Positions 1 through 64,000 of a DNA stretch of 64,000 nt are shown here, piece after piece. Below the pieces are notes generated by a model that did not search any database, had not been told where the DNA came from, and saw nothing but the letters and a program-made list of their open reading frames with translations. Within the stretch, counting starts at the first letter, position 1; the number at the start of each line of letters is the position of its first letter. Origin of the DNA: a virus; IMG/VR virus record IMGVR_UViG_3300047462_000185, positions 42,638 to 106,637 of that record, one strand, 5' to 3'. The translations under genes were made by a program, and so were the position numbers.

Positions 1-130
1 ATTCCCTCTTTTCCCTTTCCGTCGAAAACGACGAAGGCGAAATACTCGGTGATCGGATCACGCAGAGGCATGTTTTTCAGAACGTCAGGCATTGGGTATC
101 TCCTCGGTCCGGCACTATTGCCGGGGAAGC

Positions 131-580
131 CTATTCTGGCTTTTCGGATGAGCCCTGGACCGGCGCCGGCGGCGGCTCAGGCCCCGCGCCTTCCTTGTCG
201 TCGGGCGGAGCGGCGGGCGGCTGGTTGATCTTCTGGATCAGGTCATGGGCCAGTTCGGCCGCAATCTTGTAGTGCAACTCGCGATCGAGGGCCGGCATGT
301 TGGTGCGCCGCATCGTCTCCTCGATGATCAGGAAAGCGGCAAAAAGCATGTCCTGCATGGGCCGCTCGTTCAGCAGCGCGACGAGGATATTGTATGTCGC
401 CATCGTGGCGGGAAACCGCATCTGAAGCAGGGCGCGTAGCTGAACGTCGAGGAATTTGGTGCGCTCGTGCGCCACCACCTCATCGGGCGAAGGGACAATG
501 TTGAACAGCCTCATCGCGTCTTTCTCGTCCATGACTTCCTCGGCCTGGTTGAACAGGTAGGCCGCGGCGCGGCCTTTCAA
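131..580 (-). CDS. hypothetical protein
   Basis: ORF in leftward operon, 4-nt overlap with next gene, followed by a family-1 repeat. Confidence 0.6.
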   Translation of the reverse strand: MKGRAAAYLFNQAEEVMDEKDAMRLFNIVPSPDEVVAHERTKFLDVQLRALLQMRFPATMATYNILVALLNERPMQDMLFAAFLIIEETMRRTNMPALDRELHYKIAAELAHDLIQKINQPPAAPPDDKEGAGPEPPPAPVQGSSEKPE

Positions 581-906
581 TTGGGTTTGGTAAGCCCGGA
601 GCCACGGCCGATCAATCGGGATTGCTCGGTTTCGGCGTAATCGATGAAGCTCTTGGCGAGGCTTTGCATAGCGGCCTCGGTGCGGTTCCGCTCCTCCGGG
701 GTGAAATTGCCATTGCGATAGACAGCCTCCAGTTCGGCGTGGAGCACGAACAGGATGATGATCTTCGATAACGGTTCGGCCATCAGAACGCCGGCGATGC
801 GCTGACCGAGCTGAGTGACCTTCGATCTGTTGAGATCGATCATCATCTTCAGCTGGGCGGCCAATCTTTCCTCGGCAGACATCTGGGAAATTCTGTCGTC
901 TGGCAT
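577..906 (-). CDS. hypothetical protein
   Basis: ATG preceded by GAGGAG of the family-1 repeat. Confidence 0.7.
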   Translation of the reverse strand: MPDDRISQMSAEERLAAQLKMMIDLNRSKVTQLGQRIAGVLMAEPLSKIIILFVLHAELEAVYRNGNFTPEERNRTEAAMQSLAKSFIDYAETEQSRLIGRGSGLTKPN

Positions 907-958
907 TGGGTATCTCCTCAGTCCGGCACTATTGCCGGGGAGCCCGACGGGTGCGCCG

Positions 959-1246
959 TCAGGGTTTCGTCGCGCGATTTTGCGTCTTCAGTTCGCGGTC
1001 AATCTCATGCCGCTCGGTTGTTGTCGTTTCCGATTGGTATAATTCATCCAACAGCCACGCCGTGGCCCGGCATGACGCCGCGATGCCGTCGCGCTTGCCG
1101 CAATAGGACGCAACAACCCGCTGCGCTGCTTCAATCGCTACGACGGCTCGCCGAAGCTTGGTGAGGTCTTCCATCGTCAGGTTTGTGCCAGATTCTGGCA
1201 TTGGGTCTAACCTTTTCAACCGACGCACGATTGCGTCGAAACGCAT
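959..1246 (-). CDS. hypothetical protein
   Basis: ORF fits operon spacing; start uncertain. Confidence 0.5.
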   Translation of the reverse strand: MRFDAIVRRLKRLDPMPESGTNLTMEDLTKLRRAVVAIEAAQRVVASYCGKRDGIAASCRATAWLLDELYQSETTTTERHEIDRELKTQNRATKP

Positions 1247-1282
1247 CGAGCCGCAGGGAATGCCTGCGGCTCGATGTTTCGG

Positions 1283-2741
1283 TCAGATGCTCAGTCGCTT
1301 GCAGATCTTGTCGACCTGCCCGCCAACTGTGGCAAGCTTGCTCGCAAGGTCCTCGGTCGAAGCGTCAACCGCTTCGGCGACGATGTCTTGCAGGCTGGGG
1401 GCTGTCTTGGACGGCACCTTGGTCTCCAGCAGGTCGAGATGCTGCTGCATCCCGGCCGCCGCGTCGGCGATGTCCTGGTCGGTAATGACGAACTGGCCTC
1501 CTCCGGCCCGACCGATCGCATAGAGCTTGGCGCGCTCCACGGCTTCACGGATCACGGCAGGAATCTGGCCGGCCAAGACGAGGCCCGCGCGCTCCAGGGT
1601 GTCGGCCGCATCGAGGCGGGTGCGCCCATACAGGCGCATCAGCTTGCGAGCCGCCGGCGCGTCCGGGGGCGTCACGTCGATCACCGCATCGAGCCGACCA
1701 GGGCGAAGCATCGCCTTGTTGATCTGCTCGACGTGGTTGGTGGTAAGCGCCACCATGATCTCGGTGTTCTTCGACTGCACGCCATCGATCGTGTTCAGAA
1801 TGTCGTCGATCTTCACGGTGCGGTCAGCGCCGGACAAGACCCGGTCGATGTCCTCCGCGAAGATGACGCAGGGCTGGTAGGCCTTGGCGAAATCCAAAAG
1901 CGTTCGCGAGACCCTTGACCCGCTTCAGCAGCAGGAAGGTCCAGCCGTGCTCGACGGCGATCTTGGCCGTGGCATGGGCGGTCAGCGTCTTGCCCGTGCC
2001 GTAGCGGCCCGAGAGCAGCACACCCCGCTTCAGCGGGATCTTCTGCTCGCGGCACGCCGCGGTGTGCTTGATCGGGGTCCAGAGCGACGTTTCGATCTGC
2101 CGCTCCGTCACCTCGCTGAACACCAGCTCGGTCGTGTCGATCTTGGTCGTGTCGAGGAAGTTCAGTTCGTCATAGTCCAGGTCACCGTCATCATCGGCTG
2201 TCATCGCGAAGGCTTTGCCCTTGTAGATGGACTGCTCCGCGATGAACTTCCGGGTCAGATGTGCCAGTTCCACGATGGTCTTGTGGAACCGGCGCTCCAC
2301 CTCGCCACCGATCAGGAAATTCAGACCGGTCTTGCTGCGCCAGGTGTCGCAGGCGACATAGCCGACGATGCCGGGGATCTCGAAGCGACCCCACACCACC
2401 GACATACGCTTGCCGTTGGCACCGATGGTGACATCGAGCGTTTGGGGTGGGTTGTGGCCCCAGAATCCCGGCGTCGGGACGGCTTCCGCCCAGCCGAACA
2501 TCGTCGCCATCGCACGGTAAAACGCGACGGCGCCGTCGAGATAATGAGCGTTGATCTTCTCATTGATCGCGACCTTCTGGGTCTCCTCGCGCAGCTTGCG
2601 CTGCAACGTGTCGATCGCGGTGGGCAAGCCCATCTCGGCCGGCTGGGCCGGTAGCGTGATGTGCTCGCCAAAGTGGCGAACCGGAACGTCGATCCCTTTG
2701 AAGGGATCTTCGAGAACGGCTGGGGTAAACGAATCAGGCAT
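1283..2741 (-). pseudogene. AAA+ ATPase, split by a one-base frameshift at about 1896-1899
   Basis: Walker A GRYGTGKT in ORF 1824-2804; Walker B-like IFAEDID, TTN and LRPGRLD (SRH) in ORF 1283-1897; removing one T from GCTTTTGGA fuses them (ANALDFAKAYQP). Confidence 0.85.
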
Positions 2742-2838
2742 TTGTTTGTCCTGTTGTTGTGTCGCGGGGAGCAGCGCGACGGGAAAACTCCCAGCGCTCG
2801 CCAACCGTCATGGGGAAGGACGGCGAGGCTTCTGCGGC

Positions 2839-3492
2839 TCAGTTGTTGGTCCGAGCCGTGTCTTCAGGGGAGTATTCAGGAAGATCGATGTCGCGAAGAA
2901 GGTTGGAAAAGCGGCCAGTGCAGTTCTCGCGAAGTTCGTCATCCTTGTCTGGCACCAAGGCAGCGATATTGCCTTCGGTGTCGCGAATGATATCGAACAT
3001 CGTGAGTTTTCGGACTGTCTGCGTTTCGCAGGTCATCACGACCACCTCGCGCCGGTCTGGCTGCTCCGAGGGTAGAAAATTCGGATCAGCCTTTAAGGCC
3101 TCAGGTGTGGACGTCGCGGTCCACGCTTCCATGACAAGGTAGATCAGGTCGGTGTTGCTCATGGAGCCGGCAAGTATCAGAGCGCCGGCCAGGGCATCTT
3201 TGAGATACGCCGAATTCGGCATGTCGCCCACGACGACCGGCACGAACATGCCGGATGAAGAAACAAAGAAAGCGGTGAACGGACAGCTAGTCTTGCCGCG
3301 CAAGCTTGCCTCGATCATGGGACGAATTACGTCTCGCATGTGGCCGATCGGATCGGCTAATTGCTTGGCCACAATGTCGCGGGTGCGCTGCTCATATTTG
3401 CGCTTGGATAGTTCCACGACGTGAAAGACCAGATCCTTCAAGCTGCCGAACCTGACCTCGTCATACTGTGGCGCGTTATGCGCTTCGCTCAT
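2839..3492 (-). CDS. hypothetical protein
   Basis: ATG at 3492 after GAGGAG repeat. Confidence 0.7.
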   Translation of the reverse strand: MSEAHNAPQYDEVRFGSLKDLVFHVVELSKRKYEQRTRDIVAKQLADPIGHMRDVIRPMIEASLRGKTSCPFTAFFVSSSGMFVPVVVGDMPNSAYLKDALAGALILAGSMSNTDLIYLVMEAWTATSTPEALKADPNFLPSEQPDRREVVVMTCETQTVRKLTMFDIIRDTEGNIAALVPDKDDELRENCTGRFSNLLRDIDLPEYSPEDTARTNN

Positions 3493-3697
3493 GGGGTATC
3501 TCCTCAGTGCCGCGCAGAATTGCGTGGCGTATGCCTTGGGGCATTTCGCTGAGCGAGACGACGCGCCGAATGGCGTTGATCCGCTTGCATATATGGTGAT
3601 TTCCCGTTGCCCAGGCAACATGAAATCACATGGTCATGTGTTTTTCAAGCGGTTTTCACATGGTCCTGTGCGAATTCGTTCCACGTGGAACACGGCG

Positions 3698-3925
3698 TCA
3701 CAGGAGGGGGTCGAACTTCTGCTGCGCTGCGATGAAGTCCTGCGCGGCGCGGGCGGCGGCGAGATATTCGACCGAGGGCCGCTTGTCGATCTCCTGGCCG
3801 GGCCGGTAGGTGGCCCACACTGCATCCCTGAGCGGCTTGGGCAGGCTGAACCAGTGCTGCTTGCACATGAACATCCGGGGCGGCACGGCCCGCTGGCAGC
3901 CCGGCGCGTGGCAGGTGTGGGGCAT
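3698..3925 (-). CDS. small Cys/His zinc-binding phage protein
   Basis: HTCHAPGC...MCKQHW motif. Confidence 0.65.
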   Translation of the reverse strand: MPHTCHAPGCQRAVPPRMFMCKQHWFSLPKPLRDAVWATYRPGQEIDKRPSVEYLAAARAAQDFIAAQQKFDPLL

Positions 3926-4183
3926 TACTGGGGCAACTCCATGTCCCATTCGTGGCCGCAAATGTCGCACCGCATCGTCACGATATCGCCGCCGGGATAT
4001 CCGTCGCGGTCAGCGATCTCGTATGCGGCCGGATGAACAGCCGGCGTCGGACCGCCCTTATGCCAGGGATTCAGTTCCGTGCAGACGAAACGCACTTTCT
4101 GAGGCGCTCTCTCAGGATTTGTCATCGACCGCTGCCGTCGCACTCAGGCGCAGCTTTCGCGCGCTCGCGATACGACTGCGACA

Positions 4184-4576
4184 TCAGGCCATTTCCTCGG
4201 CGCGGGCCTGGTGACGCGCCAGGGTGTGCAGCCGACCCAGCACCGAGCTACCCGCACGGGGTGGAACCATCTGCTTGCCTGTCAGGTGCGCCGAGACGCC
4301 CTGAGCCGCGAGGCGCAGGATGAAAGCATCATCTTCGGCGGTGAAAACGCGCACCACCCGTCCGGCGCGGTAGTTGACCGGCTTACGGACGGGGATCGCA
4401 GTCTGGCGCCGCAGTTCGGTCGGCAGATCGACGCCGTGGGTCAGGCAATGCCAGGCGATGCAACCGGGCGACACGCCGAACCGCCGGGCAATCTCTGGGA
4501 AACCCAGGCCCTCGACCTCACGCATCTGGAACGCTCGGTCGAGGTCGTCCTGGCTGAGCTTGGCGATGCGCCTCAT
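4184..4576 (-). CDS. HTH DNA-binding protein
   Basis: GLGFPEIARRFGVSPGCI helix-turn-helix. Confidence 0.7.
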   Translation of the reverse strand: MRRIAKLSQDDLDRAFQMREVEGLGFPEIARRFGVSPGCIAWHCLTHGVDLPTELRRQTAIPVRKPVNYRAGRVVRVFTAEDDAFILRLAAQGVSAHLTGKQMVPPRAGSSVLGRLHTLARHQARAEEMA

Positions 4577-6225
4577 TCCGCGGCCTCCTGCTGCCCGGCC
4601 TCCTCGTCGGCCTCCGAATCACCCTCGCCGTCATCGTCATCACCGGGTCGCGCCACGATGGGCGCCCGGTCGTCGAACCAGCCCGGCGGCGTCCAACCCG
4701 GCAGCTTGCCGACCAGCTGTGCGCGCAGCTTCGCCCCGGTCTTGGCCGGGACCATCTCCTTGCCCTCGGCCAGCAGCGCCAGCACGTCCGCATTGACGTG
4801 CGCCAGGAATTCCTCGGTGTCGAACCGTGGCTGCTCGACGTGGAAAATCTGGCTGCCAATCCACCCCACGGCAGGGCCGCTCCCGATGCCCTTGCCGTCC
4901 GAGACTTGGATGATGCGGGACAGCGCCTCGCCGGCCATGATCTTCAGATCATCGACGCTCGCGCTGTTGGTGGGCCACGCCAGGGCGCGCTCCGCAATGT
5001 CCTCCATATTTTCGGTGCGCCACGCCACGCCATCCCTGGTGATCCGCAGATTGCTGGCCGCCAGCGCGATCAGCAGAAGCCTGATCATATTGGCGTCGCT
5101 GAGCGCCCGGATTTCGTCGGAGAACGCCTCGGCGAAGAAGCCGCGCTTCATCTCGTTCAGCAGGATTGCGCCCTTCTTGTCGATCGGCGGCTTCACTGTG
5201 ACCGGCTTAGGGTCATCCTGGATCGCCGCTCGGCCCGGCGCGCCCTTCTTTTTCGCGCCGGCTTCGCTGATTGCGGCCGCCGTGGCGCGACCCATGCCAT
5301 AGCCCTCGGGCACGACGCCGATCAGTAGCTTGCGGTCCGGACCCGGGCTGCGGATCGGCTTGCGCGCGTCGAACTGGATGGTGTGTTCCATCTTCCAGCC
5401 GGCCGGCGCCACCAGCAGGCCGGTCGGCCCGACCTCGCCATAGACGGCATGCTTGCTCTTGGCGGCCAACGCCTTCACGGCCTGCACCTGGCAGGCCATG
5501 AACTTTTTCGTGTCCGACGTGGTGAACCGGTCGTCGGCGTCAGGCTCGGCGAACAGGTCCTCGTCCCAGACGATGCCGAATGCGTCAGGATCGAACAGGG
5601 CATCGACCTTGTTCAGTCGCATCACCTCGCAGTGCCGCGCGATGTAATGCCACCGCGGCTCCCGCGCGCCCTTCGGGCCAGCCCAGGAGTGGCGATGCGC
5701 GATAGCCGCCTTCTGCATATCGCGCGGAGCCGCGACGATCCGGCGCAGCTCGTGGGTATTCGGGATGCCGTGCTCGGCAATGGCGGCCAGAACGTCCGGA
5801 TGCGCGCCCGCGAGCAGAGTCATGCGGCGCGCCGTGGTCTCGGGAATGCCCAGGGACTGGGCCGCCAGAGCGACCGACATTCCCCCGTCCTGCAGCGTCT
5901 TCATGGCGCGCCACTGGTCGACCGGGTTCATGCTGCTGCGAACCATGTTCTCAGCCGCTCCAGCGGCGACGATCTGATCGCCGGAGCCGGCATGGTCGAT
6001 CGCCTCGATCTCGGTCCAGCCCAGCGCCTGAGCGGCCCGCCAGCGCCTCTCGCCAGCGACGATGACGTAACGTCGACCACCTTCCGGATTGTCGCGCACC
6101 AGGATCGGCTGCAGCTGGCCCAGCGTGGACATGCTGATCCGCAGCGCCTCGTCCGCCTCCCTCGAAGGCTTGATCCGCCGCACATTGTCCGGATCCGGGG
6201 AGATGTGCGTGATATCGATTTTCAT
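4573..6225 (-). CDS. ParB/Srx N-terminal domain protein
   Basis: NVRR...LGQLQPILVR...IVAGERRWRAA...ENMVR ParB motifs. Confidence 0.9.
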   Translation of the reverse strand: MKIDITHISPDPDNVRRIKPSREADEALRISMSTLGQLQPILVRDNPEGGRRYVIVAGERRWRAAQALGWTEIEAIDHAGSGDQIVAAGAAENMVRSSMNPVDQWRAMKTLQDGGMSVALAAQSLGIPETTARRMTLLAGAHPDVLAAIAEHGIPNTHELRRIVAAPRDMQKAAIAHRHSWAGPKGAREPRWHYIARHCEVMRLNKVDALFDPDAFGIVWDEDLFAEPDADDRFTTSDTKKFMACQVQAVKALAAKSKHAVYGEVGPTGLLVAPAGWKMEHTIQFDARKPIRSPGPDRKLLIGVVPEGYGMGRATAAAISEAGAKKKGAPGRAAIQDDPKPVTVKPPIDKKGAILLNEMKRGFFAEAFSDEIRALSDANMIRLLLIALAASNLRITRDGVAWRTENMEDIAERALAWPTNSASVDDLKIMAGEALSRIIQVSDGKGIGSGPAVGWIGSQIFHVEQPRFDTEEFLAHVNADVLALLAEGKEMVPAKTGAKLRAQLVGKLPGWTPPGWFDDRAPIVARPGDDDDGEGDSEADEEAGQQEAAE

Positions 6226-6683
6226 CTCGTGTTGCTCCGCTGATGACGTTCAAGGTGGCGCTGCACCGAGGCCGGCGGGTCGCGGGGCCGGTCGGCCAGC
6301 CCCTTGCAAATTTGCACGACCCTGTCGCACGTCTCGATGTCGAAATACCCGATGTGACAGGCCGACGGCGTCAGATCGAGCTGCATGGCGAGGTAGCCGT
6401 AGGCCGCGCTGCGCGACATCATGCCGCTGCGCCAGAGTGGGTCGAACGCGTTATGAACGCGTATCTTCGCGGCACGCAGCGCCTTGTCGGCCAGGCGGCC
6501 CAGCGGTGTGACGGTGCCTTTGTGGCATCCCACCCAGGCACCGCACGGCACGCAGGCCCACAGCGGCCCGTAATCGCGCCCGTTGTAGAAGCGCTCCGAG
6601 GATTGGAAGAAGCGTGCCGGCTTCCCGCAATAAGGGCACGTCACCGTCACACCGGCCGTCGCCTCGGATGTCGTGCTGCTCAT
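6222..6683 (-). CDS. zinc-finger protein (DUF3268-like)
   Basis: CPYCG...WACVPCGAWVGCHKGT..PLGRLA...H..FDPLW...CHIG. Confidence 0.8.
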   Translation of the reverse strand: MSSTTSEATAGVTVTCPYCGKPARFFQSSERFYNGRDYGPLWACVPCGAWVGCHKGTVTPLGRLADKALRAAKIRVHNAFDPLWRSGMMSRSAAYGYLAMQLDLTPSACHIGYFDIETCDRVVQICKGLADRPRDPPASVQRHLERHQRSNTR

Positions 6684-7051
6684 CAGATGCCTCCACGTCG
6701 GTTGGCCGACATGGTCTGCCAGGCGTCACACAGCATCCGGGACGCCTCGCGCCTGGCGCGCAACGTCTCGAACCGAGCTGTGGCGCTGGCGTGCTCCTTG
6801 ACCGCGTTCTGGTATTGGGAGCTGGCGCGCGCCTCCCACTTCTTCGCGTCGGCGGACCGCTCCTCGGACATGCCGGCGGCCAGGGCCTCGATCGAGCCGA
6901 TCATGAATTCGGTGCGCACCATCTCGCCGCGCGCCGCGCCGACCTCCTCGGCGGACAGGGCGAGGAAGTTGAGCGCTTCCTCGACCTGGTTCTCGGTGAC
7001 GAAGGCGCGGCCCGGCGGTTCCCGCCGGCGCGCGTTGTTGTCGTGCGACAT
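6683..7051 (-). CDS. hypothetical coiled-coil protein in the recombination module
   Basis: helical ORF ending WQTMSANRR, adjacent to ssb. Confidence 0.7.
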   Translation of the reverse strand: MSHDNNARRREPPGRAFVTENQVEEALNFLALSAEEVGAARGEMVRTEFMIGSIEALAAGMSEERSADAKKWEARASSQYQNAVKEHASATARFETLRARREASRMLCDAWQTMSANRRGGI

Positions 7052-7060
7052 GGGCGATCC

Positions 7061-7654
7061 CTAAAACGGTATCTCGTCGTCGAGATCGTTCGGCGGCGGC
7101 ACGCCGCGGCCTCCATTGCCATTCCCGTTGCCTGGCGGAGCGCCCCGGTCATAGCCGCCGCGCCCGGCGTCACGCGCGTTCTGGCGATCGTCGCGGCGCC
7201 CGCCCCAGGCCCCATCCCCGCCACGCCCCGCGTCCCGGCCATTTCCGTTGCCCCGGTCGCCGCCATTGCCCTGGCTGCGGTCATAGCCGCCCCGGTCGCC
7301 GCCATTGCCCTGGCTGCGGCCTGAAGGCGATCCGCAGGGCACGACCTGACCGCCAGGACCGGCCACCACGACTTCCGAGACGTAGACCTTCTGGCCGTTC
7401 TTGTCGTAGCTGCGGTGCTGCAGCTGGCCCACGATGGTGATCAGGTCGCCCTTGCGCATGCTCTCGACGACTTTGCAGGCACCGCCATAAATCACCACCA
7501 TGTGCCAGTCGGTGATCTCCTCGCCTTGCTGGTTCTTGTAGCGGGTCGTAGCGACGCTGAGGCGCGCCGCATCGTTGTCGCGGCCGATCTGCTTGATCTC
7601 GGGATCCTTGCCCAGCCGGCCGCACAGCGTGACGCTGTTGATCGAGGTTGCCAT
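7061..7654 (-). CDS. ssb: single-stranded DNA-binding protein
   Basis: INSVTLCGRLGKDPE...TDWH, Gly-rich linker, C-terminal DDEIPF. Confidence 0.97.
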   Translation of the reverse strand: MATSINSVTLCGRLGKDPEIKQIGRDNDAARLSVATTRYKNQQGEEITDWHMVVIYGGACKVVESMRKGDLITIVGQLQHRSYDKNGQKVYVSEVVVAGPGGQVVPCGSPSGRSQGNGGDRGGYDRSQGNGGDRGNGNGRDAGRGGDGAWGGRRDDRQNARDAGRGGYDRGAPPGNGNGNGGRGVPPPNDLDDEIPF

Positions 7655-7660
7655 CTCCGG

Positions 7661-8476
7661 TTACTCCGCCGCCGCTTGGTGTTCAGGCTGATCCGCGGGC
7701 GGCTCGCGATGCCACGTCTCGCGGTAGGTCGTGGTGACGAACGCCAGGGTCGCGGGCGACATCTTGCCGCGCAACTCGACATCATCGAGCCAGAACTTGT
7801 CCGCCTCGGCCGGGTCGGCCGCGTTCTTCAGCGCGGAGTTGAATGCGGCGACGAGCTTTCTGAACGTCGCATCTTCCTTCGTTGCACTCGGCGGCGCAGA
7901 GGCCGGCGTGCGACCCGTGGGGCGGCGCGTCTCCTGCGGTGGCTCGGGCTGCTGCTGCTGCGCCATGTCGCGCTCGAGGGCGGCACGCTCGGCATCGTAG
8001 TCGCGGAAATGGTTGCCCTCGAAGATGTTGGCGTCGTCGTCCTCGTCACTGGCAAGGCAGAGGATCGTGTTCACGCTGTAGCGGCGCATATAGGTCAGCT
8101 GCGAGCCAAACGCCTGCGGACCGCCACCCTCTTCCAGCGGCATTTCGCAGCTGATCCACTGGCCGCTCTTGTGAATGATGCGCGTGGTCAGCCACGGGCG
8201 CGGCTCGTAGGTGATGACCTGGATCACGGCCAGACCCGCATTCGCCATAGGGGCGCGGATCGTGTTCATGATGCTGCCGAGCGTGGCATACTTGAACTTG
8301 TAGGAGCCGCTCGACTTCGATCTGACCTCGACCTCGCGGTCGCGGGGCGGGTTCTGCACCTCTCCCTGGAACTGGACCAGGGCGGCATAGATTTCGACGA
8401 TCTCTGCGCTCTCACGGCGGATCGGGGCAGGCACAACTTGCGCCGGCGGGGCCGACAGGATCGATGCGTCGCTCAT
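7661..8476 (-). CDS. ERF-family ssDNA annealing protein
   Basis: YKFKYATL...HKSGQW...PQAFGSQLTYMRRYS...DEDDDA. Confidence 0.93.
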   Translation of the reverse strand: MSDASILSAPPAQVVPAPIRRESAEIVEIYAALVQFQGEVQNPPRDREVEVRSKSSGSYKFKYATLGSIMNTIRAPMANAGLAVIQVITYEPRPWLTTRIIHKSGQWISCEMPLEEGGGPQAFGSQLTYMRRYSVNTILCLASDEDDDANIFEGNHFRDYDAERAALERDMAQQQQPEPPQETRRPTGRTPASAPPSATKEDATFRKLVAAFNSALKNAADPAEADKFWLDDVELRGKMSPATLAFVTTTYRETWHREPPADQPEHQAAAE

Positions 8477-9483
8477 TCTGCGGCCTCCTGGACCGGTTCT
8501 GCGGCCTGCTCGGCCGGTGCCTCATCGGGCATTTTGACGATGGTGACGGCGCCGTTCTTCGCCTTGCTGGCGCTGATGCCGTGGCCGAACGCGCGGCGCG
8601 CCTCCTTCGGGAAAAGCGCCTTGATGTCCTTCTTGGCGGCGTCGAGAATCTTCGCGGCCTCCTCGTGGTCGATGAACCGGTGTGCCGCATCGGCCCAGGC
8701 GTTGCTCGCCGTCATGTCGGTCTCGACCATGCTGCTTAGGTCGAGCACGGCGGGCGGCAGGTTCATCGCTTTTGGCTCGATGCCGCGCTCGACCGATTGC
8801 CAGAACCGCGCCTCGGCCTCGGCCAGTTCGGCCATATAGACCGGATCGAATTCGATGGGCTGGAGGATGTGCTTGTAGGTGCCCATCGTCATCGAGAGAT
8901 AGGCGAACTCGGTGCCGGCGACCCACATGTTGTGCTGACATTGGGGCCAGAACTTTTCGATCAGCTCGGGCAGCTTCTGGAACCCCACCGCTGCCTTACA
9001 CTCGACAATGCCTGTCATGCCGGCGATCGTGCTGAGCAGGAATCCGTCGAGCGAAGCGTGCCGGTGCGCCACCTTCGGATGTCGCGCCACCTCGCCGTGA
9101 CGGGTGATGCGCGTCCCAGGCGCGCAGAAGCCCTGCGCCGCGGCCGCTTCCTCGGTGATGGCGAGGTTGAGACGTTCGAGCCAATGGCCGCAGCGCACCG
9201 TCAGGTCGCCCGAGATGTCATGGTGGGCGCGTTCGCCCCGCATGATCTCGGCCAGTTCGAGCAGCTTGCCCGGCTCGCCCTTGGCGATGATCCGGGCGTC
9301 CGAGCCGCCGATGCTGCGCTCGCGCTGGGCGCGCTGCTTGGGGGTGAGGCCGAGACTGGCCAGGTCGACGATACCGTCGGGCCGGAGCCCGTAATGGGGC
9401 GTCAGTGCTGCCATGACCGAGAGCAGCCGTTCGAGGGAAAGCTCCTCGCTGGCCGCGATGGCGGCCAATTCCTCATGATCCAT
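8473..9483 (-). CDS. YqaJ/lambda-Exo-like exonuclease
   Basis: RSIGGSDA...HASLDG...VECK...PQCQHNMWV. Confidence 0.9.
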   Translation of the reverse strand: MDHEELAAIAASEELSLERLLSVMAALTPHYGLRPDGIVDLASLGLTPKQRAQRERSIGGSDARIIAKGEPGKLLELAEIMRGERAHHDISGDLTVRCGHWLERLNLAITEEAAAAQGFCAPGTRITRHGEVARHPKVAHRHASLDGFLLSTIAGMTGIVECKAAVGFQKLPELIEKFWPQCQHNMWVAGTEFAYLSMTMGTYKHILQPIEFDPVYMAELAEAEARFWQSVERGIEPKAMNLPPAVLDLSSMVETDMTASNAWADAAHRFIDHEEAAKILDAAKKDIKALFPKEARRAFGHGISASKAKNGAVTIVKMPDEAPAEQAAEPVQEAAE

Positions 9484-9917
9484 TTCGCTGTCCTTGCTGG
9501 ATTGGCGATAAGCTACATGGTAGTGTGTTTTCTCGTCAAGCCCGGGGGACGTGATCAAGATGCGACGCCGTCCAAACCCACTCAGCCATGTGCCAGTCAC
9601 GCGAGCACAGGCGATAGCGGCTCACACGGCGGGCCAGCATGCCTATGCTGCTGGCACCGAACACGGTGCGTGCGACATCGCGAGTGTAGAGCTTAGGTGG
9701 CAATGGCAGGCCGGCTGGCGCGCCGCCGATGCAGCGTTCTGGCGCCGGCTACGCGATTGTGCTGAGCGCGGCCCGCTTCCAGGTGTTGGTCGCGGTGCGG
9801 ACCTAGACATAGCTCGCGTCCCACGATCCGCCGTCGAGCCGACACACCGGATGGAGCTTCCACCAAACTCACTTGGCTAGAATGCGAAAAAGCCCCCCGA
9901 ACAAACGGGCGGCTTTG

Positions 9918-10517
9918 TCACGCTGCGGCCGGTTCGGACTCCGCCGACACCAGGGCCGGCGGATCGAATCTCCGCTTGCCGCGGGCCTCCGAGTGCCGGA
10001 TCACCTTGCGCCGGATTTCATCGGTCAGGGCGACATATTCGTGGTGCATGCGGCCGCCGGCCAGCAGGAACGCCTCGTCGGTATAGTCCGGCTTGGGCAG
10101 GGACGAGACCCAGCCGGGTCCGCGTTCCTTGCCCCAGCGGGACACCGCAGCGGCAGTGCTGGCCCAGAGGTAGGTTTGCGCCAAGGTGTGCCCCATCGGG
10201 GACTCCATGGAGCGGCTGTGCATCACGATCATGATCTCGGTCGGGCCAACCCTGTGGCCGGGCATTTGCCCGAACAGGATCTTGAGCCGCTCTTCGTAGA
10301 TCATGGCCTTCCACTCGTTGATGAATTCGATATCGGTCCATTTGCCGAGATTGTGGAACACGACCGGACCGAACGTGTAGCGCCGCTGATCGGCGGTGAG
10401 GATCGGCAGATCGGGACATAGGTCGTAGCTGAATTCCAGAACGCGCGGCGGCGAGCCCATGCGGGCCAGCAGCAGCAGCATCTTCTGGTTCTGGTTAGTT
10501 CCGGGTATCTCTGTCAT
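9918..10517 (-). CDS. hypothetical protein (paralog of 11236-12033)
   Basis: SD plus ATG after repeat; shared VGPxEI and WAS motifs. Confidence 0.7.
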   Translation of the reverse strand: MTEIPGTNQNQKMLLLLARMGSPPRVLEFSYDLCPDLPILTADQRRYTFGPVVFHNLGKWTDIEFINEWKAMIYEERLKILFGQMPGHRVGPTEIMIVMHSRSMESPMGHTLAQTYLWASTAAAVSRWGKERGPGWVSSLPKPDYTDEAFLLAGGRMHHEYVALTDEIRRKVIRHSEARGKRRFDPPALVSAESEPAAA

Positions 10518-10560
10518 CGGACAGGTCTCCTCAGTCCTGGCTCCATTGCCAGGGGACCGC

Positions 10561-10851
10561 CTAGTCGGCGGCTTCGACGTCCGATGTGATGCGGCGCTCA
10601 TCCACGGCGAGCGCGATTGCTTCCCACTCCTTGCGGAGCTGGTCGAGCTTTTCGCAGCGCCGACGATGCTGGGCCACAGCAACTTGCATCGCGCCGGGAT
10701 CCTGCACGTAATAGTCGCGGCCGTTCGGATGAACCTCCTGAAGCAATTTCTGAAGCCGATCGATTGCGTCGAGCACTTTTATGATTGGCTCGACCAGGCC
10801 GTCGCGTGACGTGCCGTTCATGTGCAGGGTGGGGATGGCGAGCTTTGCCAT
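10561..10851 (-). CDS. hypothetical phage protein
   Basis: PTLHMNGTS...HPNGRDYY motif; SD in repeat. Confidence 0.7.
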   Translation of the reverse strand: MAKLAIPTLHMNGTSRDGLVEPIIKVLDAIDRLQKLLQEVHPNGRDYYVQDPGAMQVAVAQHRRRCEKLDQLRKEWEAIALAVDERRITSDVEAAD

Positions 10852-10895
10852 TGCGGGTCTCCTCAGTCCTGGCCCAATTGCCAGGGGACCGCCGA

Positions 10896-11183
10896 TCAAA
10901 CGAGATCGGCGGGGTCGACCTTCTGTTTCCAGGGCGCCAGCTGATAGAACAGCGGCTCCAAGCGTCGCGTTGGCTCGACAAACACGTAGGTCATGTCGAG
11001 CTTACGCTTGTCTTCGTCGATCGTGGTGCCCAGGAAATGCACCTTCCAGCGATGCGCCAGATCCTGGCCCATCGTGCTATAGCCGAACGGGTTGTCTTCG
11101 TCGGCCGTCGGTGCGTCCTTGTTGGCGCGAACCCGTTCCAGGGTGGCGCGCAGCTTCTTCGGGTATTGCTTCTTCTTTGCCAT
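10896..11183 (-). CDS. hypothetical protein
   Basis: GGAG SD, operon fit. Confidence 0.65.
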   Translation of the reverse strand: MAKKKQYPKKLRATLERVRANKDAPTADEDNPFGYSTMGQDLAHRWKVHFLGTTIDEDKRKLDMTYVFVEPTRRLEPLFYQLAPWKQKVDPADLV

Positions 11184-11235
11184 AGTATCTCCAATGGCTT
11201 CATCGGGCCGCGGGATGCGGCGAGCCTGACCGCCC

Positions 11236-12033
11236 CTATGCGGGGACGGCCTGCTCTTCTGCCATTTGGTTCCTCACGAATTCCTGGTAGCTCATGATCG
11301 AGCGTTCGATCGTAGCGGCGAGCTGTTCCAGGTGGGCGGCCTCTTCGGCATTGTCACCTGGTGTCAGCTTCTTCTGCATGATCTGGATCGCTTCAAGCAG
11401 ATTGAGTCCAGTGACCGCGGCGATTGCCTTGGCCGTCTTCGTGGGGTGAAGTGCTGCGACGGTTGTGCGCCGCAGGTTCTGTGCGATTTCCACGTAGGTG
11501 TTGTAGTATTGCCCACGCGGTTTAAGCACGGCATCGTCGGGGATCAGATCGCATTTCAGCTTGGTTGCGGCGTCGGCCAGGGTGAGGCCCTCAAGCTCGG
11601 CGCAAACGCGCACCGAGGCCCAGTCGAAAACCTTGCGATATCCTTCCGGCACTTCGTCCGTGATGCAATTGTTCATGGCTACCACGATCTCGGCCGGCCC
11701 GACCATGACCCCTTTGGTCGCACCGAAGACGACCTCGGCGCGTTGCGACATGGCAAGCGACTCGATCTCAGGGGTGCGGTCATGGGTTGGCATGTCGGGG
11801 TGGCTACGCCACTGCATCAGGGGCGCGGCCAGGTAGGCGCTCTGGTTCGGGGGCAGCGGATCATAGAGACCGAGCGTTGCTGCGAGCTCATCGAGCGCTG
11901 CTACCAGGTTCCCTGGCATTCCGAACCGTGCCGCTTCGAGCAGCACGAGCCGGGTGAATTCGCCGGGGTTTGCGATGATCTTGCGTCCCAACGCGGATGC
12001 CGTCATGACTTGTGCAACAGATGATGACATCAT
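11236..12033 (-). CDS. hypothetical protein
   Basis: AGGAG SD; paralog of 9918-10517. Confidence 0.7.
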   Translation of the reverse strand: MMSSSVAQVMTASALGRKIIANPGEFTRLVLLEAARFGMPGNLVAALDELAATLGLYDPLPPNQSAYLAAPLMQWRSHPDMPTHDRTPEIESLAMSQRAEVVFGATKGVMVGPAEIVVAMNNCITDEVPEGYRKVFDWASVRVCAELEGLTLADAATKLKCDLIPDDAVLKPRGQYYNTYVEIAQNLRRTTVAALHPTKTAKAIAAVTGLNLLEAIQIMQKKLTPGDNAEEAAHLEQLAATIERSIMSYQEFVRNQMAEEQAVPA

Positions 12034-12102
12034 GTTCTCCTGGTCGGCACGCGGGATTGCGTGCCGGGCAACAGCTTTTCAATGGCTATGCCACTCAGGC
12101 GA

Positions 12103-12663
12103 TCATCTCGGATCGCCTGGTTCGCTGTTGAGGATTTCCCATCCCTTCCCTTCCTGACCTGGGTGGACCGGTGCATACCGATGAACCTCCGGCTTGCCGA
12201 TCGCCAGTCCTTGTTCGCGCTCGATATGCTCTACAAATCGCATGAAAAGCGCTCTTCTGAACTCGGGATTGGTTTGCAGCAGTCGTCGGAATTCGCCGTA
12301 GACCTCGTTGTTGCTACGGGCATTTATCAGGACACGGGTGGGGACAGGATCATAGTGCAGATCGAATCTGAGCTCGAATTTCACGAGTGGCAGTTCGATT
12401 GTGTCAGTCTCTTTCAGCCGTTTCAGATCAACGGTTGAAAGAGCCATGTCGAACAGACCCTCAAAGGTGAGGGCCTCGTCGTGGTCGGCGAGCGGCTTGA
12501 TGATGATTTCATCGCCACCCTCGTCGCAGAGCAGGGTCGGTTTTTCGAACCTGACTGCCATATTGATCAGATCGATTTCGTCTTCGGTCTGCATCACGTC
12601 CAGTAGTTGCGCCATCGAAAGTTCGAGGCGTTTCATGCCGGATTTGTAAACTGAGAATTGCAT
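12103..12663 (-). CDS. hypothetical protein
   Basis: long ORF in operon. Confidence 0.65.
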   Translation of the reverse strand: MQFSVYKSGMKRLELSMAQLLDVMQTEDEIDLINMAVRFEKPTLLCDEGGDEIIIKPLADHDEALTFEGLFDMALSTVDLKRLKETDTIELPLVKFELRFDLHYDPVPTRVLINARSNNEVYGEFRRLLQTNPEFRRALFMRFVEHIEREQGLAIGKPEVHRYAPVHPGQEGKGWEILNSEPGDPR

Positions 12664-12672
12664 TGGGTTCGC

Positions 12673-13224
12673 CTATGCTGGTGGAACAAGTGCGGGATAG
12701 CGTGACCGAGCCACGTCTGTGACGTCGATCTGCGCCACGCTTCCGAACGATCCTCTGGTTGTCATGTCGTGGACCGCATCGCGGAGCGATTCGACCAGTT
12801 GGTGGACATCGACCGTGACGCGCTCATGCGCTTCGCGGCTGCCGCCCTGCCAGGCATCGATCACTTCGCAAGCCTCCTCGCCGGACGTAACGCCGTCGAT
12901 GAGAAGGTCTGTCGTTGCGGTCAACGTGACATCCACGCGCGCCGTGTATTGTTCTGGTCGCGGCGTGAACAGAGGCAGGTCGTCATCGTCCGCCCGATAG
13001 AGCGAGACGGTGGCGACGAGATTTCCAAGCATTCTCACTTGCACGTCCTTCTCGAACGAGAGCGCGACAAGCGTCTCGACCGGATCGGTGTGCGGGTGCA
13101 GCCGAGAGACAAAATCATCGAGGCCGAGGACACTGGTTGTGCCGTCGGCATGATGAATTCGGAATGACGGTGGCATTCCTGTCTCCTTCGATTGTTTGGG
13201 GGTGTGACGAGTCCGAAACGGCAA
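12673..13224 (-). CDS. hypothetical protein
   Basis: long ORF; true start probably MPPSF near 13176. Confidence 0.6.
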   Translation of the reverse strand: MPFRTRHTPKQSKETGMPPSFRIHHADGTTSVLGLDDFVSRLHPHTDPVETLVALSFEKDVQVRMLGNLVATVSLYRADDDDLPLFTPRPEQYTARVDVTLTATTDLLIDGVTSGEEACEVIDAWQGGSREAHERVTVDVHQLVESLRDAVHDMTTRGSFGSVAQIDVTDVARSRYPALVPPA

Positions 13225-13572
13225 TCGTCACGGAATAGATATGGTGCGCAGATCGGCCAAAATCAACGAGTTGGGGCCTGGCGACTCATTTGCATGTGTT
13301 TTTTTGTTCGGGCTTGCACGGGCGCCGGGTGCGGGATTAGGTTCTCGGCTTCGGTCCAAATGAAAACCCCCCGGCCTGGCGGGCCGAGGGGTCTGAAGGG
13401 ATCGATCAATTCGCTTGGCTGTTACCGCAGCCTTGCGGCGATGCTGGGGGCGTCGGCCCCGGCCCGGACTGATCCCGAGTCGCTTAGGCTTGGGATATAT
13501 GGGCTTTTCAGCCTCGTCGCAAGGCCTTCCGCAACGCGAAAGCACACATTGCTGTGTTTTCATGGAGGGTCG

Positions 13573-14640
13573 ATGCATTCGTCGTTCAACGCCCCGGCCT
13601 GCTCTTGGGCATTTTCAATCACAGCGCCCTCGGCGCACGCAAAGCTGCTGTTGGTAGCGGTGGCTGCGCATGCGGATCAGGACGGGCTGTCGAAGGTCTC
13701 GATCACGCGGTTGGCCGAGATGACGGATATGAGCTTGCGGGGCGTTCACAACGTCCTGGCCCAACTTGAGCGGGCACGCCTGATCGCCGGCGAGCGAGTG
13801 CCGGGCATCGTGACGGCCTACAGAATCAAATGGCGTGGCACCGCCAAGGAAATGGAGACCCCTGCACCGGATGCAGGGGTGGTTGTCGGAACTCCTGCAC
13901 CGGATGCAGGGGTGGTTGTCGGAACCCCTGCACCGGATGCAGGGGTGGTTGTCGGAACCCCTGCACCGGATGCAGGGGTTCGCGCGCGCGTAGATTCTGA
14001 ATCTCAGAGAGAGAAAGAAAGAAAGGAAGTAAGCAAGTCCTCAGATTCTTCTCCGCTTCGCTACGAAGAATCTGAGACCCCCCTGCCCCCCACAGAAATT
14101 CCGACAGCGGCACAACTCGCCAAGGCTGAGATTGGCGGCAGGATGCGGGACATTTGGAACGCGGTGGTCAAGCCGTTCCCGCATTTTGCCCAGTCGAAGT
14201 GGCTCACCCCGAAGCTGCTCAATCTCGCGGTCGAGCGGTTCCAGCACGAGTTCAACCGCAGCTTCGAGCAGTGGGAAGCCTATTGCCGCAGGTTGACCAG
14301 GAACGCGTGGCTCCGCGGCGAACGTCCGGACGACAGGTCGTGGCGCCCCAGCATCGAGTGGGCCATCCAGGCCGACACGGTGCTGAAGGAGGCCGAGGGC
14401 CGCTACCCGCCCGACCCGGAGCCGAAGCCCCAGGTCGTGCAGCCGATGCACGACGTCGATCCCACCCAGGACCCGATCTGGGGCAAGCCGAACAGGATCA
14501 AGCTCGAGATCGCGCTGGCGATGCAGCGCCCCGTGATCGACGACGCCAAGCTCCAGGAGCTGTCGCGCGACTACAAGGCGGCGCTGGTCGAGGCCAGAGC
14601 CGCCCAGGCCGCGCTGAGCGGGGCGGTGGCCCATGTCTGA
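13573..14640 (+). CDS. phage replication initiator (N-terminal HTH, lambda O-like organisation)
   Basis: AKLLLVAVAAHADQDG...SITRLAEMTDMSLRGV..L..LE HTH; internal iteron repeats; directly upstream of primase-helicase. Confidence 0.8.
   Translation: MHSSFNAPACSWAFSITAPSAHAKLLLVAVAAHADQDGLSKVSITRLAEMTDMSLRGVHNVLAQLERARLIAGERVPGIVTAYRIKWRGTAKEMETPAPDAGVVVGTPAPDAGVVVGTPAPDAGVVVGTPAPDAGVRARVDSESQREKERKEVSKSSDSSPLRYEESETPLPPTEIPTAAQLAKAEIGGRMRDIWNAVVKPFPHFAQSKWLTPKLLNLAVERFQHEFNRSFEQWEAYCRRLTRNAWLRGERPDDRSWRPSIEWAIQADTVLKEAEGRYPPDPEPKPQVVQPMHDVDPTQDPIWGKPNRIKLEIALAMQRPVIDDAKLQELSRDYKAALVEARAAQAALSGAVAHV
13858..13979. repeat. 33-bp tandem iterons (3 full + 1 partial), putative replication origin
   Basis: ACCCCTGCACCGGATGCAGGGGTGGTTGTCGGA x3.7, each with a 9-bp inverted repeat; purine-rich tract follows at about 14006-14037. 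Confidence 0.85.
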
Positions 14641-16540
14641 CGCTCGGCCCGACGAGACCCTGGAAGATGCGCTGGGGCGGCACGGCATCCAGCTGCCCGG
14701 CGCGCCCAAGGCTGGGCACACCTACGGCGGCCCACGCGACCGGCGCCAGGTCATGTGCCCGCATTGCAATGGCGGGAGGTCCCGCGAGGCCAACTTCTTC
14801 GTCACGATCGACGCGGACGGCCAGGGTGCGGTGTGGGTGTGCCATAGCGCCAAGCGCTGCGGGTGGACCGGGTCGGTGCGCCTGCAAAATGCACCCCATA
14901 TCAAGCGCGCCAAGGCGCCTCGCCCGATCCGCCGGCCAGAGCCGGAGCGTGACCCGCAGCTGCCCGAGCAGACCATTGCCTACTTCGCGGCGTTCGGGGT
15001 GCCGCTCGAGACGCTTGAAGAGTTCGGCGTGTTCCGCACCGTGCGGCGCTTTCCGGTCATGGACGCAGAGGGGCGCTTCACCGACGAGAAGCTGCCTCGC
15101 CCCTGTATCGCCTATCCGTATTACCGCGGCGGCGAGTTGGTGAACTGCAAATACAAGACGGTTTACCCCAGCGGGAAAAAGGCCTTCGCGCAGGAGTGGG
15201 GCGCCGAACGGACGATGTTCAACATCGATGCGTTCGAGTCGGATGACATCGGTTACATCGTCGAGGGCGAGGACGACGTCCTGGCGATGCGACAGTGCTA
15301 CCGCCAGGTCACCACGCTGCCCGACGGCAGTCCTTCGGCCAAGAAGCACGAGGAACCGGAGCAGCCCTACGACCCTGACCAGGACGACGATGATCGCTAC
15401 GAGGCGCTGCGCAACGAGCCGAAGATCTTGAACCTAAAGAAGGTCGTGCTGTGCGGCGACGCCGATGAGGCCGGGGCGCGGCACATGGAGCAGATCGCGC
15501 GGCGCATCGGCAAGGAGAAATGCTGGATCGTGCGCTGGCCCACCAACTGCAAGGACGCCAAGGACACGTTGAGGCTATATGGGCCAGAGGCATTGTTCGC
15601 CACGGTCGAGGCTGCGGTGCCCTACCCGATCGACGGGTTGGCCGATGTCGATGACGAGGAGATCGCCAGCTATAGAGCCGGCCTCGACGAGAAGCGCATC
15701 ACGTGCGGCATTTCGCAGATCGACCGCTACCTATCGCTCGCCGATTCGGGTCGCAACTTCATCGCCTGCACCGGGATACCGGGTCACGGCAAGACCGCGT
15801 TCTGGGTCGCGTTATCCGTGCTCTATGCTGAGACCAACACCGACTTCCACACCGTCATGTTCTCGGGCGAGATGGAGGTGAAGGAGATCGTCGCGGCGAT
15901 CGCCTCGGCGCATACCCAGAAGCCATTCTTCGATGGGCCGGCCGGCGAGGGCATCAGCACCGACGAGCTGGTCGATCATGTGCTGCCCTGGATGCGGCAG
16001 CACTACACCTTCATCGAGCCGGAGGACAGCAGGGGCGACAGCCCTCCGGTCGACTGGGTCGTCGAGAAGGGCCGCATCGCGATCCGGCGCACCAAGGCTA
16101 AGCTGTTCATCGTCGATCCGTGGCAGGAGATGGACATGTGCTACCCGGAACGGTGCAGCAAATCCATGTCGGCCTGGATCGGCGATCAGCTGCGCAAGTT
16201 CCGCTACTTGGGCCGGACCGAGCGGTGCAACGTGGTCTGTGTGGCGCACCCGTCGAAGTTGAGGCGCGACAAGGACGGCAAGCTGCCGATCCCTGAGGGC
16301 TACGATATCATGGACAGCCAGCAGTGGTTCTCGGTGAGCCGCACCGGCATGACGATTTACAGGCCGGGCGATGACAGCAGCCCCGAAATGAAGGTGCGGG
16401 TCTGGAAGGCGCGCTACAGCCAGTTCGCGATGAGGGGCGACACCTCGGTGCGGTTCAACAAGACGACGAAGCGGCTCTACCCCCCTCTGACCCAGGCCGA
16501 CATCGATTCGGGGCGCGCCTGGGGCAGCGACGCGGCTTAG
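14633..16540 (+). CDS. primase-helicase (T7 gp4/Twinkle-like)
   Basis: Zn finger CPHC, TOPRIM IVEGEDD and DADEAG, Walker A TGIPGHGKT, IVDPW, VAHPSK. Confidence 0.93.
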   Translation: MSDARPDETLEDALGRHGIQLPGAPKAGHTYGGPRDRRQVMCPHCNGGRSREANFFVTIDADGQGAVWVCHSAKRCGWTGSVRLQNAPHIKRAKAPRPIRRPEPERDPQLPEQTIAYFAAFGVPLETLEEFGVFRTVRRFPVMDAEGRFTDEKLPRPCIAYPYYRGGELVNCKYKTVYPSGKKAFAQEWGAERTMFNIDAFESDDIGYIVEGEDDVLAMRQCYRQVTTLPDGSPSAKKHEEPEQPYDPDQDDDDRYEALRNEPKILNLKKVVLCGDADEAGARHMEQIARRIGKEKCWIVRWPTNCKDAKDTLRLYGPEALFATVEAAVPYPIDGLADVDDEEIASYRAGLDEKRITCGISQIDRYLSLADSGRNFIACTGIPGHGKTAFWVALSVLYAETNTDFHTVMFSGEMEVKEIVAAIASAHTQKPFFDGPAGEGISTDELVDHVLPWMRQHYTFIEPEDSRGDSPPVDWVVEKGRIAIRRTKAKLFIVDPWQEMDMCYPERCSKSMSAWIGDQLRKFRYLGRTERCNVVCVAHPSKLRRDKDGKLPIPEGYDIMDSQQWFSVSRTGMTIYRPGDDSSPEMKVRVWKARYSQFAMRGDTSVRFNKTTKRLYPPLTQADIDSGRAWGSDAA

Positions 16541-16600
16541 CGGGCTTGCGAAACACATAACCGTGTGGTTTGTTGCGAGTCCCTTCATCCAGGAGCGATC

Positions 16601-16966
16601 ATGAGCGAGACCCAGACGCCACAGCCGGTCGACCCATCAGCGGCGGCGCCGGCGACGTTGTCCAACGATGACCTCGCTTCGGCCCTCCACGCGGCGCTGA
16701 GTCTGCCGGAAGGCCATCCCGCTGAAGGGCTTCTAATGGAGGTCGTGGCCCGGCTGCGTGCCTCGGGTGAGCTGGATACCGAAGACAAGGCCGTCGCCGT
16801 TAATCAAACCTCAGTCGGCACGGCTTACGGCGCCACCTTTCTGGATGGCATCGAACATGCCGCGAAGTTCGTCGAGGCCGGCGCGCTGGGCTGGCTTACC
16901 GGTCGCGCCCAGCAGGTCGCAGCGCTGATCCGGGACAGCGGAAAGGCCGCGGCTTCCAAACAGTGA
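16601..16966 (+). CDS. hypothetical protein
   Basis: AGGAG SD, overlaps next gene. Confidence 0.6.
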   Translation: MSETQTPQPVDPSAAAPATLSNDDLASALHAALSLPEGHPAEGLLMEVVARLRASGELDTEDKAVAVNQTSVGTAYGATFLDGIEHAAKFVEAGALGWLTGRAQQVAALIRDSGKAAASKQ

Positions 16967-17715
16967 AGCCAAAGCCCTTCCCGATCGCGCAGCGCCTGCT
17001 ACCCCTGTTCCAGAAGGGGATGAAGTCGCAATGGCGCGTGCCGATCTCAACCCACGTCGCGGAGTTCACCACGGCGTCGCGCGAGTTCTGGCAGCATGGC
17101 GATTTCGGGCTGGCGCGGCCTGATCCCGGTGATGCGGACCGGATGGGCGAACATTTGCGCGTGCCGTGCAAGCACGAGCACGGCCGCTGCAAGGTCTGCG
17201 ACGAGAAAGGCTGGCCCGAGACGACGCACCGGCTCTACCCACGCATGATGGTCGGCCAGATTCTTTGGATTCAGGAGGCCTGGGGTTACTGGAAAGGCGC
17301 ACCGCTGGCGCCCGGCAAATTCGTCGCCAACCCCAAGACCGGCGAGGCTGCGGTCTGGTCTGTCGACCATAACGGGATTCGCAGCCAGGCCGTGCCGAAA
17401 TGGCGTCCCGGCCCGCAGATGCCGCGCTGGGCCAGCCGCTACACCATGAAGGTGGTCAGCGTTCGCATCGAGCGCTTGCACCACATCACTGAGCAGGATG
17501 CGAGAGCGGAGGGGATGATCCCCTACCAGGGCGGCTGGGTCTGCGGCTTGCCTTGGGATGGTATGCCGCTCGGCAGCGCGGTCGAGGCGTTCCGCTGGCA
17601 ATGGGACTCTTCCAAATCTCCAGGTTTCCGATCGGACCCCTGGGTCGTCAGGATCGAGTGCGACGTTTATCCGGGCAACATCGACAGGATCAAAATACCG
17701 GGCCACACCCCATGA
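16963..17715 (+). CDS. conserved phage protein (ASCH/PUA-like)
   Basis: LWIQEAW...WRPGPQMPRWASR...VRIERLHHITEQDARAEG...PWV. Confidence 0.75.
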   Translation: MKPKPFPIAQRLLPLFQKGMKSQWRVPISTHVAEFTTASREFWQHGDFGLARPDPGDADRMGEHLRVPCKHEHGRCKVCDEKGWPETTHRLYPRMMVGQILWIQEAWGYWKGAPLAPGKFVANPKTGEAAVWSVDHNGIRSQAVPKWRPGPQMPRWASRYTMKVVSVRIERLHHITEQDARAEGMIPYQGGWVCGLPWDGMPLGSAVEAFRWQWDSSKSPGFRSDPWVVRIECDVYPGNIDRIKIPGHTP

Positions 17716-18056
17716 GCGCATCGTTGGGGCGCATGATGACGGGCGGCAGCAACCCGGCCTCGCAGAAGGCCCGCAAAGAGTGTGACTTCTTCCCGACCCC
17801 GCTGGACGTGACACTTGCGCTGCTGCGCGCCGATCTAGGCCCGAAGTTTTTCAGCACCCTGATCTGGGAACCGTTCGCTGGCGACGGTGCGATCGCCAGC
17901 GTGTTGCGTGCGAGTTGCCATCTGGTGCGCTGCTCTGGCGTCCTGATTTCCTCAGCCTCGGTCGTCCCACAATGGAGGCGCAATGGTGCGTCTGGGACTG
18001 CGACTATTCCGGCCCGACCCGATACGAACCGCTGCGGCGTCCGAGCCGCGCCATAG
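17712..18056 (+). pseudogene. truncated phage DNA methyltransferase N-terminus
   Basis: DFFPTP..VT.ALL...IWEPFAGDGAI..VL SAM-binding start, then similarity is lost; no NPPF/Y motif. Confidence 0.6.
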
Positions 18057-18444
18057 GAGAGTGAGATGGACGAAGACGCTGAATTCTTCGATCGCTTGGG
18101 CACTTCGACCGGCCCGAAAATGCATGGGGCGCGGGTCAGCGGCATCGAGTGTGCCCAGCCAAGCGGACAGCCACCCTCCACCATGCAGTTGAGCGGCCAT
18201 GATGGCATCCAGCGCTGGGCCAGATCAGGAGACCTGTTCTGGCGGGCCTCGGAAAGTTGCGAAAGTCTGATGCCGGCGTTCTATCGCTTCGACGCTCTGC
18301 CCAACATCGGCCTGGTGGTGAAGCGCACCGCCACGGTATTATGTAGCAACGGGCACCAACTTGCCGATGCGCGAAGGGCGGCCGATCTGCGAAAATCCGG
18401 AGGGAACGTGACGTAGGAGGCGCGCCATGTGGGCGCAGTCCATC

Positions 18445-19266
18445 TTAATCGCCGTATTCGTAGTTGGGATCATCCACGACCTCGAAGCGGCGCGTCTGCC
18501 TGTTATAGCGGCGGCAGAATGCCATATACCTCCGCACGCCAATCCCATCAGCGTATTGAATGTAACCGATGAAATAGACGAATGCTTGCCCAGCGGCGTG
18601 GGCATCGTCCTGCCACTCGCGCAGGCTTTCGGAGTCGAATTGGGCCAATGGAACTCCAGTCCCCGGTTCGACCGTGAGGCTGCCCATAGACGTCTTTTCG
18701 TCGCTGTATTCTGGAATCGGTTCAAGGATTTTGGGGCCAGAGAGTTTGACGGTTGCATTGCTCTCGGTGATCGTTCCTGGAGTTCCGCCTATGTTGGCGA
18801 CGATCCATTCTATTTTGAGCGGCCGTCCTGGGCGGGGTTCTTCCAAGCTGATGCGTTTGACAACGAGCTTTGGTCGAAAGGTTGCGACAAGGGCCTTCTC
18901 GGCCGTGTCGGCCGATTTGAGAGCGGCATTAGCCGCACTGGCGGCGTCTTTCGCGCCAGCCTGGATCAAACTCAACTGCCAGACGAACAGCGCAGCCTGC
19001 CCGATCGCAACGAGGACGAGCGCCAGTGTCAGGGTGGTGATCGGCTCATACGTCGAAGGAGCCCAGAGGGATTCCCCTATCTTCTTGTCGCGATCTACCT
19101 CATTGGGATTTCCGGCGTGTTCACCGTTCGTTGGATAATGAACGGTTCGGACGGCAAAAACAGCCATGACCAAGATACAGACAACGAGGAGCGCGACTAG
19201 CGCGGTCTGCGTCCGTTCGATCTTAGAGGTCTTCAAGCCTAACCCCGTCCATCCCCAACGCAGCAA
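18445..19266 (-). CDS. hypothetical membrane-anchored protein
   Basis: two hydrophobic segments then AANAALKSADTAEKAL..RP; start uncertain. Confidence 0.6.
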   Translation of the reverse strand: MLRWGWTGLGLKTSKIERTQTALVALLVVCILVMAVFAVRTVHYPTNGEHAGNPNEVDRDKKIGESLWAPSTYEPITTLTLALVLVAIGQAALFVWQLSLIQAGAKDAASAANAALKSADTAEKALVATFRPKLVVKRISLEEPRPGRPLKIEWIVANIGGTPGTITESNATVKLSGPKILEPIPEYSDEKTSMGSLTVEPGTGVPLAQFDSESLREWQDDAHAAGQAFVYFIGYIQYADGIGVRRYMAFCRRYNRQTRRFEVVDDPNYEYGD

Positions 19267-19462
19267 GCGTAGCCAGCAAGAAAGTCGCGGTCAGCGTGCC
19301 ACGACTTAGCTTGTTGGTGATCGACGCTTCTGTCTCCTTCAAGCCGTGCTGATCCAGCCGGCGCGCCAGTTCGGCGTAGGTGACGCCCGCCCGCTTCAAC
19401 TCGGCCTTCAAGAACCGGGTGGCCTTATCAGCCAGCTCCTTCTCGGTCGCGGCCAGTCCCAT
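19223..19462 (-). CDS. DUF6471-like HTH protein
   Basis: LKAELKRAGVTYAELARRL...ETEASITNKLSRGT. Confidence 0.85.
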   Translation of the reverse strand: MGLAATEKELADKATRFLKAELKRAGVTYAELARRLDQHGLKETEASITNKLSRGTLTATFLLATLAALGMDGVRLEDL

Positions 19463-19566
19463 AGCTACCTCTCAAAATCAGCGGCAGCCCATCATATCCG
19501 ATATTTTCCTGTAGACAAAGGCTGCTTGTCCTCTCACTATCGGTCGGTACCAACCGATAGTGATAG

Positions 19567-20541
19567 ATGCCTCAGCACTTCCTCCTGTCAGCAAAGGCCC
19601 GGACGCTCTCGCTAGCGTCGGTGCTGCGCATGACGGACGAACAGGCTGAGACGGCCTTCATCCGCATCCGCTGGGCGGCGACCGAAGGCAAGCCGGTGTG
19701 CGTCCATTGCGAGTGCCCGACCGTGTGGGACTGCCGCAAGGCGAATGGCTTGCCCCGCTGGCGCTGCAAGGCGTGCCGCAAGAGCTTCTCAATCACCAGC
19801 GGCACGATCTTCGCTTCCCGTAAGATGCCGCTGCGCAACTACCTCGCGGCCATCGCGATCTTCGTCAACGAGGTCAAGGGCAAGTCGGCGCTGGCGCTGT
19901 CCCGCGATCTCGGGTGCCAATACAAGTCGGCCTACGTCCTTGCGCACAAGCTGCGCGAGGCGATGGCGTCCGAGTTGAAAGGGCTGCGGCTGGGCGGTCC
20001 CGGCCGCGTGGCCGAAGTCGATGGCGGCTACTTCGGCGGCTACGTAAAGCCGTCCAACCGCGTCGAGAACCGCCGTGATCGCCGACTTGCCAAAAACCAG
20101 AACGGCAAGCGCCAGGTGGTCGTCGTGGTCCGCGAGCGCGAAGGCCGCACCCTTCCCGCAGTGTTCAAGTCGGAAAGCGCCGCACTCGGCTTCATCGCCC
20201 GCAGCGTCGCCAAGGACACCCAGATGATGGCCGATGAAGCCCCGTCATGGAACGGGCTGCATGCGCGGTTCGCCATGCAGCGGATCGACCATCAGGCGAT
20301 GTATTCGGACCGGGCCGGGGTCTACACGAACGGAGCCGATCGCCAGGGCGAGACCGAACCGGAGCAGGACAAGGTCTCAGACATCATCGCCGGGCGCGCG
20401 CTGGCCTGTCTCGAACACGTCCGGAAGGTGCGGTTCGGCGAGGCGTCGGCAAATTTCCAGATCTCGGATAGCGACAATCTTCCCCTCATCGTGAATATCA
20501 CGGTCAGCCTCGACCGCAACAAATGGACGCGGCACACCTGA
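19567..20541 (+). pseudogene. IS1595-family transposase, C-terminally truncated
   Basis: Zn ribbon CVHC...WRCKAC, SITSGTIF, AEVDGGYFGG, MMADE; diverges after GVYTNGA (about 20337) where ESFFS is expected. Confidence 0.85.
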
Positions 20542-21237
20542 TGTCGTTCTGGGTGGTAAGCGTCATCGTCGCGCCGCTCGCGGCCGAAGTCGCCGCCGCC
20601 TATCTCGACTGCCGACACTGAGTAGTCACTAAACCCCGGACAGGAACATCACATTCTCGTCGCCCCCATCCAGCACTTAGCAGCGATTGAACTGACGGAG
20701 GCGAATGCCGCACTCGTTCGGTGGGGGCATCGCATGGGCGCATGCAGCCGGCCCAACGCCGTCATCTGGCCGCATGGCATGTTCCAGCATGGGGAGTTGG
20801 TGGCCGTGACGATTGGGTCGTCGCTGATCAGAGAGCGGGTGGTTGGAGGCATGACGCGGGAGAACGCGATGGAGTTGGCGAGGCTCTGCGCGGCTCGGAC
20901 CGATCTGTGCCGCGTGATGCTTCGGCTTTGGCGCGAAATGATCTTTCCGGCCTATGGCTACGAGTGGGCAATCAGCTATCAGGACGAGGCGCTGCACTCG
21001 GGCGATACCGCTTTGACGGCTGGGTTGCACTCGGAAGGTCGCGGTCCGGCACCGATAGCCGGAGCGGCCGGAAAGGGCGCAACAAGACGATCTGGGGATG
21101 GCACCCCGACCCTGCCGTGCGGGCCGCGCGGCGATCGACCACCTAACCCCGATCTGATCCTGGAGTTCCGCGCCGGTCAGGGGCGCCGCCGATAGCCGCG
21201 ATTTGACAGCGCTGGCCGGCCCGTTCCAGCGTGGCGC

Positions 21238-21750
21238 ATGCCGTCGTTCCTCGACACGTTCTTCCCGACCAGGCCGGCCCAGGAGCGGCTCGAGCTGCTC
21301 GCCGCGCTCTATGAACCGCTGGGCCGGGAACTGGCCCTGGCCTACGAGAAGCTGGAGGACCAGGCCGCCCTGGAGCGCTCGCTGAGGGCCGCGGCCGACG
21401 CCAGCTTCGCTATTCCGGGCGCTGACATGGAGCGGATCGCCTCGATCAAGATGGCGCGGGTCGAGGCGCGCCTGATGACCCGGCTCGCGGTTCGGAACGT
21501 CCTGATGCGGCGCCTCTGTGCCGCGCTACAGGAGGTTCAGGACTGGCTGGCCGCCAATGTCACGCCCGAGGGCCTGGAGGCCTGGGAGGCGCGCCACGGC
21601 CCGCTGCTCAGCGAAGAAGAGCTAATGGCTCGTTTGGGCGTGCTGCTGGCCGAGGCAGACCAGCGGGACGGATCCGATGCGGCACCCCGTAGTGATCTAC
21701 CACGGCCCATAGATCGGCAAGGCTCCGAATCACATAGACCGGGTGATTGA
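21238..21750 (+). CDS. hypothetical protein
   Basis: helical ORF with GC3-rich codons. Confidence 0.55.
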   Translation: MPSFLDTFFPTRPAQERLELLAALYEPLGRELALAYEKLEDQAALERSLRAAADASFAIPGADMERIASIKMARVEARLMTRLAVRNVLMRRLCAALQEVQDWLAANVTPEGLEAWEARHGPLLSEEELMARLGVLLAEADQRDGSDAAPRSDLPRPIDRQGSESHRPGD

Positions 21751-22285
21751 GGGCCCGGATCTCGGTGTGGACCTCGCGCTGCCGGGGCTTGAGGTAGGTC
21801 TTCTCTTGGCCCGGGCCGTCGTCGATCTTCACCTCGAGCCAGACGGTGCGGCCGTCGCGTAGCAGCAGCATGAGATCGGGCCAGCCGGCCAGCATGCCCT
21901 CGGCGACGAGAATTCCGATGACGCCTTTACGAGGACCGCCGTTTGGCACCGCGACCAGGAGGGCGTCCCTCTTCGAGACGGCCCGGCGGAAAAAGTCCAC
22001 CATCGCTTGCTGTAGGTTGGATTCGAGGTGCCGGTGCGGCGCGGCCGGCGCCGTCAGTTGAAACTTTAAGTTGTCCTGGGCGAGCCGTTTCTTCGGCTTG
22101 GTGGGCCGCTTCGATATGGGCGGTGCAGAACCACCGGGTCCGTTCGATGTAGTAGGCGGCAGGCTGTCCCAGGCCTGGCGGGCAGAGCCCGAACCAGGCG
22201 TCTCCGCCACAGGTCTCACAAGCATGTGTCGGTTTGTATCGTGATGTGGAACGCGCTTCGATCTTTTGGACCTATGAAAACCCAC
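21608..22285 (-). CDS. VRR-NUC domain nuclease
   Basis: ESNLQ...AVPNGG...EGMLAGWPDL...WLEVK...Q..VH..I..L...VYVIRS. Confidence 0.85.
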   Translation of the reverse strand: MGFHRSKRSKRVPHHDTNRHMLVRPVAETPGSGSARQAWDSLPPTTSNGPGGSAPPISKRPTKPKKRLAQDNLKFQLTAPAAPHRHLESNLQQAMVDFFRRAVSKRDALLVAVPNGGPRKGVIGILVAEGMLAGWPDLMLLLRDGRTVWLEVKIDDGPGQEKTYLKPRQREVHTEIRALNHPVYVIRSLADLWAVVDHYGVPHRIRPAGLPRPAARPNEPLALLR

Positions 22286-22299
22286 GAGTGTGTGCTAAT

Positions 22300-22590
22300 T
22301 TATTTTCGTTGGGTGGCGGCCGTTTCGGGTTTGGGTGCCAGAACGGTGCGCCGCGGGCGTCCCCCGCGTCGTTTGCGAGGCGCGGGGTCAGAGGATGTGG
22401 TTGGAGTGTGCCTTAGGATTCTCTCGAGCTGGGCGATTGTCTCGGGGCGAGGCTTCCAGTCGGGATCGAAAAGGCGGGCGATCGTGTTCTTGTGGAGACC
22501 GGTGATGCCGGCGAGATCGGCGTTTGTTGCTACAAGGCGAGCCGCCGCTGCCCGAATCTGGCTCATCAGCTGATCGATCTGCGATTCCAT
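22300..22590 (-). CDS. Cro-like HTH regulator
   Basis: NADLAGITGLHKNTIARL...WKPRPETIAQLE; divergent from cI-like gene. Confidence 0.75.
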   Translation of the reverse strand: MESQIDQLMSQIRAAAARLVATNADLAGITGLHKNTIARLFDPDWKPRPETIAQLERILRHTPTTSSDPAPRKRRGGRPRRTVLAPKPETAATQRK

Positions 22591-22654
22591 GCCAACCAAA
22601 AAAACACATTCTAATGTGAATATCAAGAAGTCGAGAAAGAGAGGCTCAGCGCAA

Positions 22655-23392
22655 GTGAGTGCGGCAAAAGACCGGAATCCCATACCATCAGACGGAGAAC
22701 GTCAGCGCGAAGCGCTGCGCCGGATCATGGCTATGAAAAATGTGTCAGCAGCGGAATGGGCCAGGTTGGCTGGCCTGTCGAACGCCAACGCGATCTATAA
22801 CCTCCAGGCGGGCCGGTCCGAGCACCTCTCGGTGCCCGTGCTGCAGAAGCTGGCCAAGGTATTCGAAGATATCGATCTATCCACTGTAACTGGCGAAATT
22901 TCATCCACTCAGCGTAAGATTCGACGCATGACAGTGAAGATGGTTGCGGTCCAAGGGGTGTGGCGTGACCAGGCCGATGCGCCGCTCGACGAGCAATACG
23001 ACATCTCGGTGCCAGACAATGTGGATGGCAGCTTTGCGGTCCGCGTGGTGGGCCAGCACGCCGACGAAATGCTGCCCGACGACAGCCACGTCATCATCGA
23101 GGAAGTGGGTCGCTTCCTGGGCGCGTTCTACTCGGGGATCTGGGTGCTGGTCCGGCGCAACCGGGGCCGCCAGGTCGAGGTGACGTTGCGCACCCTCACC
23201 TCGGACCGAGAGGGCAAGTGGTGGCTCATGGCGCGCAGCAAGTCGCCCGACCAGACCATGCCCAGCGTTCCGGTGCCGTGGCCCTACGAGGGGCAGGTCT
23301 GGTCGGTGGGCAACGAGCGCTACCAGATCATCGGTGTGGCGACGGATGCCGTTCTCTCCCTAATCACGCGCCCGGTCCATATCGTCCGTTAA
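22655..23392 (+). CDS. CI-like repressor (XRE HTH plus degenerate S24-like domain)
   Basis: SAAEWARLAGLSNANAIYNLQAGRSEHLS HTH; C-terminal FAVRVVGQHADEMLPDDS...IIGV; start uncertain. Confidence 0.8.
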   Translation: MSAAKDRNPIPSDGERQREALRRIMAMKNVSAAEWARLAGLSNANAIYNLQAGRSEHLSVPVLQKLAKVFEDIDLSTVTGEISSTQRKIRRMTVKMVAVQGVWRDQADAPLDEQYDISVPDNVDGSFAVRVVGQHADEMLPDDSHVIIEEVGRFLGAFYSGIWVLVRRNRGRQVEVTLRTLTSDREGKWWLMARSKSPDQTMPSVPVPWPYEGQVWSVGNERYQIIGVATDAVLSLITRPVHIVR

Positions 23393-23534
23393 GGCTACGC
23401 GACACACCGGAATATTTTCGGAATATTTTCGCCGGAATCGGGCGACCGGTTCCCTGCGTTGACAACGGTTTGACCGTTCAATAAACCTCGATCCCTGGGC
23501 CACACAATCGTGTGGTATTTCGGTCGAGATTGCA

Positions 23535-24074
23535 TTGCCCTCGAAACGCAAGCGTCGATATCACCGGGCCACAGCGCGTCACGTGACGCTGAGCCGCGAC
23601 GCGGCCGGCACCCTCTCCCTGTCTCGAGTCGTTCACCCGCCGAAGGAGCGGCGCCAGCACGACGTCGTGGTGCGCCAGGAGCGCATCGGAGAGGGTGGGC
23701 AGCGCCTCATAGCCTCCGCGATCGACAGGCCCACCGCGCTTGACCAGTTGGCCGCGGCCGGCGCGCTGGGCGAGGCAGAGGCAAAGCGGCGCCTTCTGGA
23801 TGCGTCGGATTGGTTCAAGGAGCGGCTCGAGCTGCTCCAGCTGCGCGCCGTCGTCACGGCCGCGTTCGAGCGGCAGGCCAAGGGCGAGCGTGGCATGACG
23901 CCGCGGCAGGTCAGGGCGGACGCCGAGATGAAGCGCCTCGCCAAGGCGATCGGCGCCGAGCCGTTCAACCGGCTGTTCGACCTGCTGGTCTGGGACGTGC
24001 TGCCCCTGGTCGAGCCGCGCCGGCGCGAGACGGTGGAGGCGTTGGACGCAGCGGCGCGCCACCTTAAGCTGTGA
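23535..24074 (+). CDS. hypothetical protein (possible late-gene regulator)
   Basis: ORF ending ALDAAARHLKL, followed by TTGACA and a terminator. Confidence 0.6.
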   Translation: MPSKRKRRYHRATARHVTLSRDAAGTLSLSRVVHPPKERRQHDVVVRQERIGEGGQRLIASAIDRPTALDQLAAAGALGEAEAKRRLLDASDWFKERLELLQLRAVVTAAFERQAKGERGMTPRQVRADAEMKRLAKAIGAEPFNRLFDLLVWDVLPLVEPRRRETVEALDAAARHLKL

Positions 24075-24199
24075 AACGGCTTGACCTGACCCGGCGCTTT
24101 GCTTGACATTGGGGTCTGCCAGAAAAGCGTCTTTGAGGGGTTCGAGGGCGGCCCTCGCCGGTGCAAGCCGGCAGGGTGGACGGAGCGGCGGAAACGACG

Positions 24200-24233
24200 A
24201 AACCCCCGCAGGATTGCTCCTGCGGGGGTTTTT
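24200..24233. terminator. intrinsic terminator (possibly bidirectional)
   Basis: AAACCCCCGCAGGA-TTGC-TCCTGCGGGGGTTTTT. Confidence 0.85.
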
Positions 24234-26103
24234 GTCTCAGTCGGCAGCGCTGCCGAGCCGGTCGCCCAGGTCGATCACCTCGCCGGCGAGCGGCTCGGGC
24301 GACGGGGACTTGGTGGGCCAGAGCGACATGGCGCCCTTCACCAGCGTATAGGCCGGCGGTGCCAACACGGCACACGCCAGCTCGACGCGGTTGCGGGGCC
24401 GCAACGTGCTCATCATTGAGGTCAGCATGGTCGTCTCCTATAGGGATTGAGACTTGGCTGGGTCTCGTCAGCCTACGCGCGAGGGCGCGCAGATACCGGG
24501 TCGCATGGGGTGGTTCGGGCGACCACCACACCCCCATGCCTCGCAAATGTGGGCCGAGCATGATCCGGCTCGACGCGGCAGCGCATCATTCGTGCGCACT
24601 TCCTGGTCGCCCAAAGGGTGAAGTCCCGGTTTCAGTGTGTCGGCCGGTCCCGGGGGAACGGGTGGAACCGGCCGACCTGGTCACGCCACCGTCAGGGTCT
24701 CTTGGGCGGTGGCTACCGGGACGTGATCAGCTCCAGCAGGCCAAGGGCTGGGCGGGCGAGCGATTGTGTTGGTTCGACACGTGTTGTCCGAACCGTGGCT
24801 TCGCGGCTGATCACGATCCACGCGCCGGCGCTTTCCGTCGTCATGGGCAAGCCCATCACCGGTGCGTTTCGGTGCGTTGGCCCGATCTGGTGACGTCCGC
24901 GCTGCCTCGGGTGACGCGGGTCGGAATCGGCTCTTGGCGGTATCTTGAGAATTGTCGAGAGAGTTGCCTGAGGTGCCGATACGTCTTCGATCGGTATCAT
25001 CCTCTGATCCTGGCGTCCTTCGCCTGGACCGCTCGGTCGACGCGCCAGTGATTGGCAGCGTGTAGCACCGCTGAAGGGAGTGCGAGCGTCCTGTGGGATG
25101 ATCGGCTGCTGCGCCAATGGCGCGCTGCCTGAGTGATAGATGGGGAGGCGTATCATTCCTTTCAAGGGGTGAACCCTTTCATCGGCCTGCATCGAGCAGG
25201 AAGGCCCGCCGGAGCGGGTTAGTCGGTGGGAGGCCGGTCGACGAAGACCGAGCCAACCTGCGTGTATGAGAATTTCCCGATATGCACGCTGGTGATGAAA
25301 TTCACGCGCAGGCCAGCTTCATGAGCGGCTTGGATGGCTTTGTTGAGCTGATCAGACCTTTGGCGAATCAGCACTTCGTGTTCCTCGTCTGTCACGTCAG
25401 CCGTCCTTCGCGGTGATTTTCAGCTTCCAGTCGCCAACGGTGTTGCCGTTGATGTCGACGGCGTTGCCCTCCATGAGTCCGTTTTGAATCTGGTGGGAAA
25501 CCTCGCGCAGTATGCGGGTCATTTCGCTTGCGCCATAGCCGTCGTTGAACGCGGCGTTGCCTGTGTCGATCTTCATTCTGAATATGTGGTTCTCCTCAGT
25601 CCGGCGGGATGCCGGGCACCGGGTCAGCCGGTTTCGATTGCGTTTACGTCGGCGATACGCGCTACGGTCTGGCGCTTGCCGTCAAGAGTCACACCTACGA
25701 CGGAAGGGATAAACCCTGCCGCATCGTAGAAACGCACCACGCGGAAAATCAAAGTGGGATATCCGATCAAGGTGAAGTGGCTCATCTTTCGTCTCCTCAG
25801 TCCGGCGGGATCGCCGGGCACCGGCTAGGCCGGTTTCGTCTCAGGCCATTCGATGCCTTCCGCGACGCCTGCGAGATGATAGATGTCGCGGGGCGATACG
25901 TCAGTAGGAGCCGAAAGACGGCAAGCGTTCTGCGCGAAGGCGACCTTTGCCGCAGGCATTCCGGCTGCTGCGTTCCGGGCGAGATGCCGCAGATGTGGGT
26001 AGCGCCGCACGTAGGCGTCGAGAACTGATTGTGGGATCATTATTTTCTCCTCAGTCCGGCGGGATGCCGGGCATCCGGCCAGGTCGATCCTGGCCGGGTT
26101 TCG

Positions 26104-26784
26104 CTAAAAGGTGAAGGCGCGAATCACGGGCGCGCTGCCGTCAAGCGGCGCGTAGCACGTCCGGACCGAGGGCCGGTCGATCTGCACGGTTAGCGTCCCT
26201 GTGGGATGCGCGTTCTCCGCCTCGATCATCACCCGGGCCAGCCGGTAGATTGTCGAGCAGTTCAGCTCGTGGGCGCGCGCTTCGGTGATGGTGCCCTCCG
26301 TGGTGAAGAGCGAGACCTCGCCGCTGAGCCATCGCGTCGCTCCCTCCATAGTCAGCCCGGATGGACTGTAGTCCAGCGACCCGTAGGGGCGAGGCTGGAT
26401 GGAGATGTGGGACACATGGCTCCGCTCCACCCGGGCAACGTATTGCCTGATCGGCGTGGGAGAAGCGGCGTCGGCCTGGAAGGCGCTGATACGCTCGAGC
26501 TGCAGGCAGAGCAGCTTGATGGCTGTCTGATATTCGCTGTCCTTCGGCCTTTTCTTGCCGAGATAGCGCCAGAACGCCGGCAGGGAGCTGGTGCGCATGA
26601 CGTGGTCATGGGCATACCAGAGCCCGTGGCTGATGTTCCGGGGGTCGGGTTCCTCGTTGGCGCGGCCGTCCATCTGCTGGATGAAGGTCCGCAGATGGGG
26701 GTGGGTCGGGGCCGTGGTGCCGATCGCACCGGCGCCGGCCAGGCCGCGCACGAAGTCCGACGTCATGTCGTAGAGCAAGGTCAT
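26104..26784 (-). CDS. hypothetical protein
   Basis: ATG directly after family-2 repeat SD (AGAAAGG). Confidence 0.7.
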   Translation of the reverse strand: MTLLYDMTSDFVRGLAGAGAIGTTAPTHPHLRTFIQQMDGRANEEPDPRNISHGLWYAHDHVMRTSSLPAFWRYLGKKRPKDSEYQTAIKLLCLQLERISAFQADAASPTPIRQYVARVERSHVSHISIQPRPYGSLDYSPSGLTMEGATRWLSGEVSLFTTEGTITEARAHELNCSTIYRLARVMIEAENAHPTGTLTVQIDRPSVRTCYAPLDGSAPVIRAFTF

Positions 26785-27048
26785 TAGTGTGCCTTTCTGC
26801 CGGGAAGCGCCGGCTGATCGCGCTGGATGGGGGTCCAGCAAGGCCCCTGGTTGGCTAGGGGTCTTCGAGCGTCGGGCCGTCATTGTGGCTCGCCAGGATC
26901 GGCGCGCCGGTGCGATGAGCCTCTGCCATGCGGCGAGCTTGGTCGCGCGTGTAGCCCGCGCGCTCGAGCGCGAGAATGAGCGACATTTCGCTATTGTGGT
27001 CGTTCGACCATTTGTCGTTGTGCCGTCGCTCGAAGAAGTTTTCTTTGC

Positions 27049-27412
27049 TCACGGCAGTTCGCCGGTCGGGCGGCCGAGCTTGCGCCGCAGCCGGTTGATC
27101 TGCGGCTCGTAGAGGGCGCGCGCCGCCGGCGTCGCAGCGGCTAGCTGCTCGGCGATGAACTGGCGGTCTCTTGGGCATTTGGCGAGCCTGGATGGGGCGA
27201 ACCGGGTCGACATCGACCACTCACCGGGTCGACATCGACCACTCGCCCCCGATCCGCTTGCAGGCCGCCTCCGCGGCGTTCCTGGCACGATTGGCGGCCA
27301 GGTCTTCAAGGTGTGCGATCTCGGCGCGGATGCGCTGGATCACCTCGTCACGGGTCGGACCGGGCGTGGTGAGTGCAGGACCGCCGTTGTGGCCGATTTT
27401 CGATAGTGGCAT
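27049..27412 (-). pseudogene. small gene frameshifted by a 22-bp tandem duplication
   Basis: ACCGGGTCGACATCGACCACTC repeated at 27201-27222 and 27223-27244; GEWSMSTR appears in two frames. Confidence 0.7.
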
Positions 27413-27691
27413 GGGAGGCCTTTCTGCCGGCGAAGCGGCCGGCTGGACGCGCTGCACGGTGTGCAGCAAGGCCCCGCTAGGCGGGGGTAGCAGGCCCCTC
27501 AGGGCGCATGGAGTTGGGATGGGTGGGCAGCTGGCACCGCTTCGTCGTGAAGCGCGCCAGGCGCCGGTTTTCGCGTCGGATGAACCGAACCGCACTGGCC
27601 AGCGCCGCGACCTGGTCGGTCGCGAAGCAGTCGAGCGTCACGTAGTTGTGGTAGCTCGGGTGCCAGAAGCGATAGGTGAACATCTGCACGG

Positions 27692-27895
27692 CTACGCCGT
27701 CATGATCAGCAGCTGCTCGGCGCCATAGACTGCCGCCTCGCCGCACATCTCGCACTCGCCGCCTTCCATGTCGGGCTCGCATTCCTCGGCCTCTGCGCCG
27801 CATGCGGTGCAGAAGCCGGGGCTGTCGAGACTGGTTAGGTGCCGTTCGACCGCTTTCATGATGCGGTCCGTCGTGATGGACTCATGGATCTTCAT
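27692..27895 (-). CDS. small zinc-ribbon protein
   Basis: PGFCTACGAE..ECEPD....CEMCG..AVYGAEQLL. Confidence 0.75.
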   Translation of the reverse strand: MKIHESITTDRIMKAVERHLTSLDSPGFCTACGAEAEECEPDMEGGECEMCGEAAVYGAEQLLIMTA

Positions 27896-27960
27896 GGGTA
27901 TGCCTTTCTGCCGGTAAGCGCCGGCTGATCGCGCTGCACGGTGTGCAGCAAGGCGCCCGG

Positions 27961-28413
27961 TCACGCCGGGCTTTCGGCAATCGTTTTCGGCTTGAACATG
28001 ACCAGCGAGATCGCGTCGGCCGTGAGGTCGATGATCAGTTCGGTCATGTTCGGCGGATAGGTCGCGAGTGCGGCATTCAGCTCGGTGAGCAGGATATGCT
28101 CCGAGCCATCGTCGCCGCCGAACAATCTGTTCTTCGCCTCCCACCAGTCGTCGAAGTCCATCTTGGTCGGATCGCACTCGCGTGCGTAGACCACGAAGCT
28201 CTTCGTCTTTGACTGGTTCGGATCAGCGGGATCGGGCGGCACGAGCAGGCCCGGATCGCCGTTGCTCATCAGGTAGACACCAACATCGCCGACCAGCATC
28301 AAGGCAGGCTTCGGTTTGCCTTTCTTGCCGTATTGGCGGTGATGCTTCGGGGCTGCGGCGCAATGTTCGATCAAACGTCGCACGCCTATCAGGTCGAAGT
28401 GTATCCGAGACAT
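27961..28413 (-). CDS. DUF3085-family protein
   Basis: LMLVGDVGVYLMSNG...VYARECDP...DWWE....FGGDDGSE. Confidence 0.85.
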   Translation of the reverse strand: MSRIHFDLIGVRRLIEHCAAAPKHHRQYGKKGKPKPALMLVGDVGVYLMSNGDPGLLVPPDPADPNQSKTKSFVVYARECDPTKMDFDDWWEAKNRLFGGDDGSEHILLTELNAALATYPPNMTELIIDLTADAISLVMFKPKTIAESPA

Positions 28414-28673
28414 GGGTTGGTCCTTTCTGCCGGTGAGCGCCGGCTGGACGCGCTGGACGAGGTCCAGCAAGGAGCTTCACCCCTCTGCATCTGGATCAGA
28501 TTGGCGAGGCGTGAAGCAAAGCACTCCGATCAGCAGGCCAGCACCTAGCCCGATTAGGCCAAGGCTGCCCCATCTGAGCAACGTGCTGATGAGGAACAAA
28601 AGAGTCATGGGTGTGCCTTTCTGCCGGATAGCGCCGGCTGATCGCCCCGCATCGGATGCGGGAAGGCCCGCCG

Positions 28674-29153
28674 TTAGGCGGGGATAGGCTTCTCCGGCGC
28701 CAGCGGTGCATCGATCCGCAGGAACTCGTTGATGGGGTTGTGGTCCGCCTGTTCGTAGGCGCTCGTGTCGATCTCGCGCAGCTCGATGGTCTGGCTGTAG
28801 GCGACATGCCAGCACACGTGATCCTTGGAGGTCACGTGCGCGACCAGGCAGTCGAACCTGTCGCCCGGAGCCTTCGAAATGGCGGTCTCGGCGTTCATTC
28901 GGTCCACCGGATTTTCCATGTTGAGATAGCGCCAGAACATCCAGACGTGGCTGGTGCGCGAGTCGATCATTGGCCATTCCAGGCCTTCCTTGTGCTGGAT
29001 GATGTCGCCGCGCTTGAAGGTCGGGACGGCCTTGTTGAACTGGGCCAGCCTGGCGCGCAGCTCGACCACCTGAGCCTCGGGAATGTCCCGATGCGTTTTC
29101 TGGTCGACCGTGCCGCGGGCCGCGCCCATCAGGTCTGAAAGTGAAAGAAGCAT
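28674..29153 (-). CDS. hypothetical protein
   Basis: ATG after family-2 repeat. Confidence 0.7.
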   Translation of the reverse strand: MLLSLSDLMGAARGTVDQKTHRDIPEAQVVELRARLAQFNKAVPTFKRGDIIQHKEGLEWPMIDSRTSHVWMFWRYLNMENPVDRMNAETAISKAPGDRFDCLVAHVTSKDHVCWHVAYSQTIELREIDTSAYEQADHNPINEFLRIDAPLAPEKPIPA

Positions 29154-29714
29154 GGATGTTATCCTTTCTGCCGGGACGCGCCGGCTGATCGCTCCGCGGG
29201 GATCGCGGAAAGGAATGAGCCGCCCCACCCGATTTGGGCAGGGCGGCTCGTTGGTCAGATACTCGGCTCGGGCCGCTCCTCGATCACGACATTGCCGAGA
29301 TCGATGGCGGGGCTGGGAGCCTCGCGGGTGAACATCGCCTTGGCACGGCGCATGCCGGCCTGGCTGGCGGTGCTCAGCTTGCTCATCCCGGTCGTGGCGC
29401 AGCGGTGGGCCTGGTAGGCGCCATATGCGGCGACACCGATCGTGCCGCAGATCACCACCACGGCGGCGAGAGCCTGGACGCCTTGAAGGGCCCCTTCACG
29501 GAGCATGGGAGCGGCGGCGCGGCCCACGTTGACCATGACGGGAACGGCGGGACGGATGATGGACTGGAGCATGGGGTGTTCTCCTTGGGATTTCGCCGGA
29601 AGCGCCGGCTGAACGCCCTCAGCTGAGCTGAGGGATCCCGGACCGCGCCACTTGTGGCGCAGCCCTCGCGCGGGGGCGTTCGCATCGCTGCGGCCCGCAC
29701 GACCTAGGGATTGA

Positions 29715-30062
29715 TCAGGCATTGACGACTTGTTGCAGCACGCCGCGCAGCTGGTCGCGATGAGGGGTCAGCAGTTCGGCAGTCGCCAGAATCTGCAGCC
29801 CCGTCGCGAAGCAGTTGCGTGACCGTGTGATCGTGTCGAGATGATCAGGGGGGAAGTCTGTCCCGACCAGGGCCAGGATGATCATCTCGTTGCGGCGCCG
29901 GCGCCGGGCCATGCCGATCCGGATCCGCTGTATCAGGTCTTTGCCTTCGTCGTAGAGCAGCTGGTATCCGGCCGAGAGGGTAATGCCGCCGACCAGGGCG
30001 CCGAGCGCAACCGCGCCGCGCCTCAGGAAGGGCCGGGCCAATGCTGTGGACATGGGGGTCAT
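29715..30062 (-). CDS. hypothetical membrane protein
   Basis: AAGGAG SD; hydrophobic N-terminus. Confidence 0.6.
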   Translation of the reverse strand: MTPMSTALARPFLRRGAVALGALVGGITLSAGYQLLYDEGKDLIQRIRIGMARRRRRNEMIILALVGTDFPPDHLDTITRSRNCFATGLQILATAELLTPHRDQLRGVLQQVVNA

Positions 30063-30573
30063 GCGTCTCTCCTTGGTGTTTCGACCGGTCGGACCGGCCC
30101 TTATCGAGGGTCAAACGTGACCCGAAACCACAGCGAGACTCATGTTTACACAGATATATGTGGTTTGAAAAAGAAGAATTTCAAGACCCGAAACGATTTC
30201 CGCCCCGACTGCCGAGGTTCGCCTGTGGGGTTGGTCCCACCCGCGTCGCGGGTTCGCGCCTGAAGCGCTCGTCGGGGGATCTGGGTGGCGGCCCTCAATG
30301 GATCTCGTATCGCTCGATCATGAGCCAGCCGCCGCATCTCTGGGGCTTGCAGGTGCAGGCGCCAGGGACGGCGATCATTTCGACCGAGCCGTCTGGGCAG
30401 GACAGGATGCAGCCACGTGGCGTGGTGTGGACGTGGTAGCCGCACCCCTCGTAGTGGCGGGCCGACATGTTGATGAACTGGTCGAGCGAGACGACCTTCT
30501 TGGGTCTCTGGCGCGCAGCCATTGATGCTTCTCCGTGTCGTGAGGCGCGGGGATCCACGCCTTCCCGCCCGGC

Positions 30574-30876
30574 TCAGCCGGGTTCGCCTTGCGGCTCATC
30601 AGGGGATTTTTTCGGCACGAAAGATTTCATGCCGCCGTCGTTTTCGATCTGATGGTGATTTTTCAGCGTATCGGACAGCAATCTGGCGACGCTGCCTGAA
30701 CTGAGAAAGCCGATGATTTGCTTCTGATCGACGCCTAACTTGGCGACGCACTCGTTGTAGATTTCCATCGGCGAGAAGTTGCGATAATCCTGCGTGAGTT
30801 CGACGCGCACCAGCGCATAGATGACGTTGGTCCCGTCGCTCAGCAGGGTTTTGATCGTATTGGGCATATCTGACAT
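30574..30876 (-). CDS. hypothetical protein (paralog of 30953-31219)
   Basis: AAGGAG SD; YALVRVEL motif. Confidence 0.65.
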   Translation of the reverse strand: MSDMPNTIKTLLSDGTNVIYALVRVELTQDYRNFSPMEIYNECVAKLGVDQKQIIGFLSSGSVARLLSDTLKNHHQIENDGGMKSFVPKKSPDEPQGEPG

Positions 30877-30952
30877 GGGGATCTCCTTATGTTGGTCCCG
30901 CCCGGCCTAGCCGGGTTCGCCCTTGGCGGGCTCGTCTGGGGATTTGGGACGG

Positions 30953-31219
30953 CTAACGAACATCGCGGTGCTCAGCTTGCTCGGTCATTGGCATGTTGCG
31001 CATAATGCCGAGCAGGATATTACGAGCTGCGGATGAGTTCATCGTCGTGATAACGGTCTCGGTCGACAACCTAGCGTGGCGCACCACGTCGGACTTTATC
31101 TCATCCGGCGCGTAGTTCTTGAGCGAATAGGGAAGCTCGAACCGCACCAGGGCATAGCCCACCTTCGGTCCGTCTAGCTCGGCCATCTGCTTGATTATTG
31201 CCATCGGGTGCATTGGCAT
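30953..31219 (-). CDS. hypothetical protein
   Basis: AAGGA SD; YALVRFEL motif. Confidence 0.65.
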   Translation of the reverse strand: MPMHPMAIIKQMAELDGPKVGYALVRFELPYSLKNYAPDEIKSDVVRHARLSTETVITTMNSSAARNILLGIMRNMPMTEQAEHRDVR

Positions 31220-31285
31220 GGGGATTTCCTTCTGCTGAAGCACATATTGATGTGCTTTCCCGCCCGCACACAAGCGGGTTCGCGC

Positions 31286-31651
31286 CTATGCGGCGCTCGT
31301 CTGGGGAAGCTCGGCCAGCATCTGGGGTGAAAGGCGCAGGTTGGCGTGGGGACGCCGCGCCGCCTCTTGGCAGGCCATGTAGCCGATTGCCTGGCGAATC
31401 TTCTGCGCCGCGGCGTGAACCGTGCCGTCATAGGCCGGTTTCGTCACCACGGGCACAGACCAACCGGCCACCTTGTGCAGGCCGCATTGGAGAGCGCCGC
31501 CGGCATGCAAGCTCTGAATCGCCGTCTCGAAGGCTTTCACCTCGTGGGGCTGGACCACGGCGCAGAACCGTAGCTCGGCCGTGGTGTAGGTCTGGCGCTG
31601 GTTGATCGCCATAGCAAGCAGGACGCGCCGCTCCATTGGATCGGTGAACAT
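31286..31651 (-). CDS. hypothetical protein
   Basis: AGGAG SD; stop codon lies inside a hammerhead-like motif. Confidence 0.65.
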   Translation of the reverse strand: MFTDPMERRVLLAMAINQRQTYTTAELRFCAVVQPHEVKAFETAIQSLHAGGALQCGLHKVAGWSVPVVTKPAYDGTVHAAAQKIRQAIGYMACQEAARRPHANLRLSPQMLAELPQTSAA

Positions 31652-31961
31652 GGGAATCTCCTATTTGGTTGGTCCCACCCGCCGCAGCGGGTTCGCGCCG
31701 TCAGGCGCTCGTCTGGGGAAGGAACTGGTCGGCCGGCGCCGCGCTGTCGCGGATCGCCTCGGCGATCGCGGCCGTCACCTCGTCTCGATCGGGCCGGAAC
31801 GGCCGGTGATCGAGGGTCAGGTCGGCCGAGACGCGGATCACGGCGGCGCGCCGAACAGAGCAGGGCCAGCTGGACAGTGTCATGCGGAACATGGGGATAT
31901 GCCTTTCTGCCGGGAAGCGCCGGCTGATCGCGCTGGATGGGGGTCCAGCAAGGCGCCCGCG

Positions 31962-32363
31962 CTAGGCGGGCTCCAGGACATGCTCCTGGGCAGGAACGGT
32001 TGGCCTGGTGGTGAGAGGCGTGCCATCGGGGTGCTCGCCCCACGCCTTCAGGCGCTCGATCGCGAGATCGAACATCTTCAGCACGGCCGGGTGGCCATAC
32101 ACGTCGTTCAGGTGAATGACGCTTAAGGCTCCTGGCTCAACCGCTCTCACGACCGAGGTCAGGGTCGGTGTGCCGCGCTCACCGTCGAGCTCGGCATTTT
32201 GGCTGACGAAGCGACAGGCCCCGATGGCGCACCACCGGACCGCGTTCGCCTGCAAAGCGAACGCGGATTCGCCCGAAGCATCGCGTGCCGCGGCAAACCG
32301 GCAATACCGATTTGGATCGCTGATCAGCGCCCGCGCCGCGACATACATCTCGAATTCGGTCAT
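31962..32363 (-). CDS. DUF6197-like phage protein
   Basis: ARALISDP..YCR.AAARD...AVRWCAIGA...LND..GH..VLKMFDLAI. Confidence 0.7.
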   Translation of the reverse strand: MTEFEMYVAARALISDPNRYCRFAAARDASGESAFALQANAVRWCAIGACRFVSQNAELDGERGTPTLTSVVRAVEPGALSVIHLNDVYGHPAVLKMFDLAIERLKAWGEHPDGTPLTTRPTVPAQEHVLEPA

Positions 32364-32625
32364 GGAATCCTCCGTGTGGCCCGGAGCAGGGGCCGGTTGA
32401 TCAAGCTCCTCCCCCGTGCCACATCGGCATGGGATTCGCGGTCCGATCAGAACCGCTCGTCAGGGACAAAAAGAGGCGCCCTCCCTATGGAGCAGAGAGA
32501 GCGCCTGAGTTTAGGTCTAGGAAAGCAACCAAGGGGGGAACGATCCCTTGGCCTATCAGAAATGGTTACGAAACCGGCCAAGATCAAGGCTTTGTGAGCC
32601 ATAAAACACATGATAATGTGAGTCA

Positions 32626-33609
32626 ATGCCGGTCCCCACGACTCTCACCCCTGAGCAGGAACTGCTGCTCGAACAGGACTACAGCAACCCATCCCTCTCG
32701 CTGCGCGCCCTCGCCGCCAAATACGGGGTCGACAAAAAAACCATCCAGCGCGCCGCCGTCCGGAACCGATGGGTCCGAGACTATGGCAAGCGCGCCAGAG
32801 AGGTGGCGAATGCCATTCTCTCGCAACATGCCAACCAGATCGTCGAGCAGATCGCTGACGACGCGCCACAGCCGCCACAAAGTCCCCAGCCTCCCACAGG
32901 ACCAAAAGCCGTTGTGGTCGACCACCCGAAACGCCATGCGCCCCGCAAAAGCGCCCCACCGCGCCTGACCGTGGTCAGCGATCAGCCCCAGAATACCGCC
33001 CAACCACACCGACCCACCGCAAACCCCAGCGAAACAGCGCCGCTCGGGGATGCCGCCCCACCACACGCCCCATCGTCCCAAAATACGTCGCTAGATGAAA
33101 TGATGCAGCGCTTCGAGGAGGACGTGCGCGCCGAGGTCGCCGTGAATATCGGCCGCATCCAGGCCGCCGTCACGCTCCGCCAGCTCTACGAGACGCGCCA
33201 GTTCCACGCGACCTTCACTATCATGCAGCAACTGGTGCTGGACTGGCTCGGCGATGACCCGGAGAAACGTGAGCGGGCCGCCCATAAGCTGTTCGGCGGT
33301 GGCGCCAGGACCTCGATCGGCCACGTCATCAAGCAGCTGGCCGACGCGATGGGCATGAACGCGGCGCTCGAGCGCAAGATCGTGGGGATCGTCGATCAGC
33401 CCGATCAGCCGGCCGGCCAGCCTGGCGCGCCGGTCGAGGTGAACGTGACCCAGGTCATTGGCGAAATGCCCACCGAGAAGCTTCGGGTGCTCAACGAGGC
33501 GCTGGCTGAGATCCAAGGGAAGCGGCGCGACGCGAGGTCCCTCCCCGTCCCGCCTGGCTATGAGCCGCCGCCAGGGTCCACATCCGGTCCAGAGGAGGCG
33601 CCACGATGA
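32626..33609 (+). CDS. putative terminase small subunit
   Basis: N-terminal HTH SLRALAAKYGVDKKTIQRAA..NRWVRD; position upstream of TerL. Confidence 0.65.
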   Translation: MPVPTTLTPEQELLLEQDYSNPSLSLRALAAKYGVDKKTIQRAAVRNRWVRDYGKRAREVANAILSQHANQIVEQIADDAPQPPQSPQPPTGPKAVVVDHPKRHAPRKSAPPRLTVVSDQPQNTAQPHRPTANPSETAPLGDAAPPHAPSSQNTSLDEMMQRFEEDVRAEVAVNIGRIQAAVTLRQLYETRQFHATFTIMQQLVLDWLGDDPEKRERAAHKLFGGGARTSIGHVIKQLADAMGMNAALERKIVGIVDQPDQPAGQPGAPVEVNVTQVIGEMPTEKLRVLNEALAEIQGKRRDARSLPVPPGYEPPPGSTSGPEEAPR

Positions 33610-33821
33610 TCTGGTTCATCCTGGTCGCCCTGCTCGCCCCGCAGGTCGGACTGATCGTCTTCGTGTTCTATGCGAACCGCGCCACGCTGCGCGCCCTGCG
33701 CGGTCCGACCGAGCAGGTGCGGATCGACGCCTATCTGGCGGTGCTGGACCGTCGTGTCGCTGTGCATAAGACTGGGGACCGACCACATGGACGTGTGTAA
33801 GTTCAGCACGATACGCTGGGG

Positions 33822-36398
33822 ATGAACCTGCCGGATGGTGTGGCCGAGATCAGGGACACGCTGCTCGCCAACGAGATCGCGATCCAGCGCGAGCTGGGCC
33901 GGCGCTCGTTCTACGACTTCTACAAGATGGCGTGGCCCGAGCTCGATCCGGCCCCGTTCGTCGACAATTGGCACATCGGGCTGATCTGCGACGAGTTACA
34001 GGCCGCGGCGCGCCGCGAGGTGCTGAACCTGTGTATTGCAATTCCGCCAAGGCACAGCAAGCCTGTGCATGAGGATGAGCCGGTTCTCACTGCCCGAGGA
34101 CGTATTTCATTGCGCGAAGTGGTGGTGGGCGATTTCGTTCTGACCCACATGGGACGCTTTCGGCGAGTCGAGGCGGTTCACATCCAGGGCGAGTTGCCTA
34201 CGCTCACGGTGCGCGCCTGGTCAGGTCGCGCTGCCCGTATGGCACCTGACCATCCTCTGCTGACGGCGCGTGGGTGGGTGCAAGCCCAGCATTTGGTTGC
34301 GGGTGACAGGGCAGCGGTCGCACGCATCGATGAGCAATGTGGGCAGGATACCGTCTCGGCCGAGGAGGCGCGACTTCTGGGCTATCTGGTGGGTGATGGA
34401 TCATGCACTCACTCGGCAATCAACATCACAGCTCTAGATGAGACTGAAATTGCCGATATCCAGGCATGCGCCAACACCCTCGGGATCGGGACGTCCATCA
34501 CACGCAAAACAAAGACCGCAGCGGTCAAAGTCGGATTACTCAATGACAGACTGAAAAACCGATGCGGTGCTGCGCATCAGCTTATCGATCGTGCTGGCCT
34601 CACGGGCAAGAATAGCTACACGAAGCGAGCTCCGCCTTCGATTATGGCCGCAACGCAGCGCATCATCGCCGAATTCCTGGCCGCCTACTGGGCCTGCGAT
34701 GGGTATATCGCGAAACGGGGCTTCCTAAAGGACGGTAGAATTCGAACTGATGTCTGTGTCGGTTGCGACACGGTCAGCCGAGAGTTGGCGCTCGATGTCC
34801 AGCATTTGCTTTATCGGCTGGGCGTAAACTCTCGCGTCAGGACGAAGGTAGCGAAGATCAAGACTAGGAAACAGGGTAGCGACACTTACACATCGTATTC
34901 CGTCTCGATGACGTCAGCTGATGATGTCGCGCGTTTTGCGTCGGCGGTCACAATTCCGCACGCCAAGCAAGCTCTCCTTGACCGACATAAGGGGCGCACA
35001 GACTTCGATAGGCCGCTCTGGCGCGATGAGATTGTGGCAATCGAGCAGAGTGAACCCGCGCCATGTCGATGCCTGACGGTTGATGAGGATCAAAGCTTCA
35101 CCGCAGGCGACCTGGTGGTCCACAACAGCCTGCTCTGCTCCGTGGCGTTCCCGGCCTGGGTGTGGACCTGGTGGCCCGCGGCCCGCTTCATCACGTCGAG
35201 CTACGATGTGGTGAAGCTCGCGATGCGGGACGCGCTGGCGGCGCGCCGGCTGGTGACCAGCGACTGGTATCAGACGCGCTTCCCCGAAGTGAAGCTGGCG
35301 GCCGATCAGAACGTCAAGAGCTTCTACCAGACCACGGCGGGCGGGGCGCGGTTCGCCTGTAGCCCGACGGCCGGCCTCACCGGTCATGGCGCCGATTTCG
35401 CGATGTTCGACGACCCGCACAACGTCACGAAGGGTGAGTCCGAGAAGGATAGGGACAGGGCCAGGACGTTCTGGTTCGAGGCCATGTCGCCCCGGTTCAA
35501 CAACCCGTCTCACGGGGTGCGGATCGTGGTCCAGCAGCGCGTCAACGAAGCTGACGTCGCGGGCGAGTGCATCCGGCGCGGCTATCATACAGTAGTTTTG
35601 CCGGCCCGGTTCGAGCGCGACCATCCGCAGCGCTCGCCTCGGGATCCGCGCCAGGTCGAGGGTGAGTTGCTTTGGCCCGACAAGTTCTCCGATGCGGATG
35701 TCACCAAGCTCGAAAAGGACATGGGGCAGTTTGCCGCGGCGGGCCAGCTGCAGCAGCGTCCCGTGCCGCGCGAGGGTGGGCTGTTCAAGCGCCACTGGTT
35801 CGAGATCGTGGACGCGGCGCCGGCGACGCAGCGCAGGGTCAGGTCGTGGGACCTGGCCGCATCCGAGAAGAAGGTCACGTCGAGCGATCCGGACTACACC
35901 GTGGGTCTGCTCATGTCGCTGTGCGACGGCGTCTACTACATCGAGGATGTGAGGCGTGACAGGCTCTCGCCGCACGGCGTCGAGCTGATGATCACGAACA
36001 CGGCCAAGCAGGACGGCAAAGGGGTGAGGATCAGGTTCCCGCAGGACCCGGCCCAGGCCGGCAAGTTCCAGGTCCGCTATTACGTGACGCAGTTGGCCGG
36101 GTGGATGCTGCACATCGAGCAGGAGACCGGAGACAAGGTGACGCGTGCCGATCCGTTCTCGAGCCAGGCCGAGGTTGGGAATGTGAAGCTGGTCAAGGGC
36201 GCATGGAACGAGGATTTCCTGTCGGAGATCGCGATATTTCCTGGGGGTGCGCACGACGACCAGGTCGATGCGGCGACGGGCGCGTTTCGGGCCCTGACGA
36301 GCGGCACGACGGGGATCATCGACTTCTACCGGCAGCAGATCGCGGCGCGTGACGCGGCGCGTGACGCGGCACGGGGTCCGGGCGACGGCACACGATAG
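33822..36398 (+). CDS. terminase large subunit with intein
   Basis: Walker A PPRHSK/S, TGHGAD..FDDP Walker B, QQRP, SWDLA, GDKVTRA, FPGGAHDDQVDA. Confidence 0.96.
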   Translation: MNLPDGVAEIRDTLLANEIAIQRELGRRSFYDFYKMAWPELDPAPFVDNWHIGLICDELQAAARREVLNLCIAIPPRHSKPVHEDEPVLTARGRISLREVVVGDFVLTHMGRFRRVEAVHIQGELPTLTVRAWSGRAARMAPDHPLLTARGWVQAQHLVAGDRAAVARIDEQCGQDTVSAEEARLLGYLVGDGSCTHSAINITALDETEIADIQACANTLGIGTSITRKTKTAAVKVGLLNDRLKNRCGAAHQLIDRAGLTGKNSYTKRAPPSIMAATQRIIAEFLAAYWACDGYIAKRGFLKDGRIRTDVCVGCDTVSRELALDVQHLLYRLGVNSRVRTKVAKIKTRKQGSDTYTSYSVSMTSADDVARFASAVTIPHAKQALLDRHKGRTDFDRPLWRDEIVAIEQSEPAPCRCLTVDEDQSFTAGDLVVHNSLLCSVAFPAWVWTWWPAARFITSSYDVVKLAMRDALAARRLVTSDWYQTRFPEVKLAADQNVKSFYQTTAGGARFACSPTAGLTGHGADFAMFDDPHNVTKGESEKDRDRARTFWFEAMSPRFNNPSHGVRIVVQQRVNEADVAGECIRRGYHTVVLPARFERDHPQRSPRDPRQVEGELLWPDKFSDADVTKLEKDMGQFAAAGQLQQRPVPREGGLFKRHWFEIVDAAPATQRRVRSWDLAASEKKVTSSDPDYTVGLLMSLCDGVYYIEDVRRDRLSPHGVELMITNTAKQDGKGVRIRFPQDPAQAGKFQVRYYVTQLAGWMLHIEQETGDKVTRADPFSSQAEVGNVKLVKGAWNEDFLSEIAIFPGGAHDDQVDAATGAFRALTSGTTGIIDFYRQQIAARDAARDAARGPGDGTR
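34062..35126 (+). mobile_element. intein with LAGLIDADG homing endonuclease, inserted in the TerL P-loop
   Basis: K|PVHEDEPVLT...APDHPLLT...LLGYLVGDGS...FLAAYWACDGY...CRCLTVDEDQSFTAGDLVVHN|S; codon usage differs from flanks. Confidence 0.93.
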
Positions 36399-36899
36399 TA
36401 TTCCCCATCAAAGACTCATCCCATGATCCGCGCGTCATGGCATGAGTCCGTGTATCTTTTGATAAATAAACGTGAATTAAAGTTTTGGCCCGAGTCGGGC
36501 TGTCGACACTATTATATGTATGATTTCATACGATTAGCGATAATCCCTTGTGATTGCTTATGAAACCACAGGTTTCGGTGCAAAACACTCTATGCAACCC
36601 TTCACGTTTGTGTAACCATGTGGCTCCGGTGGATCATTTTTCGTCAAGCGCCCGAGGGAAGGGAAACAATGCAAACCCGAAACGCTACACCCGATCGGCC
36701 GCCCCTCATCCTGATCCTCGATCATCCAAACGGACCAGCGCTGGCCCGGGTCAGCTACGCCGAGGGCGACAAAATCGTGGCCCGGCTCAACGGTCGCGTG
36801 TCGACATACCACACGAGCATGGTATTTGTTGTCCCGAATGGGGCCGAGGCGCATCTGTCACAGATCGTCGGACACGCCTGACCCCTCCGGGGGACACCA

Positions 36900-37403
36900 A
36901 TGCTGCGAAACCTGCTGAACCGCCTCGCCAAGCCGCACGAACTGGTAGGGCCGGCCCAAGACCCGCTGATGCGGCGCTGGTTCCTGTTTCCCAAGAACCG
37001 CTGGTTCGGCATCTACCTGCACCACATCCGGTGCAGCGATGAGGACCGGGCGCTCCACGACCACCCGAAGCCCAACATCAGCATCGTGCTGCGCGGCTCC
37101 TATCGCGAATGGATGTTCCTCCAAGACGCGCCGCGCCGGCGCGAGACCTGGGACGGTGTCAAACTCTTCGCCTGGGATGGCCTCGCCGTTGACGAAAGCG
37201 GCCGCATCACAGCCGCCCTGATCCGACGCGCGGGCCAGATCGTCTGGCGTCGCGCCTCTCTGGCCCATCGCATCGAGCTGATCGACGACAAGCCGTGCTG
37301 GACCCTGTTCATCACAGGCCCGAAGCACCGCCAGTGGGGCTTTCACTGTGTCCGGGGCTGGGTCCCGCATTACGTGTTCCACGACAGGAACGGATGCGGC
37401 TGA
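36900..37403 (+). CDS. phage cupin-like protein
   Basis: IYLHHI..SDEDRALHDHP...L.GSY.E...HRIEL...WTLFITGP..RQWGF. Confidence 0.8.
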   Translation: MLRNLLNRLAKPHELVGPAQDPLMRRWFLFPKNRWFGIYLHHIRCSDEDRALHDHPKPNISIVLRGSYREWMFLQDAPRRRETWDGVKLFAWDGLAVDESGRITAALIRRAGQIVWRRASLAHRIELIDDKPCWTLFITGPKHRQWGFHCVRGWVPHYVFHDRNGCG

Positions 37404-37413
37404 ACGCTTAACC

Positions 37414-37440
37414 GAGCCGCCTCATGAGGGCGGCTTTTTT
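37414..37440 (+). terminator. intrinsic terminator
   Basis: GAGCCGCC-TCATGAG-GGCGGCTTTTTT. Confidence 0.75.
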
Positions 37441-37454
37441 CATGGAGAAACGTC

Positions 37455-37739
37455 ATGGCGACCGGCGTGAATGCAACACCCTATGACCCCTGGTATGGCG
37501 CTGTGGGCGAGATCGGCCTCACGATGCAGAACGCGATCGCCATCACCCCGTCCGACGCCGCACCACTGCCCTTCGTGACGCGCCAGATCCGCGTCGTCGG
37601 GGGGGGCAATCTCAACGTCATGTTCGAGAAGGCCACAGCCGCCATCACCATCGCGGTGAGCGCCGGCGAGACGCTGAACTGGCGCGTCAAGCAGGTCTTC
37701 GCGACAGGCACCACCGCGACAGCCATCGCGTTCCAGTAA
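37455..37739 (+). CDS. head spike base protein (Rcc01079-like)
   Basis: AITPSD...TRQIRV.GGGNL.V...AGETL..RVKQVFATGTTAT. Confidence 0.75.
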   Translation: MATGVNATPYDPWYGAVGEIGLTMQNAIAITPSDAAPLPFVTRQIRVVGGGNLNVMFEKATAAITIAVSAGETLNWRVKQVFATGTTATAIAFQ

Positions 37740-37750
37740 GGAGCACGCCC

Positions 37751-39544
37751 ATGAGCGATCGTCCTTCACCGTCGAACCGCGAGGCGATGCCGTTCAAACT
37801 GCTCGACAGCGCTATGGTGCAACGCGTCGTGCAGGGCGCCAAGCAGATGATGGGGCTGCGTCCCATAAACGCGGGCCAGTCCCTCGCGCCGGGCCACAAG
37901 CCAAGGGTCGAGCCGACCTTCTTCCCACCCGGCGAGGCCATGATGCCGGCCGCGCCCGACGCGGCGGGCCGCAGGCTCGACTATCCGACCAACTACAACA
38001 TCACCTACACGCCGCGTAGCTTCGAGAACGTCAGCTTCGAGACGTTGCGCGGCCTGGCCGAATACTGGGACCTGCTTAGGCTCGCCATCGAAACGCGCAA
38101 GGACCAGATGGCGAAGCTCGAATTCTCGATCATGATGAAGAAGCGGCCCGGCCAGGAGATGAGGCCTAAGGCCGACCAGCGCTGCGTCGAGGTCGAGCAG
38201 TTCCTGCAAAGCCCGGACAAGAACCTGCCCTGGGCCGACTGGGTCCGGATGCTGCTCGAGGAACACCTCGTCATCGACGCGCCGGCCGTCTACTGCAAGA
38301 AGACGGTGGGCGGAAAGCCTTATGCGTTCCAGATTGTCGCCGGCGACACGATCAGCCCCAAGCTCGACTACTACGGCCGTCGCCCTGCACCGCCCAACGT
38401 CGCCTATCAGCAGGTCCTGAAGGGTCTGCCCGCGGTCGATTACACGGCGGACGAGATGATCTATGCGCCGCGCAACCCGCGCGCCAACCGGGTCTACGGC
38501 ATGTCGCCGGTGCAGCAGATCCTGATGACGATCAACATCGGGCTGCGCCGCCAGGTCGGCCAGTTGAACTATTTCACTGATGGCAACGTGCCCGACGCCC
38601 TGGCCCAGGTCCCGCCCGACTGGTCGCCCGACGTGATCATGCAGTTCCAGCAGATCTGGGACAGCATGATGTCGGACTTCAGCCAGCGCCGGAAAATGAA
38701 ATTCATCCCGGGCGGGGTGAACTTCATCCCGACCCGGCTCGACAACTCGCTGATGGACCAGTTCGACGAGTGGCTGGCCCGCGTGGTGTGCTACTGCTTC
38801 AGCCTGCCGCCCCTGCCCTTCGTCAAGGTGCAGAACCGCAGCACGGCCGAAACAGCCTATGAGACCTCGATCAGCGAGGGGCTCGAGCCCCTGATGATGT
38901 GGGTCAAGAACTTGATCGACCTCGCCATCACCAATTGGTTCGGCTACTCGGACCTGGAGATGGTGTGGGACGACGTCCGCAAGGTCGACCCGGCCGAAAA
39001 GGAGGAGCGCGACCTCGCCAAGGTGAAGGCCGGCGTCATCTCGATCGACGACATGCGGCTCGACGAGGGCAAGGATCCGCTGGGCGTGCCGCCCATCGTG
39101 TTCGGCATCGGTCCGATGGGCTTCATGGCGGTGTCGGACATCGTCAAGGCGATCAAGATGGGCTACACGCTCCAGGGCGTGCCGCAGCCGATGGCCGCGC
39201 CGGGGATGGGCATGCCGGGACAGCCTGGCATGCCTGGTGCGGCGCCCCCTGGCGTGGCCCAGTCCGTCATGGGGCAAGACCCTTCGGACCCGCTGGCCGG
39301 CCTGCCACCGGCGCTGCTGCAAGCCTTTGGCCTGGTGCCGGGGTCCAAGGTCGAGCCGGCGGTGCAGCTGACCCACGAGGACCTGGAGGACGCCTACCAG
39401 GACGGCCACGACGACGCCATGCTGCTGGCCGGGACGGACCGCAGCAACGTGGTGCCGATCCACAAGCACCCCGCCGTGCAGGCCGCGCTGCGCGACGGCA
39501 CCAGGCTGGCCCAGCGTCACGCGCGTCACCTCGGCGGCCGATGA
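37751..39544 (+). CDS. phage portal protein
   Basis: SFETLRGLA...AIETRKDQ...YGMSPVQQI...FTDGNVP...DEWLARVVCYCFSLPP; follows TerL. Confidence 0.9.
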   Translation: MSDRPSPSNREAMPFKLLDSAMVQRVVQGAKQMMGLRPINAGQSLAPGHKPRVEPTFFPPGEAMMPAAPDAAGRRLDYPTNYNITYTPRSFENVSFETLRGLAEYWDLLRLAIETRKDQMAKLEFSIMMKKRPGQEMRPKADQRCVEVEQFLQSPDKNLPWADWVRMLLEEHLVIDAPAVYCKKTVGGKPYAFQIVAGDTISPKLDYYGRRPAPPNVAYQQVLKGLPAVDYTADEMIYAPRNPRANRVYGMSPVQQILMTINIGLRRQVGQLNYFTDGNVPDALAQVPPDWSPDVIMQFQQIWDSMMSDFSQRRKMKFIPGGVNFIPTRLDNSLMDQFDEWLARVVCYCFSLPPLPFVKVQNRSTAETAYETSISEGLEPLMMWVKNLIDLAITNWFGYSDLEMVWDDVRKVDPAEKEERDLAKVKAGVISIDDMRLDEGKDPLGVPPIVFGIGPMGFMAVSDIVKAIKMGYTLQGVPQPMAAPGMGMPGQPGMPGAAPPGVAQSVMGQDPSDPLAGLPPALLQAFGLVPGSKVEPAVQLTHEDLEDAYQDGHDDAMLLAGTDRSNVVPIHKHPAVQAALRDGTRLAQRHARHLGGR

Positions 39545-40560
39545 GACTGTCATGGTGGCGCTGGGGGCGCCGGCGCCGGCGCCGGCCGTTCGTGAAGCCG
39601 CTTGACATCATGGCGGGCGGCTACACCGGCCCAATGATTGCGGCGGCGCTGCTCAGTGGTCCGCAGCGTGAGCCGGGTGCTGTAATCCTGATCGGGCGCG
39701 CCATGAACATGGAGAATAAGCTGTTCGTCAGGGTCAGGCACGAATTACTGCCCAGTGAAGCGGATGACTTGGCCAATCAACTCAGGGCGATGGCCGCGTC
39801 GGCGCGCCAGAAACGGCTATAGCCCGGTCGCGTCCATCGTTTCCGGCTTCTCGTAGAATGCGCGCGTCGTCTGCTCGAGCGTTTCCCTCGCCAGTTTGAT
39901 GCCGTAATCAAGGTGCTCGGCGCTGCGGGCCATGCGTGCCAGCCGTGCCGACAGGCCGACGGTAAGGACGCCCATTGCGAGTGTTTCGTCGCTGAACACC
40001 TCGTCGAGAAATATTCTGATCTCACGCGCTCTGGCTAAAACGGCGTCGTATTGTTCTGGCGTTCGTTGCTTTATCGACATGCCGGTGGATCCTTGTCGAG
40101 CTGGCGCCCCATATGGCGCTGGAAGATGGCGCGCAGATCGTTCTCCCAGCCGCCGCCCGAGCGATATTCGGCATAGTGTTTGATGCGGCGCAGATCGTCG
40201 CGCTCGAGCAGAAGATCGGTGCTCGCCACGACGCGGTCGGCGAGCTTGCGCATCAGGCCCTGAAAGCCGCCGGGTTGCTTGCATGGTCGATCGATGTGCG
40301 ACAGCAGGGTGCGGCGCTCGAATTCGCTGAGCGTGATGGTCCAGCGGTCCGGTTCGCCGAACAGGTCGGTCACAGCTTCAGGGCTTCGAGTTCGGCCTCG
40401 GCTTGAGCGGCCCAGCGGTCATAACGCTGCGCGTCGGCGATATGATTGGCCCGGTCCTTCGACGCAAGACAGAGTTCCGCGTAATCGCGCTCACGCTTGG
40501 CTTTCTCGCGGCAGCGCGCCGCGTATTCGCGCAGCTGGGTGGGGTCGGACTTCCAGTCGG

Positions 40561-40770
40561 TCACTGCCTGATCTCCCGGTAGGTCACCACCCTGATGATG
40601 CTGAGCGCGGCCAGGATGCGGTCCGACGGGGCGCGCTTACCAGAAAGCACATCGGAAACATAGCTATCCGATAGATCATGCTGCTTGGCCCATTGCCTCG
40701 CGCTGCCCGCTTCCCGGCAGGCCCGAGCCAGAAAAAGCCTTACGCTCTCGACGTCCATGTCAGATGTCAT
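40561..40770 (-). CDS. small XRE-type HTH protein
   Basis: GSARQWAKQHDLSDSYVSDVLSGKRAPSDRIL. Confidence 0.75.
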   Translation of the reverse strand: MTSDMDVESVRLFLARACREAGSARQWAKQHDLSDSYVSDVLSGKRAPSDRILAALSIIRVVTYREIRQ

Positions 40771-41404
40771 GTTTTCGCTTTTAAGCGAAATCGCTTGCGA
40801 GGGTCAAGGCGCTGGTCTATGAGTCGTGCGCCATTCCACATGTTTGTGTGTTGGCGCTGGGCGCGGCGGCTCACCGCGCGTCTCCCGGCCATTGAGGCCA
40901 AGGAAGCTCGCGTCGCCTGATCGGGACCGCGAGCATCTGCACGACGGATGCTTGCGGACGGACGCCGTGTGGCCCCGAGCGGTCCGATGGATCGGGGCAT
41001 CGTTTCAGGCCAGGAGATCGTCATGTTCGGAGTCGAACTGCTGATATTCGGCTATGCGCTGGACCGGCTGCGCGGCTTCGTCAAGAAAGCGCCTCGGTGG
41101 CTGCCGTGACGCCGCACACGAGCCAAAGAACGAGTCATCTGATGGCATGGGTCTATTACTGGCTCTTCCAGCACGAAGGGCCTCTACCCAAACTGGCCGA
41201 TATCGCCAAGCAATATCCGCGGCAGCGCATCGAGGCCTACAACATCCATCAAGCGCTTGCCTCTCTCAATCGTTCGAAGCGTATCAGGTGGCGCAGCGGG
41301 ACGCGAAGCCTGCATCGCGGCCATCAGGCGATCTGCATCGTGAGCAGTGGCAAAGTGCTGAAGACCATCGATTGCCCGTTCGATCCGCCTGGAGAGGAAT
41401 CATC

Positions 41405-41671
41405 GTGAACATCGCGATCGACTACGACAACACCTTCACGCTCGACCCGCCGTTCTGGCGCGGATTCATCATGCGTGCTGTTATGGCGGGCCACAAAGTG
41501 CTGTGTGTCACGATGCGTCACGATAGCATGCCGGTCGAACACGAGATGTCTGTTCCGGTCCACTACACCGGTCACAAGGCGAAGCGGCCGTTCATGGAGG
41601 CGCAGGGCATCCATATCGACGTGTGGATCGACGACATGCCCGAGTTTGTCTGCGTCGATGCTGCGGCATGA
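41405..41671 (+). CDS. small HAD-superfamily-like phage protein
   Basis: IAIDYDNTFT...VTMR...K...DVWIDD. Confidence 0.75.
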   Translation: MNIAIDYDNTFTLDPPFWRGFIMRAVMAGHKVLCVTMRHDSMPVEHEMSVPVHYTGHKAKRPFMEAQGIHIDVWIDDMPEFVCVDAAA

Positions 41672-42121
41672 AGCTGACCATCACCCAGACCGAGCAGATC
41701 ATCGACTACTGCGGCGTGCCGTGCCGCATGTGGCGCGGCACGACCGAGAAGGGCACTCAGATCTACGCCTTCATTCCGTTCATCGGCATCCTGGCCGGCC
41801 AGGACATGAGCGAGATGGACGAGTTGATGGAGGTTCCGGCGCCGCCCCAGGCCGACGCGCTGTTGCAGAAGACCGAGCAATGACCAAGCGAAACCCATAT
41901 CGCGGGGCGTGCTGGGACTTCCAGGTCAAGCCGGATTACACCGGCAAGAGCGAGATCGTTCGCGAGCCGGGCAAGCCGTATCAGATCAGCCCGATGGATC
42001 GGTCGCAGTTCAACTGCCAGGACTGCCTCGACAGCGGAACAGTGCTGGGTCCGGAGCGCCATCCGGTGTGGCCTAACTATGTGCCGTGCCCCACGTGCCA
42101 ACCTGTCGAGCAGACCTCCCG

Positions 42122-42460
42122 ATGACCGACCTCGCCGGCGCCATCGAAGCACTGGATCCTGCGCATCACGCGCATGTCGCGGCGTTGCTGGTCGACATTG
42201 TGGCGGCGCGGGAGTTGCTCGCGAAGCTCACGCCGCGCGAAGCAGATGTTCTCGACTGCATGACGCGTGGAATGCCGAACAAGGAAATCGCGCGGACCCT
42301 GGGCATTTCGCCGCGGACTGTGGAGATACACCGCGTGCGGGCGGCCAGGACGCTTGGTGTGCGGAGGTCGGCCGAGGTAATACGCATTGCCGTGCTGGGA
42401 GGTCGCATAGCACCCCCGTTCGACGGAACCGCATCGGAGAACCACCGTCGTGCCGGATGA
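42122..42460 (+). CDS. LuxR-type HTH regulator
   Basis: LTPREADVL..MTRGMPNKEIARTLGISPRTVEIHR. Confidence 0.9.
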   Translation: MTDLAGAIEALDPAHHAHVAALLVDIVAARELLAKLTPREADVLDCMTRGMPNKEIARTLGISPRTVEIHRVRAARTLGVRRSAEVIRIAVLGGRIAPPFDGTASENHRRAG

Positions 42461-43115
42461 TGCACCTTCTTTTTTCGAGCGGGCCGTCTATTGGCCGACT
42501 TGCTTCAAGTGCCGCAAGCGCGTCGATCAGATCACGGCCAACTATGATCATGAGCATGGCGTGCTGCGGCTCGAAGCCGAGTGTCACGGCGAGCGCGACA
42601 CGGAGGTCGTTTCCATTCCTAAAGGCGCAACGCCGACGATCTTGCTGCGCTGGCAGATGAACGAGGGCTTCGCGTTCACCTGGATTTCCCCTTCATATCG
42701 AGGAGCTTTTCTCAATGACTGAGGAAATCGAGAAGATACAGGAAAAGACTGGCGAAACTCCCGAGAAGCGGATGCCTGCCCTTAGCGCTACGCCGGAGTT
42801 GCGTTGGTATAGTCGACCATTCAAGAGGTTAGGTAGCTCGACGGTCGACTACACGAAGCCAGAGTTGGAGCAGTGCTACATCGATTACGAGACAGGCGAC
42901 ACATTTTGGAAGGCAGTTCATCTTTTCATAGACACGATAACAGTAATGGTGAGCAACCCGCAGCCTCCTGCGCAGGATAGCGGTGATGCGTGATCTGTTG
43001 GAAACTCTCGCGGTTATATTGATCATCCTGATTTTTTGGGTGCTTAGAAGAGGACCTGAGGGCGTGGGCACCGATATTGGCGTTGCCATCGCCGCGTTCA
43101 GAAAGGCGGTCGGCC

Positions 43116-44141
43116 GTGGGTGAGATTACGGGCATCGAATGGACCGATCACACTTGGAATCCCTGGATAGGATGCCAGGCTGTCTCATGCGCATGTGATT
43201 TCTGCTACGCCGAGGCGACAGTTAAGCGTTTCGGTGGCGACTTCGCCGAACGGCGCCGCACCAGTGAGCAAAACTGGAACCAGCCGTTCCGGTGGAACCG
43301 GCAGGCCGAAGCCGAGGGTCGGCGCCATCGGGTGTTCACCTGCTCGTTTGCCGATTTCTTCGACAACAAAGTGCCGCTCGAATGGCGCCTCGACGCATGG
43401 GCCGTGATTCACGACACGCCCTGGCTCGACTGGCAGATCCTGACCAAGCGGCCGCAGAACATCGTCGCCATGCTGCCGTCTGACTGGGGCGACGGCTGGT
43501 CGAACGTGTGGCTCGGCACCACGGTGGAGAACCAGAAAGAGGCCGATCGGCGCATCCCAGTGCTGTTGGATGTGCCCGCCGCGAAGCGCTTCCTGTCGTG
43601 CGAGCCATTGCTCGGTCCAGTCGACCTGGATGACGTCGGCCTGACGAAGGTGGATTGGGTGATTGCCGGCGGCGAGTCAGGACTGCATGCGCGGCCAACC
43701 CACCCCGATTGGTTTCGCGACTTGCGCGACCAGTGCGTCGAGGCTGGTGTGCCGTTCTTCATGAAGCAGCATGGCGAGTGGATCGGGGTTCCTGATCTGC
43801 GCAACTTACCCGGCGGTAATGGGCCCGGCTTCGGTGCCTTCGATCATCATCCCTACGACCAAGAACATGAGGCGATTCGGGTCGGCAAGAAGCTGGCCGG
43901 CAAAACGCTGGATGGCCGCGAGTGGCAGGAGTTCCCAGAATCTTGGGATTTCCCTGCCAGCCCATCGAACAAGAACTCGATCCCTCTGGATCATGCGGGG
44001 CCATGCATGTGCTTCGGCAAACCAATCAACCCCGTCTGGCGCTCTGCTACCGACAAGACATTGATTGGCTATCGATGCGGCGAGTGTGGGTCTGCGTGGC
44101 CGATTTCTCCCAGGATGTTGGATTTGTCCAATGACAGCTAA
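43116..44141 (+). CDS. DUF5131 (Gp37/Gp68) family protein
   Basis: TGIEWTDHTWNPWIGC..VS.ACDFCYAE...QILTKRP...FLSCEPLLG...WVIAGGESG...FFMKQ. Confidence 0.92.
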   Translation: MGEITGIEWTDHTWNPWIGCQAVSCACDFCYAEATVKRFGGDFAERRRTSEQNWNQPFRWNRQAEAEGRRHRVFTCSFADFFDNKVPLEWRLDAWAVIHDTPWLDWQILTKRPQNIVAMLPSDWGDGWSNVWLGTTVENQKEADRRIPVLLDVPAAKRFLSCEPLLGPVDLDDVGLTKVDWVIAGGESGLHARPTHPDWFRDLRDQCVEAGVPFFMKQHGEWIGVPDLRNLPGGNGPGFGAFDHHPYDQEHEAIRVGKKLAGKTLDGREWQEFPESWDFPASPSNKNSIPLDHAGPCMCFGKPINPVWRSATDKTLIGYRCGECGSAWPISPRMLDLSNDS

Positions 44142-44369
44142 AGCAAAGTGTGACTTCCGGCGCGACAAAAAGTCCAGGTCCGTCTACCCGACCGCCAGCG
44201 ACGCCGAGCTGGCGCAATGCTTCAGGGAAGGCTCGGCCGATTGGGACAAAGGTGGGCCTTGTCCTTACCCGACCGGCGAACGCAGGTGGTGGTGGCAGCA
44301 AGGCTGCATCTTCGGGGAGAACGCATTCTGGCGGCAGAGGCGCGTCCCTGCCGCGGTGCGGGGTGCAGC

Positions 44370-44606
44370 ATGACTGACCGCAACCTGCGCCTGCCGGCCG
44401 TCATGGAGCGCACCGGCTTGAGCAAGAGCACAATCTATGATCACGTCCGCCTCGGCATCTTCCCGGCGCCGCGCAAGATCGGCCCGCGCATCTCTGCCTG
44501 GCGTGAGGACGAGATCACAGCGTGGATGGAAAATCTGCCCGAGAAGCCGCACGTCCCGCTCGAACCCAAGCGAAATGGGACACAAAGCGGGACACGCCCC
44601 TCGTAA
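44370..44606 (+). CDS. AlpA-family regulator/excisionase
   Basis: LRLPAVMERTGLSKSTIY..V..GIFPAPRKIGPRISAWREDEI.AW. Confidence 0.9.
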   Translation: MTDRNLRLPAVMERTGLSKSTIYDHVRLGIFPAPRKIGPRISAWREDEITAWMENLPEKPHVPLEPKRNGTQSGTRPS

Positions 44607-44819
44607 CGCACTGATTCCGCATCAGTCCCGTCTCCTACTCCGGGAGCCATGTGACCACCAAAACTTCCTGCGTTATCAACAGCTTAATAGCGGAAAACCG
44701 CCGCGCCACGCATTTCGTGGTCGTCCGGCAAGAGCCGTAGAAAACCGCCAAAAACCCGTTGAAGCCGGGCCGAGTCATGTGACACGGATGGGACACCGTG
44801 TCCCATGCCCTGGTGTCCC
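44577..44819. other. attP: tRNA 3'-end core (44633-44649) with GGGACAC arm-type repeats
   Basis: TCCTACTCCGGGAGCCA resembles a tRNA-Asn/Gln 3' end; GGGACAC at 44577, 44589, 44790; GTGTCCC at 44798, 44813. Confidence 0.8.
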
Positions 44820-46025
44820 ATGCCCCTCACCGACGTTCAGGTCCGCAAGGCCAAGCCGCGCGACAAGCGCTACCGCCTGGCCGACGGTGATTGCCTCTCC
44901 CTCCTGGTGCTGCCCAGCGGGGTGAAATCGTGGCGCTTCCGTCGAGTCAGGGGTGGCGTCGAGCAGGTCCAGACCCTCGGCCAATACCCGGACATGAGCC
45001 TGATCGCGGCCCGCCGGCGGCGCGACGAGCTGCTCGACGCGCCGATCGCCGGCTCGGCCGTCTCACCCCCGCTGCGCGACGTGGCGCGGGCATGGCACAC
45101 CGCCCAGGCGCCAATCTGGAAGCCGGGCCACGCCCGCGACGTCTGGACCGACCTGGAGCGGGAGATCTGGCCCAAGCTGGGCGACAAGCCGCTCTCGACG
45201 ATCACCAGGCCCGAAATCCTGGCCGTGTTGCAGCCTATCCAGGACAGGGGCGCGGTCGACCTGGCGCACCGGCTGCGCCAGCGACTGACCGACATCTGGG
45301 GCTTCGCGATCCAGGGCGGCGCGCCGGTGAGCAACCCGCTGGTCGGCATGGAGCGCGCCATGACGAAGCTGATCCAGCGCGGCCGCCGGCCCGCCGCGCT
45401 GACGCTCGAGGGCGCGCGGCAGGTGCTGGGCCGGGTCGACCGAATCCCGGCGCACCCGATCACGCGGTTCGCGGTGCGCCTGCTCGCCCTGACCGCGTTG
45501 CGCCCTGGCGAGTTGCGCCTGGGCCGCTGGGAGGACCTGACCGACCTGGATGGCGACGAGCCGATCTGGCGCGTCCCGCCGCTGCGCATGAAGCACAAGC
45601 TGGTCGACCAGCTCGACCAGCACGAGCACTTGGTGCCGCTGTCCCGGCAGACCGTGGCGCACCTGCGGGCGCTGCACCGGCTGACCGGCAAGACCCCGCT
45701 GATGTTCCATTCCTGGCTGGCGCGCGGCAATCCGCTGACCGAGGACGGCCTGATCCGGATCCACCAGCGCGCCGGGCTGTCAGGGGTGCAGGTGCCACAC
45801 GGCTGGCGCGCCACGTTCAGCACGATCATGAACGAGCGCTACGGGGCGGATTACAGCGTGATAGAGCTGATGCTGGCCCACAAGCCGAAGGACCAGGTCG
45901 CGGCGGCCTACAACCGGGCGCAGCACATGGCGCGCCGCCGCGAGTTGGCGCAGCGCTGGGCCGACCTCCTCATGATCGGGTTGCTGGAGCCGGAGCAGCT
46001 GGTGGAACTGCCTCGACGGGGTTGA
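44820..46025 (+). CDS. tyrosine integrase (P4-like, N-terminal arm-binding domain)
   Basis: LTDVQVRKAK...DGDCL.L.V.PSGVKSW; TALRPGELR; HGWRATFST; LAH; AYNR. Confidence 0.96.
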   Translation: MPLTDVQVRKAKPRDKRYRLADGDCLSLLVLPSGVKSWRFRRVRGGVEQVQTLGQYPDMSLIAARRRRDELLDAPIAGSAVSPPLRDVARAWHTAQAPIWKPGHARDVWTDLEREIWPKLGDKPLSTITRPEILAVLQPIQDRGAVDLAHRLRQRLTDIWGFAIQGGAPVSNPLVGMERAMTKLIQRGRRPAALTLEGARQVLGRVDRIPAHPITRFAVRLLALTALRPGELRLGRWEDLTDLDGDEPIWRVPPLRMKHKLVDQLDQHEHLVPLSRQTVAHLRALHRLTGKTPLMFHSWLARGNPLTEDGLIRIHQRAGLSGVQVPHGWRATFSTIMNERYGADYSVIELMLAHKPKDQVAAAYNRAQHMARRRELAQRWADLLMIGLLEPEQLVELPRRG

Positions 46026-48667
46026 TTGGCTCCCAAGTCTCGCATCGGCGCCCGTCCGTTGCCCGTGTCCAGTTCGCGTGATCGTGACCGCTGTCGATCG
46101 AGGCCCAGAACGGCAGCTCGGGCGGCAGCCAATCGCACAGCTTTGAGCCATCGATTTCTTCGCCATGCCACCGGCGGCAGGTGCCGCAGCTCTTGATCAT
46201 GGTTGGTCCACACTCCTGGAGCTGACACGAACGCTCTTGCGATCAACCAGAAACGACGGCTCGAAATCGACCCACATCTCGAACGTGGCGCCGCAGCCGC
46301 AGGTGAACTCGACCTTGCCTTCAGCGTTTGGACCGCCATCGAGCACGTCGGGATTGCTGGCGTATCGGTGCTCGGTCCCGCAGTAGGGGCAGAACCATCT
46401 GCTCATGCGAATGCCTCGATCCAGGCGCGCATGTCGCCCATCGTGCCGTGCATCGCGATCTTCAGCCCGAGATTGCGAACTTCGCTCCTGATCATGCGCG
46501 TCTCAGTATGCTTTTCCAGATCGGATAGCATCGAGGTCAGCGCATTCGGCAGGTCGCCGGCGTCGACGAATTCGAGCGCGCGGCGCTTGCAGAACGCCAA
46601 ATGCTCGGCGCGGGACCAGTCCATCATGGCTCGACACGCGTGTAGCCGTCCTCGAACGCCGCCCTGGGCGATATGGACCGAAACCCATCGTCATAGCGCA
46701 CCGCATAGTCGCCCACTTCGGCGCGCTCGGCCATCGCCGGCACACTCGGGAAAAACGACCGCCGCCCCTTATCGTCCGGCTCGACGAACAGCAGGCGCGT
46801 CATGCCGTGGCCGGATGGCAACGGCTCTTCCTCGATTGCCACGATGGGGAGCGCCTCGACGATCTTGTGCGAGCGGTATTTCGGCCAGTCCGTCATATCG
46901 AGCTTCCTTTGTCGTTCTCGGCGCACCAGACTTCACAGTCATCAAGACCTGGAAGGCGACCGAGGACGAGCGGACCCGCGAGACGCACCGCGAGCTCGAC
47001 GGGCGCCAGGTCCTGGGGATCGACACGCCGTTCCTGACCGGCACATCGAAGCGGCCAGACTTCCATTCGTAGATCAGGCCGTGCTCGAGCAGTTCTAGAG
47101 CGGTCTCGTCGCTCATCTCGGGCTGTATGCCGATAGCCAGCGTCTCGAACGCGGTGCCCGCTTCCTTCGACAGCCCTTTACAAGGGTGCTCGGTCACAGC
47201 GTTTCGTCCTGAAGGATCGAGACGGCGTGCTGCATGCCGCTCAGGTAGATCGCGGCCAACGCCTCGCGGAACGAGAAAGACGCGTTGCTCATGTCGGTGA
47301 AAATGCTCAGCGCGATCTGCTGCGCCGCCTCGTTCTGGTCAGCGGTCACGTTGCATCGATCCATGTTGTAGGGGACCATTCGAAACCGCCCGCCCGGCCT
47401 GGACGGCCTCAGCGGCTCGGGTTGCACTGGACTCTTCATGTCGGGCGCGCCTGCTCGCGTTTGAGCTCACTCTGGCGGCGCTGGTCTTCGGCCGCTTTGC
47501 CATGCTCGACCCAATACCGTGTAACCCTAGCCAAAGCTTCCAGCGCAATCTTGCGTTCGGGATTTGTCGCAGCGGTTCCCAGCGCTGCGACACAGCCATA
47601 GGACAACGCCTGAATCACCTGGTTGGGGGAATGTCCATCCATGATCGCGTGTCTGAGCAATTCGCCAACTCCGACGCTGAACCGTTCGCCGAGTTCGACG
47701 TTTAACTTCTCGCCCATGCCGATTTGCTATCAGCAAGAACGGTTGCAACGATATGCTGAACAGACTCAATCGTGACCTGCATATTGGCCAAGCGTTTTTC
47801 GGCGTCCACTAAGCACAGACGTATCGCCTCCCCGCCGTCCTGGATTTTGGATTCTTTAGTCATGTCCCGAACGCCCCTCAAGATACGAAAACAAGGCTAT
47901 TGCGAGTTCGCGCTCATCGTGGTCGGCCAACACTAAGTCGCCTCGGGGCGCGACCCTTGTCATGCGTCTGATAATTCCGCACATGCCGGAAAGCAGCTGC
48001 TCTCGGGTTGATCGTTGAATAGGAAGATCGACGGCGCGCACCCCCACAACAGCCTCCACGAACGCCGCGCCTTCGCGCTTTGCTTCGGACGCCGCGCCGG
48101 ATAGGGCTGGGGATTGGCGCTGGGCGTGTGAGTTGTTGCGGTTAGCGTCTTCGCAGATAGTCAATATGCGAGAGCAAGCAAGTAAGGCGGCTCCATGCCT
48201 TTCTGCATCGAAGGAGTGATAGGCCGTTTGCGGGATGCGTCCCGTGCCATCGCACCGGTCGCACGCGAGCGAAAGCGCGCCACCGTTGCATTCCGGCTCA
48301 GCTACGGGAAGGGCGCCCCTGCCGCCGCAGCGCGGGCACAGGGCCGTTTGGAGTTGGTCAGCGGGCATTTTCATCCTCCAAACTGAGAACCGCGCGGATG
48401 GCATCTTCGGCTGTAAGGTAAGGGCCGCCGCGCCCTATGGTGCTGCGCTCATTCCATCTGGCTTGCCAGTGCTGGCCGCCCGCGCGATCTCCCCATGAGA
48501 GGCCGCAACGCTGCTGCGGCGTCAGGGATGCGAGCAGGTCGCTCAAGCCGGTCATGACAGCACCATTGGCGTGAAGTCCGGGTTGCGGATGCTTTCATCC
48601 TTGTCGCCGCGCAATCTTCGTGCTTGCCGCCGTGCTCGGCGGGGCATGAGCCTAGGTCGGCCATTTA

Positions 48668-48859
48668 TCATAGGTAGACCCCTTCCCTGATCTGGGTGGC
48701 GAGCCGGATCACCTCGTCGAGCTGGCCCGTCGAGATCAACGCCTGAGGCGACCGTCCGCCCAGCAGCTTGTGCGGCTCGTCCAGCCAGTCGTCGAACTCC
48801 TCCAGGGTGAACAGGTCGCTCAGCAGTTCGTAGACCTGGGTCGCGTCGATGCAGTCCAT
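48668..48859 (-). CDS. Xre/MbcA/ParS-type antitoxin C-terminal domain protein
   Basis: WLDEPHKLLGGRSPQALI.TG..DEV. Confidence 0.7.
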   Translation of the reverse strand: MDCIDATQVYELLSDLFTLEEFDDWLDEPHKLLGGRSPQALISTGQLDEVIRLATQIREGVYL

Positions 48860-49373
48860 CCTGGATGTCCTCCTGCTCGCGTGAATCGTAGCGCGGCGAG
48901 ATTGACACATCAATATGTGTTTTGTAGCGTGCCGTGCAGCAGCATGAGGCGGCCCGGATCATGAGGATGATCTCAATCTCTGTGATGGTCTTCATCGGCA
49001 TTGCGGCCTGGAAGGCCCTCGACATGATCAAACTTCTTTGCGGAACGGAAACCGCGATCTGGATCGCTCTGATCGTCATCGTCGTTGTGCTCTGCATCCT
49101 GGACAGCACGAACTATGGGTGACGTCGATCTCGATCAGGTCAGATGCATTACCCTGATTGGCTATCGCACGGCCGAACCGCCCGAATGGAACAACGATGC
49201 CGAAGCCCTGGCTGAGCAACAGCGTATCGAATACCTGGATGGCCTGCCGTGCTGGCTGGAGTATCGAAAGAAATGCGCCGGGGCGTAGGCCGTCCAGCCG
49301 CCACGGGAGCGGCTGGAAACGGGCTGTCAACCTTTACGACCCCGGCGCACCTGACCACGAGAGGATGTAGTAG

Positions 49374-49748
49374 ATGCCGGACGATCTGAACAAGCTGTTC
49401 GGACTCGACAAGCTGCCACCGCCGGTCGACCAAGACGAGCGCACCCTCCTCGATGGATCGCCCGTCACACCGGATCATCTCGAAATCCAGCCCGACGGCA
49501 TGCAGAAGAGCTATATGGTGCTCAGCGAGGCCGAACGCGCCAAGGGCTTCGTGCGCCCCGTCAGGCACTCCTACAGGCATTTGACCTGCGGCACGGTCAC
49601 CACGATGGGAAGTGCGCTGGCCGAGACTTATGCGCGCTCGCCCACGTTCTATTCGGGCACGTTCTGCGTCGGTTGCCGCAAGCACCTTCCGGTCGGTGAG
49701 GATGGTGAGTTCGTGTGGGATGGCACTGACGAGAAGGTCGGCACATGA
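49374..49748 (+). CDS. conserved hypothetical phage protein
   Basis: YMVLSEAERAKGFVRPVR.SY.H..CG.VTTM..ALAETYAR.P.FY..TFC..C. Confidence 0.75.
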   Translation: MPDDLNKLFGLDKLPPPVDQDERTLLDGSPVTPDHLEIQPDGMQKSYMVLSEAERAKGFVRPVRHSYRHLTCGTVTTMGSALAETYARSPTFYSGTFCVGCRKHLPVGEDGEFVWDGTDEKVGT

Positions 49749-50468
49749 CCACGCGCGCCGCTGACGATGTCACCGAGATCGCGAAGCGCACCAAGCAGCT
49801 TCGGGACGAGCGCGAGATGGCGACTGATATCGACAAGGCCACAGGCGAGTGGCTGGACCTGCACGGCCGCCGTGCCGGTGTGACGCGGGTCGCTCATGAG
49901 TCCGATTATGCCTATCGCAACCGCATCAAAGCGGCGACAGGACAGTGACAGCCAATGCGAAAACCTCGATCCGGATGCGTCGGCCTGGCGGCGGCGATCT
50001 CGACGGCTATATTTTCACTGATGAGGCCCATGCGCGCCGGTGGTTGCAGCAGGGATTCGTGGCCGACTGGGATATCAGACTTGAGCGCGTTGAGCTGAAA
50101 AACGACGGCATATGTCCGCATTGCCGCGGTTCGGGCACCAGTGAACGCCACGCCAAGGTAATCCAGCGGCTGAGTGTGGCCGAATTCCTGGGGAAATCAT
50201 GACCGCATACATCGACGCCGCCAGTCTGAACGAAAACGACCGGATCATAATGATCGGGTCGTCGGTGATGAAGGCGCCGGCGTCGTCGGCCGACAAGCCG
50301 CTGGTCGCCGGCTTCATCGTCGAGACGGACGAGAAGGCCGATCGCTACATCGCCAAGCTGCAGAAGCGCTTCCCCGGCATTCGTGTCATCGACCGCAACC
50401 CTGGCCCAGTGGCTGACACGGTCCTGGTGCGGGTCGGGCCGCCCCTACGGTGATCACGAAAATTCCGC

Positions 50469-50498
50469 TTGCGCGACCACATCAAGATGGGATAGCGC
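50469..50498 (+). promoter_or_regulatory. putative sigma70-type promoter of the tRNA operon, with an operator in the spacer
   Basis: TTGCGC-N18-TAGCGC; CACATCAAGATGGG near-operator at 50478-50491. Confidence 0.5.
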
Positions 50499-50506
50499 TT
50501 CCGGTC

Positions 50507-50611
50507 ATGAGCATGAAGCCATCACATCGCGTCACGAATACATTCCGGCTCGGGCAAGAAAAGCCCGCGTCGCAGGGTATTTGCGCGCGTGGAGGGTTCT
50601 GGCGGGGGTAA
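50507..50611 (+). CDS. putative attenuator leader peptide (34 aa, MSMKPSHRVTNTFRLGQEKPASQGICARGGFWRG)
   Basis: short ORF whose last codons overlap the 5' strand of the antiterminator. Confidence 0.6.
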   Translation: MSMKPSHRVTNTFRLGQEKPASQGICARGGFWRG

Positions 50612-50637
50612 CGCCCCGGATCGGCGAAAGCCACCAG

Positions 50638-50674
50638 AAGCCTCCGCGGGTCAGCCCTCGGAGGCTTTTTTGTT
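50638..50674 (+). terminator. intrinsic terminator upstream of the tRNA array, with competing antiterminator 50588-50648
   Basis: AAGCCTCCG-CGGGTCAGCCCT-CGGAGGCTT-TTTTGTT. Confidence 0.85.
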
Positions 50675-50757
50675 GCTCGCGAGATGTCAGTCCTGTGCAA
50701 GTCCAGGGCCAAGCGCCGACTACGTGGCCTGGTAGAGCTTTTTGTTCTTTGACTTGT

Positions 50758-50832
50758 GGGGGCGTAGCTCAGCGGGAGAGCACTGGTCCTGCAAACCGGG
50801 TGTCGTCGGTTCGAGTCCGACCGCTTCCACCA
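50758..50832 (+). tRNA. tRNA-Ala(TGC)
   Basis: cloverleaf, G3:U70, encoded CCA; C33. Confidence 0.9.
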
Positions 50833-50836
50833 CTAT

Positions 50837-50911
50837 GCGGCTGTAGCTCAGAGGTAGAGCACCTGCTTGCCAAGCAGGATGTCGAGGGTTCGATTCCCTC
50901 TGGCCGCTCCA
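50837..50911 (+). tRNA. tRNA-Gly(GCC)
   Basis: canonical cloverleaf, U73, CCA. Confidence 0.95.
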
Positions 50912-50940
50912 TATTGCGTGTCCCGATTGGGACGATAGTT

Positions 50941-51015
50941 GCGCTTGTAGCTTAATGGTAGAGCCGGCTGCTCATAACAGCCTCGGTGCCCGTTCGACCC
51001 GGGCCGGGCGCACCA
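50941..51015 (+). tRNA. tRNA-Ile2/Met(CAT)
   Basis: cloverleaf, loop CTCATAA; Ile2 vs Met unresolved. Confidence 0.85.
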
Positions 51016-51034
51016 TTTGGCTCGCGCAGGAGAT

Positions 51035-51110
51035 AGCGGGGTAGACTGGAGGCGGTTCCAGCTAGGTCTCATAAGCCTAAGAGGGTGGTTCGATTCCACC
51101 CCCGCTACCA
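51035..51110 (+). tRNA. tRNA-Met(CAT), atypical D arm and acceptor
   Basis: TAGGT-CTCATAA-GCCTA, T loop TTCGATT, CCA. Confidence 0.75.
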
Positions 51111-51114
51111 AATT

Positions 51115-51189
51115 GCCGATGTAGCTCAGTGGTAGAGCGCCGCTTTGAAGAAGCGGGCGTGGGTGGTTCAATTCCATCCGTCGGCACCA
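51115..51189 (+). tRNA. tRNA-Phe(GAA)
   Basis: cloverleaf, loop TTGAAGA. Confidence 0.92.
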
Positions 51190-51193
51190 CGAT

Positions 51194-51269
51194 GCGGCGC
51201 TAACACTCTGGGGAGTGTGTCTGCCTTCCAAGCAGTTCCAGACGGGTTCGATCCCCGTGCGCCGCTCCA
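51194..51269 (+). tRNA. tRNA-Gly(TCC)
   Basis: cloverleaf, loop CTTCCAA. Confidence 0.9.
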
Positions 51270-51331
51270 TCTAGCCGGGAGTGCTCCATTTTGCACGTCC
51301 GCGCCACGGTGCGGTCCGGCGGCCATTTCGA

Positions 51332-51408
51332 TCCGGTCGGTCCATAATGGCAATGGAACGAGACTGTTAATCTCGACGCTGCTGGTTCGAATCCAGCGAC
51401 CGGAGCCA
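51332..51408 (+). tRNA. tRNA-Asn(GTT)
   Basis: U1-A72, G73, loop CTGTTAA. Confidence 0.9.
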
Positions 51409-51412
51409 GTTT

Positions 51413-51486
51413 GGGAGTCAAGTGTTACGGTAGCACGACCGGCTCCAACCCGGTTAGCGTGGGTTCAACTCCTACGACTCCTGCCA
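51413..51486 (+). tRNA. tRNA-Trp(CCA)
   Basis: loop CTCCAAC, G73. Confidence 0.9.
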
Positions 51487-51490
51487 AATT

Positions 51491-51566
51491 GCGTCGCGAG
51501 CCAGACGGCAGAGGCGTTCCGCTGCAAACGGAAAAACACCGTGTTCAATTCACGGGCGGCGCTCCA
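51491..51566 (+). tRNA. tRNA-Cys(GCA)
   Basis: loop CTGCAAA, U73. Confidence 0.85.
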
Positions 51567-51573
51567 ACTCGAT

Positions 51574-51649
51574 GGTGACGTGAGTCAGCCGGCGTGGACG
51601 GCCCGCTGTGACCGGGTCTAGATGGGTTCAACTCCCATACGTCACCCCA
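51574..51649 (+). tRNA. tRNA-His(GTG)
   Basis: G-1:C73, loop CTGTGAC. Confidence 0.88.
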
Positions 51650-51653
51650 ATTT

Positions 51654-51728
51654 GCCGGATTAGCACAGCGGAAGTGCAGTGGTTTTGTAAACCGAAGGTC
51701 AGGAGTTCGAATCTCCTATCCGGCTCCA
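51654..51728 (+). tRNA. tRNA-Thr(TGT)
   Basis: loop TTTGTAA. Confidence 0.92.
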
Positions 51729-51737
51729 GTTTCATGA

Positions 51738-51811
51738 TCCCCGGTCGTCTAATGGCAGGACATCGGATTCTGGATCCGAGGGTTGTGGTTCGAGTCCATG
51801 CCGGGGAGCCA
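51738..51811 (+). tRNA. tRNA-Gln(CTG)
   Basis: U1-A72, loop TTCTGGA. Confidence 0.92.
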
Positions 51812-51847
51812 TTGAAACACACACTTCGATGTGTTATTGCCGTTTTA

Positions 51848-52159
51848 ATGAAGATGCGCACCGATCGCAGTCAGATCAAGGAAATGCTTCGAAGAGGCGT
51901 TTCATATTCGAAGATCACTGCTAAGACGGGCGCAACAAAAGGCACGCTCAGCTACATAGCAAAGAGCAGTGGAAAACCTCTAACGCTTCGTCTTGATCAT
52001 TTCGATGGTGATGGAGGAAATCACGACATTGAAAACCTACGGTTCATATGTCCCAATTGCGATAGCCAATCTCCAACTTACGGACACAGAAACCGCGGGC
52101 GTTACGCTCGGCTTGGGGTTAAGCTTTCAAGTGTGCAGGGTAGCCACACCGCGTTTTGA
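51848..52159 (+). pseudogene. HNH homing-endonuclease remnant inside the tRNA array
   Basis: HTH-like N-terminus fused to PLTLRLDHFDGDGGNHDIENLRFICPNCDSQ; first CxxC absent; lower GC. Confidence 0.7.
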
Positions 52160-52198
52160 GCGCGGAAGCAAGGGGTTCGACTCCTCGGCCCCAAACCA
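52113..52198 (+). tRNA. tRNA-Gln(TTG), about 10-nt insertion before the D arm
   Basis: TTGGGGT/GCCCCAA acceptor, CCGCG-TTTTGAG-CGCGG. Confidence 0.7.
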
Positions 52199-52202
52199 GT
52201 TT

Positions 52203-52277
52203 CGCCCATTCGTTCAATGGCAGGACAACCGATTCTCGATCGGTCAACGCGGGTTCGATTCTCCGCATGGGCGACCA
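52203..52277 (+). tRNA. tRNA-Glu(CTC)
   Basis: loop TTCTCGA. Confidence 0.85.
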
Positions 52278-52280
52278 GTT

Positions 52281-52362
52281 GCGCGTGTGGCGGAACGGTA
52301 GACGCGGCCCCCTTAAAGCGGGCTGTCTCGGCGTGCAGGTTCGATTCCTGTCGCGCGCACCA
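52281..52362 (+). tRNA. tRNA-Leu(TAA)
   Basis: class II D loop, loop CTTAAAG, variable arm. Confidence 0.88.
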
Positions 52363-52376
52363 ATCAGGAGCAGCAC

Positions 52377-52571
52377 ATGAGTGATCGCGATGTCCCGCTG
52401 CACACCTACGAGCTGATCTATCGAGACGCCAATGTGAAGCGACAGCGCATGCGCGTCGCCGGCGGCTGGATCTACTCGTGCTCGCTGCTTAGCTCGACCG
52501 GCAGCGTGGCAATTTCGGAAGTTTTGGTTCCAGATGCTCGCGTGGGCCAACAGGTAGAGTCAGCACGTTGA
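52377..52571 (+). CDS. small hypothetical protein within the tRNA array
   Basis: AGGAG SD; RMRVAGGWIY motif; 3' end overlaps tRNA-Leu(GAG). Confidence 0.6.
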   Translation: MSDRDVPLHTYELIYRDANVKRQRMRVAGGWIYSCSLLSSTGSVAISEVLVPDARVGQQVESAR

Positions 52572-52612
52572 GAGCGTGTCCAGTGCCGGTTCGAGTCCGG
52601 CCGCGAGCACCA
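52536..52612 (+). tRNA. tRNA-Leu(GAG), short variable loop
   Basis: loop TTGAGAG, A73. Confidence 0.88.
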
Positions 52613-52616
52613 GATT

Positions 52617-52693
52617 GCGGGGATGGGCAAATCGGTAAAGTCGCTGCGTTCAGACCGCAAGGTGTGGGCTTCGAATGCACCCGCTCTCCGCCA
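52617..52693 (+). tRNA. tRNA-Leu(CAG), degenerate
   Basis: loop TTCAGAC; bulged T stem; no NCCA after acceptor. Confidence 0.6.
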
Positions 52694-52696
52694 AAT

Positions 52697-52785
52697 GGAA
52701 GGTGAAGTCGGCAGGAGCCGGCCGCCCGTTCGAAACGGGAGGAGACCCGCGAGGGTCAGGGGATCAAGACCTCCGCCTTCCGCCA
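52697..52785 (+). tRNA. tRNA-Ser(CGA)
   Basis: GGA/TCC acceptor, G73, long V arm, loop TTCGAAA. Confidence 0.85.
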
Positions 52786-52789
52786 GCTT

Positions 52790-52878
52790 GGATCGTGCCG
52801 GGGGTTGGCTCCCCCAGCGGGTTGCTAACCCGTGGCTCCCCTCCGGGGATGAGGGTTCGATGCCTTCACGATCCGCCA
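52790..52878 (+). tRNA. tRNA-Ser(GCT)
   Basis: loop TTGCTAA, long V arm, G73. Confidence 0.85.
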
Positions 52879-52879
52879 T

Positions 52880-52955
52880 GCCCCGTTAGCAGAGTGGCTA
52901 ATGCGCGTCCTTGGTAAGGACGAGATCGCCGGTTCGATTCCGGCACGGGGCTCCA
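52880..52955 (+). tRNA. tRNA-Thr(GGT)
   Basis: loop TTGGTAA. Confidence 0.9.
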
Positions 52956-53041
52956 TACGACCAGCCGTTTGCACCACGCCTGAGCCGGCCGCGGCCTGAT
53001 GGGGCCGGACGCTTTCGCGAACGGGTGTGGCAGGCTGTGCT

Positions 53042-53126
53042 GGGCAGGGACAGCCGGTGGCTCCGGCGAGCGGCCTGTAAAGCCGTGCCCTTCGGGGGAG
53101 AGGATCGAAACCTCACCTGCCCACCA
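53042..53126 (+). tRNA. tRNA-Tyr(GTA)
   Basis: loop CTGTAAA, V arm, A73. Confidence 0.85.
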
Positions 53127-53128
53127 TT

Positions 53129-53203
53129 GCTCGCGTAGCTCAATGGCAGAGCAGTCGGTTGATAACCGACCGACGATGGGTTCGATTCCCACCGCAAGCA
53201 CCA
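53129..53203 (+). tRNA. tRNA-Ile(GAT)
   Basis: loop TTGATAA. Confidence 0.9.
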
Positions 53204-53214
53204 GATCACGAGAA

Positions 53215-53290
53215 ACACCGGTAACTCAGAGGCCAGAGTGCTGTCCTTTTAAGTCAGAGGTCGCGGGTTCGAATCCCGTCCGGTGTTCCA
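53215..53290 (+). tRNA. tRNA-Lys(TTT)
   Basis: loop CTTTTAA, U73. Confidence 0.88.
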
Positions 53291-53363
53291 TGAATTCCTC
53301 GCGGACGCGCGGGGCGCTGCATTCCGCGATAGGTCCAAAGAGCACGCGGGTGCAGCTGGATTT

Positions 53364-53437
53364 GCTCGCATCTTTCAGTGGCAGGAAGCTGGATTGTCGA
53401 TCCGGTAACAGGGGTTCGATCCCCCTTGCGAGCGCCA
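53364..53437 (+). tRNA. tRNA-Asp(GTC)
   Basis: loop TTGTCGA, G73. Confidence 0.9.
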
Positions 53438-53568
53438 TAAAGCCGCTTCATCAAATCGGCGCGCCATCTACCTGCCGCTTGCCGAGGCGCGGCGAGGGTC
53501 AAACCGAAGCCGAGGGGTGCGACCCGCCCCGAAGCCTGGGGCTCGCCCGCCACGGCAAGCAGCAGTTT

Positions 53569-53644
53569 CAGGGCGTAGGACAGTGGCCAGTCCGCCTGCT
53601 TCGGGAGCAGGAGATCGTGAGTTCGAATCTCACCGCCTTGACCA
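53569..53644 (+). tRNA. tRNA-Pro(CGG)
   Basis: C1-G72, loop TTCGGGA. Confidence 0.93.
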
Positions 53645-53652
53645 TTTTCGTT

Positions 53653-53725
53653 GTCCTCGCCTGCGGATCAGGCGCCGGCACTCCTAATGCTGGGTGCGCC
53701 GGTTCGAATCCGGCCGGGGACGCCA
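53653..53725 (+). tRNA. tRNA-Arg(CCT), non-canonical core
   Basis: loop CTCCTAA, 6-bp anticodon stem, no 8-9 linker. Confidence 0.8.
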
Positions 53726-53726
53726 A

Positions 53727-53801
53727 CAGGATGTAGCTCAATGGGAGAGCACCGCGTTTGGGGCGCGGGGGCTGGTGGTTCGAGTCCACTCATCCTGACC
53801 A
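53727..53801 (+). tRNA. tRNA-Pro(TGG)
   Basis: loop TTTGGGG. Confidence 0.93.
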
Positions 53802-53804
53802 ATT

Positions 53805-53879
53805 GCGTGCATAGCTCAGCGGGAGAGCGCTCCGTTCACACCGGGGATGTCGGGAGTTCAATCCTCTCTGCACGCACCA
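53805..53879 (+). tRNA. tRNA-Val(CAC)
   Basis: loop TTCACAC. Confidence 0.93.
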
Positions 53880-53951
53880 GTTCGGGGGGCACAGTCCCGC
53901 CCGTGGGGCACGGTCCGACCCGGAGAACCGGTCGGCCGCGAAGCTATCGTT

Positions 53952-54026
53952 GCGCGCCTAGCTCATCGGGAGAGCGTCGCTTTGACATAGCGAAGGCGGC
54001 CGGTTCGATTCCGGCGGCGCGCACCA
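53952..54026 (+). tRNA. tRNA-Val(GAC)
   Basis: loop TTGACAT. Confidence 0.93.
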
Positions 54027-54039
54027 GCTACCGCTCCGG

Positions 54040-54305
54040 CGGTTATGGCTGTAACGGCCTGGATGGAATGCCGACCTGGACCCGGGGGCAGCGCCCGGCG
54101 TCTCCACCAAGGGGGACGACGCAGATCTCGACAGGTCGATCAAAGATCCAGGCTCAGCCCGGCAAGGAACGGCCGGCAATCTGTCCGCATGAGAAATGCC
54201 AATGACAACACTGGCATGGGAGCGGTGCGCCTCGCGGCGTAACCACCCGGCGCCCTGAGGGGGGCGTGGCAACAGCAGGGGCGGCCCTCGAAAGGTCGCC
54301 CCACC
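54040..54305 (+). ncRNA. ssrA: circularly permuted two-piece tmRNA; tag (A)ANDNTGMGAVRLAA
   Basis: acceptor 3' end CGTCTCC-ACCA (to 54109) precedes 5' end GGGGACG (54112, G3:U70); tag ORF 54198-54242; CGACCTG/CAGGTCG and GCCTGGAT/ATCCAGGC pairings; outer ends approximate. Confidence 0.92.
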
Positions 54306-54316
54306 CTCGCCTATTC

Positions 54317-54392
54317 GGGGCTGTGGCGCAGCTGGGAGCGCGTCTGCATGGCATGCAGAAGGTCGTCGGTTCGATTCCGACCAGTTCCACCA
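54317..54392 (+). tRNA. tRNA-Ala(GGC)
   Basis: G3:U70, loop ATGGCAT. Confidence 0.95.
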
Positions 54393-54396
54393 AATT

Positions 54397-54470
54397 GCCG
54401 CGGTCGAATAAGGTAGTTCACCGGTCCTTCAAATCGGTCGGCGCGGGTTCAAATCCCGTCCGCGGCACCA
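54397..54470 (+). tRNA. tRNA-Glu(TTC)
   Basis: loop CCTTCAA. Confidence 0.85.
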
Positions 54471-54495
54471 ACCGTTTCCATATTGGAAAGTGTTT

Positions 54496-54568
54496 ACCCC
54501 TGCCGATGGCTCTCGGGCTCTGCGCTACGAACGTGGAAGAGCTGGTTCGATTCCAGTCAGGGGTTCCA
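54496..54568 (+). tRNA. tRNA-Arg(ACG), non-canonical core
   Basis: loop CTACGAA; D stem abuts acceptor. Confidence 0.8.
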
Positions 54569-54574
54569 GATCAT

Positions 54575-54646
54575 GCGGCGGCCGCCGAGCCGGGCCATGG
54601 CCTTCTAAGCCGAGGGAGGTGGGGCAAGCACCCACCCGCCGCACCA
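54575..54646 (+). tRNA. tRNA-Arg(TCT), highly divergent
   Basis: GCGGCGG/CCGCCGC-ACCA, loop CTTCTAA, T loop GCAAGCA. Confidence 0.65.
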
Positions 54647-54650
54647 GCTT

Positions 54651-54723
54651 GCTCTCGCCTGTGGATCAGGCGCTGACCCTCCGAAGGTCGGACGCGCCGG
54701 TTCGAATCCGGCCGAGAGCTCCA
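54651..54723 (+). tRNA. tRNA-Arg(CCG), non-canonical core
   Basis: loop CTCCGAA, same fold as Arg(CCT). Confidence 0.8.
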
Positions 54724-54818
54724 GCAAGGGACCGGGTCGCGTGCGAGCGTGTCTCCCGGGACAAAGTCGATGCCGAGACGCGAGCCCCGGCATGGTCCCT
54801 CACAGCGGCGGCGCGACC

Positions 54819-54894
54819 GGCTGACGACGAGCGTGGAATGCAGTCCCGAGATGCCGCGCGGGGCAGGCCGTTCGATACGGCTAGTCGTCAGCCA
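54819..54894 (+). ncRNA. tRNA-like RNA without a canonical anticodon loop
   Basis: acceptor TGACGAC/GTCGTCA-GCCA, T arm GGCCG-TTCGATA-CGGCT, 10-nt loop AGATGCCGCG. Confidence 0.6.
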
Positions 54895-54943
54895 AACCGC
54901 CCAAAATCGGCGAAAAATATTCCTGGAAATATTCCAGATCGTT

Positions 54944-55025
54944 GCGGGCGTGGCGGAAAGGTAGACGCGGCCGGCTCAAACCCGGCTGATCATTCGTGCA
55001 GGTTCGAATCCTGTCGCTCGCACCA
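54944..55025 (+). tRNA. tRNA-Leu(CAA)
   Basis: loop CTCAAAC, class II D loop. Confidence 0.9.
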
Positions 55026-55031
55026 TTTCAT

Positions 55032-55119
55032 GGACCAGTGCGCCGAGTGGCGAAGGCAGCCGACTCTTAATCGGATGGGCGAAAGCCCCGCGTGAGTTCG
55101 AATCTCACCTGGTCCTCCA
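55032..55119 (+). tRNA. tRNA-Lys(CTT) with long variable arm
   Basis: loop CTCTTAA; V arm GGGC-GAAA-GCCC. Confidence 0.85.
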
Positions 55120-55121
55120 AT

Positions 55122-55196
55122 GCCCGTGTAGCTCAATGGCAGAGCAGCCGCCTCGTAAGCGGCCGACGAGCGGTTCGATTCCGCCCACCGGCTCCA
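55122..55196 (+). tRNA. tRNA-Thr(CGT)
   Basis: loop CTCGTAA. Confidence 0.88.
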
Positions 55197-55244
55197 TGAG
55201 GATGTGTTATCTCGGCTCTACCAACAACCGCGAAAGCCCGTGTC

Positions 55245-55829
55245 ATGCGTGCCAGAAACTCCGCCCTCGACCTGGAAGCGCTCGTCCTCAACGCTGACGC
55301 GCGGCCGCTCTCGACCTGGCCGCTCAGCAAGGAAAGCGCACGCGACGCCATCACCGCCGTGATGAAAGGCAACGTCGAGGTGGTCGACACCTGGGACGCC
55401 GTGATCCGCACGCCGCGCATCGAAATCCCGGTGCCGAAGGTCATCATGCTGCGCTACTACGCGCCGATCCGGGCCGAGCCGAAGTTCTGCCGGGCCAGCG
55501 TGTTCCTGCGCGACAGGTTCAAGTGCCAATACTGCGGCGAGCCGTTTCCGCGCGAGCAGTTGACCTACGACCACGTCATCCCGCGCACCAAGGGCGGCCA
55601 GACCGTGTGGGAAAACATCCTGACCTGCTGCGAGACCTGCAACGCGCTCAAGCGCGACCGGCCGGCCAACTGGAGCGGCAGGCGCGGCGCCGGCGAGATG
55701 CGTCCGCTCAAGGCGCCTCGGCGCCCCAGCACGGCCGAACTGCTCCGCGCCGGGCTCGATCTGCTCGACCAGGAGACGCGGGAGACCTGGGGCGACTGGC
55801 TCTACTGGAACGCCGAGCTGAAGGCCTAA
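55245..55829 (+). CDS. HNH endonuclease (McrA-like)
   Basis: LVLNAD.RPLS...VFLRDRFKCQYCG...LTYDHVIPRTKGG.TVWENILTCC..CN..K. Confidence 0.93.
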   Translation: MRARNSALDLEALVLNADARPLSTWPLSKESARDAITAVMKGNVEVVDTWDAVIRTPRIEIPVPKVIMLRYYAPIRAEPKFCRASVFLRDRFKCQYCGEPFPREQLTYDHVIPRTKGGQTVWENILTCCETCNALKRDRPANWSGRRGAGEMRPLKAPRRPSTAELLRAGLDLLDQETRETWGDWLYWNAELKA

Positions 55830-56027
55830 GCGTTGTTGGCCGCGATCCAGCCAGCCTGAGCCTCGGCGTTTAGGTTGCCTTCCGCGATGAAGCGGTCGAA
55901 CTCCGGATCATCGAGCGAGCCGAAATAGCGCGACACGAGCCACCGTCCCTGGAGCCACAGGCCCAGCGTGACGGTGGCGATCGGCGTCTCGCTGGGCCAC
56001 GCCTTGGGCGCGAATTCGTTCATGATG

Positions 56028-56930
56028 TCACGCCATTTCCTTCTGACCTGTGTTGAGTCGCCCACGCGACGGCACGTCATGCGTGCTCGCGATAGGCGGG
56101 AAGCCGGCACTGGTCCGCTCCGAGTCCTGGACCCGCAGCACCGTCATGGGTCGGTTCGCCACCCAGGCGTTCCACGTCTTCACGCCCAGCACGAGCCGAT
56201 CGATGGTGCGCAGCTTGGTGTGCGACATCGCATCGTTGACCAGGCGCTCATGATAGCGCCGGGTCGGGCTCGTCTCCGCGCCCTGCCCGTCGTCGACCGA
56301 CGACGCGAATTCCCGGGTCTCGTCGAACGTGCTGCGCCGGCACACCAGGGCAAGCAGGCCGCCGAACCATGCCGCCTTGATCGCCTGGAACCGTAGCGAT
56401 CCGTTGAAATTCGCGATGTCCTGGATGATCGGGAATTTCTTCAAGGTATCGACGATGTCGGCCGACTCGAGTGGGCACGACATGTAGGAGATCGAACCAG
56501 CATCATAGTGCCACACGATCTTGGCGATCGCGGCGCAGCGTTTGGCTTCCTGCACGCCGTTGATGTCGAGCACGTCGGCCGCGCTCCGCTTCGAGCCTGT
56601 CCCGGTTGCTGTGAACGCTTCGCGCGCGATGCCGAACCTGATGTCACAAATCGCGGCAATGCCGGTCTCATGGATCGCGGTGAGCCGGTGCTGCCCGTCG
56701 TTGAGGATGCCTTCCCGGCTGACGATGATCGGCTCGCCGGTGTTCACCCATTGGCCGCGCTCCAGGATGTTGGAAAACCGGCGCACCAAGGACTTCTTTA
56801 CGGACCGGTTGCCCGTGTTGAGGCGCAGAATCCAACCCGCCACATCGGCCGTGCAAAGCCCTGTGATGGTGCCGTCGTATTCGGTCACCAGGGTAAGCAG
56901 ATCATCCTCGGTCGTGGCGATCGGCTTCAT
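56028..56930 (-). CDS. ParB-like/DGQHR domain protein
   Basis: NTGNR...GQWVNTGEPI.....GILNDGQHRLTAI. Confidence 0.8.
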   Translation of the reverse strand: MKPIATTEDDLLTLVTEYDGTITGLCTADVAGWILRLNTGNRSVKKSLVRRFSNILERGQWVNTGEPIIVSREGILNDGQHRLTAIHETGIAAICDIRFGIAREAFTATGTGSKRSAADVLDINGVQEAKRCAAIAKIVWHYDAGSISYMSCPLESADIVDTLKKFPIIQDIANFNGSLRFQAIKAAWFGGLLALVCRRSTFDETREFASSVDDGQGAETSPTRRYHERLVNDAMSHTKLRTIDRLVLGVKTWNAWVANRPMTVLRVQDSERTSAGFPPIASTHDVPSRGRLNTGQKEMA

Positions 56931-57099
56931 GTCTTTGGTTCCTTCGGACCCGGCTTTGGATTGGTCCTTGCGTGGCGCTGGATTTCCTCCTGGCGCTGTG
57001 TATCGGCCCTGGGCGTGGGGCGAGGCATGGCCTTGGTCGCCACATTCTTGATCCACCAGGCGCCCTGGCGCAGCGCTGAAAAACCCTTCTTTGGCGGCG

Positions 57100-57870
57100 T
57101 CATTCGTCTTTGCCATAGGAAGGGCCGCACCACGCCGCCGGTGCGGGCGGCGTGCGCTCGGGTGTGGGACCGAACCAGTCGGCACGCCGGCCGCGCCAGT
57201 TCTTCTCGCCGGGCCGCATCCGGCCTTCCAGGTGGATGCCCATCAACTCGGGGAGGAGCACCCGCTTAGGGCGCGGCCATTGCAGCGAGAACAACATGTC
57301 AGTGCGTCCCGCCGTGCCGTGCTGGTTGGGGTAGGTCTTGATCCCAGTCCTCGCCGCGTTCCAGAGCTGGAAGAAGCCGATCGGGACGTAGCCGTCCTCC
57401 TGCAGCTTGGCGACGCGCGCGCCCAAGGGCCACGGCCCGGGCACGATGTAAGTCTGATCGGAATGCATGACCTGCGGTGTTCCGATGTGCTGCATCCACG
57501 CCTCGTAGTCGGGACACATCATCCGGTCGATGCCGTAGATGCATTCCGGATCGAGCGACGCGACGTTCAGGATTTCGCGGGTGCGTGGCGGCAGCACGAT
57601 GTCGGCGTCTATGTGCAGCACCCAGTCCGACAGCGACAGCGCGGCGACGCCGGCGTTGATCCCGTTCCCCTTATTGAAGGCCTGCTCCTGGTAGTAAAAA
57701 TGGTCGGTCTGGATGACCCGGATGTGATGATGGGCGCATAGGTTGTGCGTTCGCACGTCCCCGGTATCGCTGACCACCACCATGTCGTCGAAATGCACCT
57801 TGTTGAGCGGCAAGGTGTGGGCCAGCACGTCGGAGAAATTCACGCAGACCGTCACGCATTCGAGCCGCAT
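57100..57870 (-). CDS. glycosyltransferase (GT-A/GT2-like)
   Basis: VTVCVNFSDVL..TLP.N...FNKG.GIN...WVLHIDADIVLP...GFFQLW. Confidence 0.85.
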   Translation of the reverse strand: MRLECVTVCVNFSDVLAHTLPLNKVHFDDMVVVSDTGDVRTHNLCAHHHIRVIQTDHFYYQEQAFNKGNGINAGVAALSLSDWVLHIDADIVLPPRTREILNVASLDPECIYGIDRMMCPDYEAWMQHIGTPQVMHSDQTYIVPGPWPLGARVAKLQEDGYVPIGFFQLWNAARTGIKTYPNQHGTAGRTDMLFSLQWPRPKRVLLPELMGIHLEGRMRPGEKNWRGRRADWFGPTPERTPPAPAAWCGPSYGKDE

Positions 57871-58080
57871 ATCAGGCGTCCTCTAGGGGTTTCGGCCTGA
57901 CCCGTCGCGGGCCACCTTGGCCGCCGTCTTCATCATCGCCCGGGCAGATCGGCGAGCAGGGCGGCATCCAGGCATATCGGCCACCGGTCGTCTGCCTTTC
58001 GTATTTCTGGACCCGGTGACACACTTCGCAGTAGCGCCGCTGGCCGTGGTGCCCGGTGTAGTGCCACAGGTGCTGCGGCA

Positions 58081-58667
58081 TCAGTGCTCCGGTTCATCCG
58101 GGGGCGGCTCATCGGCAGGCGGCTCATCGCCGTCGGGCTTCGCATCGCCGGCGGGCGGCTTGCGTCGGTCCAGATCGGAGCCGGGCCCGTCGTCCTTGAA
58201 CATCGCGCCCTGGTCGAAGTTGATCGGCACTTCGGCGCGCGCCCCGCTGTATTTCTCGCCATCCGCGATCGCCAGCAACACGGTCATGCCCTGGCTATCG
58301 AACAGCTCGTGGCGCAGCGGATCGCTGCTGTCGAAATCGCGACCTGGGTCTGGATCGACGTGCCCTTGCGGACGATCTTGATCAGCTTGCCGGGCAGGGT
58401 GCGCCGTCCATCCGCGGCGATCATCTCGACGGCGCGGCTCACCGCGTATCTGATCGACGCGCTCACCCGATCGATGGTGGCCTTCTGCTCGTCCTGCTTG
58501 CGCATGTGCCAAGGCAGCGGGTTGTGCTCGTGCTTGAACGTGTCCAGCACCAGGTCGCGCAGGTCGCCGAACATGGTGTCCGCCGCCAGCACCAGCAGAG
58601 CGGCACGTTTTTCGGCAGCGCTGTCACGCGGCTGTTCCGGCGGCGTTGCGGTTCCGGCCTTCTTCAT
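58081..58667 (-). pseudogene. conserved phage protein split by a frameshift at about 58330
   Basis: N-half (MFGDLRDLVL...AVEMIAADGRR) and C-half (DPLRHELFDSQGMTVLL) lie in different frames. Confidence 0.65.
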
Positions 58668-58691
58668 GCGACTCTCCTTTGCGAGGTGGAC

Positions 58692-61649
58692 ATGGAAACA
58701 CATGATAATGTGCTTGCCAAGCGCGATTTGAGCGCGGCGCAACTTGCGGAGCGCAGCGTCGCTGCACGTGCCCGCTGGGCCGGCCATCGAGCCGAGACCA
58801 ATCCGACGGTCCGCCAAGCCGCGTGGGGAGAAGCGACACCGCCCTCCAAATCCGCCGTATCGCTGTTCCGGCAGGGCATGCCGTCGAGCGGCCGCTCAGG
58901 CGGGTTGTGGGACACCCGATCGGTCGAGCCGTCGGCGGGCCAGATCCGGGGCAGGTTGACGTTCCATTTCCCCAGGGCCTACCGCAGCGACAAGCCCGAC
59001 GCGCCGCTAAAGCACGAAAAGAAGCTGCTGGCCCATCGCCTCGCCGCTGATCCGGCCCAGCCCGTCGCGATCACCAACCCAGGCACCATCGCCGAGGCGC
59101 AGCGCCACCCCGAGATGCGCGCCCTGATGCAGGGCGCGGTCGAGACGGTGCGCCAGAACCAGAAGGGGGCGATCGCCAAGGCGACCGAGGACGGCATCAT
59201 CCCCGAGGGCACGCCGCCCGGTCTGGTGCGCGAGGCCTACAAGCACGCCGCGCTGCTGGCGCTCCACAAGGCCGGCCTGGTCGACTGGGCGTTCGAGATG
59301 GATGCCCACGCCAAGAAGGCGTTCAAGCCGCTGGTGCCGTTCATGCGCTATGCGTCGCGCCGCGTGTTCGACCAGCTCAACGTGCAGCACAAGGGCAAAT
59401 GGACCGCGTTCCGCGACGAGTTCGGCGAGGAATTCAAGGATCGACGGAAGGATGCGGCTGGCAAGGTGCGCCGGCGGATGCGGCCCAACCAGGAGTTCGT
59501 GAAGGTCGATCAGGCCTGGGGCGAGCTAGCCAAGGCGTTCGATGCGACGAAACACCCGCGCGGCCAAGGGGGTAAGTTCTCCCGCAGCGGCACGTTCGAC
59601 GATGCGATCCGCGGCGCTCAGCTGAGCGGGGGCGCCGTTGGCGGCATCGCGACGGGCCACCTGATTTCGTCGCCGCGGGCAGCGCGGCACCTGACAGCGG
59701 CCGTCGACAAGGTCGGCAAAAAGATTGGCAACGCGGCCGAGGCCCGGTTTCGCCTGGCGAGTCGAAAGGCCGGCGCCTACACGTCGCCGCATGCCGAGCA
59801 GGTGCTGCGCAGCCAGGGACGACTCCTGAACGGAGCTGCACGTCTGGCTGGCAAGGGGCTGGGGCGTGCTGGGATCGCCACAGCTGCCTTCGCCGCGGGC
59901 GATTACGCGGGCGACCTGGTAGGCCGCAAGGTGTTCGGCCAGCACGGCAGCAAGAAGCACTACCGGCATTTCAATGCCCTGGGTTTCGGTCTCGGCAGCG
60001 CCGGCGCGGTTGGTGCTCATCTGCTGGCCCGGGCCCGGTTCGCGCGCAAGCTGGTCCGTCGCTTTCCGTTGTCGGGACGCGCCAAGTTGCTGGCCTCTGG
60101 CATTGCCTTGACGGCTGGCCTTGAGGGGGCTGGCACGCACATCCAGGATCGCGGCGAAGAGGCAATCGGCAAGCTCGCCAAGATGACGCTGGCCGACCTG
60201 GGCCTCGACATCGGCAAGGCCCCTTCCCCGGGCCAACCGCTTCCCGGTGGAGTCCAGTCTGGCTGGCTTGCGGGCCGCCTCGCCCTGGCCCGCAAGGAGT
60301 CGCAGGGCCAGCGCGCCATGAAGATCCTGACCCAGAAACAGAAGATGGAGCGCCACTTCGCCGCCAACGCGGAACGGGTCAAGGACCTGGAGCACGCCCC
60401 CACCATCAAGCAGGGCATGCTCGGCTCGACCCGGGGCTACGACCTGAAGCGCGAGGGCATGTCCCAGCCCGGCCTGGGCCTGGGCGGCGCGATGGGGACC
60501 CGCATCGGCTCTGCCAGCCGGGTGGGCCAAGGCATGCGGATCGGATCGACCCAGCGCGTCGGTTCGGTCGACCGGATCAGCCCCGGGCTACGCCTGGGCC
60601 AGACCGCCAAGTTCGGCGTCAAGCAGAAGATCGGCACCACGGCGCGGTTCGGCGTGACGCAACGACTCAGCCCGTTCCAGCGGGTCGAGCCGGTCGGGCC
60701 GCTGCGCAAGGACACGATCGGCGGTCAGATGGTGATGCAGCGCGCCACGCACCTCGGTAACATCAGACCGATCGCCGCGCCGCACTACCAGAACAAGAAG
60801 ATCCAGTATCACGCCAACCCGACCTTCGCGCGGCCCGGCTCGATTCAGCGCTTCGTGAACTCGATCACGGGGGTCAACAGCGCGGCCATGTTACCTGGGC
60901 CAGCCCGCTCGTTCCGCAAGCCGCGCCGGTTCACCAGCCATTCCGCGACCAGCACCTACGGGGGCGCCTACGCCAGCTCGGGCACGCCGACGCAGGGCGG
61001 CGCCCAGATCAGCGTGCAGACCCCGAACCCGTCGCTCTACCAAAAGCTGGAGCCGATCGAGGAGGCTATCGCGCTGCGCAAGGCGATCCAGGATGTCGAA
61101 CGACGCGCCGCGGTCCGGCAGACCATGCACGAGTTCAAACATGGCAAGCTGCGGTCCGGGTCCAAGAAAGGGCCTCGCGTCACCAATCGTCGCCAGGCCG
61201 TCGCCATCGCGATCAGCCAGGCCGAGCGGCTCGGCAAGCGCGTCCCGGCCAAATTCCTGGCCGGGGCCGCCGTCGGCGCTGGCGCAGCCCTGTTCGGCCA
61301 GCACGCCAAGGAGTCCTACGACGAGAGCTCGCCGGCCACGCATGCCATGGCAGGAGCCGCGACCGGTCTTGGCGCGGCCTACCTGCTGGGCCGCACCAGG
61401 GCGCGCTACGCGGCCCGGCGCGAGGCGAGCCGCATCTTCCATGCCGGCCTCGATGCGGCGCGCACCCATCTGGGCGCGACGGGCGACAGGTCGGCGTTTC
61501 GGACCGCCAAGCATGCCGCGGTCCAAACGGCTCGAAAGCATCGTGACGAGGCCCGAGCCGCATGGCGGCCGCGCAAGTCGCACCTTGCCATTGGGGCCGC
61601 CACTGGCGCGACAGCAGCTCTCCCGTCTCGTGATCAGGAAAACACATAA
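58692..61649 (+). CDS. large basic modular protein (putative head/internal virion protein), contains a DUF6496-like segment
   Basis: FDATKHPRGQGGKF motif, Gly-zipper hydrophobic helices, MHEFKHGKLRSGSKKGPRVTNRRQAVAIAISQA. Confidence 0.75.
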   Translation: METHDNVLAKRDLSAAQLAERSVAARARWAGHRAETNPTVRQAAWGEATPPSKSAVSLFRQGMPSSGRSGGLWDTRSVEPSAGQIRGRLTFHFPRAYRSDKPDAPLKHEKKLLAHRLAADPAQPVAITNPGTIAEAQRHPEMRALMQGAVETVRQNQKGAIAKATEDGIIPEGTPPGLVREAYKHAALLALHKAGLVDWAFEMDAHAKKAFKPLVPFMRYASRRVFDQLNVQHKGKWTAFRDEFGEEFKDRRKDAAGKVRRRMRPNQEFVKVDQAWGELAKAFDATKHPRGQGGKFSRSGTFDDAIRGAQLSGGAVGGIATGHLISSPRAARHLTAAVDKVGKKIGNAAEARFRLASRKAGAYTSPHAEQVLRSQGRLLNGAARLAGKGLGRAGIATAAFAAGDYAGDLVGRKVFGQHGSKKHYRHFNALGFGLGSAGAVGAHLLARARFARKLVRRFPLSGRAKLLASGIALTAGLEGAGTHIQDRGEEAIGKLAKMTLADLGLDIGKAPSPGQPLPGGVQSGWLAGRLALARKESQGQRAMKILTQKQKMERHFAANAERVKDLEHAPTIKQGMLGSTRGYDLKREGMSQPGLGLGGAMGTRIGSASRVGQGMRIGSTQRVGSVDRISPGLRLGQTAKFGVKQKIGTTARFGVTQRLSPFQRVEPVGPLRKDTIGGQMVMQRATHLGNIRPIAAPHYQNKKIQYHANPTFARPGSIQRFVNSITGVNSAAMLPGPARSFRKPRRFTSHSATSTYGGAYASSGTPTQGGAQISVQTPNPSLYQKLEPIEEAIALRKAIQDVERRAAVRQTMHEFKHGKLRSGSKKGPRVTNRRQAVAIAISQAERLGKRVPAKFLAGAAVGAGAALFGQHAKESYDESSPATHAMAGAATGLGAAYLLGRTRARYAARREASRIFHAGLDAARTHLGATGDRSAFRTAKHAAVQTARKHRDEARAAWRPRKSHLAIGAATGATAALPSRDQENT

Positions 61650-61693
61650 CTCTGTGGCATTTTGCACGGACCATGTGATAAGCTGCCATTTTC

Positions 61694-62104
61694 ATGGAGC
61701 TTGCGATGACGAAGATGCTTGGGTATCTTGACATCCTGAGGGGGGCGAGTTGCGCCCTGGGCGCGGCGCTTCTCATCGGGATGTGTTTCGCGGCCCACGC
61801 CGAGGCTCCGCCCGGCACCGATCACAACACCCCCGAGGCACGCTGGTATGAGGGCGCCCGCTCCGAGACGGGCGTGAATTGCTGCAGCATGGCGGACGGG
61901 CACCGGGCCCAGGCCCGCTACATCGGCACACCGCCCAACGGGCGATACGAAGTCCTGATCAACGGCGAGTGGAAACCCGTGCCGCCCTGGACCTATCTCA
62001 TGAAGGGGTATCCACCTCACCCGGCCGGCTCGGCCGTGGTCTGGGAGACCCATATCCCTTCGGATCCGATCCGCTGCTTCTCGCCTCCGGTCGCGGCTCA
62101 ATGA
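61694..62104 (+). CDS. secreted Cys-containing small protein
   Basis: signal peptide; WY...TGVNCCSMADG...IRCF. Confidence 0.7.
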   Translation: MELAMTKMLGYLDILRGASCALGAALLIGMCFAAHAEAPPGTDHNTPEARWYEGARSETGVNCCSMADGHRAQARYIGTPPNGRYEVLINGEWKPVPPWTYLMKGYPPHPAGSAVVWETHIPSDPIRCFSPPVAAQ

Positions 62105-62562
62105 TGCGCGAACCCGTCGCCCGCGACGAGGCCGGCGTTCCGATACTTCAGACGTGCGGCCGGCGCATGAATGATTTCGGTCCGTGGCCCAAGCTCGAAC
62201 TTCTCGATCACTGGAACATCCAGCCCAACGGTGATCGGACCTGCTCGTTCTGCGGCTCGCTGCACCACGACGATTTCTACCGTCTCGTCGTGGCATCGCT
62301 GGCCGACGACAGCACGATCCGGATCGAAGTGAGTGACAAGCGCTACAAGATCTATGTGCATCGCCCCGAGATCCGAAACGCCGCCGAGGGTGGCATCAAG
62401 TTCTACAAGCACCACGACGTGCATTGGACCGACGAACAGCGTGCCGAGATCATCCGCATCTGGCCCGACGTGATCGGCAAGTCGAGCGCCAGGTTCGAGC
62501 AGGTCATGGAGCGGCTCAAGCTGCGCTTTCCCGTGCCGGAAACGCCGCCAGACTCCGAATGA
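62102..62562 (+). CDS. hypothetical phage protein
   Basis: DRTCSFCGSLH...SDKRYKIY...IKFY.HH. Confidence 0.7.
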
Positions 62563-62694
62563 CCACGACGACTTACCTCCACAGCCTGATCGAATAACCC
62601 AGAGCAGAACGCAAGACTAAAGCCGCACCCCTGGATCGTTCCCAGGGGTGCGGCTGGCGCTGGCCGCTCGCACCCATTCCCATTGTGACTTCGC

Positions 62695-62722
62695 AAAGCC
62701 CCGCCCCCGAGCGGGGCTTTTT
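62695..62722 (+). terminator. intrinsic terminator
   Basis: AAAGCCCCGC-CCCCGA-GCGGGGCTTTTT. Confidence 0.75.
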
Positions 62723-62737
62723 CTGTTGGAGGTGCGT

Positions 62738-63037
62738 GTGACGCAATTCACCAACTACAGCCAGACCATCGGCCTCACGCCGGTGCAGATATGGCCCACC
62801 CTGAGTGGGACGGTGTCCTACATGCGGCTCTGGAACGTCAGCGCGTCCGGCGGTCCAACGATATGGCTGACGCGATACGGCTCCAGTCCGGCCGCAAATA
62901 CGCCCGGCTCGTTTCCCCTGCAACCAGGCGAATTCGAGGAATTCGAAATCGCGTCCGGCTTCAATCCGCCGCTCAATTCGGTGTGGGCCATCGCCACCGC
63001 GGCCGGCGCCGAACTGACCGCAGAAGTGGGGTCCTGA
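62738..63037 (+). CDS. small beta-rich putative virion protein
   Basis: GGAGG SD plus GTG; GSFPLQPGE, VWAIATAAGAELTAEV. Confidence 0.6.
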   Translation: MTQFTNYSQTIGLTPVQIWPTLSGTVSYMRLWNVSASGGPTIWLTRYGSSPAANTPGSFPLQPGEFEEFEIASGFNPPLNSVWAIATAAGAELTAEVGS

Positions 63038-63038
63038 C

Positions 63039-64000
63039 ATGCCGGTCCGGCGCATCGGTTCGTCCAGCTCCATCATCACGCGCCGGACCAACTTTCAGGG
63101 CAGGTCCGCAATCATCAACCAGCCCGTCGTCGCGTTTCCGTGGCGGACCCTCTACCAAGGCGTCTACACGAGCGGCGCAGGGTCTGTGGCGGCGTCGAGC
63201 GATCGAGGCGGCCAGTCGCAGCACACTTGGTATTTCATTGCGCCGGGCGTGACCTCGATCAGGGCCGTCTTTGGCAACACGGCCTACAACGCCAACTCGC
63301 CGGCCGGCGAATACACCACCGGTCTTTCCACACTCACGGTCGGCATGTCCTGGAACAGCCCGAAGAATATTGCGGCCAACGGCTGGCGCTACGGCACGTT
63401 CCTGGGCGGCAACAACACAATCTCGATCCCTCCCGGCGCACTCATCGCGTCCGATCCCGTGCCGGTGGTCGGCGTGGTGGGAGCGCCGTTCTGGAGCAGG
63501 ACCTGGCTACAGATTCCGGCCGGCGGATCATTTCCGTTAGGAATGGTTTCCAGCGCGTTCAGCTTGTCGGGACTGCCGATCATCGCGCTGGATGCATCAT
63601 CCTGCGGCCACAATTACCCACAGAGCAATCCTTTCAACAACGGCAACAACACAGGCGCCGACAAGCGCTTGGTCCAGGGCGTCTCGGGCGACGGCGGCGA
63701 TGGCGGCGCGTTGTGGATCAGCACCTACGGTGACCACAGCTACGGGCCGCTGGGTATCATCGGAACCTGCGCCACGCCGAACATTCCGGTTGTCGCCATC
63801 ATCGGCGACAGCAACGCCGAGGGTCTGGGCGACGCCTGGGCGGAACTGGGGATTTTCCAGCGCGCCCTGCTCGCCGCTGGCCTGACCGGCATCAAGCTCG
63901 CGTTCAGCGGGGACTCGGCCTATCAGTTCACCCCGCTCACGCAACGTCTCATGCGGCAACTTCTGCTCGAAGCATGCACGCATGCGATCTGCGAATATCC
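63039..64000 (+). CDS. SGNH/GDSL hydrolase-domain protein (partial; runs off the window; not in the ORF track)
   Basis: open frame from ATG 63039; VVAIIGDSNAEG block-I motif near 63790-63825. Confidence 0.75.
   Translation, partial: MPVRRIGSSSSIITRRTNFQGRSAIINQPVVAFPWRTLYQGVYTSGAGSVAASSDRGGQSQHTWYFIAPGVTSIRAVFGNTAYNANSPAGEYTTGLSTLTVGMSWNSPKNIAANGWRYGTFLGGNNTISIPPGALIASDPVPVVGVVGAPFWSRTWLQIPAGGSFPLGMVSSAFSLSGLPIIALDASSCGHNYPQSNPFNNGNNTGADKRLVQGVSGDGGDGGALWISTYGDHSYGPLGIIGTCATPNIPVVAIIGDSNAEGLGDAWAELGIFQRALLAAGLTGIKLAFSGDSAYQFTPLTQRLMRQLLLEACTHAICEY

Follow-up and report, generated by a model that had tools for sequence, protein, structure and literature searches.

A dispersed CACA-N6-TGTG palindrome as the probable operator of a CI-like repressor in a temperate phage

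The palindrome CACA-N6-TGTG is dispersed over the genome of an uncultured temperate phage and probably serves as operator for the CI-like repressor that this phage encodes, a protein that would silence nearly all of its transcription units. The window analyzed here is a stretch of 64,000 nucleotides, to which coordinates refer unless another record is named, belonging to a phage contig of 106,637 bp. A tyrosine integrase gene (44820..46025, plus strand) indicates a temperate lifestyle, and the alpha-type tmRNA of the phage points to a probable alphaproteobacterial host. The candidate repressor gene and its divergent neighbor are the following:

22300..22590, minus strand: cro-like gene; 96-aa product containing a helix-turn-helix-like segment; oriented divergently to the CI-like gene
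22655..23392, plus strand: CI-like repressor gene, 245 aa, GTG start, with an XRE/Cro-C1 helix-turn-helix domain and a modeled S24/LexA-type C-terminal fold

The motif is a 14-bp palindrome whose half-sites lie 10 bp apart and whose six central bases are without conservation; its extended form reads aaaCACAT-N4-ATGTGttt. The window holds 16 perfect copies, compared with 0.64 on average and at most 3 in dinucleotide-shuffled sequences. The 15 perfect sites of a first-pass annotation were all recovered, a 16th being added at 41492; the TTG hexamers that it quoted at 48902, 16546 and 51812 are likewise present. Over the whole contig, 22 perfect sites are found, and CACA-N6-TGTG is, by a wide margin, the top palindrome of the 4+4 type when spacings from 0 to 14 are compared (Poisson p about 1e-25). 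As a class, sites with one mismatch show no excess over chance (29 in the whole genome versus 34 expected), but their intergenic share is raised, with 14 out of 29 falling in the 16% of the DNA that is non-coding. Five of them had been listed previously (9514, 13285, 22281, 32420 and 50478) and all five are present and intergenic. The contig total stands at 22 perfect and about 9 probable degenerate sites. Those of the window, with the five one-mismatch sites just named, are listed below:

3627..3640: perfect, in tandem with 3657 at 30-bp spacing; TTGAAA 2 bp upstream in the leftward sense
3657..3670: perfect, second of the tandem pair, which lies between a leftward 75-aa gene (3698-3925) and a 217-aa gene (2839-3492)
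9514..9527: one mismatch (TACATGGTAGTGTG), 30 bp upstream of a leftward operon with RecE-like exonuclease, Erf, SSB and ParB-like genes
13285..13298: one mismatch, in the wide divergent gap that precedes the replication operon
13543..13556: perfect, in the gap separating the divergent genes 12673-13176(-) and 14143-14640(+); the primase/helicase gene comes after the second of these
16554..16567: perfect, 13 bp past the primase/helicase stop, with a 121-aa gene starting 33 bp further on; TTGCGA 2 bp upstream
22281..22294: one mismatch, in the interval from the cro-like stop (22300) to the adjacent leftward ORF
22605..22618: perfect, at the center of the 64 bp that separate the cro-like and CI-like genes, where the first-pass annotation had also placed a site; TTGATA 2 bp upstream in the leftward (cro-like) sense
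23501..23514: perfect, 108 bp downstream of the CI-like stop, with a 163-aa gene following after 68 bp; continues as TGTGgTATTTC
30149..30162: perfect, 86 bp upstream of a leftward 115-aa gene; continues as TGTG-TAAACA; nearby RNA contigs end at 30133 and 30116
31241..31254: perfect, between leftward small genes 30953-31213 and 31286-31651
32420..32433: one mismatch, in the divergent gap 32363/32626
32607..32620: perfect, 5 bp before a 327-aa gene that precedes the large terminase gene; 14-mer identical to that at 58699
33784..33797: perfect, 24 bp before the large terminase start (33822); continues as TGTG-TAAGTT
40837..40850: perfect, in the divergent gap 40758/40948
41492..41505: perfect match inside an 88-aa ORF, without A/T flanks; this may be the one expected by chance
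48906..48919: perfect, in the divergent gap 48859/48961; overlaps TTGACA (48902)-N17-TAGCGT
50478..50491: one mismatch, 24 bp past the end of gene 50199-50453, with the first tRNA following after about 280 bp
51820..51833: perfect, within the tRNA array, 9 bp after tRNA-Gln; TTGAAA-ca-[site]-t-TATTGC, the full promoter-like frame
58699..58712: perfect, at the 5' end of a 1041-aa gene, probable ATG at 58692
61643..61656: perfect, overlapping the 1041-aa gene's stop codon, with a 132-aa gene starting 49 bp further on

Early, recombination, replication, packaging, head, tail and tRNA units have sites in front of them. The first-pass annotation had placed most sites between genes or at gene ends. 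With gene calls from a home-made caller, 17-19 of the 22 perfect sites of the contig lie between genes although 84% of it is coding, and six occupy divergent gaps while convergent gaps hold none. The flanks are asymmetric and point toward the gene. A TTG starting at -9 to -7 occurs in 14 of 44 sense flanks versus 1 of 44 antisense flanks (p = 3e-4), an A at +3 in 22 of 44 gene-side flanks versus 7 of 44 on the opposite side (p = 0.001), and a -10-like TA follows just downstream of sites on the gene side. About a third of the sites conform exactly to the layout TTGnnn-N2-[CACA-N6-TGTG]-N1-TA, whereas at many others neither TTG nor TA stands in the expected frame; a scan for promoters of the E. 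coli type found none at the sites. The -35-like TTG 2 bp upstream and the TA downstream favor the earlier suggestion that the sites may control promoters. Some sites are only 5-19 bp from a start codon and that at 58699 lies within the first codons; at such positions roadblock, leaderless-promoter or auxiliary roles may be possible. The 327-aa protein encoded after site 32607, called TerS in the first-pass annotation, gave no match in a scan of Pfam.

Several sites come a few bases after a stop codon, with T-rich sequence behind them, which could suggest that the palindrome acts in RNA, as a small hairpin, a terminator or a processing site. We regard this as highly improbable: the stem would be limited to 4-5 A/U-rich pairs, conservation concerns the sequence and not only its pairing, and conserved one-mismatch sites break pairing. 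Moreover, six sites are in divergent promoter gaps and zero in convergent ones, the flanks are promoter-like, and none of the terminator-like hairpins in 20001-40000 coincides with a site, the hairpin at 23407-23421 lying between the CI-like stop and the 23501 site.

The CI-like protein has the two domains of CI/LexA-type repressors, a helix-turn-helix domain and the S24 (LexA/UmuD/CI) beta fold. Its high-confidence AlphaFold2 model (pLDDT 93.7) contains a five-helix bundle at residues 13-79. Foldseek matched the model to a lambda-186 hybrid repressor, LexA, 186 CI and the lambda CI C-terminal domain, with a probability of 1.00 for the S24 fold of the LexA, lambda CI and 186 CI C-terminal domains, and its N-terminal part to SinR and C.BclI. 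At the sequence level, PHROG 4 matches the protein, Pfam HTH_26 falls just under its curated cut-off (E = 6e-4), and a sequence search of the PDB returned only a weak match, to the AimR helix-turn-helix. The protein belongs to an uncharacterized family of roughly 1,300 XRE-plus-S24-like members; among 58 members scanned, 25 carry HTH_26 and 14 carry Peptidase_S24 (best E = 1e-12). The catalytic Ser-Lys dyad of the lambda CI/LexA class is replaced in the alignment by His and Arg: family member P0026 retains GLSM...TVKE, where the CI-like protein has GQHA...TLRT, and Lys is also replaced by Arg in the homologues of the related records G004, G009 and G010. The motif-bearing phages have a conserved WAR-AGL-NANAIYN segment in common. 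RNA contigs cover the cro-like gene and leave the CI-like gene body uncovered, a pattern uninformative on repression.

The motif follows this protein from record to record. In all five records with a CI-like homologue (this phage, G004, G009, G010 and G011) the motif is enriched and adjoins the gene, a site lying within 150 bp of it each time (joint chance 5.8e-8); G004 has 7 copies (0.2 expected), G009 16, G010 15 and G011 3. Six relatives by TerL (G001, G002, G003 and G006-G008) carry no CI-like homologue and the motif is enriched in none of them. Individual positions are also kept: the RecE-like operon and an 81-aa gene retain a site in several phages, the position equivalent to 9514 is occupied in G004 (22215) and G009 (62622), and the 22281 site has a G009 counterpart at 74143. 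Together with the CI/LexA-type fold of the model, the co-occurrence in five of five records versus none of six argues for the CI-like protein as the putative motif binder, as first proposed.

A host transcription factor or another phage protein might instead bind the palindrome, the link to the CI-like gene reflecting shared ancestry or a shared host. Co-occurrence could indeed be partly due to common descent because this phage, G004 and G009 share tail and recombination genes; the function-assigned genes otherwise limited to these three are the RecE-like exonuclease, Erf and tail genes, which are not sequence-specific regulators. A few small ORFs of unassigned function are also common to this phage and G004. 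The objection is weakened by G011, a very different provirus of 36 kb and 59% GC, into which the motif follows the CI-like gene as it does into records of 64-71% GC. As the site adjoins this gene in every record that has it, and relatives without the gene also lack the motif, we consider such a binder distinctly unlikely.

The cro-like protein is a further candidate, either as the main reader of the motif or sharing it with the CI-like protein as lambda Cro and CI do. Its gene adjoins the CI-like gene, divergently and with a site between them, in this phage as in G004, G009, G010 and G011, and its product has a helix-turn-helix-like segment. Yet the cro-like protein does not track the motif, since homologues occur in G001 (43% identity) and G003, both without motif enrichment, and it has no Pfam or PHROG family match. 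This alternative therefore appears unlikely, although the cro-like protein may also use the operator between the two genes.

Under the preferred reading, a dimer of the CI-like protein would contact the two half-sites, which are separated by one helical turn, with one helix-turn-helix domain each. A third or more of the 14-bp operators would each fill a 17-bp promoter spacer of the sigma-70 type, TTGnnn-N2-operator-N1-TAnnnT, with TGTG serving also as an extended -10, so that the bound repressor would exclude RNA polymerase. With a site ahead of almost all transcription units, a single protein could shut down the entire prophage: the cro-like gene, recombination, replication, the small-gene arrays, packaging, head, tail and tRNAs. 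Cooperative binding would be possible at tandem sites 30 bp apart; arrays with 30-33 bp spacing are found in this phage, G004 and G011. The same arrays, and the many sites lacking a recognizable promoter frame, would also suit a protein acting mainly as an activator or as an architectural factor in looping or partition. The fold is nonetheless that of CI/LexA repressors, a site filling the -35/-10 spacer and overlapping the extended -10 is in an occluding position, and the ParB-like gene of this phage has no homologue in G004 or G009; a primarily activating or architectural role thus seems very unlikely. Since the repressor has lost the Ser-Lys dyad from its S24-like domain, induction probably proceeds without canonical RecA-stimulated self-cleavage.

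Dispersed operators are known from other temperate phages. In phage P1, one C1 repressor controls many operons through about 22 operators dispersed over the genome (PMC8546580). Both phages are temperate, of about 100 kb and with tRNA genes, and the pattern of about 20 dispersed operators controlling many operons is seen here as well, with 22 perfect sites in 106.6 kb. The C1 operators are, however, 17 bp long and asymmetric (ATTGCTCTAATAAATTT), in contrast to the 14-bp palindrome described here, and this phage, unlike P1, has an integrase. The CI-like protein was not identified as a C1-family repressor: tblastn against the 50,697 phage records of a cultured-phage collection gave zero matches. 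In cluster A mycobacteriophages (L5 gp71, TipsytheTRex repressor), more than 20 repressor sites are found genome-wide, in promoters and short intergenic gaps (PMC9283540, PMC6550527), as in this phage. The cluster A stoperator is an asymmetric 13-mer whose orientation follows transcription (PMC9283540), and it functions in one orientation by stopping elongation. In the present phage the core is perfectly palindromic, asymmetry is confined to the flanks (TTG upstream, TA downstream), and the CI/LexA-like fold differs from the cluster A repressor, a monomer with a helix-turn-helix and a 'stoperator' domain. The stoperator analogy drawn in the first-pass annotation extends only to their dispersal: many sites lie inside promoter spacers rather than forming oriented elongation blocks, and steric repression fits better than elongation blocking because about a third of the sites occupy the promoter spacer.

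With lambda CI, 186 CI and LexA, the CI-like protein shares the two-domain architecture recovered by the fold search. These repressors bind palindromic operators as dimers, and dimer binding is predicted for the palindrome described here. The arrangement of a repressor gene and a divergent cro-like gene around an operator is likewise of the lambda type, but lambda has two operator regions and this phage about two dozen sites. The operators of phage 434 and of the C repressor of Rhizobium phage 16-3, which has an alphaproteobacterial host, have the same geometry (ACAA-N6-TTGT, 14 bp, 4-bp half-sites and a 6-bp spacer); the known ones are few and located at the immunity region, and their half-site is ACAA instead of CACA, the CI-like protein being unmatched in the cultured-phage collection. 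The nearest conceptual match would be Streptomyces phage phiC31, whose repressor c has a palindromic site at roughly 18 genome places, yet its protein family and site are unrelated and its host is an actinobacterium. The NrdR box, a 16-bp palindrome (acaCwAtATaTwGtgt) with an AT-rich center that occurs in tandem upstream of nrd genes and is read by the host NrdR, was rejected: here the central six bases are unconserved, no annotated gene flanking a site is a ribonucleotide reductase, and the motif tracks a phage protein, not the host.

A broader reading, which we advance only tentatively and consider rather doubtful, is that the whole XRE-plus-S24-like family consists of widespread alphaproteobacterial prophage master repressors, which would have kept a single code, CACAT-N4-ATGTG, in hosts ranging from 59 to 71% GC, would shut down entire 100-kb genomes by means of a portable operator-in-spacer promoter cassette and would have given up RecA-dependent self-cleavage; loss of the dyad would then imply an SOS-independent induction route, for example via an antirepressor.

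The proposed system is a known type of phage control in a new phage group, and it leaves the understanding of phage immunity unchanged, since P1 and L5 already provide examples of dispersed operator networks. The fixed operator-in-spacer layout predicts transcription start sites, and such a repressor-operator pair could become a genetic switch in Alphaproteobacteria. The analysis provides a probable DNA recognition sequence and a probable regulon for a protein family without a characterized member, as well as a first regulatory map of uncultured, tRNA-rich temperate phages of about 100 kb from moss-associated Alphaproteobacteria.

The window forms the terminal 64 kb of an IMG/VR virus contig of 106,637 bp (93% complete), whose first 40 kb carry head and tail genes; the genome is that of a tailed phage. 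The following features, given in window coordinates, are needed here.

4573-6225, ParB-like gene
14633-16540, primase/helicase
22300-22590, minus strand, cro-like gene
22655-23392, plus strand, CI-like gene
33822-36398, large terminase (TerL)
37751-39544, portal
44820-46025, tyrosine integrase
50758-55196, array of 29 tRNA genes
54030-54242, permuted tmRNA within the tRNA array
leftward, recombination operon (RecE-like exonuclease, Erf, SSB)

The tmRNA is of the alphaproteobacterial type (RF01849, 112 bits; also RF04321), and comparing the window with Rfam at the gathering score returned tRNAs and this tmRNA only. The closest portal proteins from cultured phages, at 44% identity, belong to Brevundimonas phages. 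Because of this match, the integrase and the tmRNA, the host is probably an alphaproteobacterium and the phage is temperate. Phage DNA is present in moss metagenomes. A megablast comparison of 20 kb with cultured phages gave no match, and a TerL scan of genome contigs yielded distant matches only (a Tautonia genome and a Saccharibacteria MAG), identifying no prophage host. The large terminase itself counts 858 aa, with terminase homology beginning at residue 436; its N-terminal 430 residues bear a weak resemblance to helicases (phrog_30356, E = 5e-7).

The first-pass annotation had described the palindrome CACA-N6-TGTG as dispersed over the window in excess of chance. All 15 of its perfect sites were found again, with an additional one at 41492, and the enrichment was upheld: the window holds 16 copies, whereas 100 dinucleotide-preserving shuffles gave 0.64 on average and never more than 3. 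The whole contig contains 22 perfect sites where 0.66 are expected (Poisson p ~1e-25), which places this motif by far ahead of all other 4+4 palindromes with spacers of 0-14, and its symmetry continues into the flanks (aaaCACAT-N4-ATGTGttt). The five one-mismatch sites reported previously are also real and all intergenic. Although one-mismatch sites overall are no more numerous than expected by chance, 14 of 29 are intergenic while non-coding DNA amounts to 16%, an excess that suggests about nine further degenerate sites beyond the perfect ones. A restriction-modification target would be expected to be avoided and to show no intergenic bias, whereas the motif is enriched, and this explanation was rejected; so was an NrdR box, since the central six bases are not conserved.

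With genes called by a home-made codon-usage caller (84% coding), 17-19 of the 22 perfect sites are intergenic. Sites are located upstream of the cro-like gene, the recombination and replication operons, several small-gene arrays, the terminase and the gene preceding it, genes for head and tail, and the tRNA array, which also contains one site itself; the site starting at 58699 probably lies within the first codons of a 1041-aa gene. Divergent intergenic gaps hold six sites and convergent gaps none, a distribution that argues against a role as terminator or RNA hairpin. This role was rejected since none of the terminator-like hairpins in 20001-40000 coincides with any site, site 23501 being located past the hairpin that trails the CI-like gene. 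Adjoining site 48906, a 63-aa protein (48668-48859, minus strand) carries an Xre/MbcA/ParS antitoxin C-terminal domain (PF09722, E = 9e-6) and could belong to a toxin-antitoxin pair controlled by the operator at 48906. An RNA contig from run X13 links 26789 to 31900, omitting 5,110 bases, with 55 bases fitting both sides, which suggests that two parts of the leftward small-gene arrays share a repeat of 55 bp or more.

When 44 co-directional intergenic sites from five records were oriented by their downstream gene, a TTG beginning 7-9 bp ahead of the site was encountered 14 times on the upstream side versus once on the opposite side (p = 3e-4), the background rate being 1.2% per position. The gene-side flank reads TGTG-n-T-A, with A at +3 in 22/44 versus 7/44 (p = 0.001). 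Together, the upstream TTG and the downstream TA define the frame TTGnnn-N2-[CACA-N6-TGTG]-N1-TAnnnT, in which the operator would fill the 17-bp promoter spacer and TGTG would occupy the position of an extended -10. A protein bound at such a site would thus be expected to occlude RNA polymerase. Within the window the frame is seen, for example, at 16554 and 51820, at 3627 in the leftward sense and at 22605 facing the cro-like gene. TTGACA-N17-TAGCGT overlaps site 48906 in another register. Where the frame is absent, the sites may have auxiliary functions, act as roadblocks or belong to promoters that were not recognised. A scan for E. coli-consensus promoters, a consensus that is not informative for this host, detected 1 promoter where 2.6 would be expected, and it does not lie at any of the sites.

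In four moss metatranscriptomes, RNA contigs correspond to parts of 13001-33000; they take in the cro-like gene and leave the body of the CI-like gene uncovered, and one of them (22389-22650) spans site 22605. Contig ends at 22592 and 30133 coincide with starts predicted by the promoter frame and are weak hints of transcript starts, because such contigs reveal neither transcript ends nor expression levels. In each of the four metatranscriptomes, a separate stretch, 24716-25187, is represented by one RNA contig whose word depth (41-132) exceeds that of the other phage contigs (2-12). The stretch has no Rfam match and a fold z-score of -2.2, is overlapped by a minus-strand ORF (24713-25192), and could represent either a phage RNA of very high abundance or a small gene with strong expression.

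The CI-like protein had been put forward as the probable reader of the motif, and its distribution among related viral records supports this assignment. Relatives of ~90-105 kb were collected by TerL-based searches, and three further records through alignments of the CI-like protein. Motif enrichment is absent from relatives G001, G002 and G003 and from the more distant G006-G008. Relative G004 has 7 sites versus 0.2 expected, all intergenic and three of them in tandem at 30-bp spacing; in a tblastn search with all proteins of the phage, it alone among the TerL relatives encodes a CI-like homologue, whose gene is flanked by motif sites. Record G009 carries 16 sites, 15 of them intergenic and one 14 bp upstream of the CI-like homologue. 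The provirus G010 carries 15, one being 54 bp past the homologue, and the 36-kb provirus G011 (59% GC) carries 3, one in the divergent gap adjoining a short homologue. The motif therefore adjoins the CI-like gene in 5/5 records encoding the protein (joint chance of adjacency ~6e-8), a sample in which three records also have tail and recombination genes in common; apart from the CI-like gene, the annotated genes confined to G004 and G009, both of which bear the motif, belong to these two classes. No relatives emerged from two scans of metagenomes, another scan of viral sequences recovered G009 once more and nothing else, and wider alignments offered no stretch conserved enough for search patterns. 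Two other repeats were noticed in these relatives. Directly after its CI-like gene (DNA piece L017, ~2403-2430), G004 contains a nested 28-bp palindrome, TTCACATCACATAGCTGTGTGATGTGAA, made of two overlapping operator-like symmetries. The 8-mer CGCCGGCG occurs 75 times versus 16 expected in the whole record of G002 (pieces L031-L035) and is elevated in the phage under study too (51 versus 20).

Other candidate binders were considered. The cro-like protein is always next to the CI-like gene, yet it is found in G001 and G003, both without the motif. In these two records (~17094-17483 and ~19248-19705) the cro-like gene directly abuts the homologue of the 163-aa gene that starts 68 bp past site 23501, so the CI-like gene, together with the site on either side of it, looks like an inserted cassette (22591-23582), judging from gene order. 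The ParB-like protein, with the sites as centromeres, was rejected for want of a homologue in motif-bearing G004 and G009, and the small helix-turn-helix protein encoded at 40561-40758 likewise has none in these two relatives. RecE-like exonuclease, Erf and SSB were rejected as not sequence-specific.

The CI-like gene likely starts at a GTG (22655), giving 245 aa. With a cut-off of E <= 1e-3, a profile search identified 1,371 relatives; in the few cases where the source supplies a name, it is 'XRE-family regulator' or 'hypothetical protein'. The nearest homologue, P0004, is 52% identical and resides on an 82-kb contig, and no relative was found in cultured phages. In the PDB, sequence similarity was limited to a weak match with the helix-turn-helix of AimR. 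The AlphaFold2 model is confident (pLDDT 93.7) and shows five helices in the N-terminal domain and a C-terminal domain rich in beta structure, and Foldseek matched it to the lambda-186 hybrid repressor, LexA, 186 CI and the lambda CI C-terminal domain. Among 58 family members, HTH_26 is matched in 25 and Peptidase_S24 in 14. The segment WAR-AGL-NANAIYN is near-invariant across proteins 27-33% identical, in agreement with the constant CACA/TGTG core. The canonical GxSM...TVK is kept in one family member; the CI-like protein aligns His and Arg there, which makes canonical self-cleavage unlikely.

Palindromic, dispersed sites are known from phiC31, and the repressors of 434 and 16-3 recognize operators of the 4-N6-4 type. 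P1 C1 recognizes 22 asymmetric 17-bp operators (PMC8546580), and L5-type repressors bind as monomers to operators and stoperators that are asymmetric, depend on orientation and number more than 20 (PMC9283540). Dispersed repressor sites are thus already known; the present system differs in that one uncultured group of alphaproteobacterial phages combines a protein of CI/LexA fold whose catalytic dyad is degenerate with a palindromic site and an operator-in-spacer layout.

Follow-up and report, generated by a model that had tools for sequence, protein, structure and literature searches.

A candidate hammerhead-derived, proposed self-cutting RNA junction over the ribosome-binding sites of small genes in an uncultured phage

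Copies of the junction motif, their setting and their fold

The 106.6-kb record of an uncultured phage contains ten copies of a three-way-junction RNA motif, each located directly 5′ of a small gene. Eight copies lie on the minus strand of the window, by which we mean the whole 64,000-nt stretch that was analyzed (positions 42,638 to 106,637 of the record), and were all found where a preliminary description of this DNA had placed them; the other two are located just upstream of the window on the same strand (Table 1). The covariance model R1 scored the ten copies at 52.5 to 82.5 bits, and its next match in the record reached 19 bits. The products of the flanked genes are orphans except for one DUF3085 protein, and searches for relatives of two of these proteins found none. 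No promoter-like or terminator-like site was found between the flanked genes, which suggests that they are expressed from one long transcript. The upstream stop codon lies 3 to 14 nt 5′ of the outer stem of the motif (P1, called stem III below) in eight of the ten copies, mostly inside the loop of an additional hairpin, P0; it is 40 to 76 nt distant at c6 and c7. A promoter reading of the motif was rejected, as no sigma-70-like sites occur at the copies and there is no conservation of the TTG in P1/P2, and so was a terminator reading, since U-tracts are missing from all P0 hairpins but that of c6.

Table 1. Coordinates of the junction motif, of a sister element and of P0 hairpins (positions in the window unless stated otherwise; cuts are predicted)
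Feature	Position	Strand	Junction or core	Predicted cut	Start codon	R1 (bits)	Remarks
Two upstream copies	genome 41891-41947 and 42395-42451						upstream of the window
c1	26791..26844	-	GCGAUCA	26840/26839	26782-26784	79.1	identical to c8
c2	27417..27473	-	GCGUCCA	27468/27467	27410-27412	70.4	one extra pair in stem II
c3	27902..27954	-	GCGAUCA	27950/27949	27893-27895	82.5	
c4	28421..28473	-	GCGUCCA	28469/28468	28411-28413	74.7	P1 UCCU/AGGA
c5	28615..28667	-	GCGAUCA	28663/28662	28606-28608	77.6	
c6	29162..29214	-	GCGAUCA	29210/29209	29151-29153	71.4	P1 UCCU/AGGA
c7	29587..29639	-	GCGUUCA	29634/29633	29570-29572	52.5	variant: P1 GGGAU/AUCCC, C at position 17, no extra A
c8	31901..31954	-	GCGAUCA	31950/31949	31890-31892	78.4	
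Sister type III element	25158..25205	-	CCGAUGA	25201/25200			
P0 hairpin (example)	27955..27971	-					abuts P1, upstream stop codon in loop; from folds and stop-codon distances
Further P0 hairpins	31955-31971, 27472-27486, 26844-26861, 29217-29249, 29640-29665						

The three stems and the covariation reported in the preliminary description were borne out by the ten copies: 97.9% of the cells are paired compared to 85.6% in shuffled controls, none of 500 of which reached 97.9%, and only 37 to 48% of the cells pair when partners are slid along. Two-sided changes occur at five of the six pairs of P2 and at three of the five pairs of P1, with a G·A mismatch within P1 of the copy at genome position 42395. 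P3, the CGC of its loop and the GCG..CA of the junction do not vary among the ten copies.

The expectation that no Rfam family would match the motif also held, as none reached its gathering score on the motif in a search of the whole window. Rfam searches at E≤10 on positions 24000-34000, on positions 1-24500 and on three pieces of about 100 nt returned no family for the motif and only chance-level matches; the best-scoring family on the motif was M23 RNA, whose 17.7 bits fell short of its cut-off of 41.2. The Rfam hammerhead models gave no match to the motif at E≤10, whether 10 kb or about 100 nt were searched, nor to the sister element on about 100 nt, and no covariance model of the twister, twister-sister, pistol, hatchet, HDV-like or riboswitch families matched the motif. 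Megablast of positions 26000-32500 against a phage collection found nothing, and a distant phage reached via the portal protein (G001) has no copy. When collections of viral, metagenomic and genomic sequences were scanned for the pattern, most matches were chance ones in G+C-rich DNA. The sole true homologue found outside the phage is on a soil metagenome contig (L095, 60.7 bits), beside unrelated genes. Three candidates (L101, L107 and L116) proved to be a conserved stretch of coding sequence, another (L105, 27 bits), located before a mreB-like gene, looks coincidental, and other pattern matches come from a hairpin-plus-SD element that is found in A+T-rich phages and is unrelated to the motif. 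A tRNA-like reading was discarded because stem II (P3), although similar to the stems of the T-arms in the tRNAs of this phage, comes without a T-loop and with the wrong spacing.

The compensatory changes in P2 and P1 indicate selection on pairing beyond sequence. They count against a reading of the motif as mainly a DNA repeat, in which the 30-nt 3′ half would be a portable recombination site for cassettes of small genes and the folds would be secondary; so does the constant placement of the element on the coding strand, where a fixed distance separates its SD from the start codon. This reading, which we consider very improbable, would account for the similarity of the 3′ halves (0.91, against 0.65 for the 5′ halves), for the recombinant-like G·A mismatch in P1 and for the unrelated genes next to the soil homologue. 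It also draws on c1 and c8, which are identical over about 54–55 nt, in agreement with the 54 bp reported earlier, and on one RNA-library contig that joins position 26789 to 31900 across this identity, omitting 5.1 kb. The joining contig is only a hint of cassette shuffling and may be an artefact of assembly or of reverse transcription at the repeat. An integron attC reading was rejected: the motif is not a single imperfect hairpin and has no GTT/AAC at its ends, and the integrase is a phage-type enzyme.

Hammerhead geometry and a divergent core

Opening the last U-A "pair" of P1 gives the geometry of a type III hammerhead in all ten copies, in support of the resemblance pointed out in the preliminary description. 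Stem III then corresponds to P1, with 4 bp and a closing A15.1-U16.1 pair; stem I corresponds to P2, which is free in sequence and always paired; and stem II corresponds to P3, with a fixed GCCGG/CCGGC and a loop beginning with CGC. In the ten copies and in the soil homologue, the strand between stems I and II is 7 nt long, G12 A13 A14 are followed by A15.1-U16.1, and a single nucleotide is unpaired at position 17, a U in nine copies and in the homologue and a C in one copy. The divergent c7 retains A15.1-U16.1 and the GAA despite an otherwise different stem III. The invariant hammerhead positions present in the motif are G5, A9, G10.1-C11.1, G12, A13 and A14.

The hammerhead had nevertheless been set aside on the grounds that the core differs. 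The difference is real, but consists mainly of a complementary swap, the C3-G8 of hammerheads being replaced by G3-C8. The 7-nt strand reads G3 C4 G5 N6 N7 C8 A9 (GCGAUCA in seven copies, GCGUCCA in two and GCGUUCA in one) and departs from the consensus C3 U4 G5 A6 N7 G8 A9, from which it retains G5 and A9. All copies have C at position 4, and the A that hammerheads require at position 6 is replaced by U in three of the ten copies and in the soil homologue. An extra A separates stem II from G12 in nine copies and in the homologue; the energy model prefers to extend stem II with this A together with C8-G12 and U7-A13 pairs.

Similar elements occur nearby. The core of the sister type III element, which has C3..G8 and A6, differs from GCGAUCA solely at positions 3 and 8; this element shares its setting and its P1 (GCCU/AGGA) with the motif, has another stem II and lacks the extra A. 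The minus-strand arrays in which the motif is found also contain five type I-like elements and eight of type II-like form. The latter, of which seven contain CUGAGGA and one CCGAGGA, fit GAA and a stem III whose closing pair is A-U, or G-U in one of them, and carry two extra nucleotides (NC), stem I and then an extra A before C3. A further type II-like copy combines CCGAGGA with a canonical single N17, and the element copy at 10866 has GAC instead of GAA. Altogether, about 25 hammerhead-shaped elements are present in the genome (11 type III, 9 type II-like and 5 type I-like), only one of which, at 30886-30953, draws a match from a hammerhead model (HH9, 17 bits, sub-threshold).

Core variation of this kind has precedents. 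Natural U3-A8 covariation and U4C and A6C variants have been described in hammerheads, U4C being tolerated in a viable viroid (PMC3088659). The laboratory double mutant C3G/G8C partly regains cutting (PMC11167929, PMC8495972), a G3-C8 variant has been mentioned (PMC3884650), and hammerheads with single core changes retain reduced activity (PMC3088659, PMC11167929, PMC8495972, PMC3884650). From the latter work (PMC3884650), C17 of c7 could pair with G3 and trap the fold. The combination of G3-C8 with C4 and the extra A, with or without U6, is neither reported nor assayed in this literature on hammerhead variants.

Our results suggest that the fold of the motif probably descends from a hammerhead, on evidence from ten copies that are paralogues of a single genome and one outside homologue. 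The preliminary description had proposed a new ribozyme candidate; novelty with respect to Rfam stands, and a hammerhead variant or descendant is more likely than a new class of ribozyme because of the hammerhead geometry and of a core that differs mainly by the swap at positions 3 and 8. Several features count against a working hammerhead core, namely C4, U6 in three of the ten copies, the extra A in nine of the ten and an undetected loop-loop contact. Loop I comprises 3 to 6 nt of variable sequence, loop II begins with CGC throughout, and no conserved complementarity or contact between the two is visible in the ten copies. An invariant stem II and loop are not demanded by hammerhead catalysis.

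The CGC of this loop had been proposed to form a pseudoknot with the GCG of the junction, which is sterically possible. All three pairs are invariant in the ten copies and in the soil homologue, so that none of them covaries and the alignment speaks neither for nor against the knot. If it formed, the motif could be a new fold distinct from the hammerhead, stacking P2, a 3-bp knot helix and P3, and serving as a new ribozyme or self-cutting class, a ligand sensor, a protein-binding RNA or a shared operator through which a phage translational regulator would control ten early genes. Consistent with such a fold, the loop retains CGC even where stem II is one pair longer (c2 and the soil homologue), the two nucleotides that separate GCG from CA are free to change (AU, UC, UU) as in a linker, loop lengths of 4, 0 and 2–3 nt would permit an H-type knot, and the motif matches no Rfam family. 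On the other hand, a complementarity of 3 nt is cheap in G+C-rich RNA, the CCGAUGA sister has no matching loop, and the hammerhead reading accounts for more invariant positions at once; we regard the pseudoknot fold as unlikely.

Masked ribosome-binding sites and predicted cutting

As had been noted, the SD is contained in the 3′ strand of P1, and the pairing of P1 masks it: in nine of the ten copies, AGAAAGG spans the junction into this strand, 5 to 8 nt 5′ of the AUG. In c7, the SD lies 3′ of P1, which is extended by 3 bp that partly cover it. The uncut fold has the SD in paired form; in the predicted 3′ cleavage product, which starts flush with a hairpin, the SD is mostly free. Because GAAAGG doubles as ribosome-binding site, catalysis is not needed to explain its conservation.

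We tentatively propose that the motif is a hammerhead-derived, self-cutting junction in the 5′ untranslated region, which masks the ribosome-binding site. Each copy would serve one small gene of a long multi-gene transcript as its 5′ untranslated region. In the uncut RNA, the 5′ strand of stem III would pair with part of AGAAAGG and mask the ribosome-binding site. Self-cutting would fall after position 17, leaving an upstream message that ends in the stable P0 hairpin and a downstream message whose 5′ end, a 5′-OH, falls precisely on the start of the stem I hairpin, and the masking strand of 4–5 nt would detach to free the ribosome-binding site. Should cutting have been lost, this arrangement would instead serve to mask the site until a ribosome that terminates 3–14 nt upstream opens it. 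That the copies still cut themselves at a useful rate is possible rather than probable.

Assembled contigs of RNA libraries provide weak and mixed hints on cutting. At c6, two contigs end at 29198, which lies 11 nt inside the 5′ end predicted for this copy. Contigs at 40–130x start 13–27 nt downstream of the sister element, against 1.5–8x upstream, and the abundant RNA that follows this element ends 13 nt inside the end predicted for it. Assembly accounts in part for contig ends in the vicinity of repeats, and uncovered stretches and the contig ends at 25628 and 25828 were not counted as RNA ends because they coincide with repeat borders. RNA-library contigs cross c5, c7, c8 and a type I element uncut, which could reflect DNA carry-over.

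The contigs that span c5, c7 and c8 are also what would be expected if the motif, formerly a hammerhead or merely shaped like one, is never cut and acts as a translation gate and message stabilizer. A ribosome completing the upstream gene would melt P0 and P1 and couple its translation to that of the next gene, and the invariant stem II and CGC loop could bind a phage translational repressor that silences the ten genes together. The proximity of the upstream stop codon in eight copies fits this arrangement, as do the SD of the divergent c7, still masked by the 3-bp extension, the variable position 6, the fixed C4, the extra A and the invariance of stem II and its loop, which is expected for a sequence-specific partner. 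The distant stop codons of c6 and c7 do not, and the flanked genes, orphans and one DUF3085, offered no candidate repressor. A gate also leaves unexplained the exact hammerhead junction lengths, the retention of G5, A9, GAA, the A-U pair and the lone U or C, and the presence of type I-like and type II-like forms at the same position in neighbouring arrays. We view this alternative as a credible one that is nonetheless rather doubtful.

Relation to known ribozymes and phage repeats

Should the motif cut, it would represent a natural hammerhead lineage in which C3-G8 is inverted to G3-C8, with C4 and an inserted A in addition, where the literature consulted shows the inversion solely as a laboratory rescue mutant, and current family models would overlook whole sets of phage ribozymes. 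Should it not, a ribozyme fold would have been reused as a plain regulatory structure. The succession of a stop-codon hairpin, a junction and a masked ribosome-binding site would be a natural counterpart of engineered ribozyme insulators, and this layout allows one to test directly if cutting turns on translation.

Hammerhead arrays between phage genes are already known: clustered hammerheads flank single genes in phages and prophages, and those of prophages cut transcripts of about 2 kb (Perreault et al. 2011, PMC3088659). The motif resembles these and the type III hammerhead family RF00008 in its three helices, its 7-nt/3-nt/1-nt junction, G5, A9, G12-A14, A15.1-U16.1, a position 17 other than G, and its presence many times per genome between small genes of the same strand. 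Unlike them, it has the core GCG(A/U)(U/C)CA instead of CUGANGA, an extra A in nine of ten copies and an invariant stem II and loop, and no loop-loop contact is seen. It keeps positions 3 and 8 complementary, like hammerhead core variants; unlike in the C3G/G8C laboratory mutant, its G3-C8 is natural and fixed and is accompanied by C4, an extra A and sometimes U6.

RiboJ-type insulators, which combine a ribozyme and a hairpin, and the RNase III sites of phage T7 are cut demonstrably, by a canonical ribozyme or by a host enzyme. As with these, a cut in the motif would leave a hairpin-protected 3′ end upstream within a multi-gene transcript and, downstream, a defined 5′ end that is capped by a hairpin and has its ribosome-binding site exposed; unlike theirs, this cut is only predicted. 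Short repeats 5′ of many small genes are also known as the start-associated sequences of Cluster K mycobacteriophages and the promoter-early stem-loops of T4-type phages, for which roles in expression control or cassette exchange have been proposed. In contrast to these short motifs and simple hairpins, the repeat described here is a covarying junction with hammerhead geometry.

Structure and setting of the motif 2 copies

All eight copies of motif 2 claimed for the window in the preliminary description are present on the minus strand, and a pattern search together with R1, a covariance model built from the motif 2 copies, recovered two extra ones just upstream of the window, which brings the genome to ten copies scoring 52.5-82.5 bits (next best genome match, 19 bits). 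RNAalifold also recovered the claimed three-way junction of helices P1, P2 and P3, and the claimed covariation was borne out: in the alignment made with R1, 97.9% of cells pair versus 85.6% in shuffles (0/500 as high), and pairing with slid partners reaches 37-48% of cells. Both sides change at 5/6 pairs of P2 and at 3/5 pairs of P1, and variation among the copies is absent both in P3 and in the three pairs of the proposed pseudoknot. The identity between the first and last window copies (c1 and c8) holds over about 55 nt, and similarity between copies is 0.91 in the 3′ half, from the junction strand to the ribosome-binding site (SD), and 0.65 in the 5′ half. Set beside the paired changes in P1 and P2, a role of motif 2 mainly as a recombination repeat appears very unlikely.

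The copies mask the SD of the gene that follows. As previously proposed, it lies in the 3′ strand of P1: in nine copies AGAAAGG spans the junction into that strand and is 5-8 nt upstream of the AUG, and in the divergent copy c7 the SD is downstream of P1 and partly paired by a 3-bp P1 extension. Directly 5′ of nearly every copy, P0, a G+C-rich hairpin, abuts the junction, and the stop codon of the upstream gene is found 3-14 nt before the junction in 8/10 copies, mostly inside the P0 loop.

Motif 2 occurs within an array of small minus-strand genes, all orphans with the sole exception of one DUF3085, and a strong terminator is found at both ends of the array; no promoter-like or terminator-like sites were found between array genes. 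Bases 42638-106637 of the IMG/VR virus record (106,637 bp, rated 93% complete) form the window, which contains phage genes for an intein-containing terminase, a portal protein and a phage-type integrase. It also has 25 tRNA genes, and downstream of the integrase is a tmRNA of the permuted, alphaproteobacterial type. The DNA and RNA libraries containing the window sequence come from moss or plant metagenomes, and moss DNA runs among them contain 41-93% of its words.

Coordinates of motif 2 copies and other features (window positions unless indicated)
Feature	Position	Strand	Remark
Motif 2, c1	26791-26844	minus	
Motif 2, c2	27417-27473	minus	
Motif 2, c3	27902-27954	minus	
Motif 2, c4	28421-28473	minus	
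Motif 2, c5	28615-28667	minus	
Motif 2, c6	29162-29214	minus	
Motif 2, c7	29587-29639	minus	divergent copy
Motif 2, c8	31901-31954	minus	
CCGAUGA sister	25158-25205	minus	type III; predicted cut between 25201 and 25200
Type II-like elements	26099, 25834, 25632, 10866, 10572, 3544, 965, 575, 142	minus	
Five type I-like elements	30235-31720	minus	cores CUGAUGA, CCGACGA or CAGACGA
M23 RNA match	27903-27968	minus	17.7 bits
M23 RNA match	25158-25211	minus	14.5 bits
RNA-rich region	24716-25190	minus	
Small-gene array	~24.2 to 32.5 kb	minus	
Large terminase	33822-36395	plus	split by intein with LAGLIDADG homing endonuclease
tRNA/tmRNA region	50.7-55.2 kb		
L095 element	223-282 (contig)	minus	

Motif 2 and the type III hammerhead

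Once the innermost U-A "pair" of P1 is opened, the motif 2 copies, as read from their sequences, have the geometry of a type III hammerhead in which P1, P2 and P3 correspond to stems III, I and II. Stem III then has 4 bp (5 bp in c7) with an A-U closing pair, a single unpaired U (C in c7) comes after its 5′ strand, and this nucleotide is followed in order by the hairpin of stem I, a strand of exactly 7 nt, the hairpin of stem II (G-C first), (A)GAA and the stem III 3′ strand. The hammerhead nucleotides G5, A9, G12, A13, A14 and A15.1-U16.1 are in place, as is a non-G at position 17, and position 4 is C. The 7-nt strand reads GCGAUCA in seven copies, GCGUCCA in two and GCGUUCA in one, so that position 6 is A seven times and U three times. 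Compared with the hammerhead CUGANGA, G3 and C8 replace C3 and G8, a reciprocal swap that therefore leaves the two positions complementary. The CCGAUGA sister, a type III element, shares P1, P0 and placement before an RNA start with motif 2, and its strand differs from GCGAUCA at positions 3 and 8 only. At these two positions both C-G and G-C occur in the genome, and no U-A case was found. Thus, of the earlier claim of a new, unassigned motif, the motif itself stands, and the better reading of it is a type III variant, derived from the hammerhead, in which the 3-8 pair is swapped, given its geometry, G5, A9, GAA and A15.1-U16.1. We consider it probable that the fold descends from the hammerhead.

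Several observations argue against a working hammerhead core. Rfam hammerhead models match neither motif 2 nor the CCGAUGA sister, even in searches of about 100 nt, and position 6 is not conserved across the copies. An extra A, found in 9/10 copies and in an outside homologue (L095), can together with C8-G12 and U7-A13 extend stem II, which gives the minimum-energy fold. GAAAGG doubles as the SD, and no loop-loop contact is evident among the copies. In a non-catalytic gate the core would be dead, and it would fall to the terminating ribosome to unfold P0 and P1; with the hammerhead nucleotides in place, we regard this alternative as possible but somewhat doubtful. A further point against a working core is that stem II and the CGC loop do not vary, for which the hammerhead gives no reason. 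Given the type III geometry a new pseudoknotted class is unlikely, and a GCG/CGC pseudoknot as such may possibly form.

The best sub-threshold Rfam family for the c3 region and the CCGAUGA sister is M23 RNA (RF03006, cut-off 41.2). Both matches depend on a hairpin followed by GAAAGG, and the resemblance is probably due to chance.

Related elements inside and outside the phage

Pattern scans and protein-based searches yielded a single true homologue of motif 2 outside the phage, on a 1.7-kb soil metagenome contig (L095, 60.7 bits) with no further similarity to the phage. The element is located between two same-strand ORFs, downstream of a two-domain cold-shock-like gene. Its stem I is different yet paired, its P1 is as in motif 2, its 7-nt strand is GCGUUCA (position 6 = U), and its stem II has 6 bp and a loop beginning with CGC, so the invariant features of motif 2 persist in a second setting. 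A+T-rich phage contigs (L009-L030), about 36-42 kb in size, also have a conserved G+C-only element immediately 5′ of the SD in several different genes, usually preceded by a terminator. A CGCAA loop closes its GCCGG hairpin, which belongs with the preceding UUGC to a 14-nt palindrome, making two mutually exclusive hairpins possible. It has stem II and the SD in common with motif 2 but lacks the junction, and it has no Rfam match.

The arrays with motif 2 also contain type I-like and type II-like hammerhead-shaped elements, for which Rfam returned no matches except one 17-bit HH9 hit (type I-like). Eight type II-like elements (seven CUGAGGA, one CCGAGGA) fit one pattern, namely GAA, stem III with an A-U closing pair (G-U in one), two extra nucleotides (NC), stem I and, ahead of C3, an additional A; another has a single N17 and CCGAGGA, and the copy at 10866 has GAC instead of GAA. 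The core, CUGAGGA or in two elements CCGAGGA, also serves as SD, and a stop codon is often within the stem III loop. Since the GAA sits in the upstream coding sequence, its conservation is not explicable by an SD role. The type I-like elements have a C-G pair at the expected place of A15.1-U16.1.

RNA contigs, predicted cutting and known core variants

RNA evidence came from assembled contigs of four metatranscriptome runs. Consistent with cutting, depth is 40-130x over 24716-25187, directly after the CCGAUGA sister, versus 1.5-8x upstream, a cover gap at 25188-25225 spans the predicted cut in 4/4 runs, and two contigs stop at 29198, which is 11 nt within the 5′ end predicted for c6. On the contrary, contigs run across c5, c7 and c8, and near 31677 they cross the predicted cut of a type I element. 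Some contig ends fall on repeat borders and are artefacts, and in both directions this evidence on cutting is weak.

The RNA-rich region itself, at 40-130x in the four runs versus 1.5-8x for its neighbours, begins right after the hammerhead-like CCGAUGA element and has no Rfam match. Its sole long ORF has a G+C content by codon position of 0.65/0.57/0.65, versus 0.78-0.89 at the third position in genuine neighbours, and the region probably gives rise to a non-coding RNA that is abundant and about 470 nt long. One further contig (run X12, depth 3.7) joins 26789 to 31900, from c1 to c8, omitting 5,110 bases, and represents either a deletion variant from recombination between the repeats or an artefact of assembly or reverse transcription.

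Our prediction that motif 2 actively cuts itself is tentative. Cutting would occur after position 17, with predicted sites at 27950|27949 in c3, 28663|28662 in c5 and 29210|29209 in c6, such that the upstream message would end in P0 plus five nucleotides and the downstream message would begin flush with the stem I hairpin, its SD largely free. What sets motif 2 apart is its variant core, and that family models miss the element. Prophage hammerheads flank single genes, and in vitro they cut transcripts of about 2 kb (Perreault et al. 2011, PMC3088659). Natural U3-A8 covariation occurs in hammerheads, a U4C viroid variant is viable and an A6C phage variant is weak (PMC3088659). Cutting is partly restored in the C3G/G8C double mutant (PMC11167929, PMC8495972), and a G3-C8 variant is described as having higher activity when position 17 is G than when it is C (PMC3884650). 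We infer that C17 should be disfavoured alongside G3; position 17 is U in 9/10 copies of motif 2.

Follow-up and report, generated by a model that had tools for sequence, protein, structure and literature searches.

The source of the sequence is an IMG/VR virus record (IMGVR_UViG_3300047462_000185) that is 106.6 kb long and 93% complete, and the window analysed here is the 64,000-nt part of it from position 42,638 to position 106,637. About 25 tRNA genes and an alpha-type tmRNA lie in the window, and the tmRNA points to a phage of alphaproteobacterial type. The phage sequence is present in moss and plant metagenomes, and no phage in GenBank gave a DNA match to it, near or distant. Divergently from the terminase genes, a minus-strand operon of small orphan genes starts at about 32600 and runs downwards; from its gene content and position, it is presumably expressed early. 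The first six genes of the operon are separated by five RNA elements of 44-50 nt, copies A-E, all on the minus strand and all with the shape of a type I hammerhead three-way junction. Table 1 gives the positions of the genes and of the elements. The 88-aa and 100-aa proteins are paralogs with 32% identity, and for the 121-aa protein no homolog was found in IMG/VR or in a set of 5.8 billion proteins.

Table 1. Genes and hammerhead-like elements, in window coordinates. Cut positions are predictions, and bit scores are from the covariance model of copies A-E.
Feature	Position	Strand	Description
Orphan gene, 133 aa	31962-32363	-	first gene of the element-separated stretch 30295..32363
Orphan gene, 63 aa	31701-31892	-	stop codon in loop II of copy A
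Orphan gene, 121 aa	31286-31651	-	stop codon at loop II/stem boundary of copy B
Orphan gene, 88 aa	30953-31219	-	paralog of the 100-aa gene
Orphan gene, 100 aa	30574-30876	-	stop codon in loop III of copy D
Orphan gene, 75 aa	30295-30522	-	last of the six genes
Copy A	31673..31719	-	CAGACGA, C15.1-G16.1, U17; predicted cut 31677/31676; 64.2 bits
Copy B	31258..31307	-	CAGACGA, C15.1-G16.1, C17; predicted cut 31262/31261; 65.5 bits
Copy C	30896..30942	-	CAGACGA, C15.1-G16.1, C17; predicted cut 30900/30899; 68.8 bits
Copy D	30563..30606	-	CUGAUGA, C15.1-G16.1, C17; predicted cut 30567/30566; 60.2 bits
Copy E	30235..30279	-	CCGACGA, C15.1-G16.1, U17; predicted cut 30239/30238; 63.3 bits
Decayed 3' half copy	30197..30230	-	GCGAA-stem III-C-GGAA
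Probable divergent leader copy	32407..32466	-	CUGACGA, 7-bp stem II, GAA; 16.8 bits, E 0.17
Near-canonical type III copy	25158-25204		CCGAUGA; descriptor match
Type II copy	534-581		CCGAGGA; descriptor match

The common layout of the five elements is UCCC-CNGAYGA-stem II-GAA-CCCG..CGGG-Y-GGGA. The parts follow each other in the hammerhead order (CL00010, RF00163), that is, stem I, a 7-nt strand, the stem II hairpin, GAA, the stem III hairpin, position 17 and the return strand of stem I. Stem I is formed by UCCC and GGGA and has 4-5 bp and no bulge. In the alignment of the copies, which contains 28 invariant columns, C3, G5, A6, G8, A9 and the G10.1-C11.1 pair never change, the GAA after stem II (G12, A13, A14) is present in all five, and position 7 is C or U. 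Two positions depart from the hammerhead consensus. The first pair of stem III is C15.1-G16.1 in every copy instead of A15.1-U16.1, and position 4, where U is expected, is A in three copies and C in one, so that the canonical 5' core CUGAUGA occurs only in copy D. Position 17 is C in three copies and U in two, and never G. A previous sequence-only reading had reported these five copies with the core swap, with C or U at position 17 and with a variable position 4; pattern matching on the window and the alignments reproduce its coordinates exactly and its three statements in full. A shifted register for copies A and E, in which A14 pairs with U17 and A15.1-U16.1 is restored, was rejected, as it deletes A14 and puts G at position 17.

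When each copy was folded in isolation, the three-way junction was the minimum-free-energy structure in all five cases, and the RNAalifold consensus was identical. Of the cells, 95.7% are paired, compared with 36-56% in slid controls. Compensatory changes were found in 2 of the 14 pairs, one in stem II and one in stem III, and neither stem I nor the first four pairs of stem III vary in sequence among the copies. The claim that stems II and III vary while remaining paired is thus correct for the distal pairs and too strong for the stems as a whole. In native context, competing pairings beat stem I or stem II in copies A, B and E. Inspection by eye revealed neither a conserved potential of loop II to pair with the flanks nor a loop-loop or pseudoknot contact. 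The GGGA strand can also pair with a UCCC downstream, and this pairing is the minimum-free-energy fold for copy A in context and for the isolated 3' fragments. A type II reading built on this downstream GGGA..UCCC hairpin fails, since no core comes after it.

The elements stand at the gene junctions. As had been noticed before, three of them, copies A, B and D, carry the stop of the preceding gene in or at a hairpin loop; for copies C and E the stop codon comes before the element, at a distance of 11 and 16 nt, respectively. Copies B and D are each followed directly by an additional hairpin (31257-31238 and 30562-30543), the ATG after copy C is at 30876, and copy E is the last one ahead of an AT-rich gap of 170 nt. 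No U tract follows any of the copies, and a scan of the minus strand at the elements finds no intrinsic terminator.

It was found that the elements are neither random matches nor recent duplicates. Across the 106.6-kb genome a strict pattern matches 5 times, always on the same strand, and it has no match when the genome is read backwards. With a covariance model, the copies score 60-69 bits, and the next-best match in the genome has 18 bits. Identity among the copies is 92-93% in the first 13 and the last 9 nt of the element, compared with 27-30%, which is the background level, in the 40-nt flanks. Since the core is kept while the flanks are at background and the paralogous proteins at 32%, we attribute its conservation to selection and not to recent copying. 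Most of the variation within the copies falls at position 7, at position 17, in the loops and in the distal stem pairs; the variation at position 4 fits less comfortably.

The relation to known hammerhead families was evaluated with the Rfam models. A scan of the window at the gathering thresholds reports no hammerhead, and RF00163 (type I) gives no match to the elements at E<=10. The highest scores come from HH9, with 17.4 bits for copy C and 14.3 bits for copy D against a threshold of 52. Comparison with the Rfam models, which the earlier reading had proposed, therefore reached no threshold, and nevertheless the HH9 alignment uses the same register as that reading. Since the near-canonical type III copy in Table 1 escapes RF00008 as well, we conclude that the hammerhead models are insensitive in this phage. 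Copies A-E very probably descend from hammerheads; what decides this is the comparison with sister phages described below.

The five strict copies are not the only elements of this kind in the operon. The earlier reading suspected a degenerate sixth copy at about 30198-30230. There is indeed a 3' half at 30197-30230, without a 5' core and stem II, and the covariance model misses it. A probable divergent copy in the leader directly follows a terminator-like hairpin; it has U at 15.1, making a U-G or U-A pair depending on the register, and its stem I is weak and ambiguous. The operon also contains a second intergenic repeat, with 8 copies in the window, one of them at 27902-27954, and 2 just before it, which parses as a type III hammerhead-like junction: GCCU-U17-stem I hairpin-GCGAUCA-GCCGG..CCGGC-(A)-GAA-AGGC. 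This GCGAUCA family has the canonical A15.1-U16.1 pair, and its stems I and III covary between copies. It deviates by a G3-C8 swap, by C4, by an extra A before G12 and, in three copies, by U in place of A6. The type III copies are found by a strict descriptor that gives no match in ten simulated genomes. In the whole genome, 18 descriptor matches were obtained against about 0.4 expected, with hardly one textbook core among them. A count of five is therefore right for the strict type I copies and too narrow for the operon. The best explanation is a punctuation system that extends over the whole operon, with a non-canonical hammerhead-like element at almost all of its junctions. Some contigs assembled from RNA libraries end near the type III repeats; these ends are probably assembly breaks at the repeats, and the one skip joint seen in these contigs, from 26789 to 31900, passes through a 55-nt repeat.

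Sister phages were retrieved through the large terminase (about 55% TerL identity), and their whole records were searched. The 93-kb record G004 contains 18 Hammerhead_II matches, two of them above the Rfam cut-off, clustered on the strand opposite to TerL as in the present phage. In the 98-kb record G002 (IMGVR_UViG_3300037231_000129) there are 8 Hammerhead_II matches, and a permutation-aware descriptor finds four consecutive type II elements with C15.1-G16.1 and C or U at position 17. Their consensus is CC-GAA-CCCGGG..CCCGGG-Y-stem I-UUGAAAA (or UUGAUAA)-GG. Compared with copies A-E, they share the 15.1-16.1 swap, the GAA-CCCG..CGGG-Y module and the site ahead of the ribosome-binding site; they differ in having an open stem II, U at position 4, and U3-A8 where C3-G8 stands here. 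The U3-A8 covariation in both G002 cores preserves the tertiary 3-8 pair, which is C-G, U-A or G-C in the different variant families of this clade. The array of G002 also includes canonical CUGAUGA/GAAA copies, unlike copies A-E. Homologs of a Cys-rich 67-aa gene of our operon lie directly beside the elements of G002, which indicates that the punctuated operons are orthologous. The C15.1-G16.1 swap is thus present in two related phages and in two circular permutations, type I here and type II in G002. Together with the HH9 register, these type II arrays bear out the hammerhead relationship asserted in the sequence-only reading.

Among 80 phage loci with the Cys-rich gene, C15.1-G16.1 was found only in G002. 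The covariance model gave nothing convincing in 45 related loci within 10 kb of TerL, and in 59 related TerL loci the descriptor found no arrays apart from those of G004. Relatives of the type I form, for which the earlier reading had proposed a covariance-model search of phage metagenomes, did not appear: there was no true relative in pattern scans of IMG/VR, none among the matches listed for the JGI metagenomes, and none in the 185,579 reference genomes of GTDB. A recurring set of 39-nt matches in IMG/VR proved to be a protein-coding motif (DERxW..KANPxLG), and the remaining pattern matches either did not pass the architecture test or reached no more than 24 bits with the covariance model. 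Our literature search found no mention of C15.1/G16.1 or of an exchange at 15.1-16.1 in hammerheads, and no documentation of A4; U4C is documented (PMC3088659, PMC4075628).

If the elements still cut, the proposed mechanism is as follows. Each copy would cleave itself in cis after position 17, and the polycistronic transcript would be split into single-gene messages. The hairpins of stems II and III would form the 3' end of the upstream message, which would bear a 2',3'-cyclic phosphate, and the downstream message would begin at GGGA with a 5'-OH, its ribosome-binding site following about 20 nt later. The cleavage, its rate and any effect on message stability are inferred; we judge it a little short of an even chance, and still the likeliest of the readings weighed here, that self-cleavage is retained at a biologically meaningful, probably slow, rate. 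Several observations were counted for retained cutting. The catalytic residues are invariant and the variation is at tolerated positions; mutations at C3, G5, A6, G8, A9, G12, A13 and A14 lower the activity 10- to >100-fold (PMC4075628). The 3-8 pair, which exists only in the active-site fold, covaries. The sister-phage type II arrays and a prophage precedent also count here: clustered hammerheads cut the polycistronic RNAs of prophages in Azorhizobium and Agrobacterium (PMC3088659). Natural core variants with some activity are known as well (U15.1-A16.1, U3-A8, A6C and U4C), and of these U15.1-A16.1 cleaves weakly (PMC3088659). Finally, G17 is forbidden in minimal hammerheads yet tolerated in tertiary-stabilised ones; the rule derived from minimal ribozymes was therefore too strict, which we also count on this side (PMC3884650).

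On the other hand, G16.1, the loss of A15.1, the lack of U4 in four of the five copies and the short stem I were counted against cutting. According to PMC3923133, which cites Kore 1998, the NHH rule for engineered trans-acting hammerheads holds that G at 16.1 abolishes cleavage, and G is the sole nucleotide that this rule forbids there. Single mutations of A15.1 lower the activity more than 100-fold (PMC4075628), and a deep mutational scan recorded low activity when one or two positions of the CUGA turn, to which U4 belongs, were mutated (PMC9901934), so that published mutagenesis marks the changes at both A15.1 and U4 as strongly deleterious. For fast cutting at cellular Mg2+, stems I and II need to be joined by a loop-bulge or pseudoknot interaction; no such tertiary contact is visible here, and stem I is marginal. 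These points favour a catalytically dead hammerhead fold that was kept for another role, as structural punctuation between cistrons, for example to block 3' exonucleases, to insulate neighbouring translation-initiation regions or to offer a binding or recognition site to a protein or nuclease of the phage or host that would do the cutting. Sequence-specific recognition would predict the fixed sequence of stem I and proximal stem III, an invariance that a hammerhead does not require and that we count against cutting, as we do the Rfam scores below threshold. The type III GCGAUCA family likewise has four departures from the consensus, one of which affects A6 and is seen in three copies. RNA-library contigs span the predicted sites of copies A (31643-31870) and C (30724-30968), and no contig ends at any predicted cut site; as these contigs are of low depth and may derive from carried-over DNA, the bridging is weak evidence against cutting. 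A dead fold is in our view a possible reading, about which we are doubtful. It leaves unexplained why the catalytic residues are invariant while position 7 drifts, and why the 3-8 pair covaries across families. A binding protein would have to read the same core across three circular permutations, types I, II and III, and no candidate for it was found, the neighbouring genes being orphans.

Two further explanations do without hammerhead function or ancestry. The elements might be a structured RNA of other origin whose likeness to a hammerhead is convergent, for example a k-junction-like target of an L7Ae-type protein or a riboregulator whose GGGA switches from the upstream UCCC to the UCCC ahead of the next AUG. 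As read from the sequence, the YGA before and the GAA after stem II might give tandem sheared G-A pairs as in k-turns, with G8-A9 and G12-A13 pairing beside stem II, and GGGA is able to pair with the UCCC ahead of the next AUG. However, the strand from stem I to stem II has 5 unpaired nt before G8-A9, including C3, G5 and A6, unlike the 3-nt bulge of a k-turn, and true hammerheads occur in the same operon of the sister phages. The start context CCCAUG is also found at genes without a type I element, and the downstream UCCC is therefore not element-specific. Convergence of this kind is very unlikely. Still less probable is a neutral repeat left by tandem gene duplication or gene conversion, as might be suggested by two neighbouring genes being paralogs, by all copies lying within 1.5 kb and by the missing relatives elsewhere. 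This would have to accommodate core blocks that stay 92-93% identical, with two compensated pairs, despite paralogs at 32% and flanks at background. The decayed copy at 30197-30230 is an example of what neutral loss looks like, and conversion of a 47-nt segment that spares the loops and distal stems seems unlikely.

Among known systems, the prophage hammerheads of Azorhizobium caulinodans, Agrobacterium tumefaciens and Clostridium scindens form the same array at consecutive junctions of small phage genes (PMC3088659). They share with copies A-E the three-helix junction, the residues C3, G5, A6, G8, A9, G12, A13, A14 and H17, and the G10.1-C11.1 pair; they have been shown to cut, whereas copies A-E carry C15.1-G16.1 in place of the expected A-U pair and their cleavage is predicted. 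The natural variants in that study, found in intergenic regions of phages and prophages, likewise deviate at positions treated as invariant, and C15.1-G16.1 is not among them. Hammerheads placed at gene junctions were already described in 2011; what is new is a variant with G16.1 throughout, found in two phages and two permutations. Between the early genes of phage T7, the RNase III sites are long imperfect duplexes that are cut by the host enzyme and leave hairpin-capped 3' ends on the messages. Those junction elements likewise define single-gene messages. The stems of copies A-E, at 3-6 bp, are too short for RNase III, which requires roughly two helical turns, and their junction has a ribozyme core.

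That the C15.1-G16.1 hammerheads are a natural functional ribozyme variant which breaks the NHH rule has, in our view, slightly less than an even chance; two related phages retain the forbidden pair, in two different permutations and alongside an intact catalytic core. The phage provides five natural copies of a 15.1-16.1 pair that engineered hammerheads reportedly do not tolerate. If they do cut, the accepted consensus for hammerhead searches is too narrow; if they do not, there is a clade in which the ribozyme fold was taken over for non-catalytic message punctuation. Either result would inform the question of how phages benefit from hammerhead arrays. Hammerhead searches (Rfam, the 2011 survey) drop core-mutated matches, and such variants are therefore invisible to them by design. 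In this operon alone, at least 15 junctions rely on non-canonical cores, those of type I with C15.1-G16.1 and those of type III with G3-C8, C4 and the extra A.

A second intergenic repeat was found on the minus strand, and it can be parsed as a three-way junction resembling a type III hammerhead. The window contains eight copies, listed in the table below, and two further copies lie in the whole phage record directly before the window start. The layout of the repeat is GCCU-U17-stem I-GCGAUCA-GCCGG..CCGGC-(A)-GAA-AGGC, in which the Shine-Dalgarno sequence and the 3' strand of stem III overlap. The core departs from the hammerhead consensus in the G3-C8 swap, in C4 and in an additional A ahead of G12, and in 3 copies A6 is also replaced by U; A15.1-U16.1 is canonical. 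Stems I and III covary between the copies, and the strict type III descriptor gave no match in 10 simulated genomes. The repeat went undetected in the Rfam search with RF00008.

Features of the second repeat family, other hammerhead matches and further elements in the window
Feature	Position	Strand	Remarks
Type III repeat copy	31901-31954	-
Type III repeat copy	29587-29639	-
Type III repeat copy	29162-29214	-
Type III repeat copy	28615-28667	-
Type III repeat copy	28421-28473	-
Type III repeat copy	27902-27954	-
Type III repeat copy	27415-27475	-
Type III repeat copy	26791-26844	-
Near-canonical type III hammerhead, core CCGAUGA	25158-25204	-	A15.1-U16.1; sole departure from consensus U4C
Near-canonical type II hammerhead, core CCGAGGA	534-581	-	A15.1-U16.1; sole departure from consensus U4C
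Weak Hammerhead_II match	28256-28316	-	20.4 bits, E 0.006 for genome; within DUF3085 gene CDS
Additional perfect hairpin after copy B	31238-31257	-	ahead of next ribosome-binding site
Additional perfect hairpin after copy D	30543-30562	-	ahead of next ribosome-binding site
About 25 tRNA genes	50758-55193	+
Alpha-type (permuted) tmRNA	54030-54242	+
Large terminase ORF, 858 aa	33822-36398	+

The near-canonical type III element shares its frame with the GCGAUCA family, whose ancestor may have been similar to it. The weak Hammerhead_II match, which contains CUGAUGAG, is probably due to chance.

Sister phages also carry unusual cores. In G004 (L278), type II hammerheads are located on the minus strand at 22.4-35.7 kb of its own coordinates, and most of them keep A15.1-U16.1-C17 with A or U at position 3; the cores are AUGAGGA (four times), UUGAUGA and UUGAAAA. 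These position-3 variants are another unusual hammerhead core within the same clade. The sister phage G001 has a single type III element on the minus strand near its coordinate 20476, just downstream of a homolog of the window's 115-aa gene. The core of this element is GAGAUCA, in which the 3-8 pair is swapped to G3-C8; A15.1-U16.1 is canonical, position 17 is A, and stem III has 6 bp.

In RNA-library run X13, a contig joins 26789 to 31900 between two 55-nt type III repeat copies, skipping 5110 nt. Splicing was rejected as the cause, and the joint is accounted for as an assembly artefact through the repeat.

The terminator scan of the operon leader (32474-32625, minus strand) gave a strong terminator-like hairpin of 14 pairs with a U tract at 32506-32474. 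The divergent hammerhead-like leader copy follows directly 3' of it, and the arrangement may be an attenuator or antitermination point. A promoter-like TTGACT..TATGGC near 32625-32597 was read by eye; the consensus promoter scan of the leader listed no promoter, this one included. After copy E, the last of the type I array, there is an AT-rich non-coding gap (30063-30197, minus strand) that contains a promoter-like TTGAAA..CATATAT. Over the array, RNA-library contigs reach a depth of 1-3x, compared with a peak of 7-12x over 29254-30133, and this maximum just downstream of the gap hints at a second transcription start there.

3' of the type I copies, a conserved CCAAC is found except after copies B and D, each of which is followed by an additional hairpin.

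The tRNA genes and the alpha-type tmRNA point to an alphaproteobacterial host. Just the C-terminal 428 aa of the large terminase ORF aligned to relatives, and the ORF appears to hold a putative intein-like insertion ending in ..VVHNS.

Follow-up and report, generated by a model that had tools for sequence, protein, structure and literature searches.

A candidate transcription attenuator, possibly operated by ribosomes, at the entrance of a phage tRNA/tmRNA array

The array and its genomic surroundings

The window analyzed here covers the 3'-terminal 64 kb of a virus record of 106,637 bp in IMG/VR (IMGVR_UViG_3300047462_000185; completeness rating 93%), and DNA near-identical to it is contained in moss metagenomes; no RNA run was listed among the sequencing runs that contain the stretch. 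Among the products encoded are an intein-containing terminase, a portal protein for which only one distant relative was found, a primase-helicase, an integrase, and an IS1595-type transposase. The tyrosine integrase (44805-46025, plus strand), the GC3 of which (0.93) is far above that of the rest of the phage, and the IS1595-family transposase (19567-20541, plus strand) are unusual company for a phage carrying a complete tRNA set. This set is arranged in a 4.4-kb array (Table 1) together with a permuted tmRNA of the alpha-proteobacterial type at about 54030-54333 (112 bits). The first-pass annotation had claimed 37 tRNAs plus a tmRNA for this array; the tmRNA is present, whereas the number of tRNAs comes down to about 31 by ARAGORN and Rfam. 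Because of its tmRNA type, the host of the phage is probably an alphaproteobacterium.

The genes upstream of the array, from 49374 to 50453, are chained by 4-nt start/stop overlaps and have Shine-Dalgarno sequences, so that their transcripts must run into the leader that separates the last of them, a well-supported gene of 84 aa, from the first tRNA. No sigma-70-like promoter was found in 49500-56500 by a sigma-70 scan, and the 83-nt spacer before the first tRNA, which was also read by eye, contains no recognizable promoter. Within the array, the terminator scan returned no terminator on the plus strand, the lone match there being the T-arm of a tRNA-Pro. Since neither a promoter nor a further terminator was found up to the array, the terminator at the end of the leader is its apparent single gate, and the array appears to rely on read-through.

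Relatives of the 84-aa gene were examined at 60 JGI metagenome loci, one IMG/VR locus, and one GTDB MAG contig, and none of these more than 60 loci has a leader-like sequence (blastn, tblastn) or a downstream tRNA array. Directly after the relative of this gene lies a DNA polymerase-like gene in locus L002 and a small ORF in locus L037, with no terminator. Given that relatives of the 84-aa gene without an array are also without the terminator and leader, the leader, as judged by these loci, goes with the array and not with the upstream operon. Relatives of a 124-aa gene of the phage were found at 31 loci, none of them syntenic with an array. Moreover, an HNH endonuclease gene directly follows the last tRNA, and this, along with the absence of the array from the relatives sharing the 84-aa gene, suggests that the whole array may be a mobile insertion. 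The sole match of the 84-aa gene in GTDB genomes (63% identity) is on CAWJTQ010000027.1, a 229-kb contig of an Isosphaeraceae (planctomycete) MAG, where the homologue adjoins a homologue of the 124-aa gene. This match is at odds with the alphaproteobacterial type of the tmRNA and may reflect a prophage or an error of binning. Relatives with 69-74% identity to the 84-aa gene are encoded on Logan contigs.

Table 1. Positions of the leader elements, the array and neighboring genes in the window, with the terminators of the phage phiCbK used for comparison
Feature	Coordinates	Strand	Basis or remark
Large terminase subunit, split by an intein carrying a LAGLIDADG homing-endonuclease domain	33822-36398	+	Pfam LAGLIDADG_3, Intein_splicing, Terminase_6C
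Last well-supported upstream protein gene, 84 aa, end of overlap chain	50199-50453	+	Shine-Dalgarno, GC3 0.86, 16 homologues
Extended 53-codon form of the candidate leader ORF, same frame, GTG start overlapping the 84-aa gene stop (GTGA)	50450-50611	+	ORF list
Weak promoter-like element: CTTGCG, 17 nt, GATAGC; starts 39 nt before ATG	50468-50496	+	Read from sequence
Candidate leader ORF, 34 codons plus UAA	50507-50611	+	ORF list, codon counts, masking
Segment 1, weak partner of the antiterminator 5' strand (putative anti-antiterminator), inside ORF	50511-50528	+	MFE of full leader
Stable apical hairpin within ORF	50529-50588	+	-26.8 kcal/mol, z -3.6
Segment 2, antiterminator 5' strand	50588-50602	+	Folding, duplex test
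Two small enclosed hairpins, P2 and P3	50603-50632	+	Folding
Segment 3, antiterminator 3' strand, overlaps terminator 5' arm	50634-50648	+	Folding, duplex test
Intrinsic terminator, hairpin and U-tract (UUUUUUGUU)	50640-50665 and 50666-50674	+	Folding, terminator scan
Spacer from terminator to first tRNA, 83 nt	50675-50757	+	Sigma-70 scan and reading by eye
tRNA array, about 31 tRNAs and permuted tmRNA	50758-55196	+	ARAGORN and Rfam
HNH endonuclease gene directly 3' of last tRNA	55245-55829	+	phrog_16726, E 5e-30; GC3 0.92
phiCbK annotated terminators	1121-1167, 2746-2770, 4466-4503 of JX100813 47000-53000		12, 23, 129 nt before three tRNA blocks

Two predicted, competing folds of the leader

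A strong intrinsic terminator just before the first tRNA, one of the features first noticed at this locus, was recovered with a small shift in coordinates. Its hairpin, GCCUCCG-C-GGG / UCAG / CCC-U-CGGAGGC, is followed by a U-tract with a run of six U at 50666-50671, from which 86 nt remain to the first tRNA. The predicted energy is -19 to -23.5 kcal/mol, the value of -23.5 being reached with an A/U extension (50637-50668), and the element is among about ten strong terminators in a genome-wide scan. The 5' arm of this terminator had also been proposed to pair alternatively with RNA further upstream, and folding confirms this pairing between segments 2 and 3 as well as both of the hairpins enclosed by it, P2 (CGGGG/CCCCG, 50603-07/50614-18) and P3 (GGC-GAAA-GCC, 50623-32). 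In the resulting antiterminator helix, 14 of 15 positions are paired, one of them as G-U, with a single G/G mismatch, and the helix closes a three-way junction (-39.5 kcal/mol, z -5.4 for the junction alone). The predicted terminator and antiterminator are mutually exclusive.

The alternative pairing is not what would be expected by chance. When the terminator 5' arm (plus 6 nt) was set against the 150 nt upstream, the duplex reached -28.3 kcal/mol, compared with -17.7 +/- 2.2 kcal/mol for dinucleotide shuffles (n = 300; z -4.8, 0/300), and in the same test nine further strong terminators of this genome gave z values of -1.6 to +1.0. The region 50469-50680 as a whole is strongly structured (z -4.07). 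A geometry of the trp/his type had been suggested for this leader, and it holds in part: the terminator and the antiterminator are both there, whereas the pairing of segment 1 with segment 2, seen in the MFE of the full leader, is no better than in shuffles (z +0.55). On the minus strand, 50563-50593 contains a hairpin followed by TTTTCTTGC that has a terminator-like score (-14 kcal/mol); it corresponds to the apical leader hairpin in reverse complement and is likely to be incidental.

In the full leader, the state that combines segment 1:2 pairing with the terminator is predicted at -82.1 kcal/mol and the best antiterminator state at -78.1 kcal/mol, while a local terminator in which segment 2 stays unpaired falls short of the antiterminator by 7 kcal/mol. 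The MFE of the growing transcript contains segment 1:2 until 50640, the antiterminator at 50644-50664, and the terminator only from 50668. At 50648, the antiterminator (-70.5 kcal/mol) and segment 1:2 (-58.8 kcal/mol) are 11.7 kcal/mol apart, with an estimated barrier of about 7; refolding barriers in general were estimated at 7-16 kcal/mol. These values, like all folds given here, come from thermodynamic prediction. As the predicted states are nearly balanced, kinetics must decide the outcome in this model, as expected for an attenuator.

The effect of a ribosome was modeled by moving a 28-nt mask codon by codon along the leader and predicting the equilibrium fold at each position. The free RNA, with no mask, folds into the terminator (pTerm 0.999). 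With the A-site at codons 5-17 the antiterminator is predicted at a pAT of 0.55-1.0, at codons 18-22 the terminator is predicted, at codons 23-24 the result is mixed (pAT 0.74 and 0.46), and at codons 25-35, the last of which is the stop, pTerm is about 1.0. The first-pass annotation held that complete translation would favor termination and stalling would allow read-through; with the footprint masked, the predicted folds agree with both statements (late codons or stop in the one case, codons 5-17 in the other). It should be noted that masking either 50511-50545 or 50588-50603 switches the predicted fold regardless of the masking agent, and the masking response is, in these predictions, a property of the RNA and not of the reading frame. 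Taken with the position of the two folds, these predictions make it probable that a genuine and unusual terminator/antiterminator switch lies at the gate of a complete tRNA/tmRNA array, and we infer that the alternation between the folds would regulate entry into it.

Searches of IMG/VR (including three exact-pattern scans), JGI metagenomes, GTDB genomes, and GenBank phages found no homologous leader. The sole informative comparison is with a strain variant, a single lineage present in two moss-metagenome samples (X5 and X8), which was compared over 50133-51068. Its leader differs at six positions, of which 50461, 50484, and 50504 are upstream of the folded part; the remaining three are compatible with the structure, 50524 being a bulge, 50525 a C to U change that keeps a G-U pair, and 50654 a position in the terminator loop. 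There are no changes at all in 50526-50653. Divergence is about 5-6% upstream of 50525 and about 0.6% from 50526 through the spacer and the first tRNAs, and the variant also has a 20-nt deletion at 50918. Selection on the switch was considered as the cause of the unchanged stretch and rejected, the spacer and tRNAs being equally invariant; the pattern looks like a recombination mosaic with a boundary near 50525, inside the leader.

None of the families reported by an Rfam cmscan at E up to 10 reached its gathering score. A T-box leader was rejected, with no T-box match at this threshold and no UGGN among the unpaired nucleotides of the antiterminator, and so were the known metabolite riboswitches, no riboswitch family matching over the switch. 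The lone riboswitch row is a 12-nt match to nhaA-I at 50432-50443 (13.8 bits, cut-off 37), and the terminator has a generic match only, to ctRNA_p42d (25 bits, cut-off 50).

The candidate leader frame and its translation signals

The frame that overlaps these pairings ends with a UAA (50609-50611) located in the P2 loop, just past the antiterminator 5' strand. Its length and codon counts proved correct as originally given, with 34 codons, 18 amino acids, and 27 distinct codons, 20 of them in the first 22. The 53-codon form begins at a GTG (50450) that overlaps the stop of the 84-aa gene in the manner of the upstream gene chain, so coupled translation is possible. Signals of translation were sought in several ways. 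No Shine-Dalgarno sequence precedes ATG 50507, ATG 50513, or GTG 50450, whereas one is present at 4/4 upstream genes. GC content by codon position is 0.54/0.57/0.66 in the 34-codon ORF and 0.61/0.52/0.59 in the 53-codon form, compared with a GC2 of 0.45-0.50 and a GC3 of 0.66-0.86 in neighboring real genes; on this measure the ORF is without coding composition. In addition, the 53-aa product has no relative among 5.8 billion proteins, where it is also absent as a called protein. In shuffles of the region, an ATG ORF of at least 25 codons with the right end occurs in 14% and one with any start codon in 25%, and half of shuffled 34-codon strings are open. Another frame, which is spurious, is open for 190 codons (50383-50955, plus strand) across the leader and two tRNA genes, and hence an open frame means little at such a GC content.

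The codon diversity of the ORF had been read as a pan-codon design, by which the loss of almost any tRNA would be sensed. Such diversity is ordinary for the local composition, given which at least 27 codons are expected with a P of 0.26 and at least 20 in the first 22 with a P of 0.19, values that leave the ORF indistinguishable from a random open frame of such composition. The 18 amino acids are mildly high on the same basis (P 0.03). Relative to real phage genes, the codon diversity is higher than usual (P 0.05-0.08), an excess that reflects composition. The stall window, codons 4-17, contains 14 different codons, with neither runs nor enrichment of regulatory codons, and such runs are absent from the ORF as a whole. 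Pan-codon sensing of tRNA loss, although attractive, is best treated as speculative.

The putative promoter reported just before the ORF turns out to be weak, the sigma-70 scan having no match there and the pattern not being enriched (motif search not significant), and for this reason a leaderless start at the ATG is a conjecture. In Caulobacter, translation commonly starts without a Shine-Dalgarno sequence or on leaderless transcripts (PMC4117421, PMC8459731). Control by a ribosome on the overlapping frame, which presupposes that the ORF would be translated, is plausible from the masking predictions, although we hold it with distinctly less than even confidence.

Possible modes of control and comparison with known systems

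Our leading interpretation, offered tentatively and at somewhat short of an even chance, is that the element may be a transcription attenuator at the array entrance, most likely operated by a ribosome on the short frame. Transcripts would come from the upstream early-gene cluster or from the weak promoter at about 50468-50496. In one fold, segments 2 and 3 would pair into the three-way-junction antiterminator and the polymerase would continue into the array; in the other, the terminator hairpin would form and transcription would stop at the U-tract. The operator would most likely be a ribosome on the 34-codon frame (ATG 50507) or the coupled 53-codon frame (GTG 50450). A ribosome keeping abreast of the polymerase, at codons 25-34 or the stop, would cover the antiterminator 5' strand, resulting in the terminator and a silent array, and one that is slow or stalled at codons 5-17 would leave this strand free for the antiterminator, allowing synthesis of the tRNAs and tmRNA. 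For a ribosome-free leader, the equilibrium fold would be the terminator, and the co-transcriptional order of folding would favor the antiterminator. In its most specific version, with translation speed as the signal, the leader would be a gauge in which the transit of the ribosome relative to RNA polymerase decides whether the tRNA set and tmRNA are transcribed; this version is doubtful on present evidence.

The same features could belong to a plain end-of-operon or insulating terminator, the upstream complementarity being merely part of a stable 3' structure and the array being expressed by leak or from an unrecognized (e.g. phage-specific) promoter. This explanation is the best of the alternatives, albeit rather improbable. 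The terminator is indeed the first on the plus strand after the overlapping genes, the free full-length RNA folds into it, translation of the ORF has neither supporting signals nor a homologue, and comparative searches gave no homologous leader. Against it, the antiterminator pairing deviates strongly from shuffled sequence, with nothing like it at the nine other terminators of the genome, the array-less relatives with the 84-aa gene have no terminator at this place, and a downstream promoter was not found in the sigma-70 scan.

A second alternative retains the switch and replaces its operator by a trans-acting one, either a protein of phage or host origin (RNA-binding or antitermination) or a small RNA acting on segment 1 or 2 or the junction, which would put the array under temporal control. 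Antitermination factors, such as N and Q of lambda, commonly carry phage transcription past terminators that separate early from later units. The fold flips whatever masks the two critical stretches, and the ORF lacks translation signals, both of which would suit such a factor. The position of the stop codon in the P2 loop, just past the antiterminator 5' strand, suits ribosome control instead, neither a candidate factor nor a repeated binding motif came to light, and Rfam finds no known protein-binding or T-box leader; a trans-acting operator is judged unlikely. Less likely still is a stand-alone structured sRNA gene of about 165-200 nt, extending from the promoter-like element to the terminator and functioning in trans, possibly besides attenuation. 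The strong structure of the region, the promoter-like element, and the strong terminator are all consistent with such a gene, and Alphaproteobacteria are known to have sRNAs that derive from attenuators and function in trans, for example, rnTrpL of Sinorhizobium (PMC6614838). Nevertheless, there is no Rfam family match, the promoter is weak, no homologues were found, and the better upstream partner of the terminator 5' arm would be left unexplained. Finally, a metabolite riboswitch aptamer, with the three-way junction as aptamer and its P1 helix as the antiterminator (an ON switch), fits in architecture, since the 3' strand of P1 overlaps the terminator 5' arm, and is nonetheless very improbable, as no family matches over the switch even at E 10, P1, at 15 bp and nearly perfect, would be stable in the absence of a ligand, the hairpins and junctions it encloses are minimal, and no conserved relatives were found.

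If the ribosome-operated attenuator is real, it bears on a subject about which almost nothing is known, namely, how phages control their tRNA arrays, the one bacterial array studied, that of Anabaena, being induced by stress through its promoter. Phage tRNAs are now viewed as countermeasures to tRNA-cleaving host defenses (PMC10264068, PMC11555353). The phage would make its own decoding and rescue RNAs when host translation slows, whether through tRNA-cleaving nucleases, starvation, or antibiotics, and a gate read by the ribosome would be a simple feedback by which tRNAs and tmRNA are produced when decoding falters. Leader-peptide attenuation, known for amino-acid and resistance genes, would then reach the translation apparatus itself. 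If the ribosome were to play no part, the leader would still be a clean and testable RNA switch governing about 31 tRNAs and a tmRNA together. The first-pass annotation knew of no described pan-codon attenuator on a phage tRNA array, and literature searches likewise turned up no paper in which tRNA genes or arrays are controlled by attenuation.

Among established systems, the closest in logic are the attenuators of amino-acid operons, such as trpL, hisL, leuL, thrL, and pheL, and trpE(G)/rnTrpL of Sinorhizobium (PMC6614838), with which the phage leader has in common a short ORF over alternative pairings and a terminator 5' arm with an alternative partner upstream. In these attenuators a ribosome at the end of the ORF leads to termination and an early stall to read-through, as in the predicted folds here. 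Unlike them, the phage leader has no runs of regulatory codons, a chance-level 1:2 pairing, and no Shine-Dalgarno sequence; the Rfam His_leader model gives it only 20.7 bits (cut-off 49), and the genes controlled would be tRNAs and a tmRNA in place of biosynthetic enzymes. By these predictions it would work like a leader-peptide attenuator, while its membership in the family is not established because the translation signals and regulatory codons are missing.

Attenuators of antibiotic-resistance genes, including msrD and mef/mel, use stalling leader ORFs (PMC4335068), and the toiL uORF senses several classes of ribosome-targeting antibiotics (PMC12121999). Their leaders are likewise without an amino-acid theme, the signal proposed for the phage being generally slow or stalled ribosomes, and their read-through output relieves the translation problem, as is proposed here. 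In these systems translation and stalling of the leader have been demonstrated experimentally, whereas the phage ORF is a candidate, the output of which would be tRNAs and tmRNA. A further parallel is the L-array of tRNA genes in Anabaena PCC 7120, which is silent until translation is impaired (PMC8421152). It resembles the phage array, as interpreted here, in being a large tRNA array with expression tied to translational stress, and it is horizontally mobile. Its control is exerted by direct repeats in the promoter, probably via a repressor, and the text of the paper mentions no leader, attenuator, or terminator (PMC8421152).

The Caulobacter phage phiCbK (GenBank JX100813) offers the nearest counterpart among phages, as it has annotated rho-independent terminators directly before three tRNA blocks (Table 1); attenuation is not discussed in its genome paper (PMC3556154). 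Its host, like the probable host of the phage studied here, is alphaproteobacterial, and it too has terminators before tRNA genes and short ORFs without Shine-Dalgarno sequences. Block 3 is preceded by a 32-codon ORF of this kind, and its terminator arm has an upstream partner with a z of -7.1, whereas at blocks 1 and 2 the partners have z values of -0.5 and -1.3, that is, no significant antiterminator. Equilibrium footprint masking of the block 3 leader was uninformative, as it gave the terminator at every position. A CTTGACA box lies 39 (block 1) and 37 (block 3) nt before the ATG in phiCbK, compared with CTTGCGC at 39 nt here, and this match in the spacing from -35 to ATG is suggestive. As for the peptides, gp083 of phiCbK, the product of one of these short ORFs, has 45 aa, is rich in Ser, Leu, Lys, and Pro, and is encoded before a block of Pro, Lys, Leu, and Ser tRNAs; the block 3 leader peptide is Arg-rich, and according to the genome paper phiCbK has no Arg tRNA (PMC3556154). 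The two phages differ in that the tRNAs of phiCbK lie in several small blocks with a cassette apiece, and those of the phage described here in one complete array behind a single cassette; their leaders have no sequence homology. The likeness is thus one of analogy and not of homology, and as such it may make ribosome-linked control of phage tRNA arrays more likely a priori.
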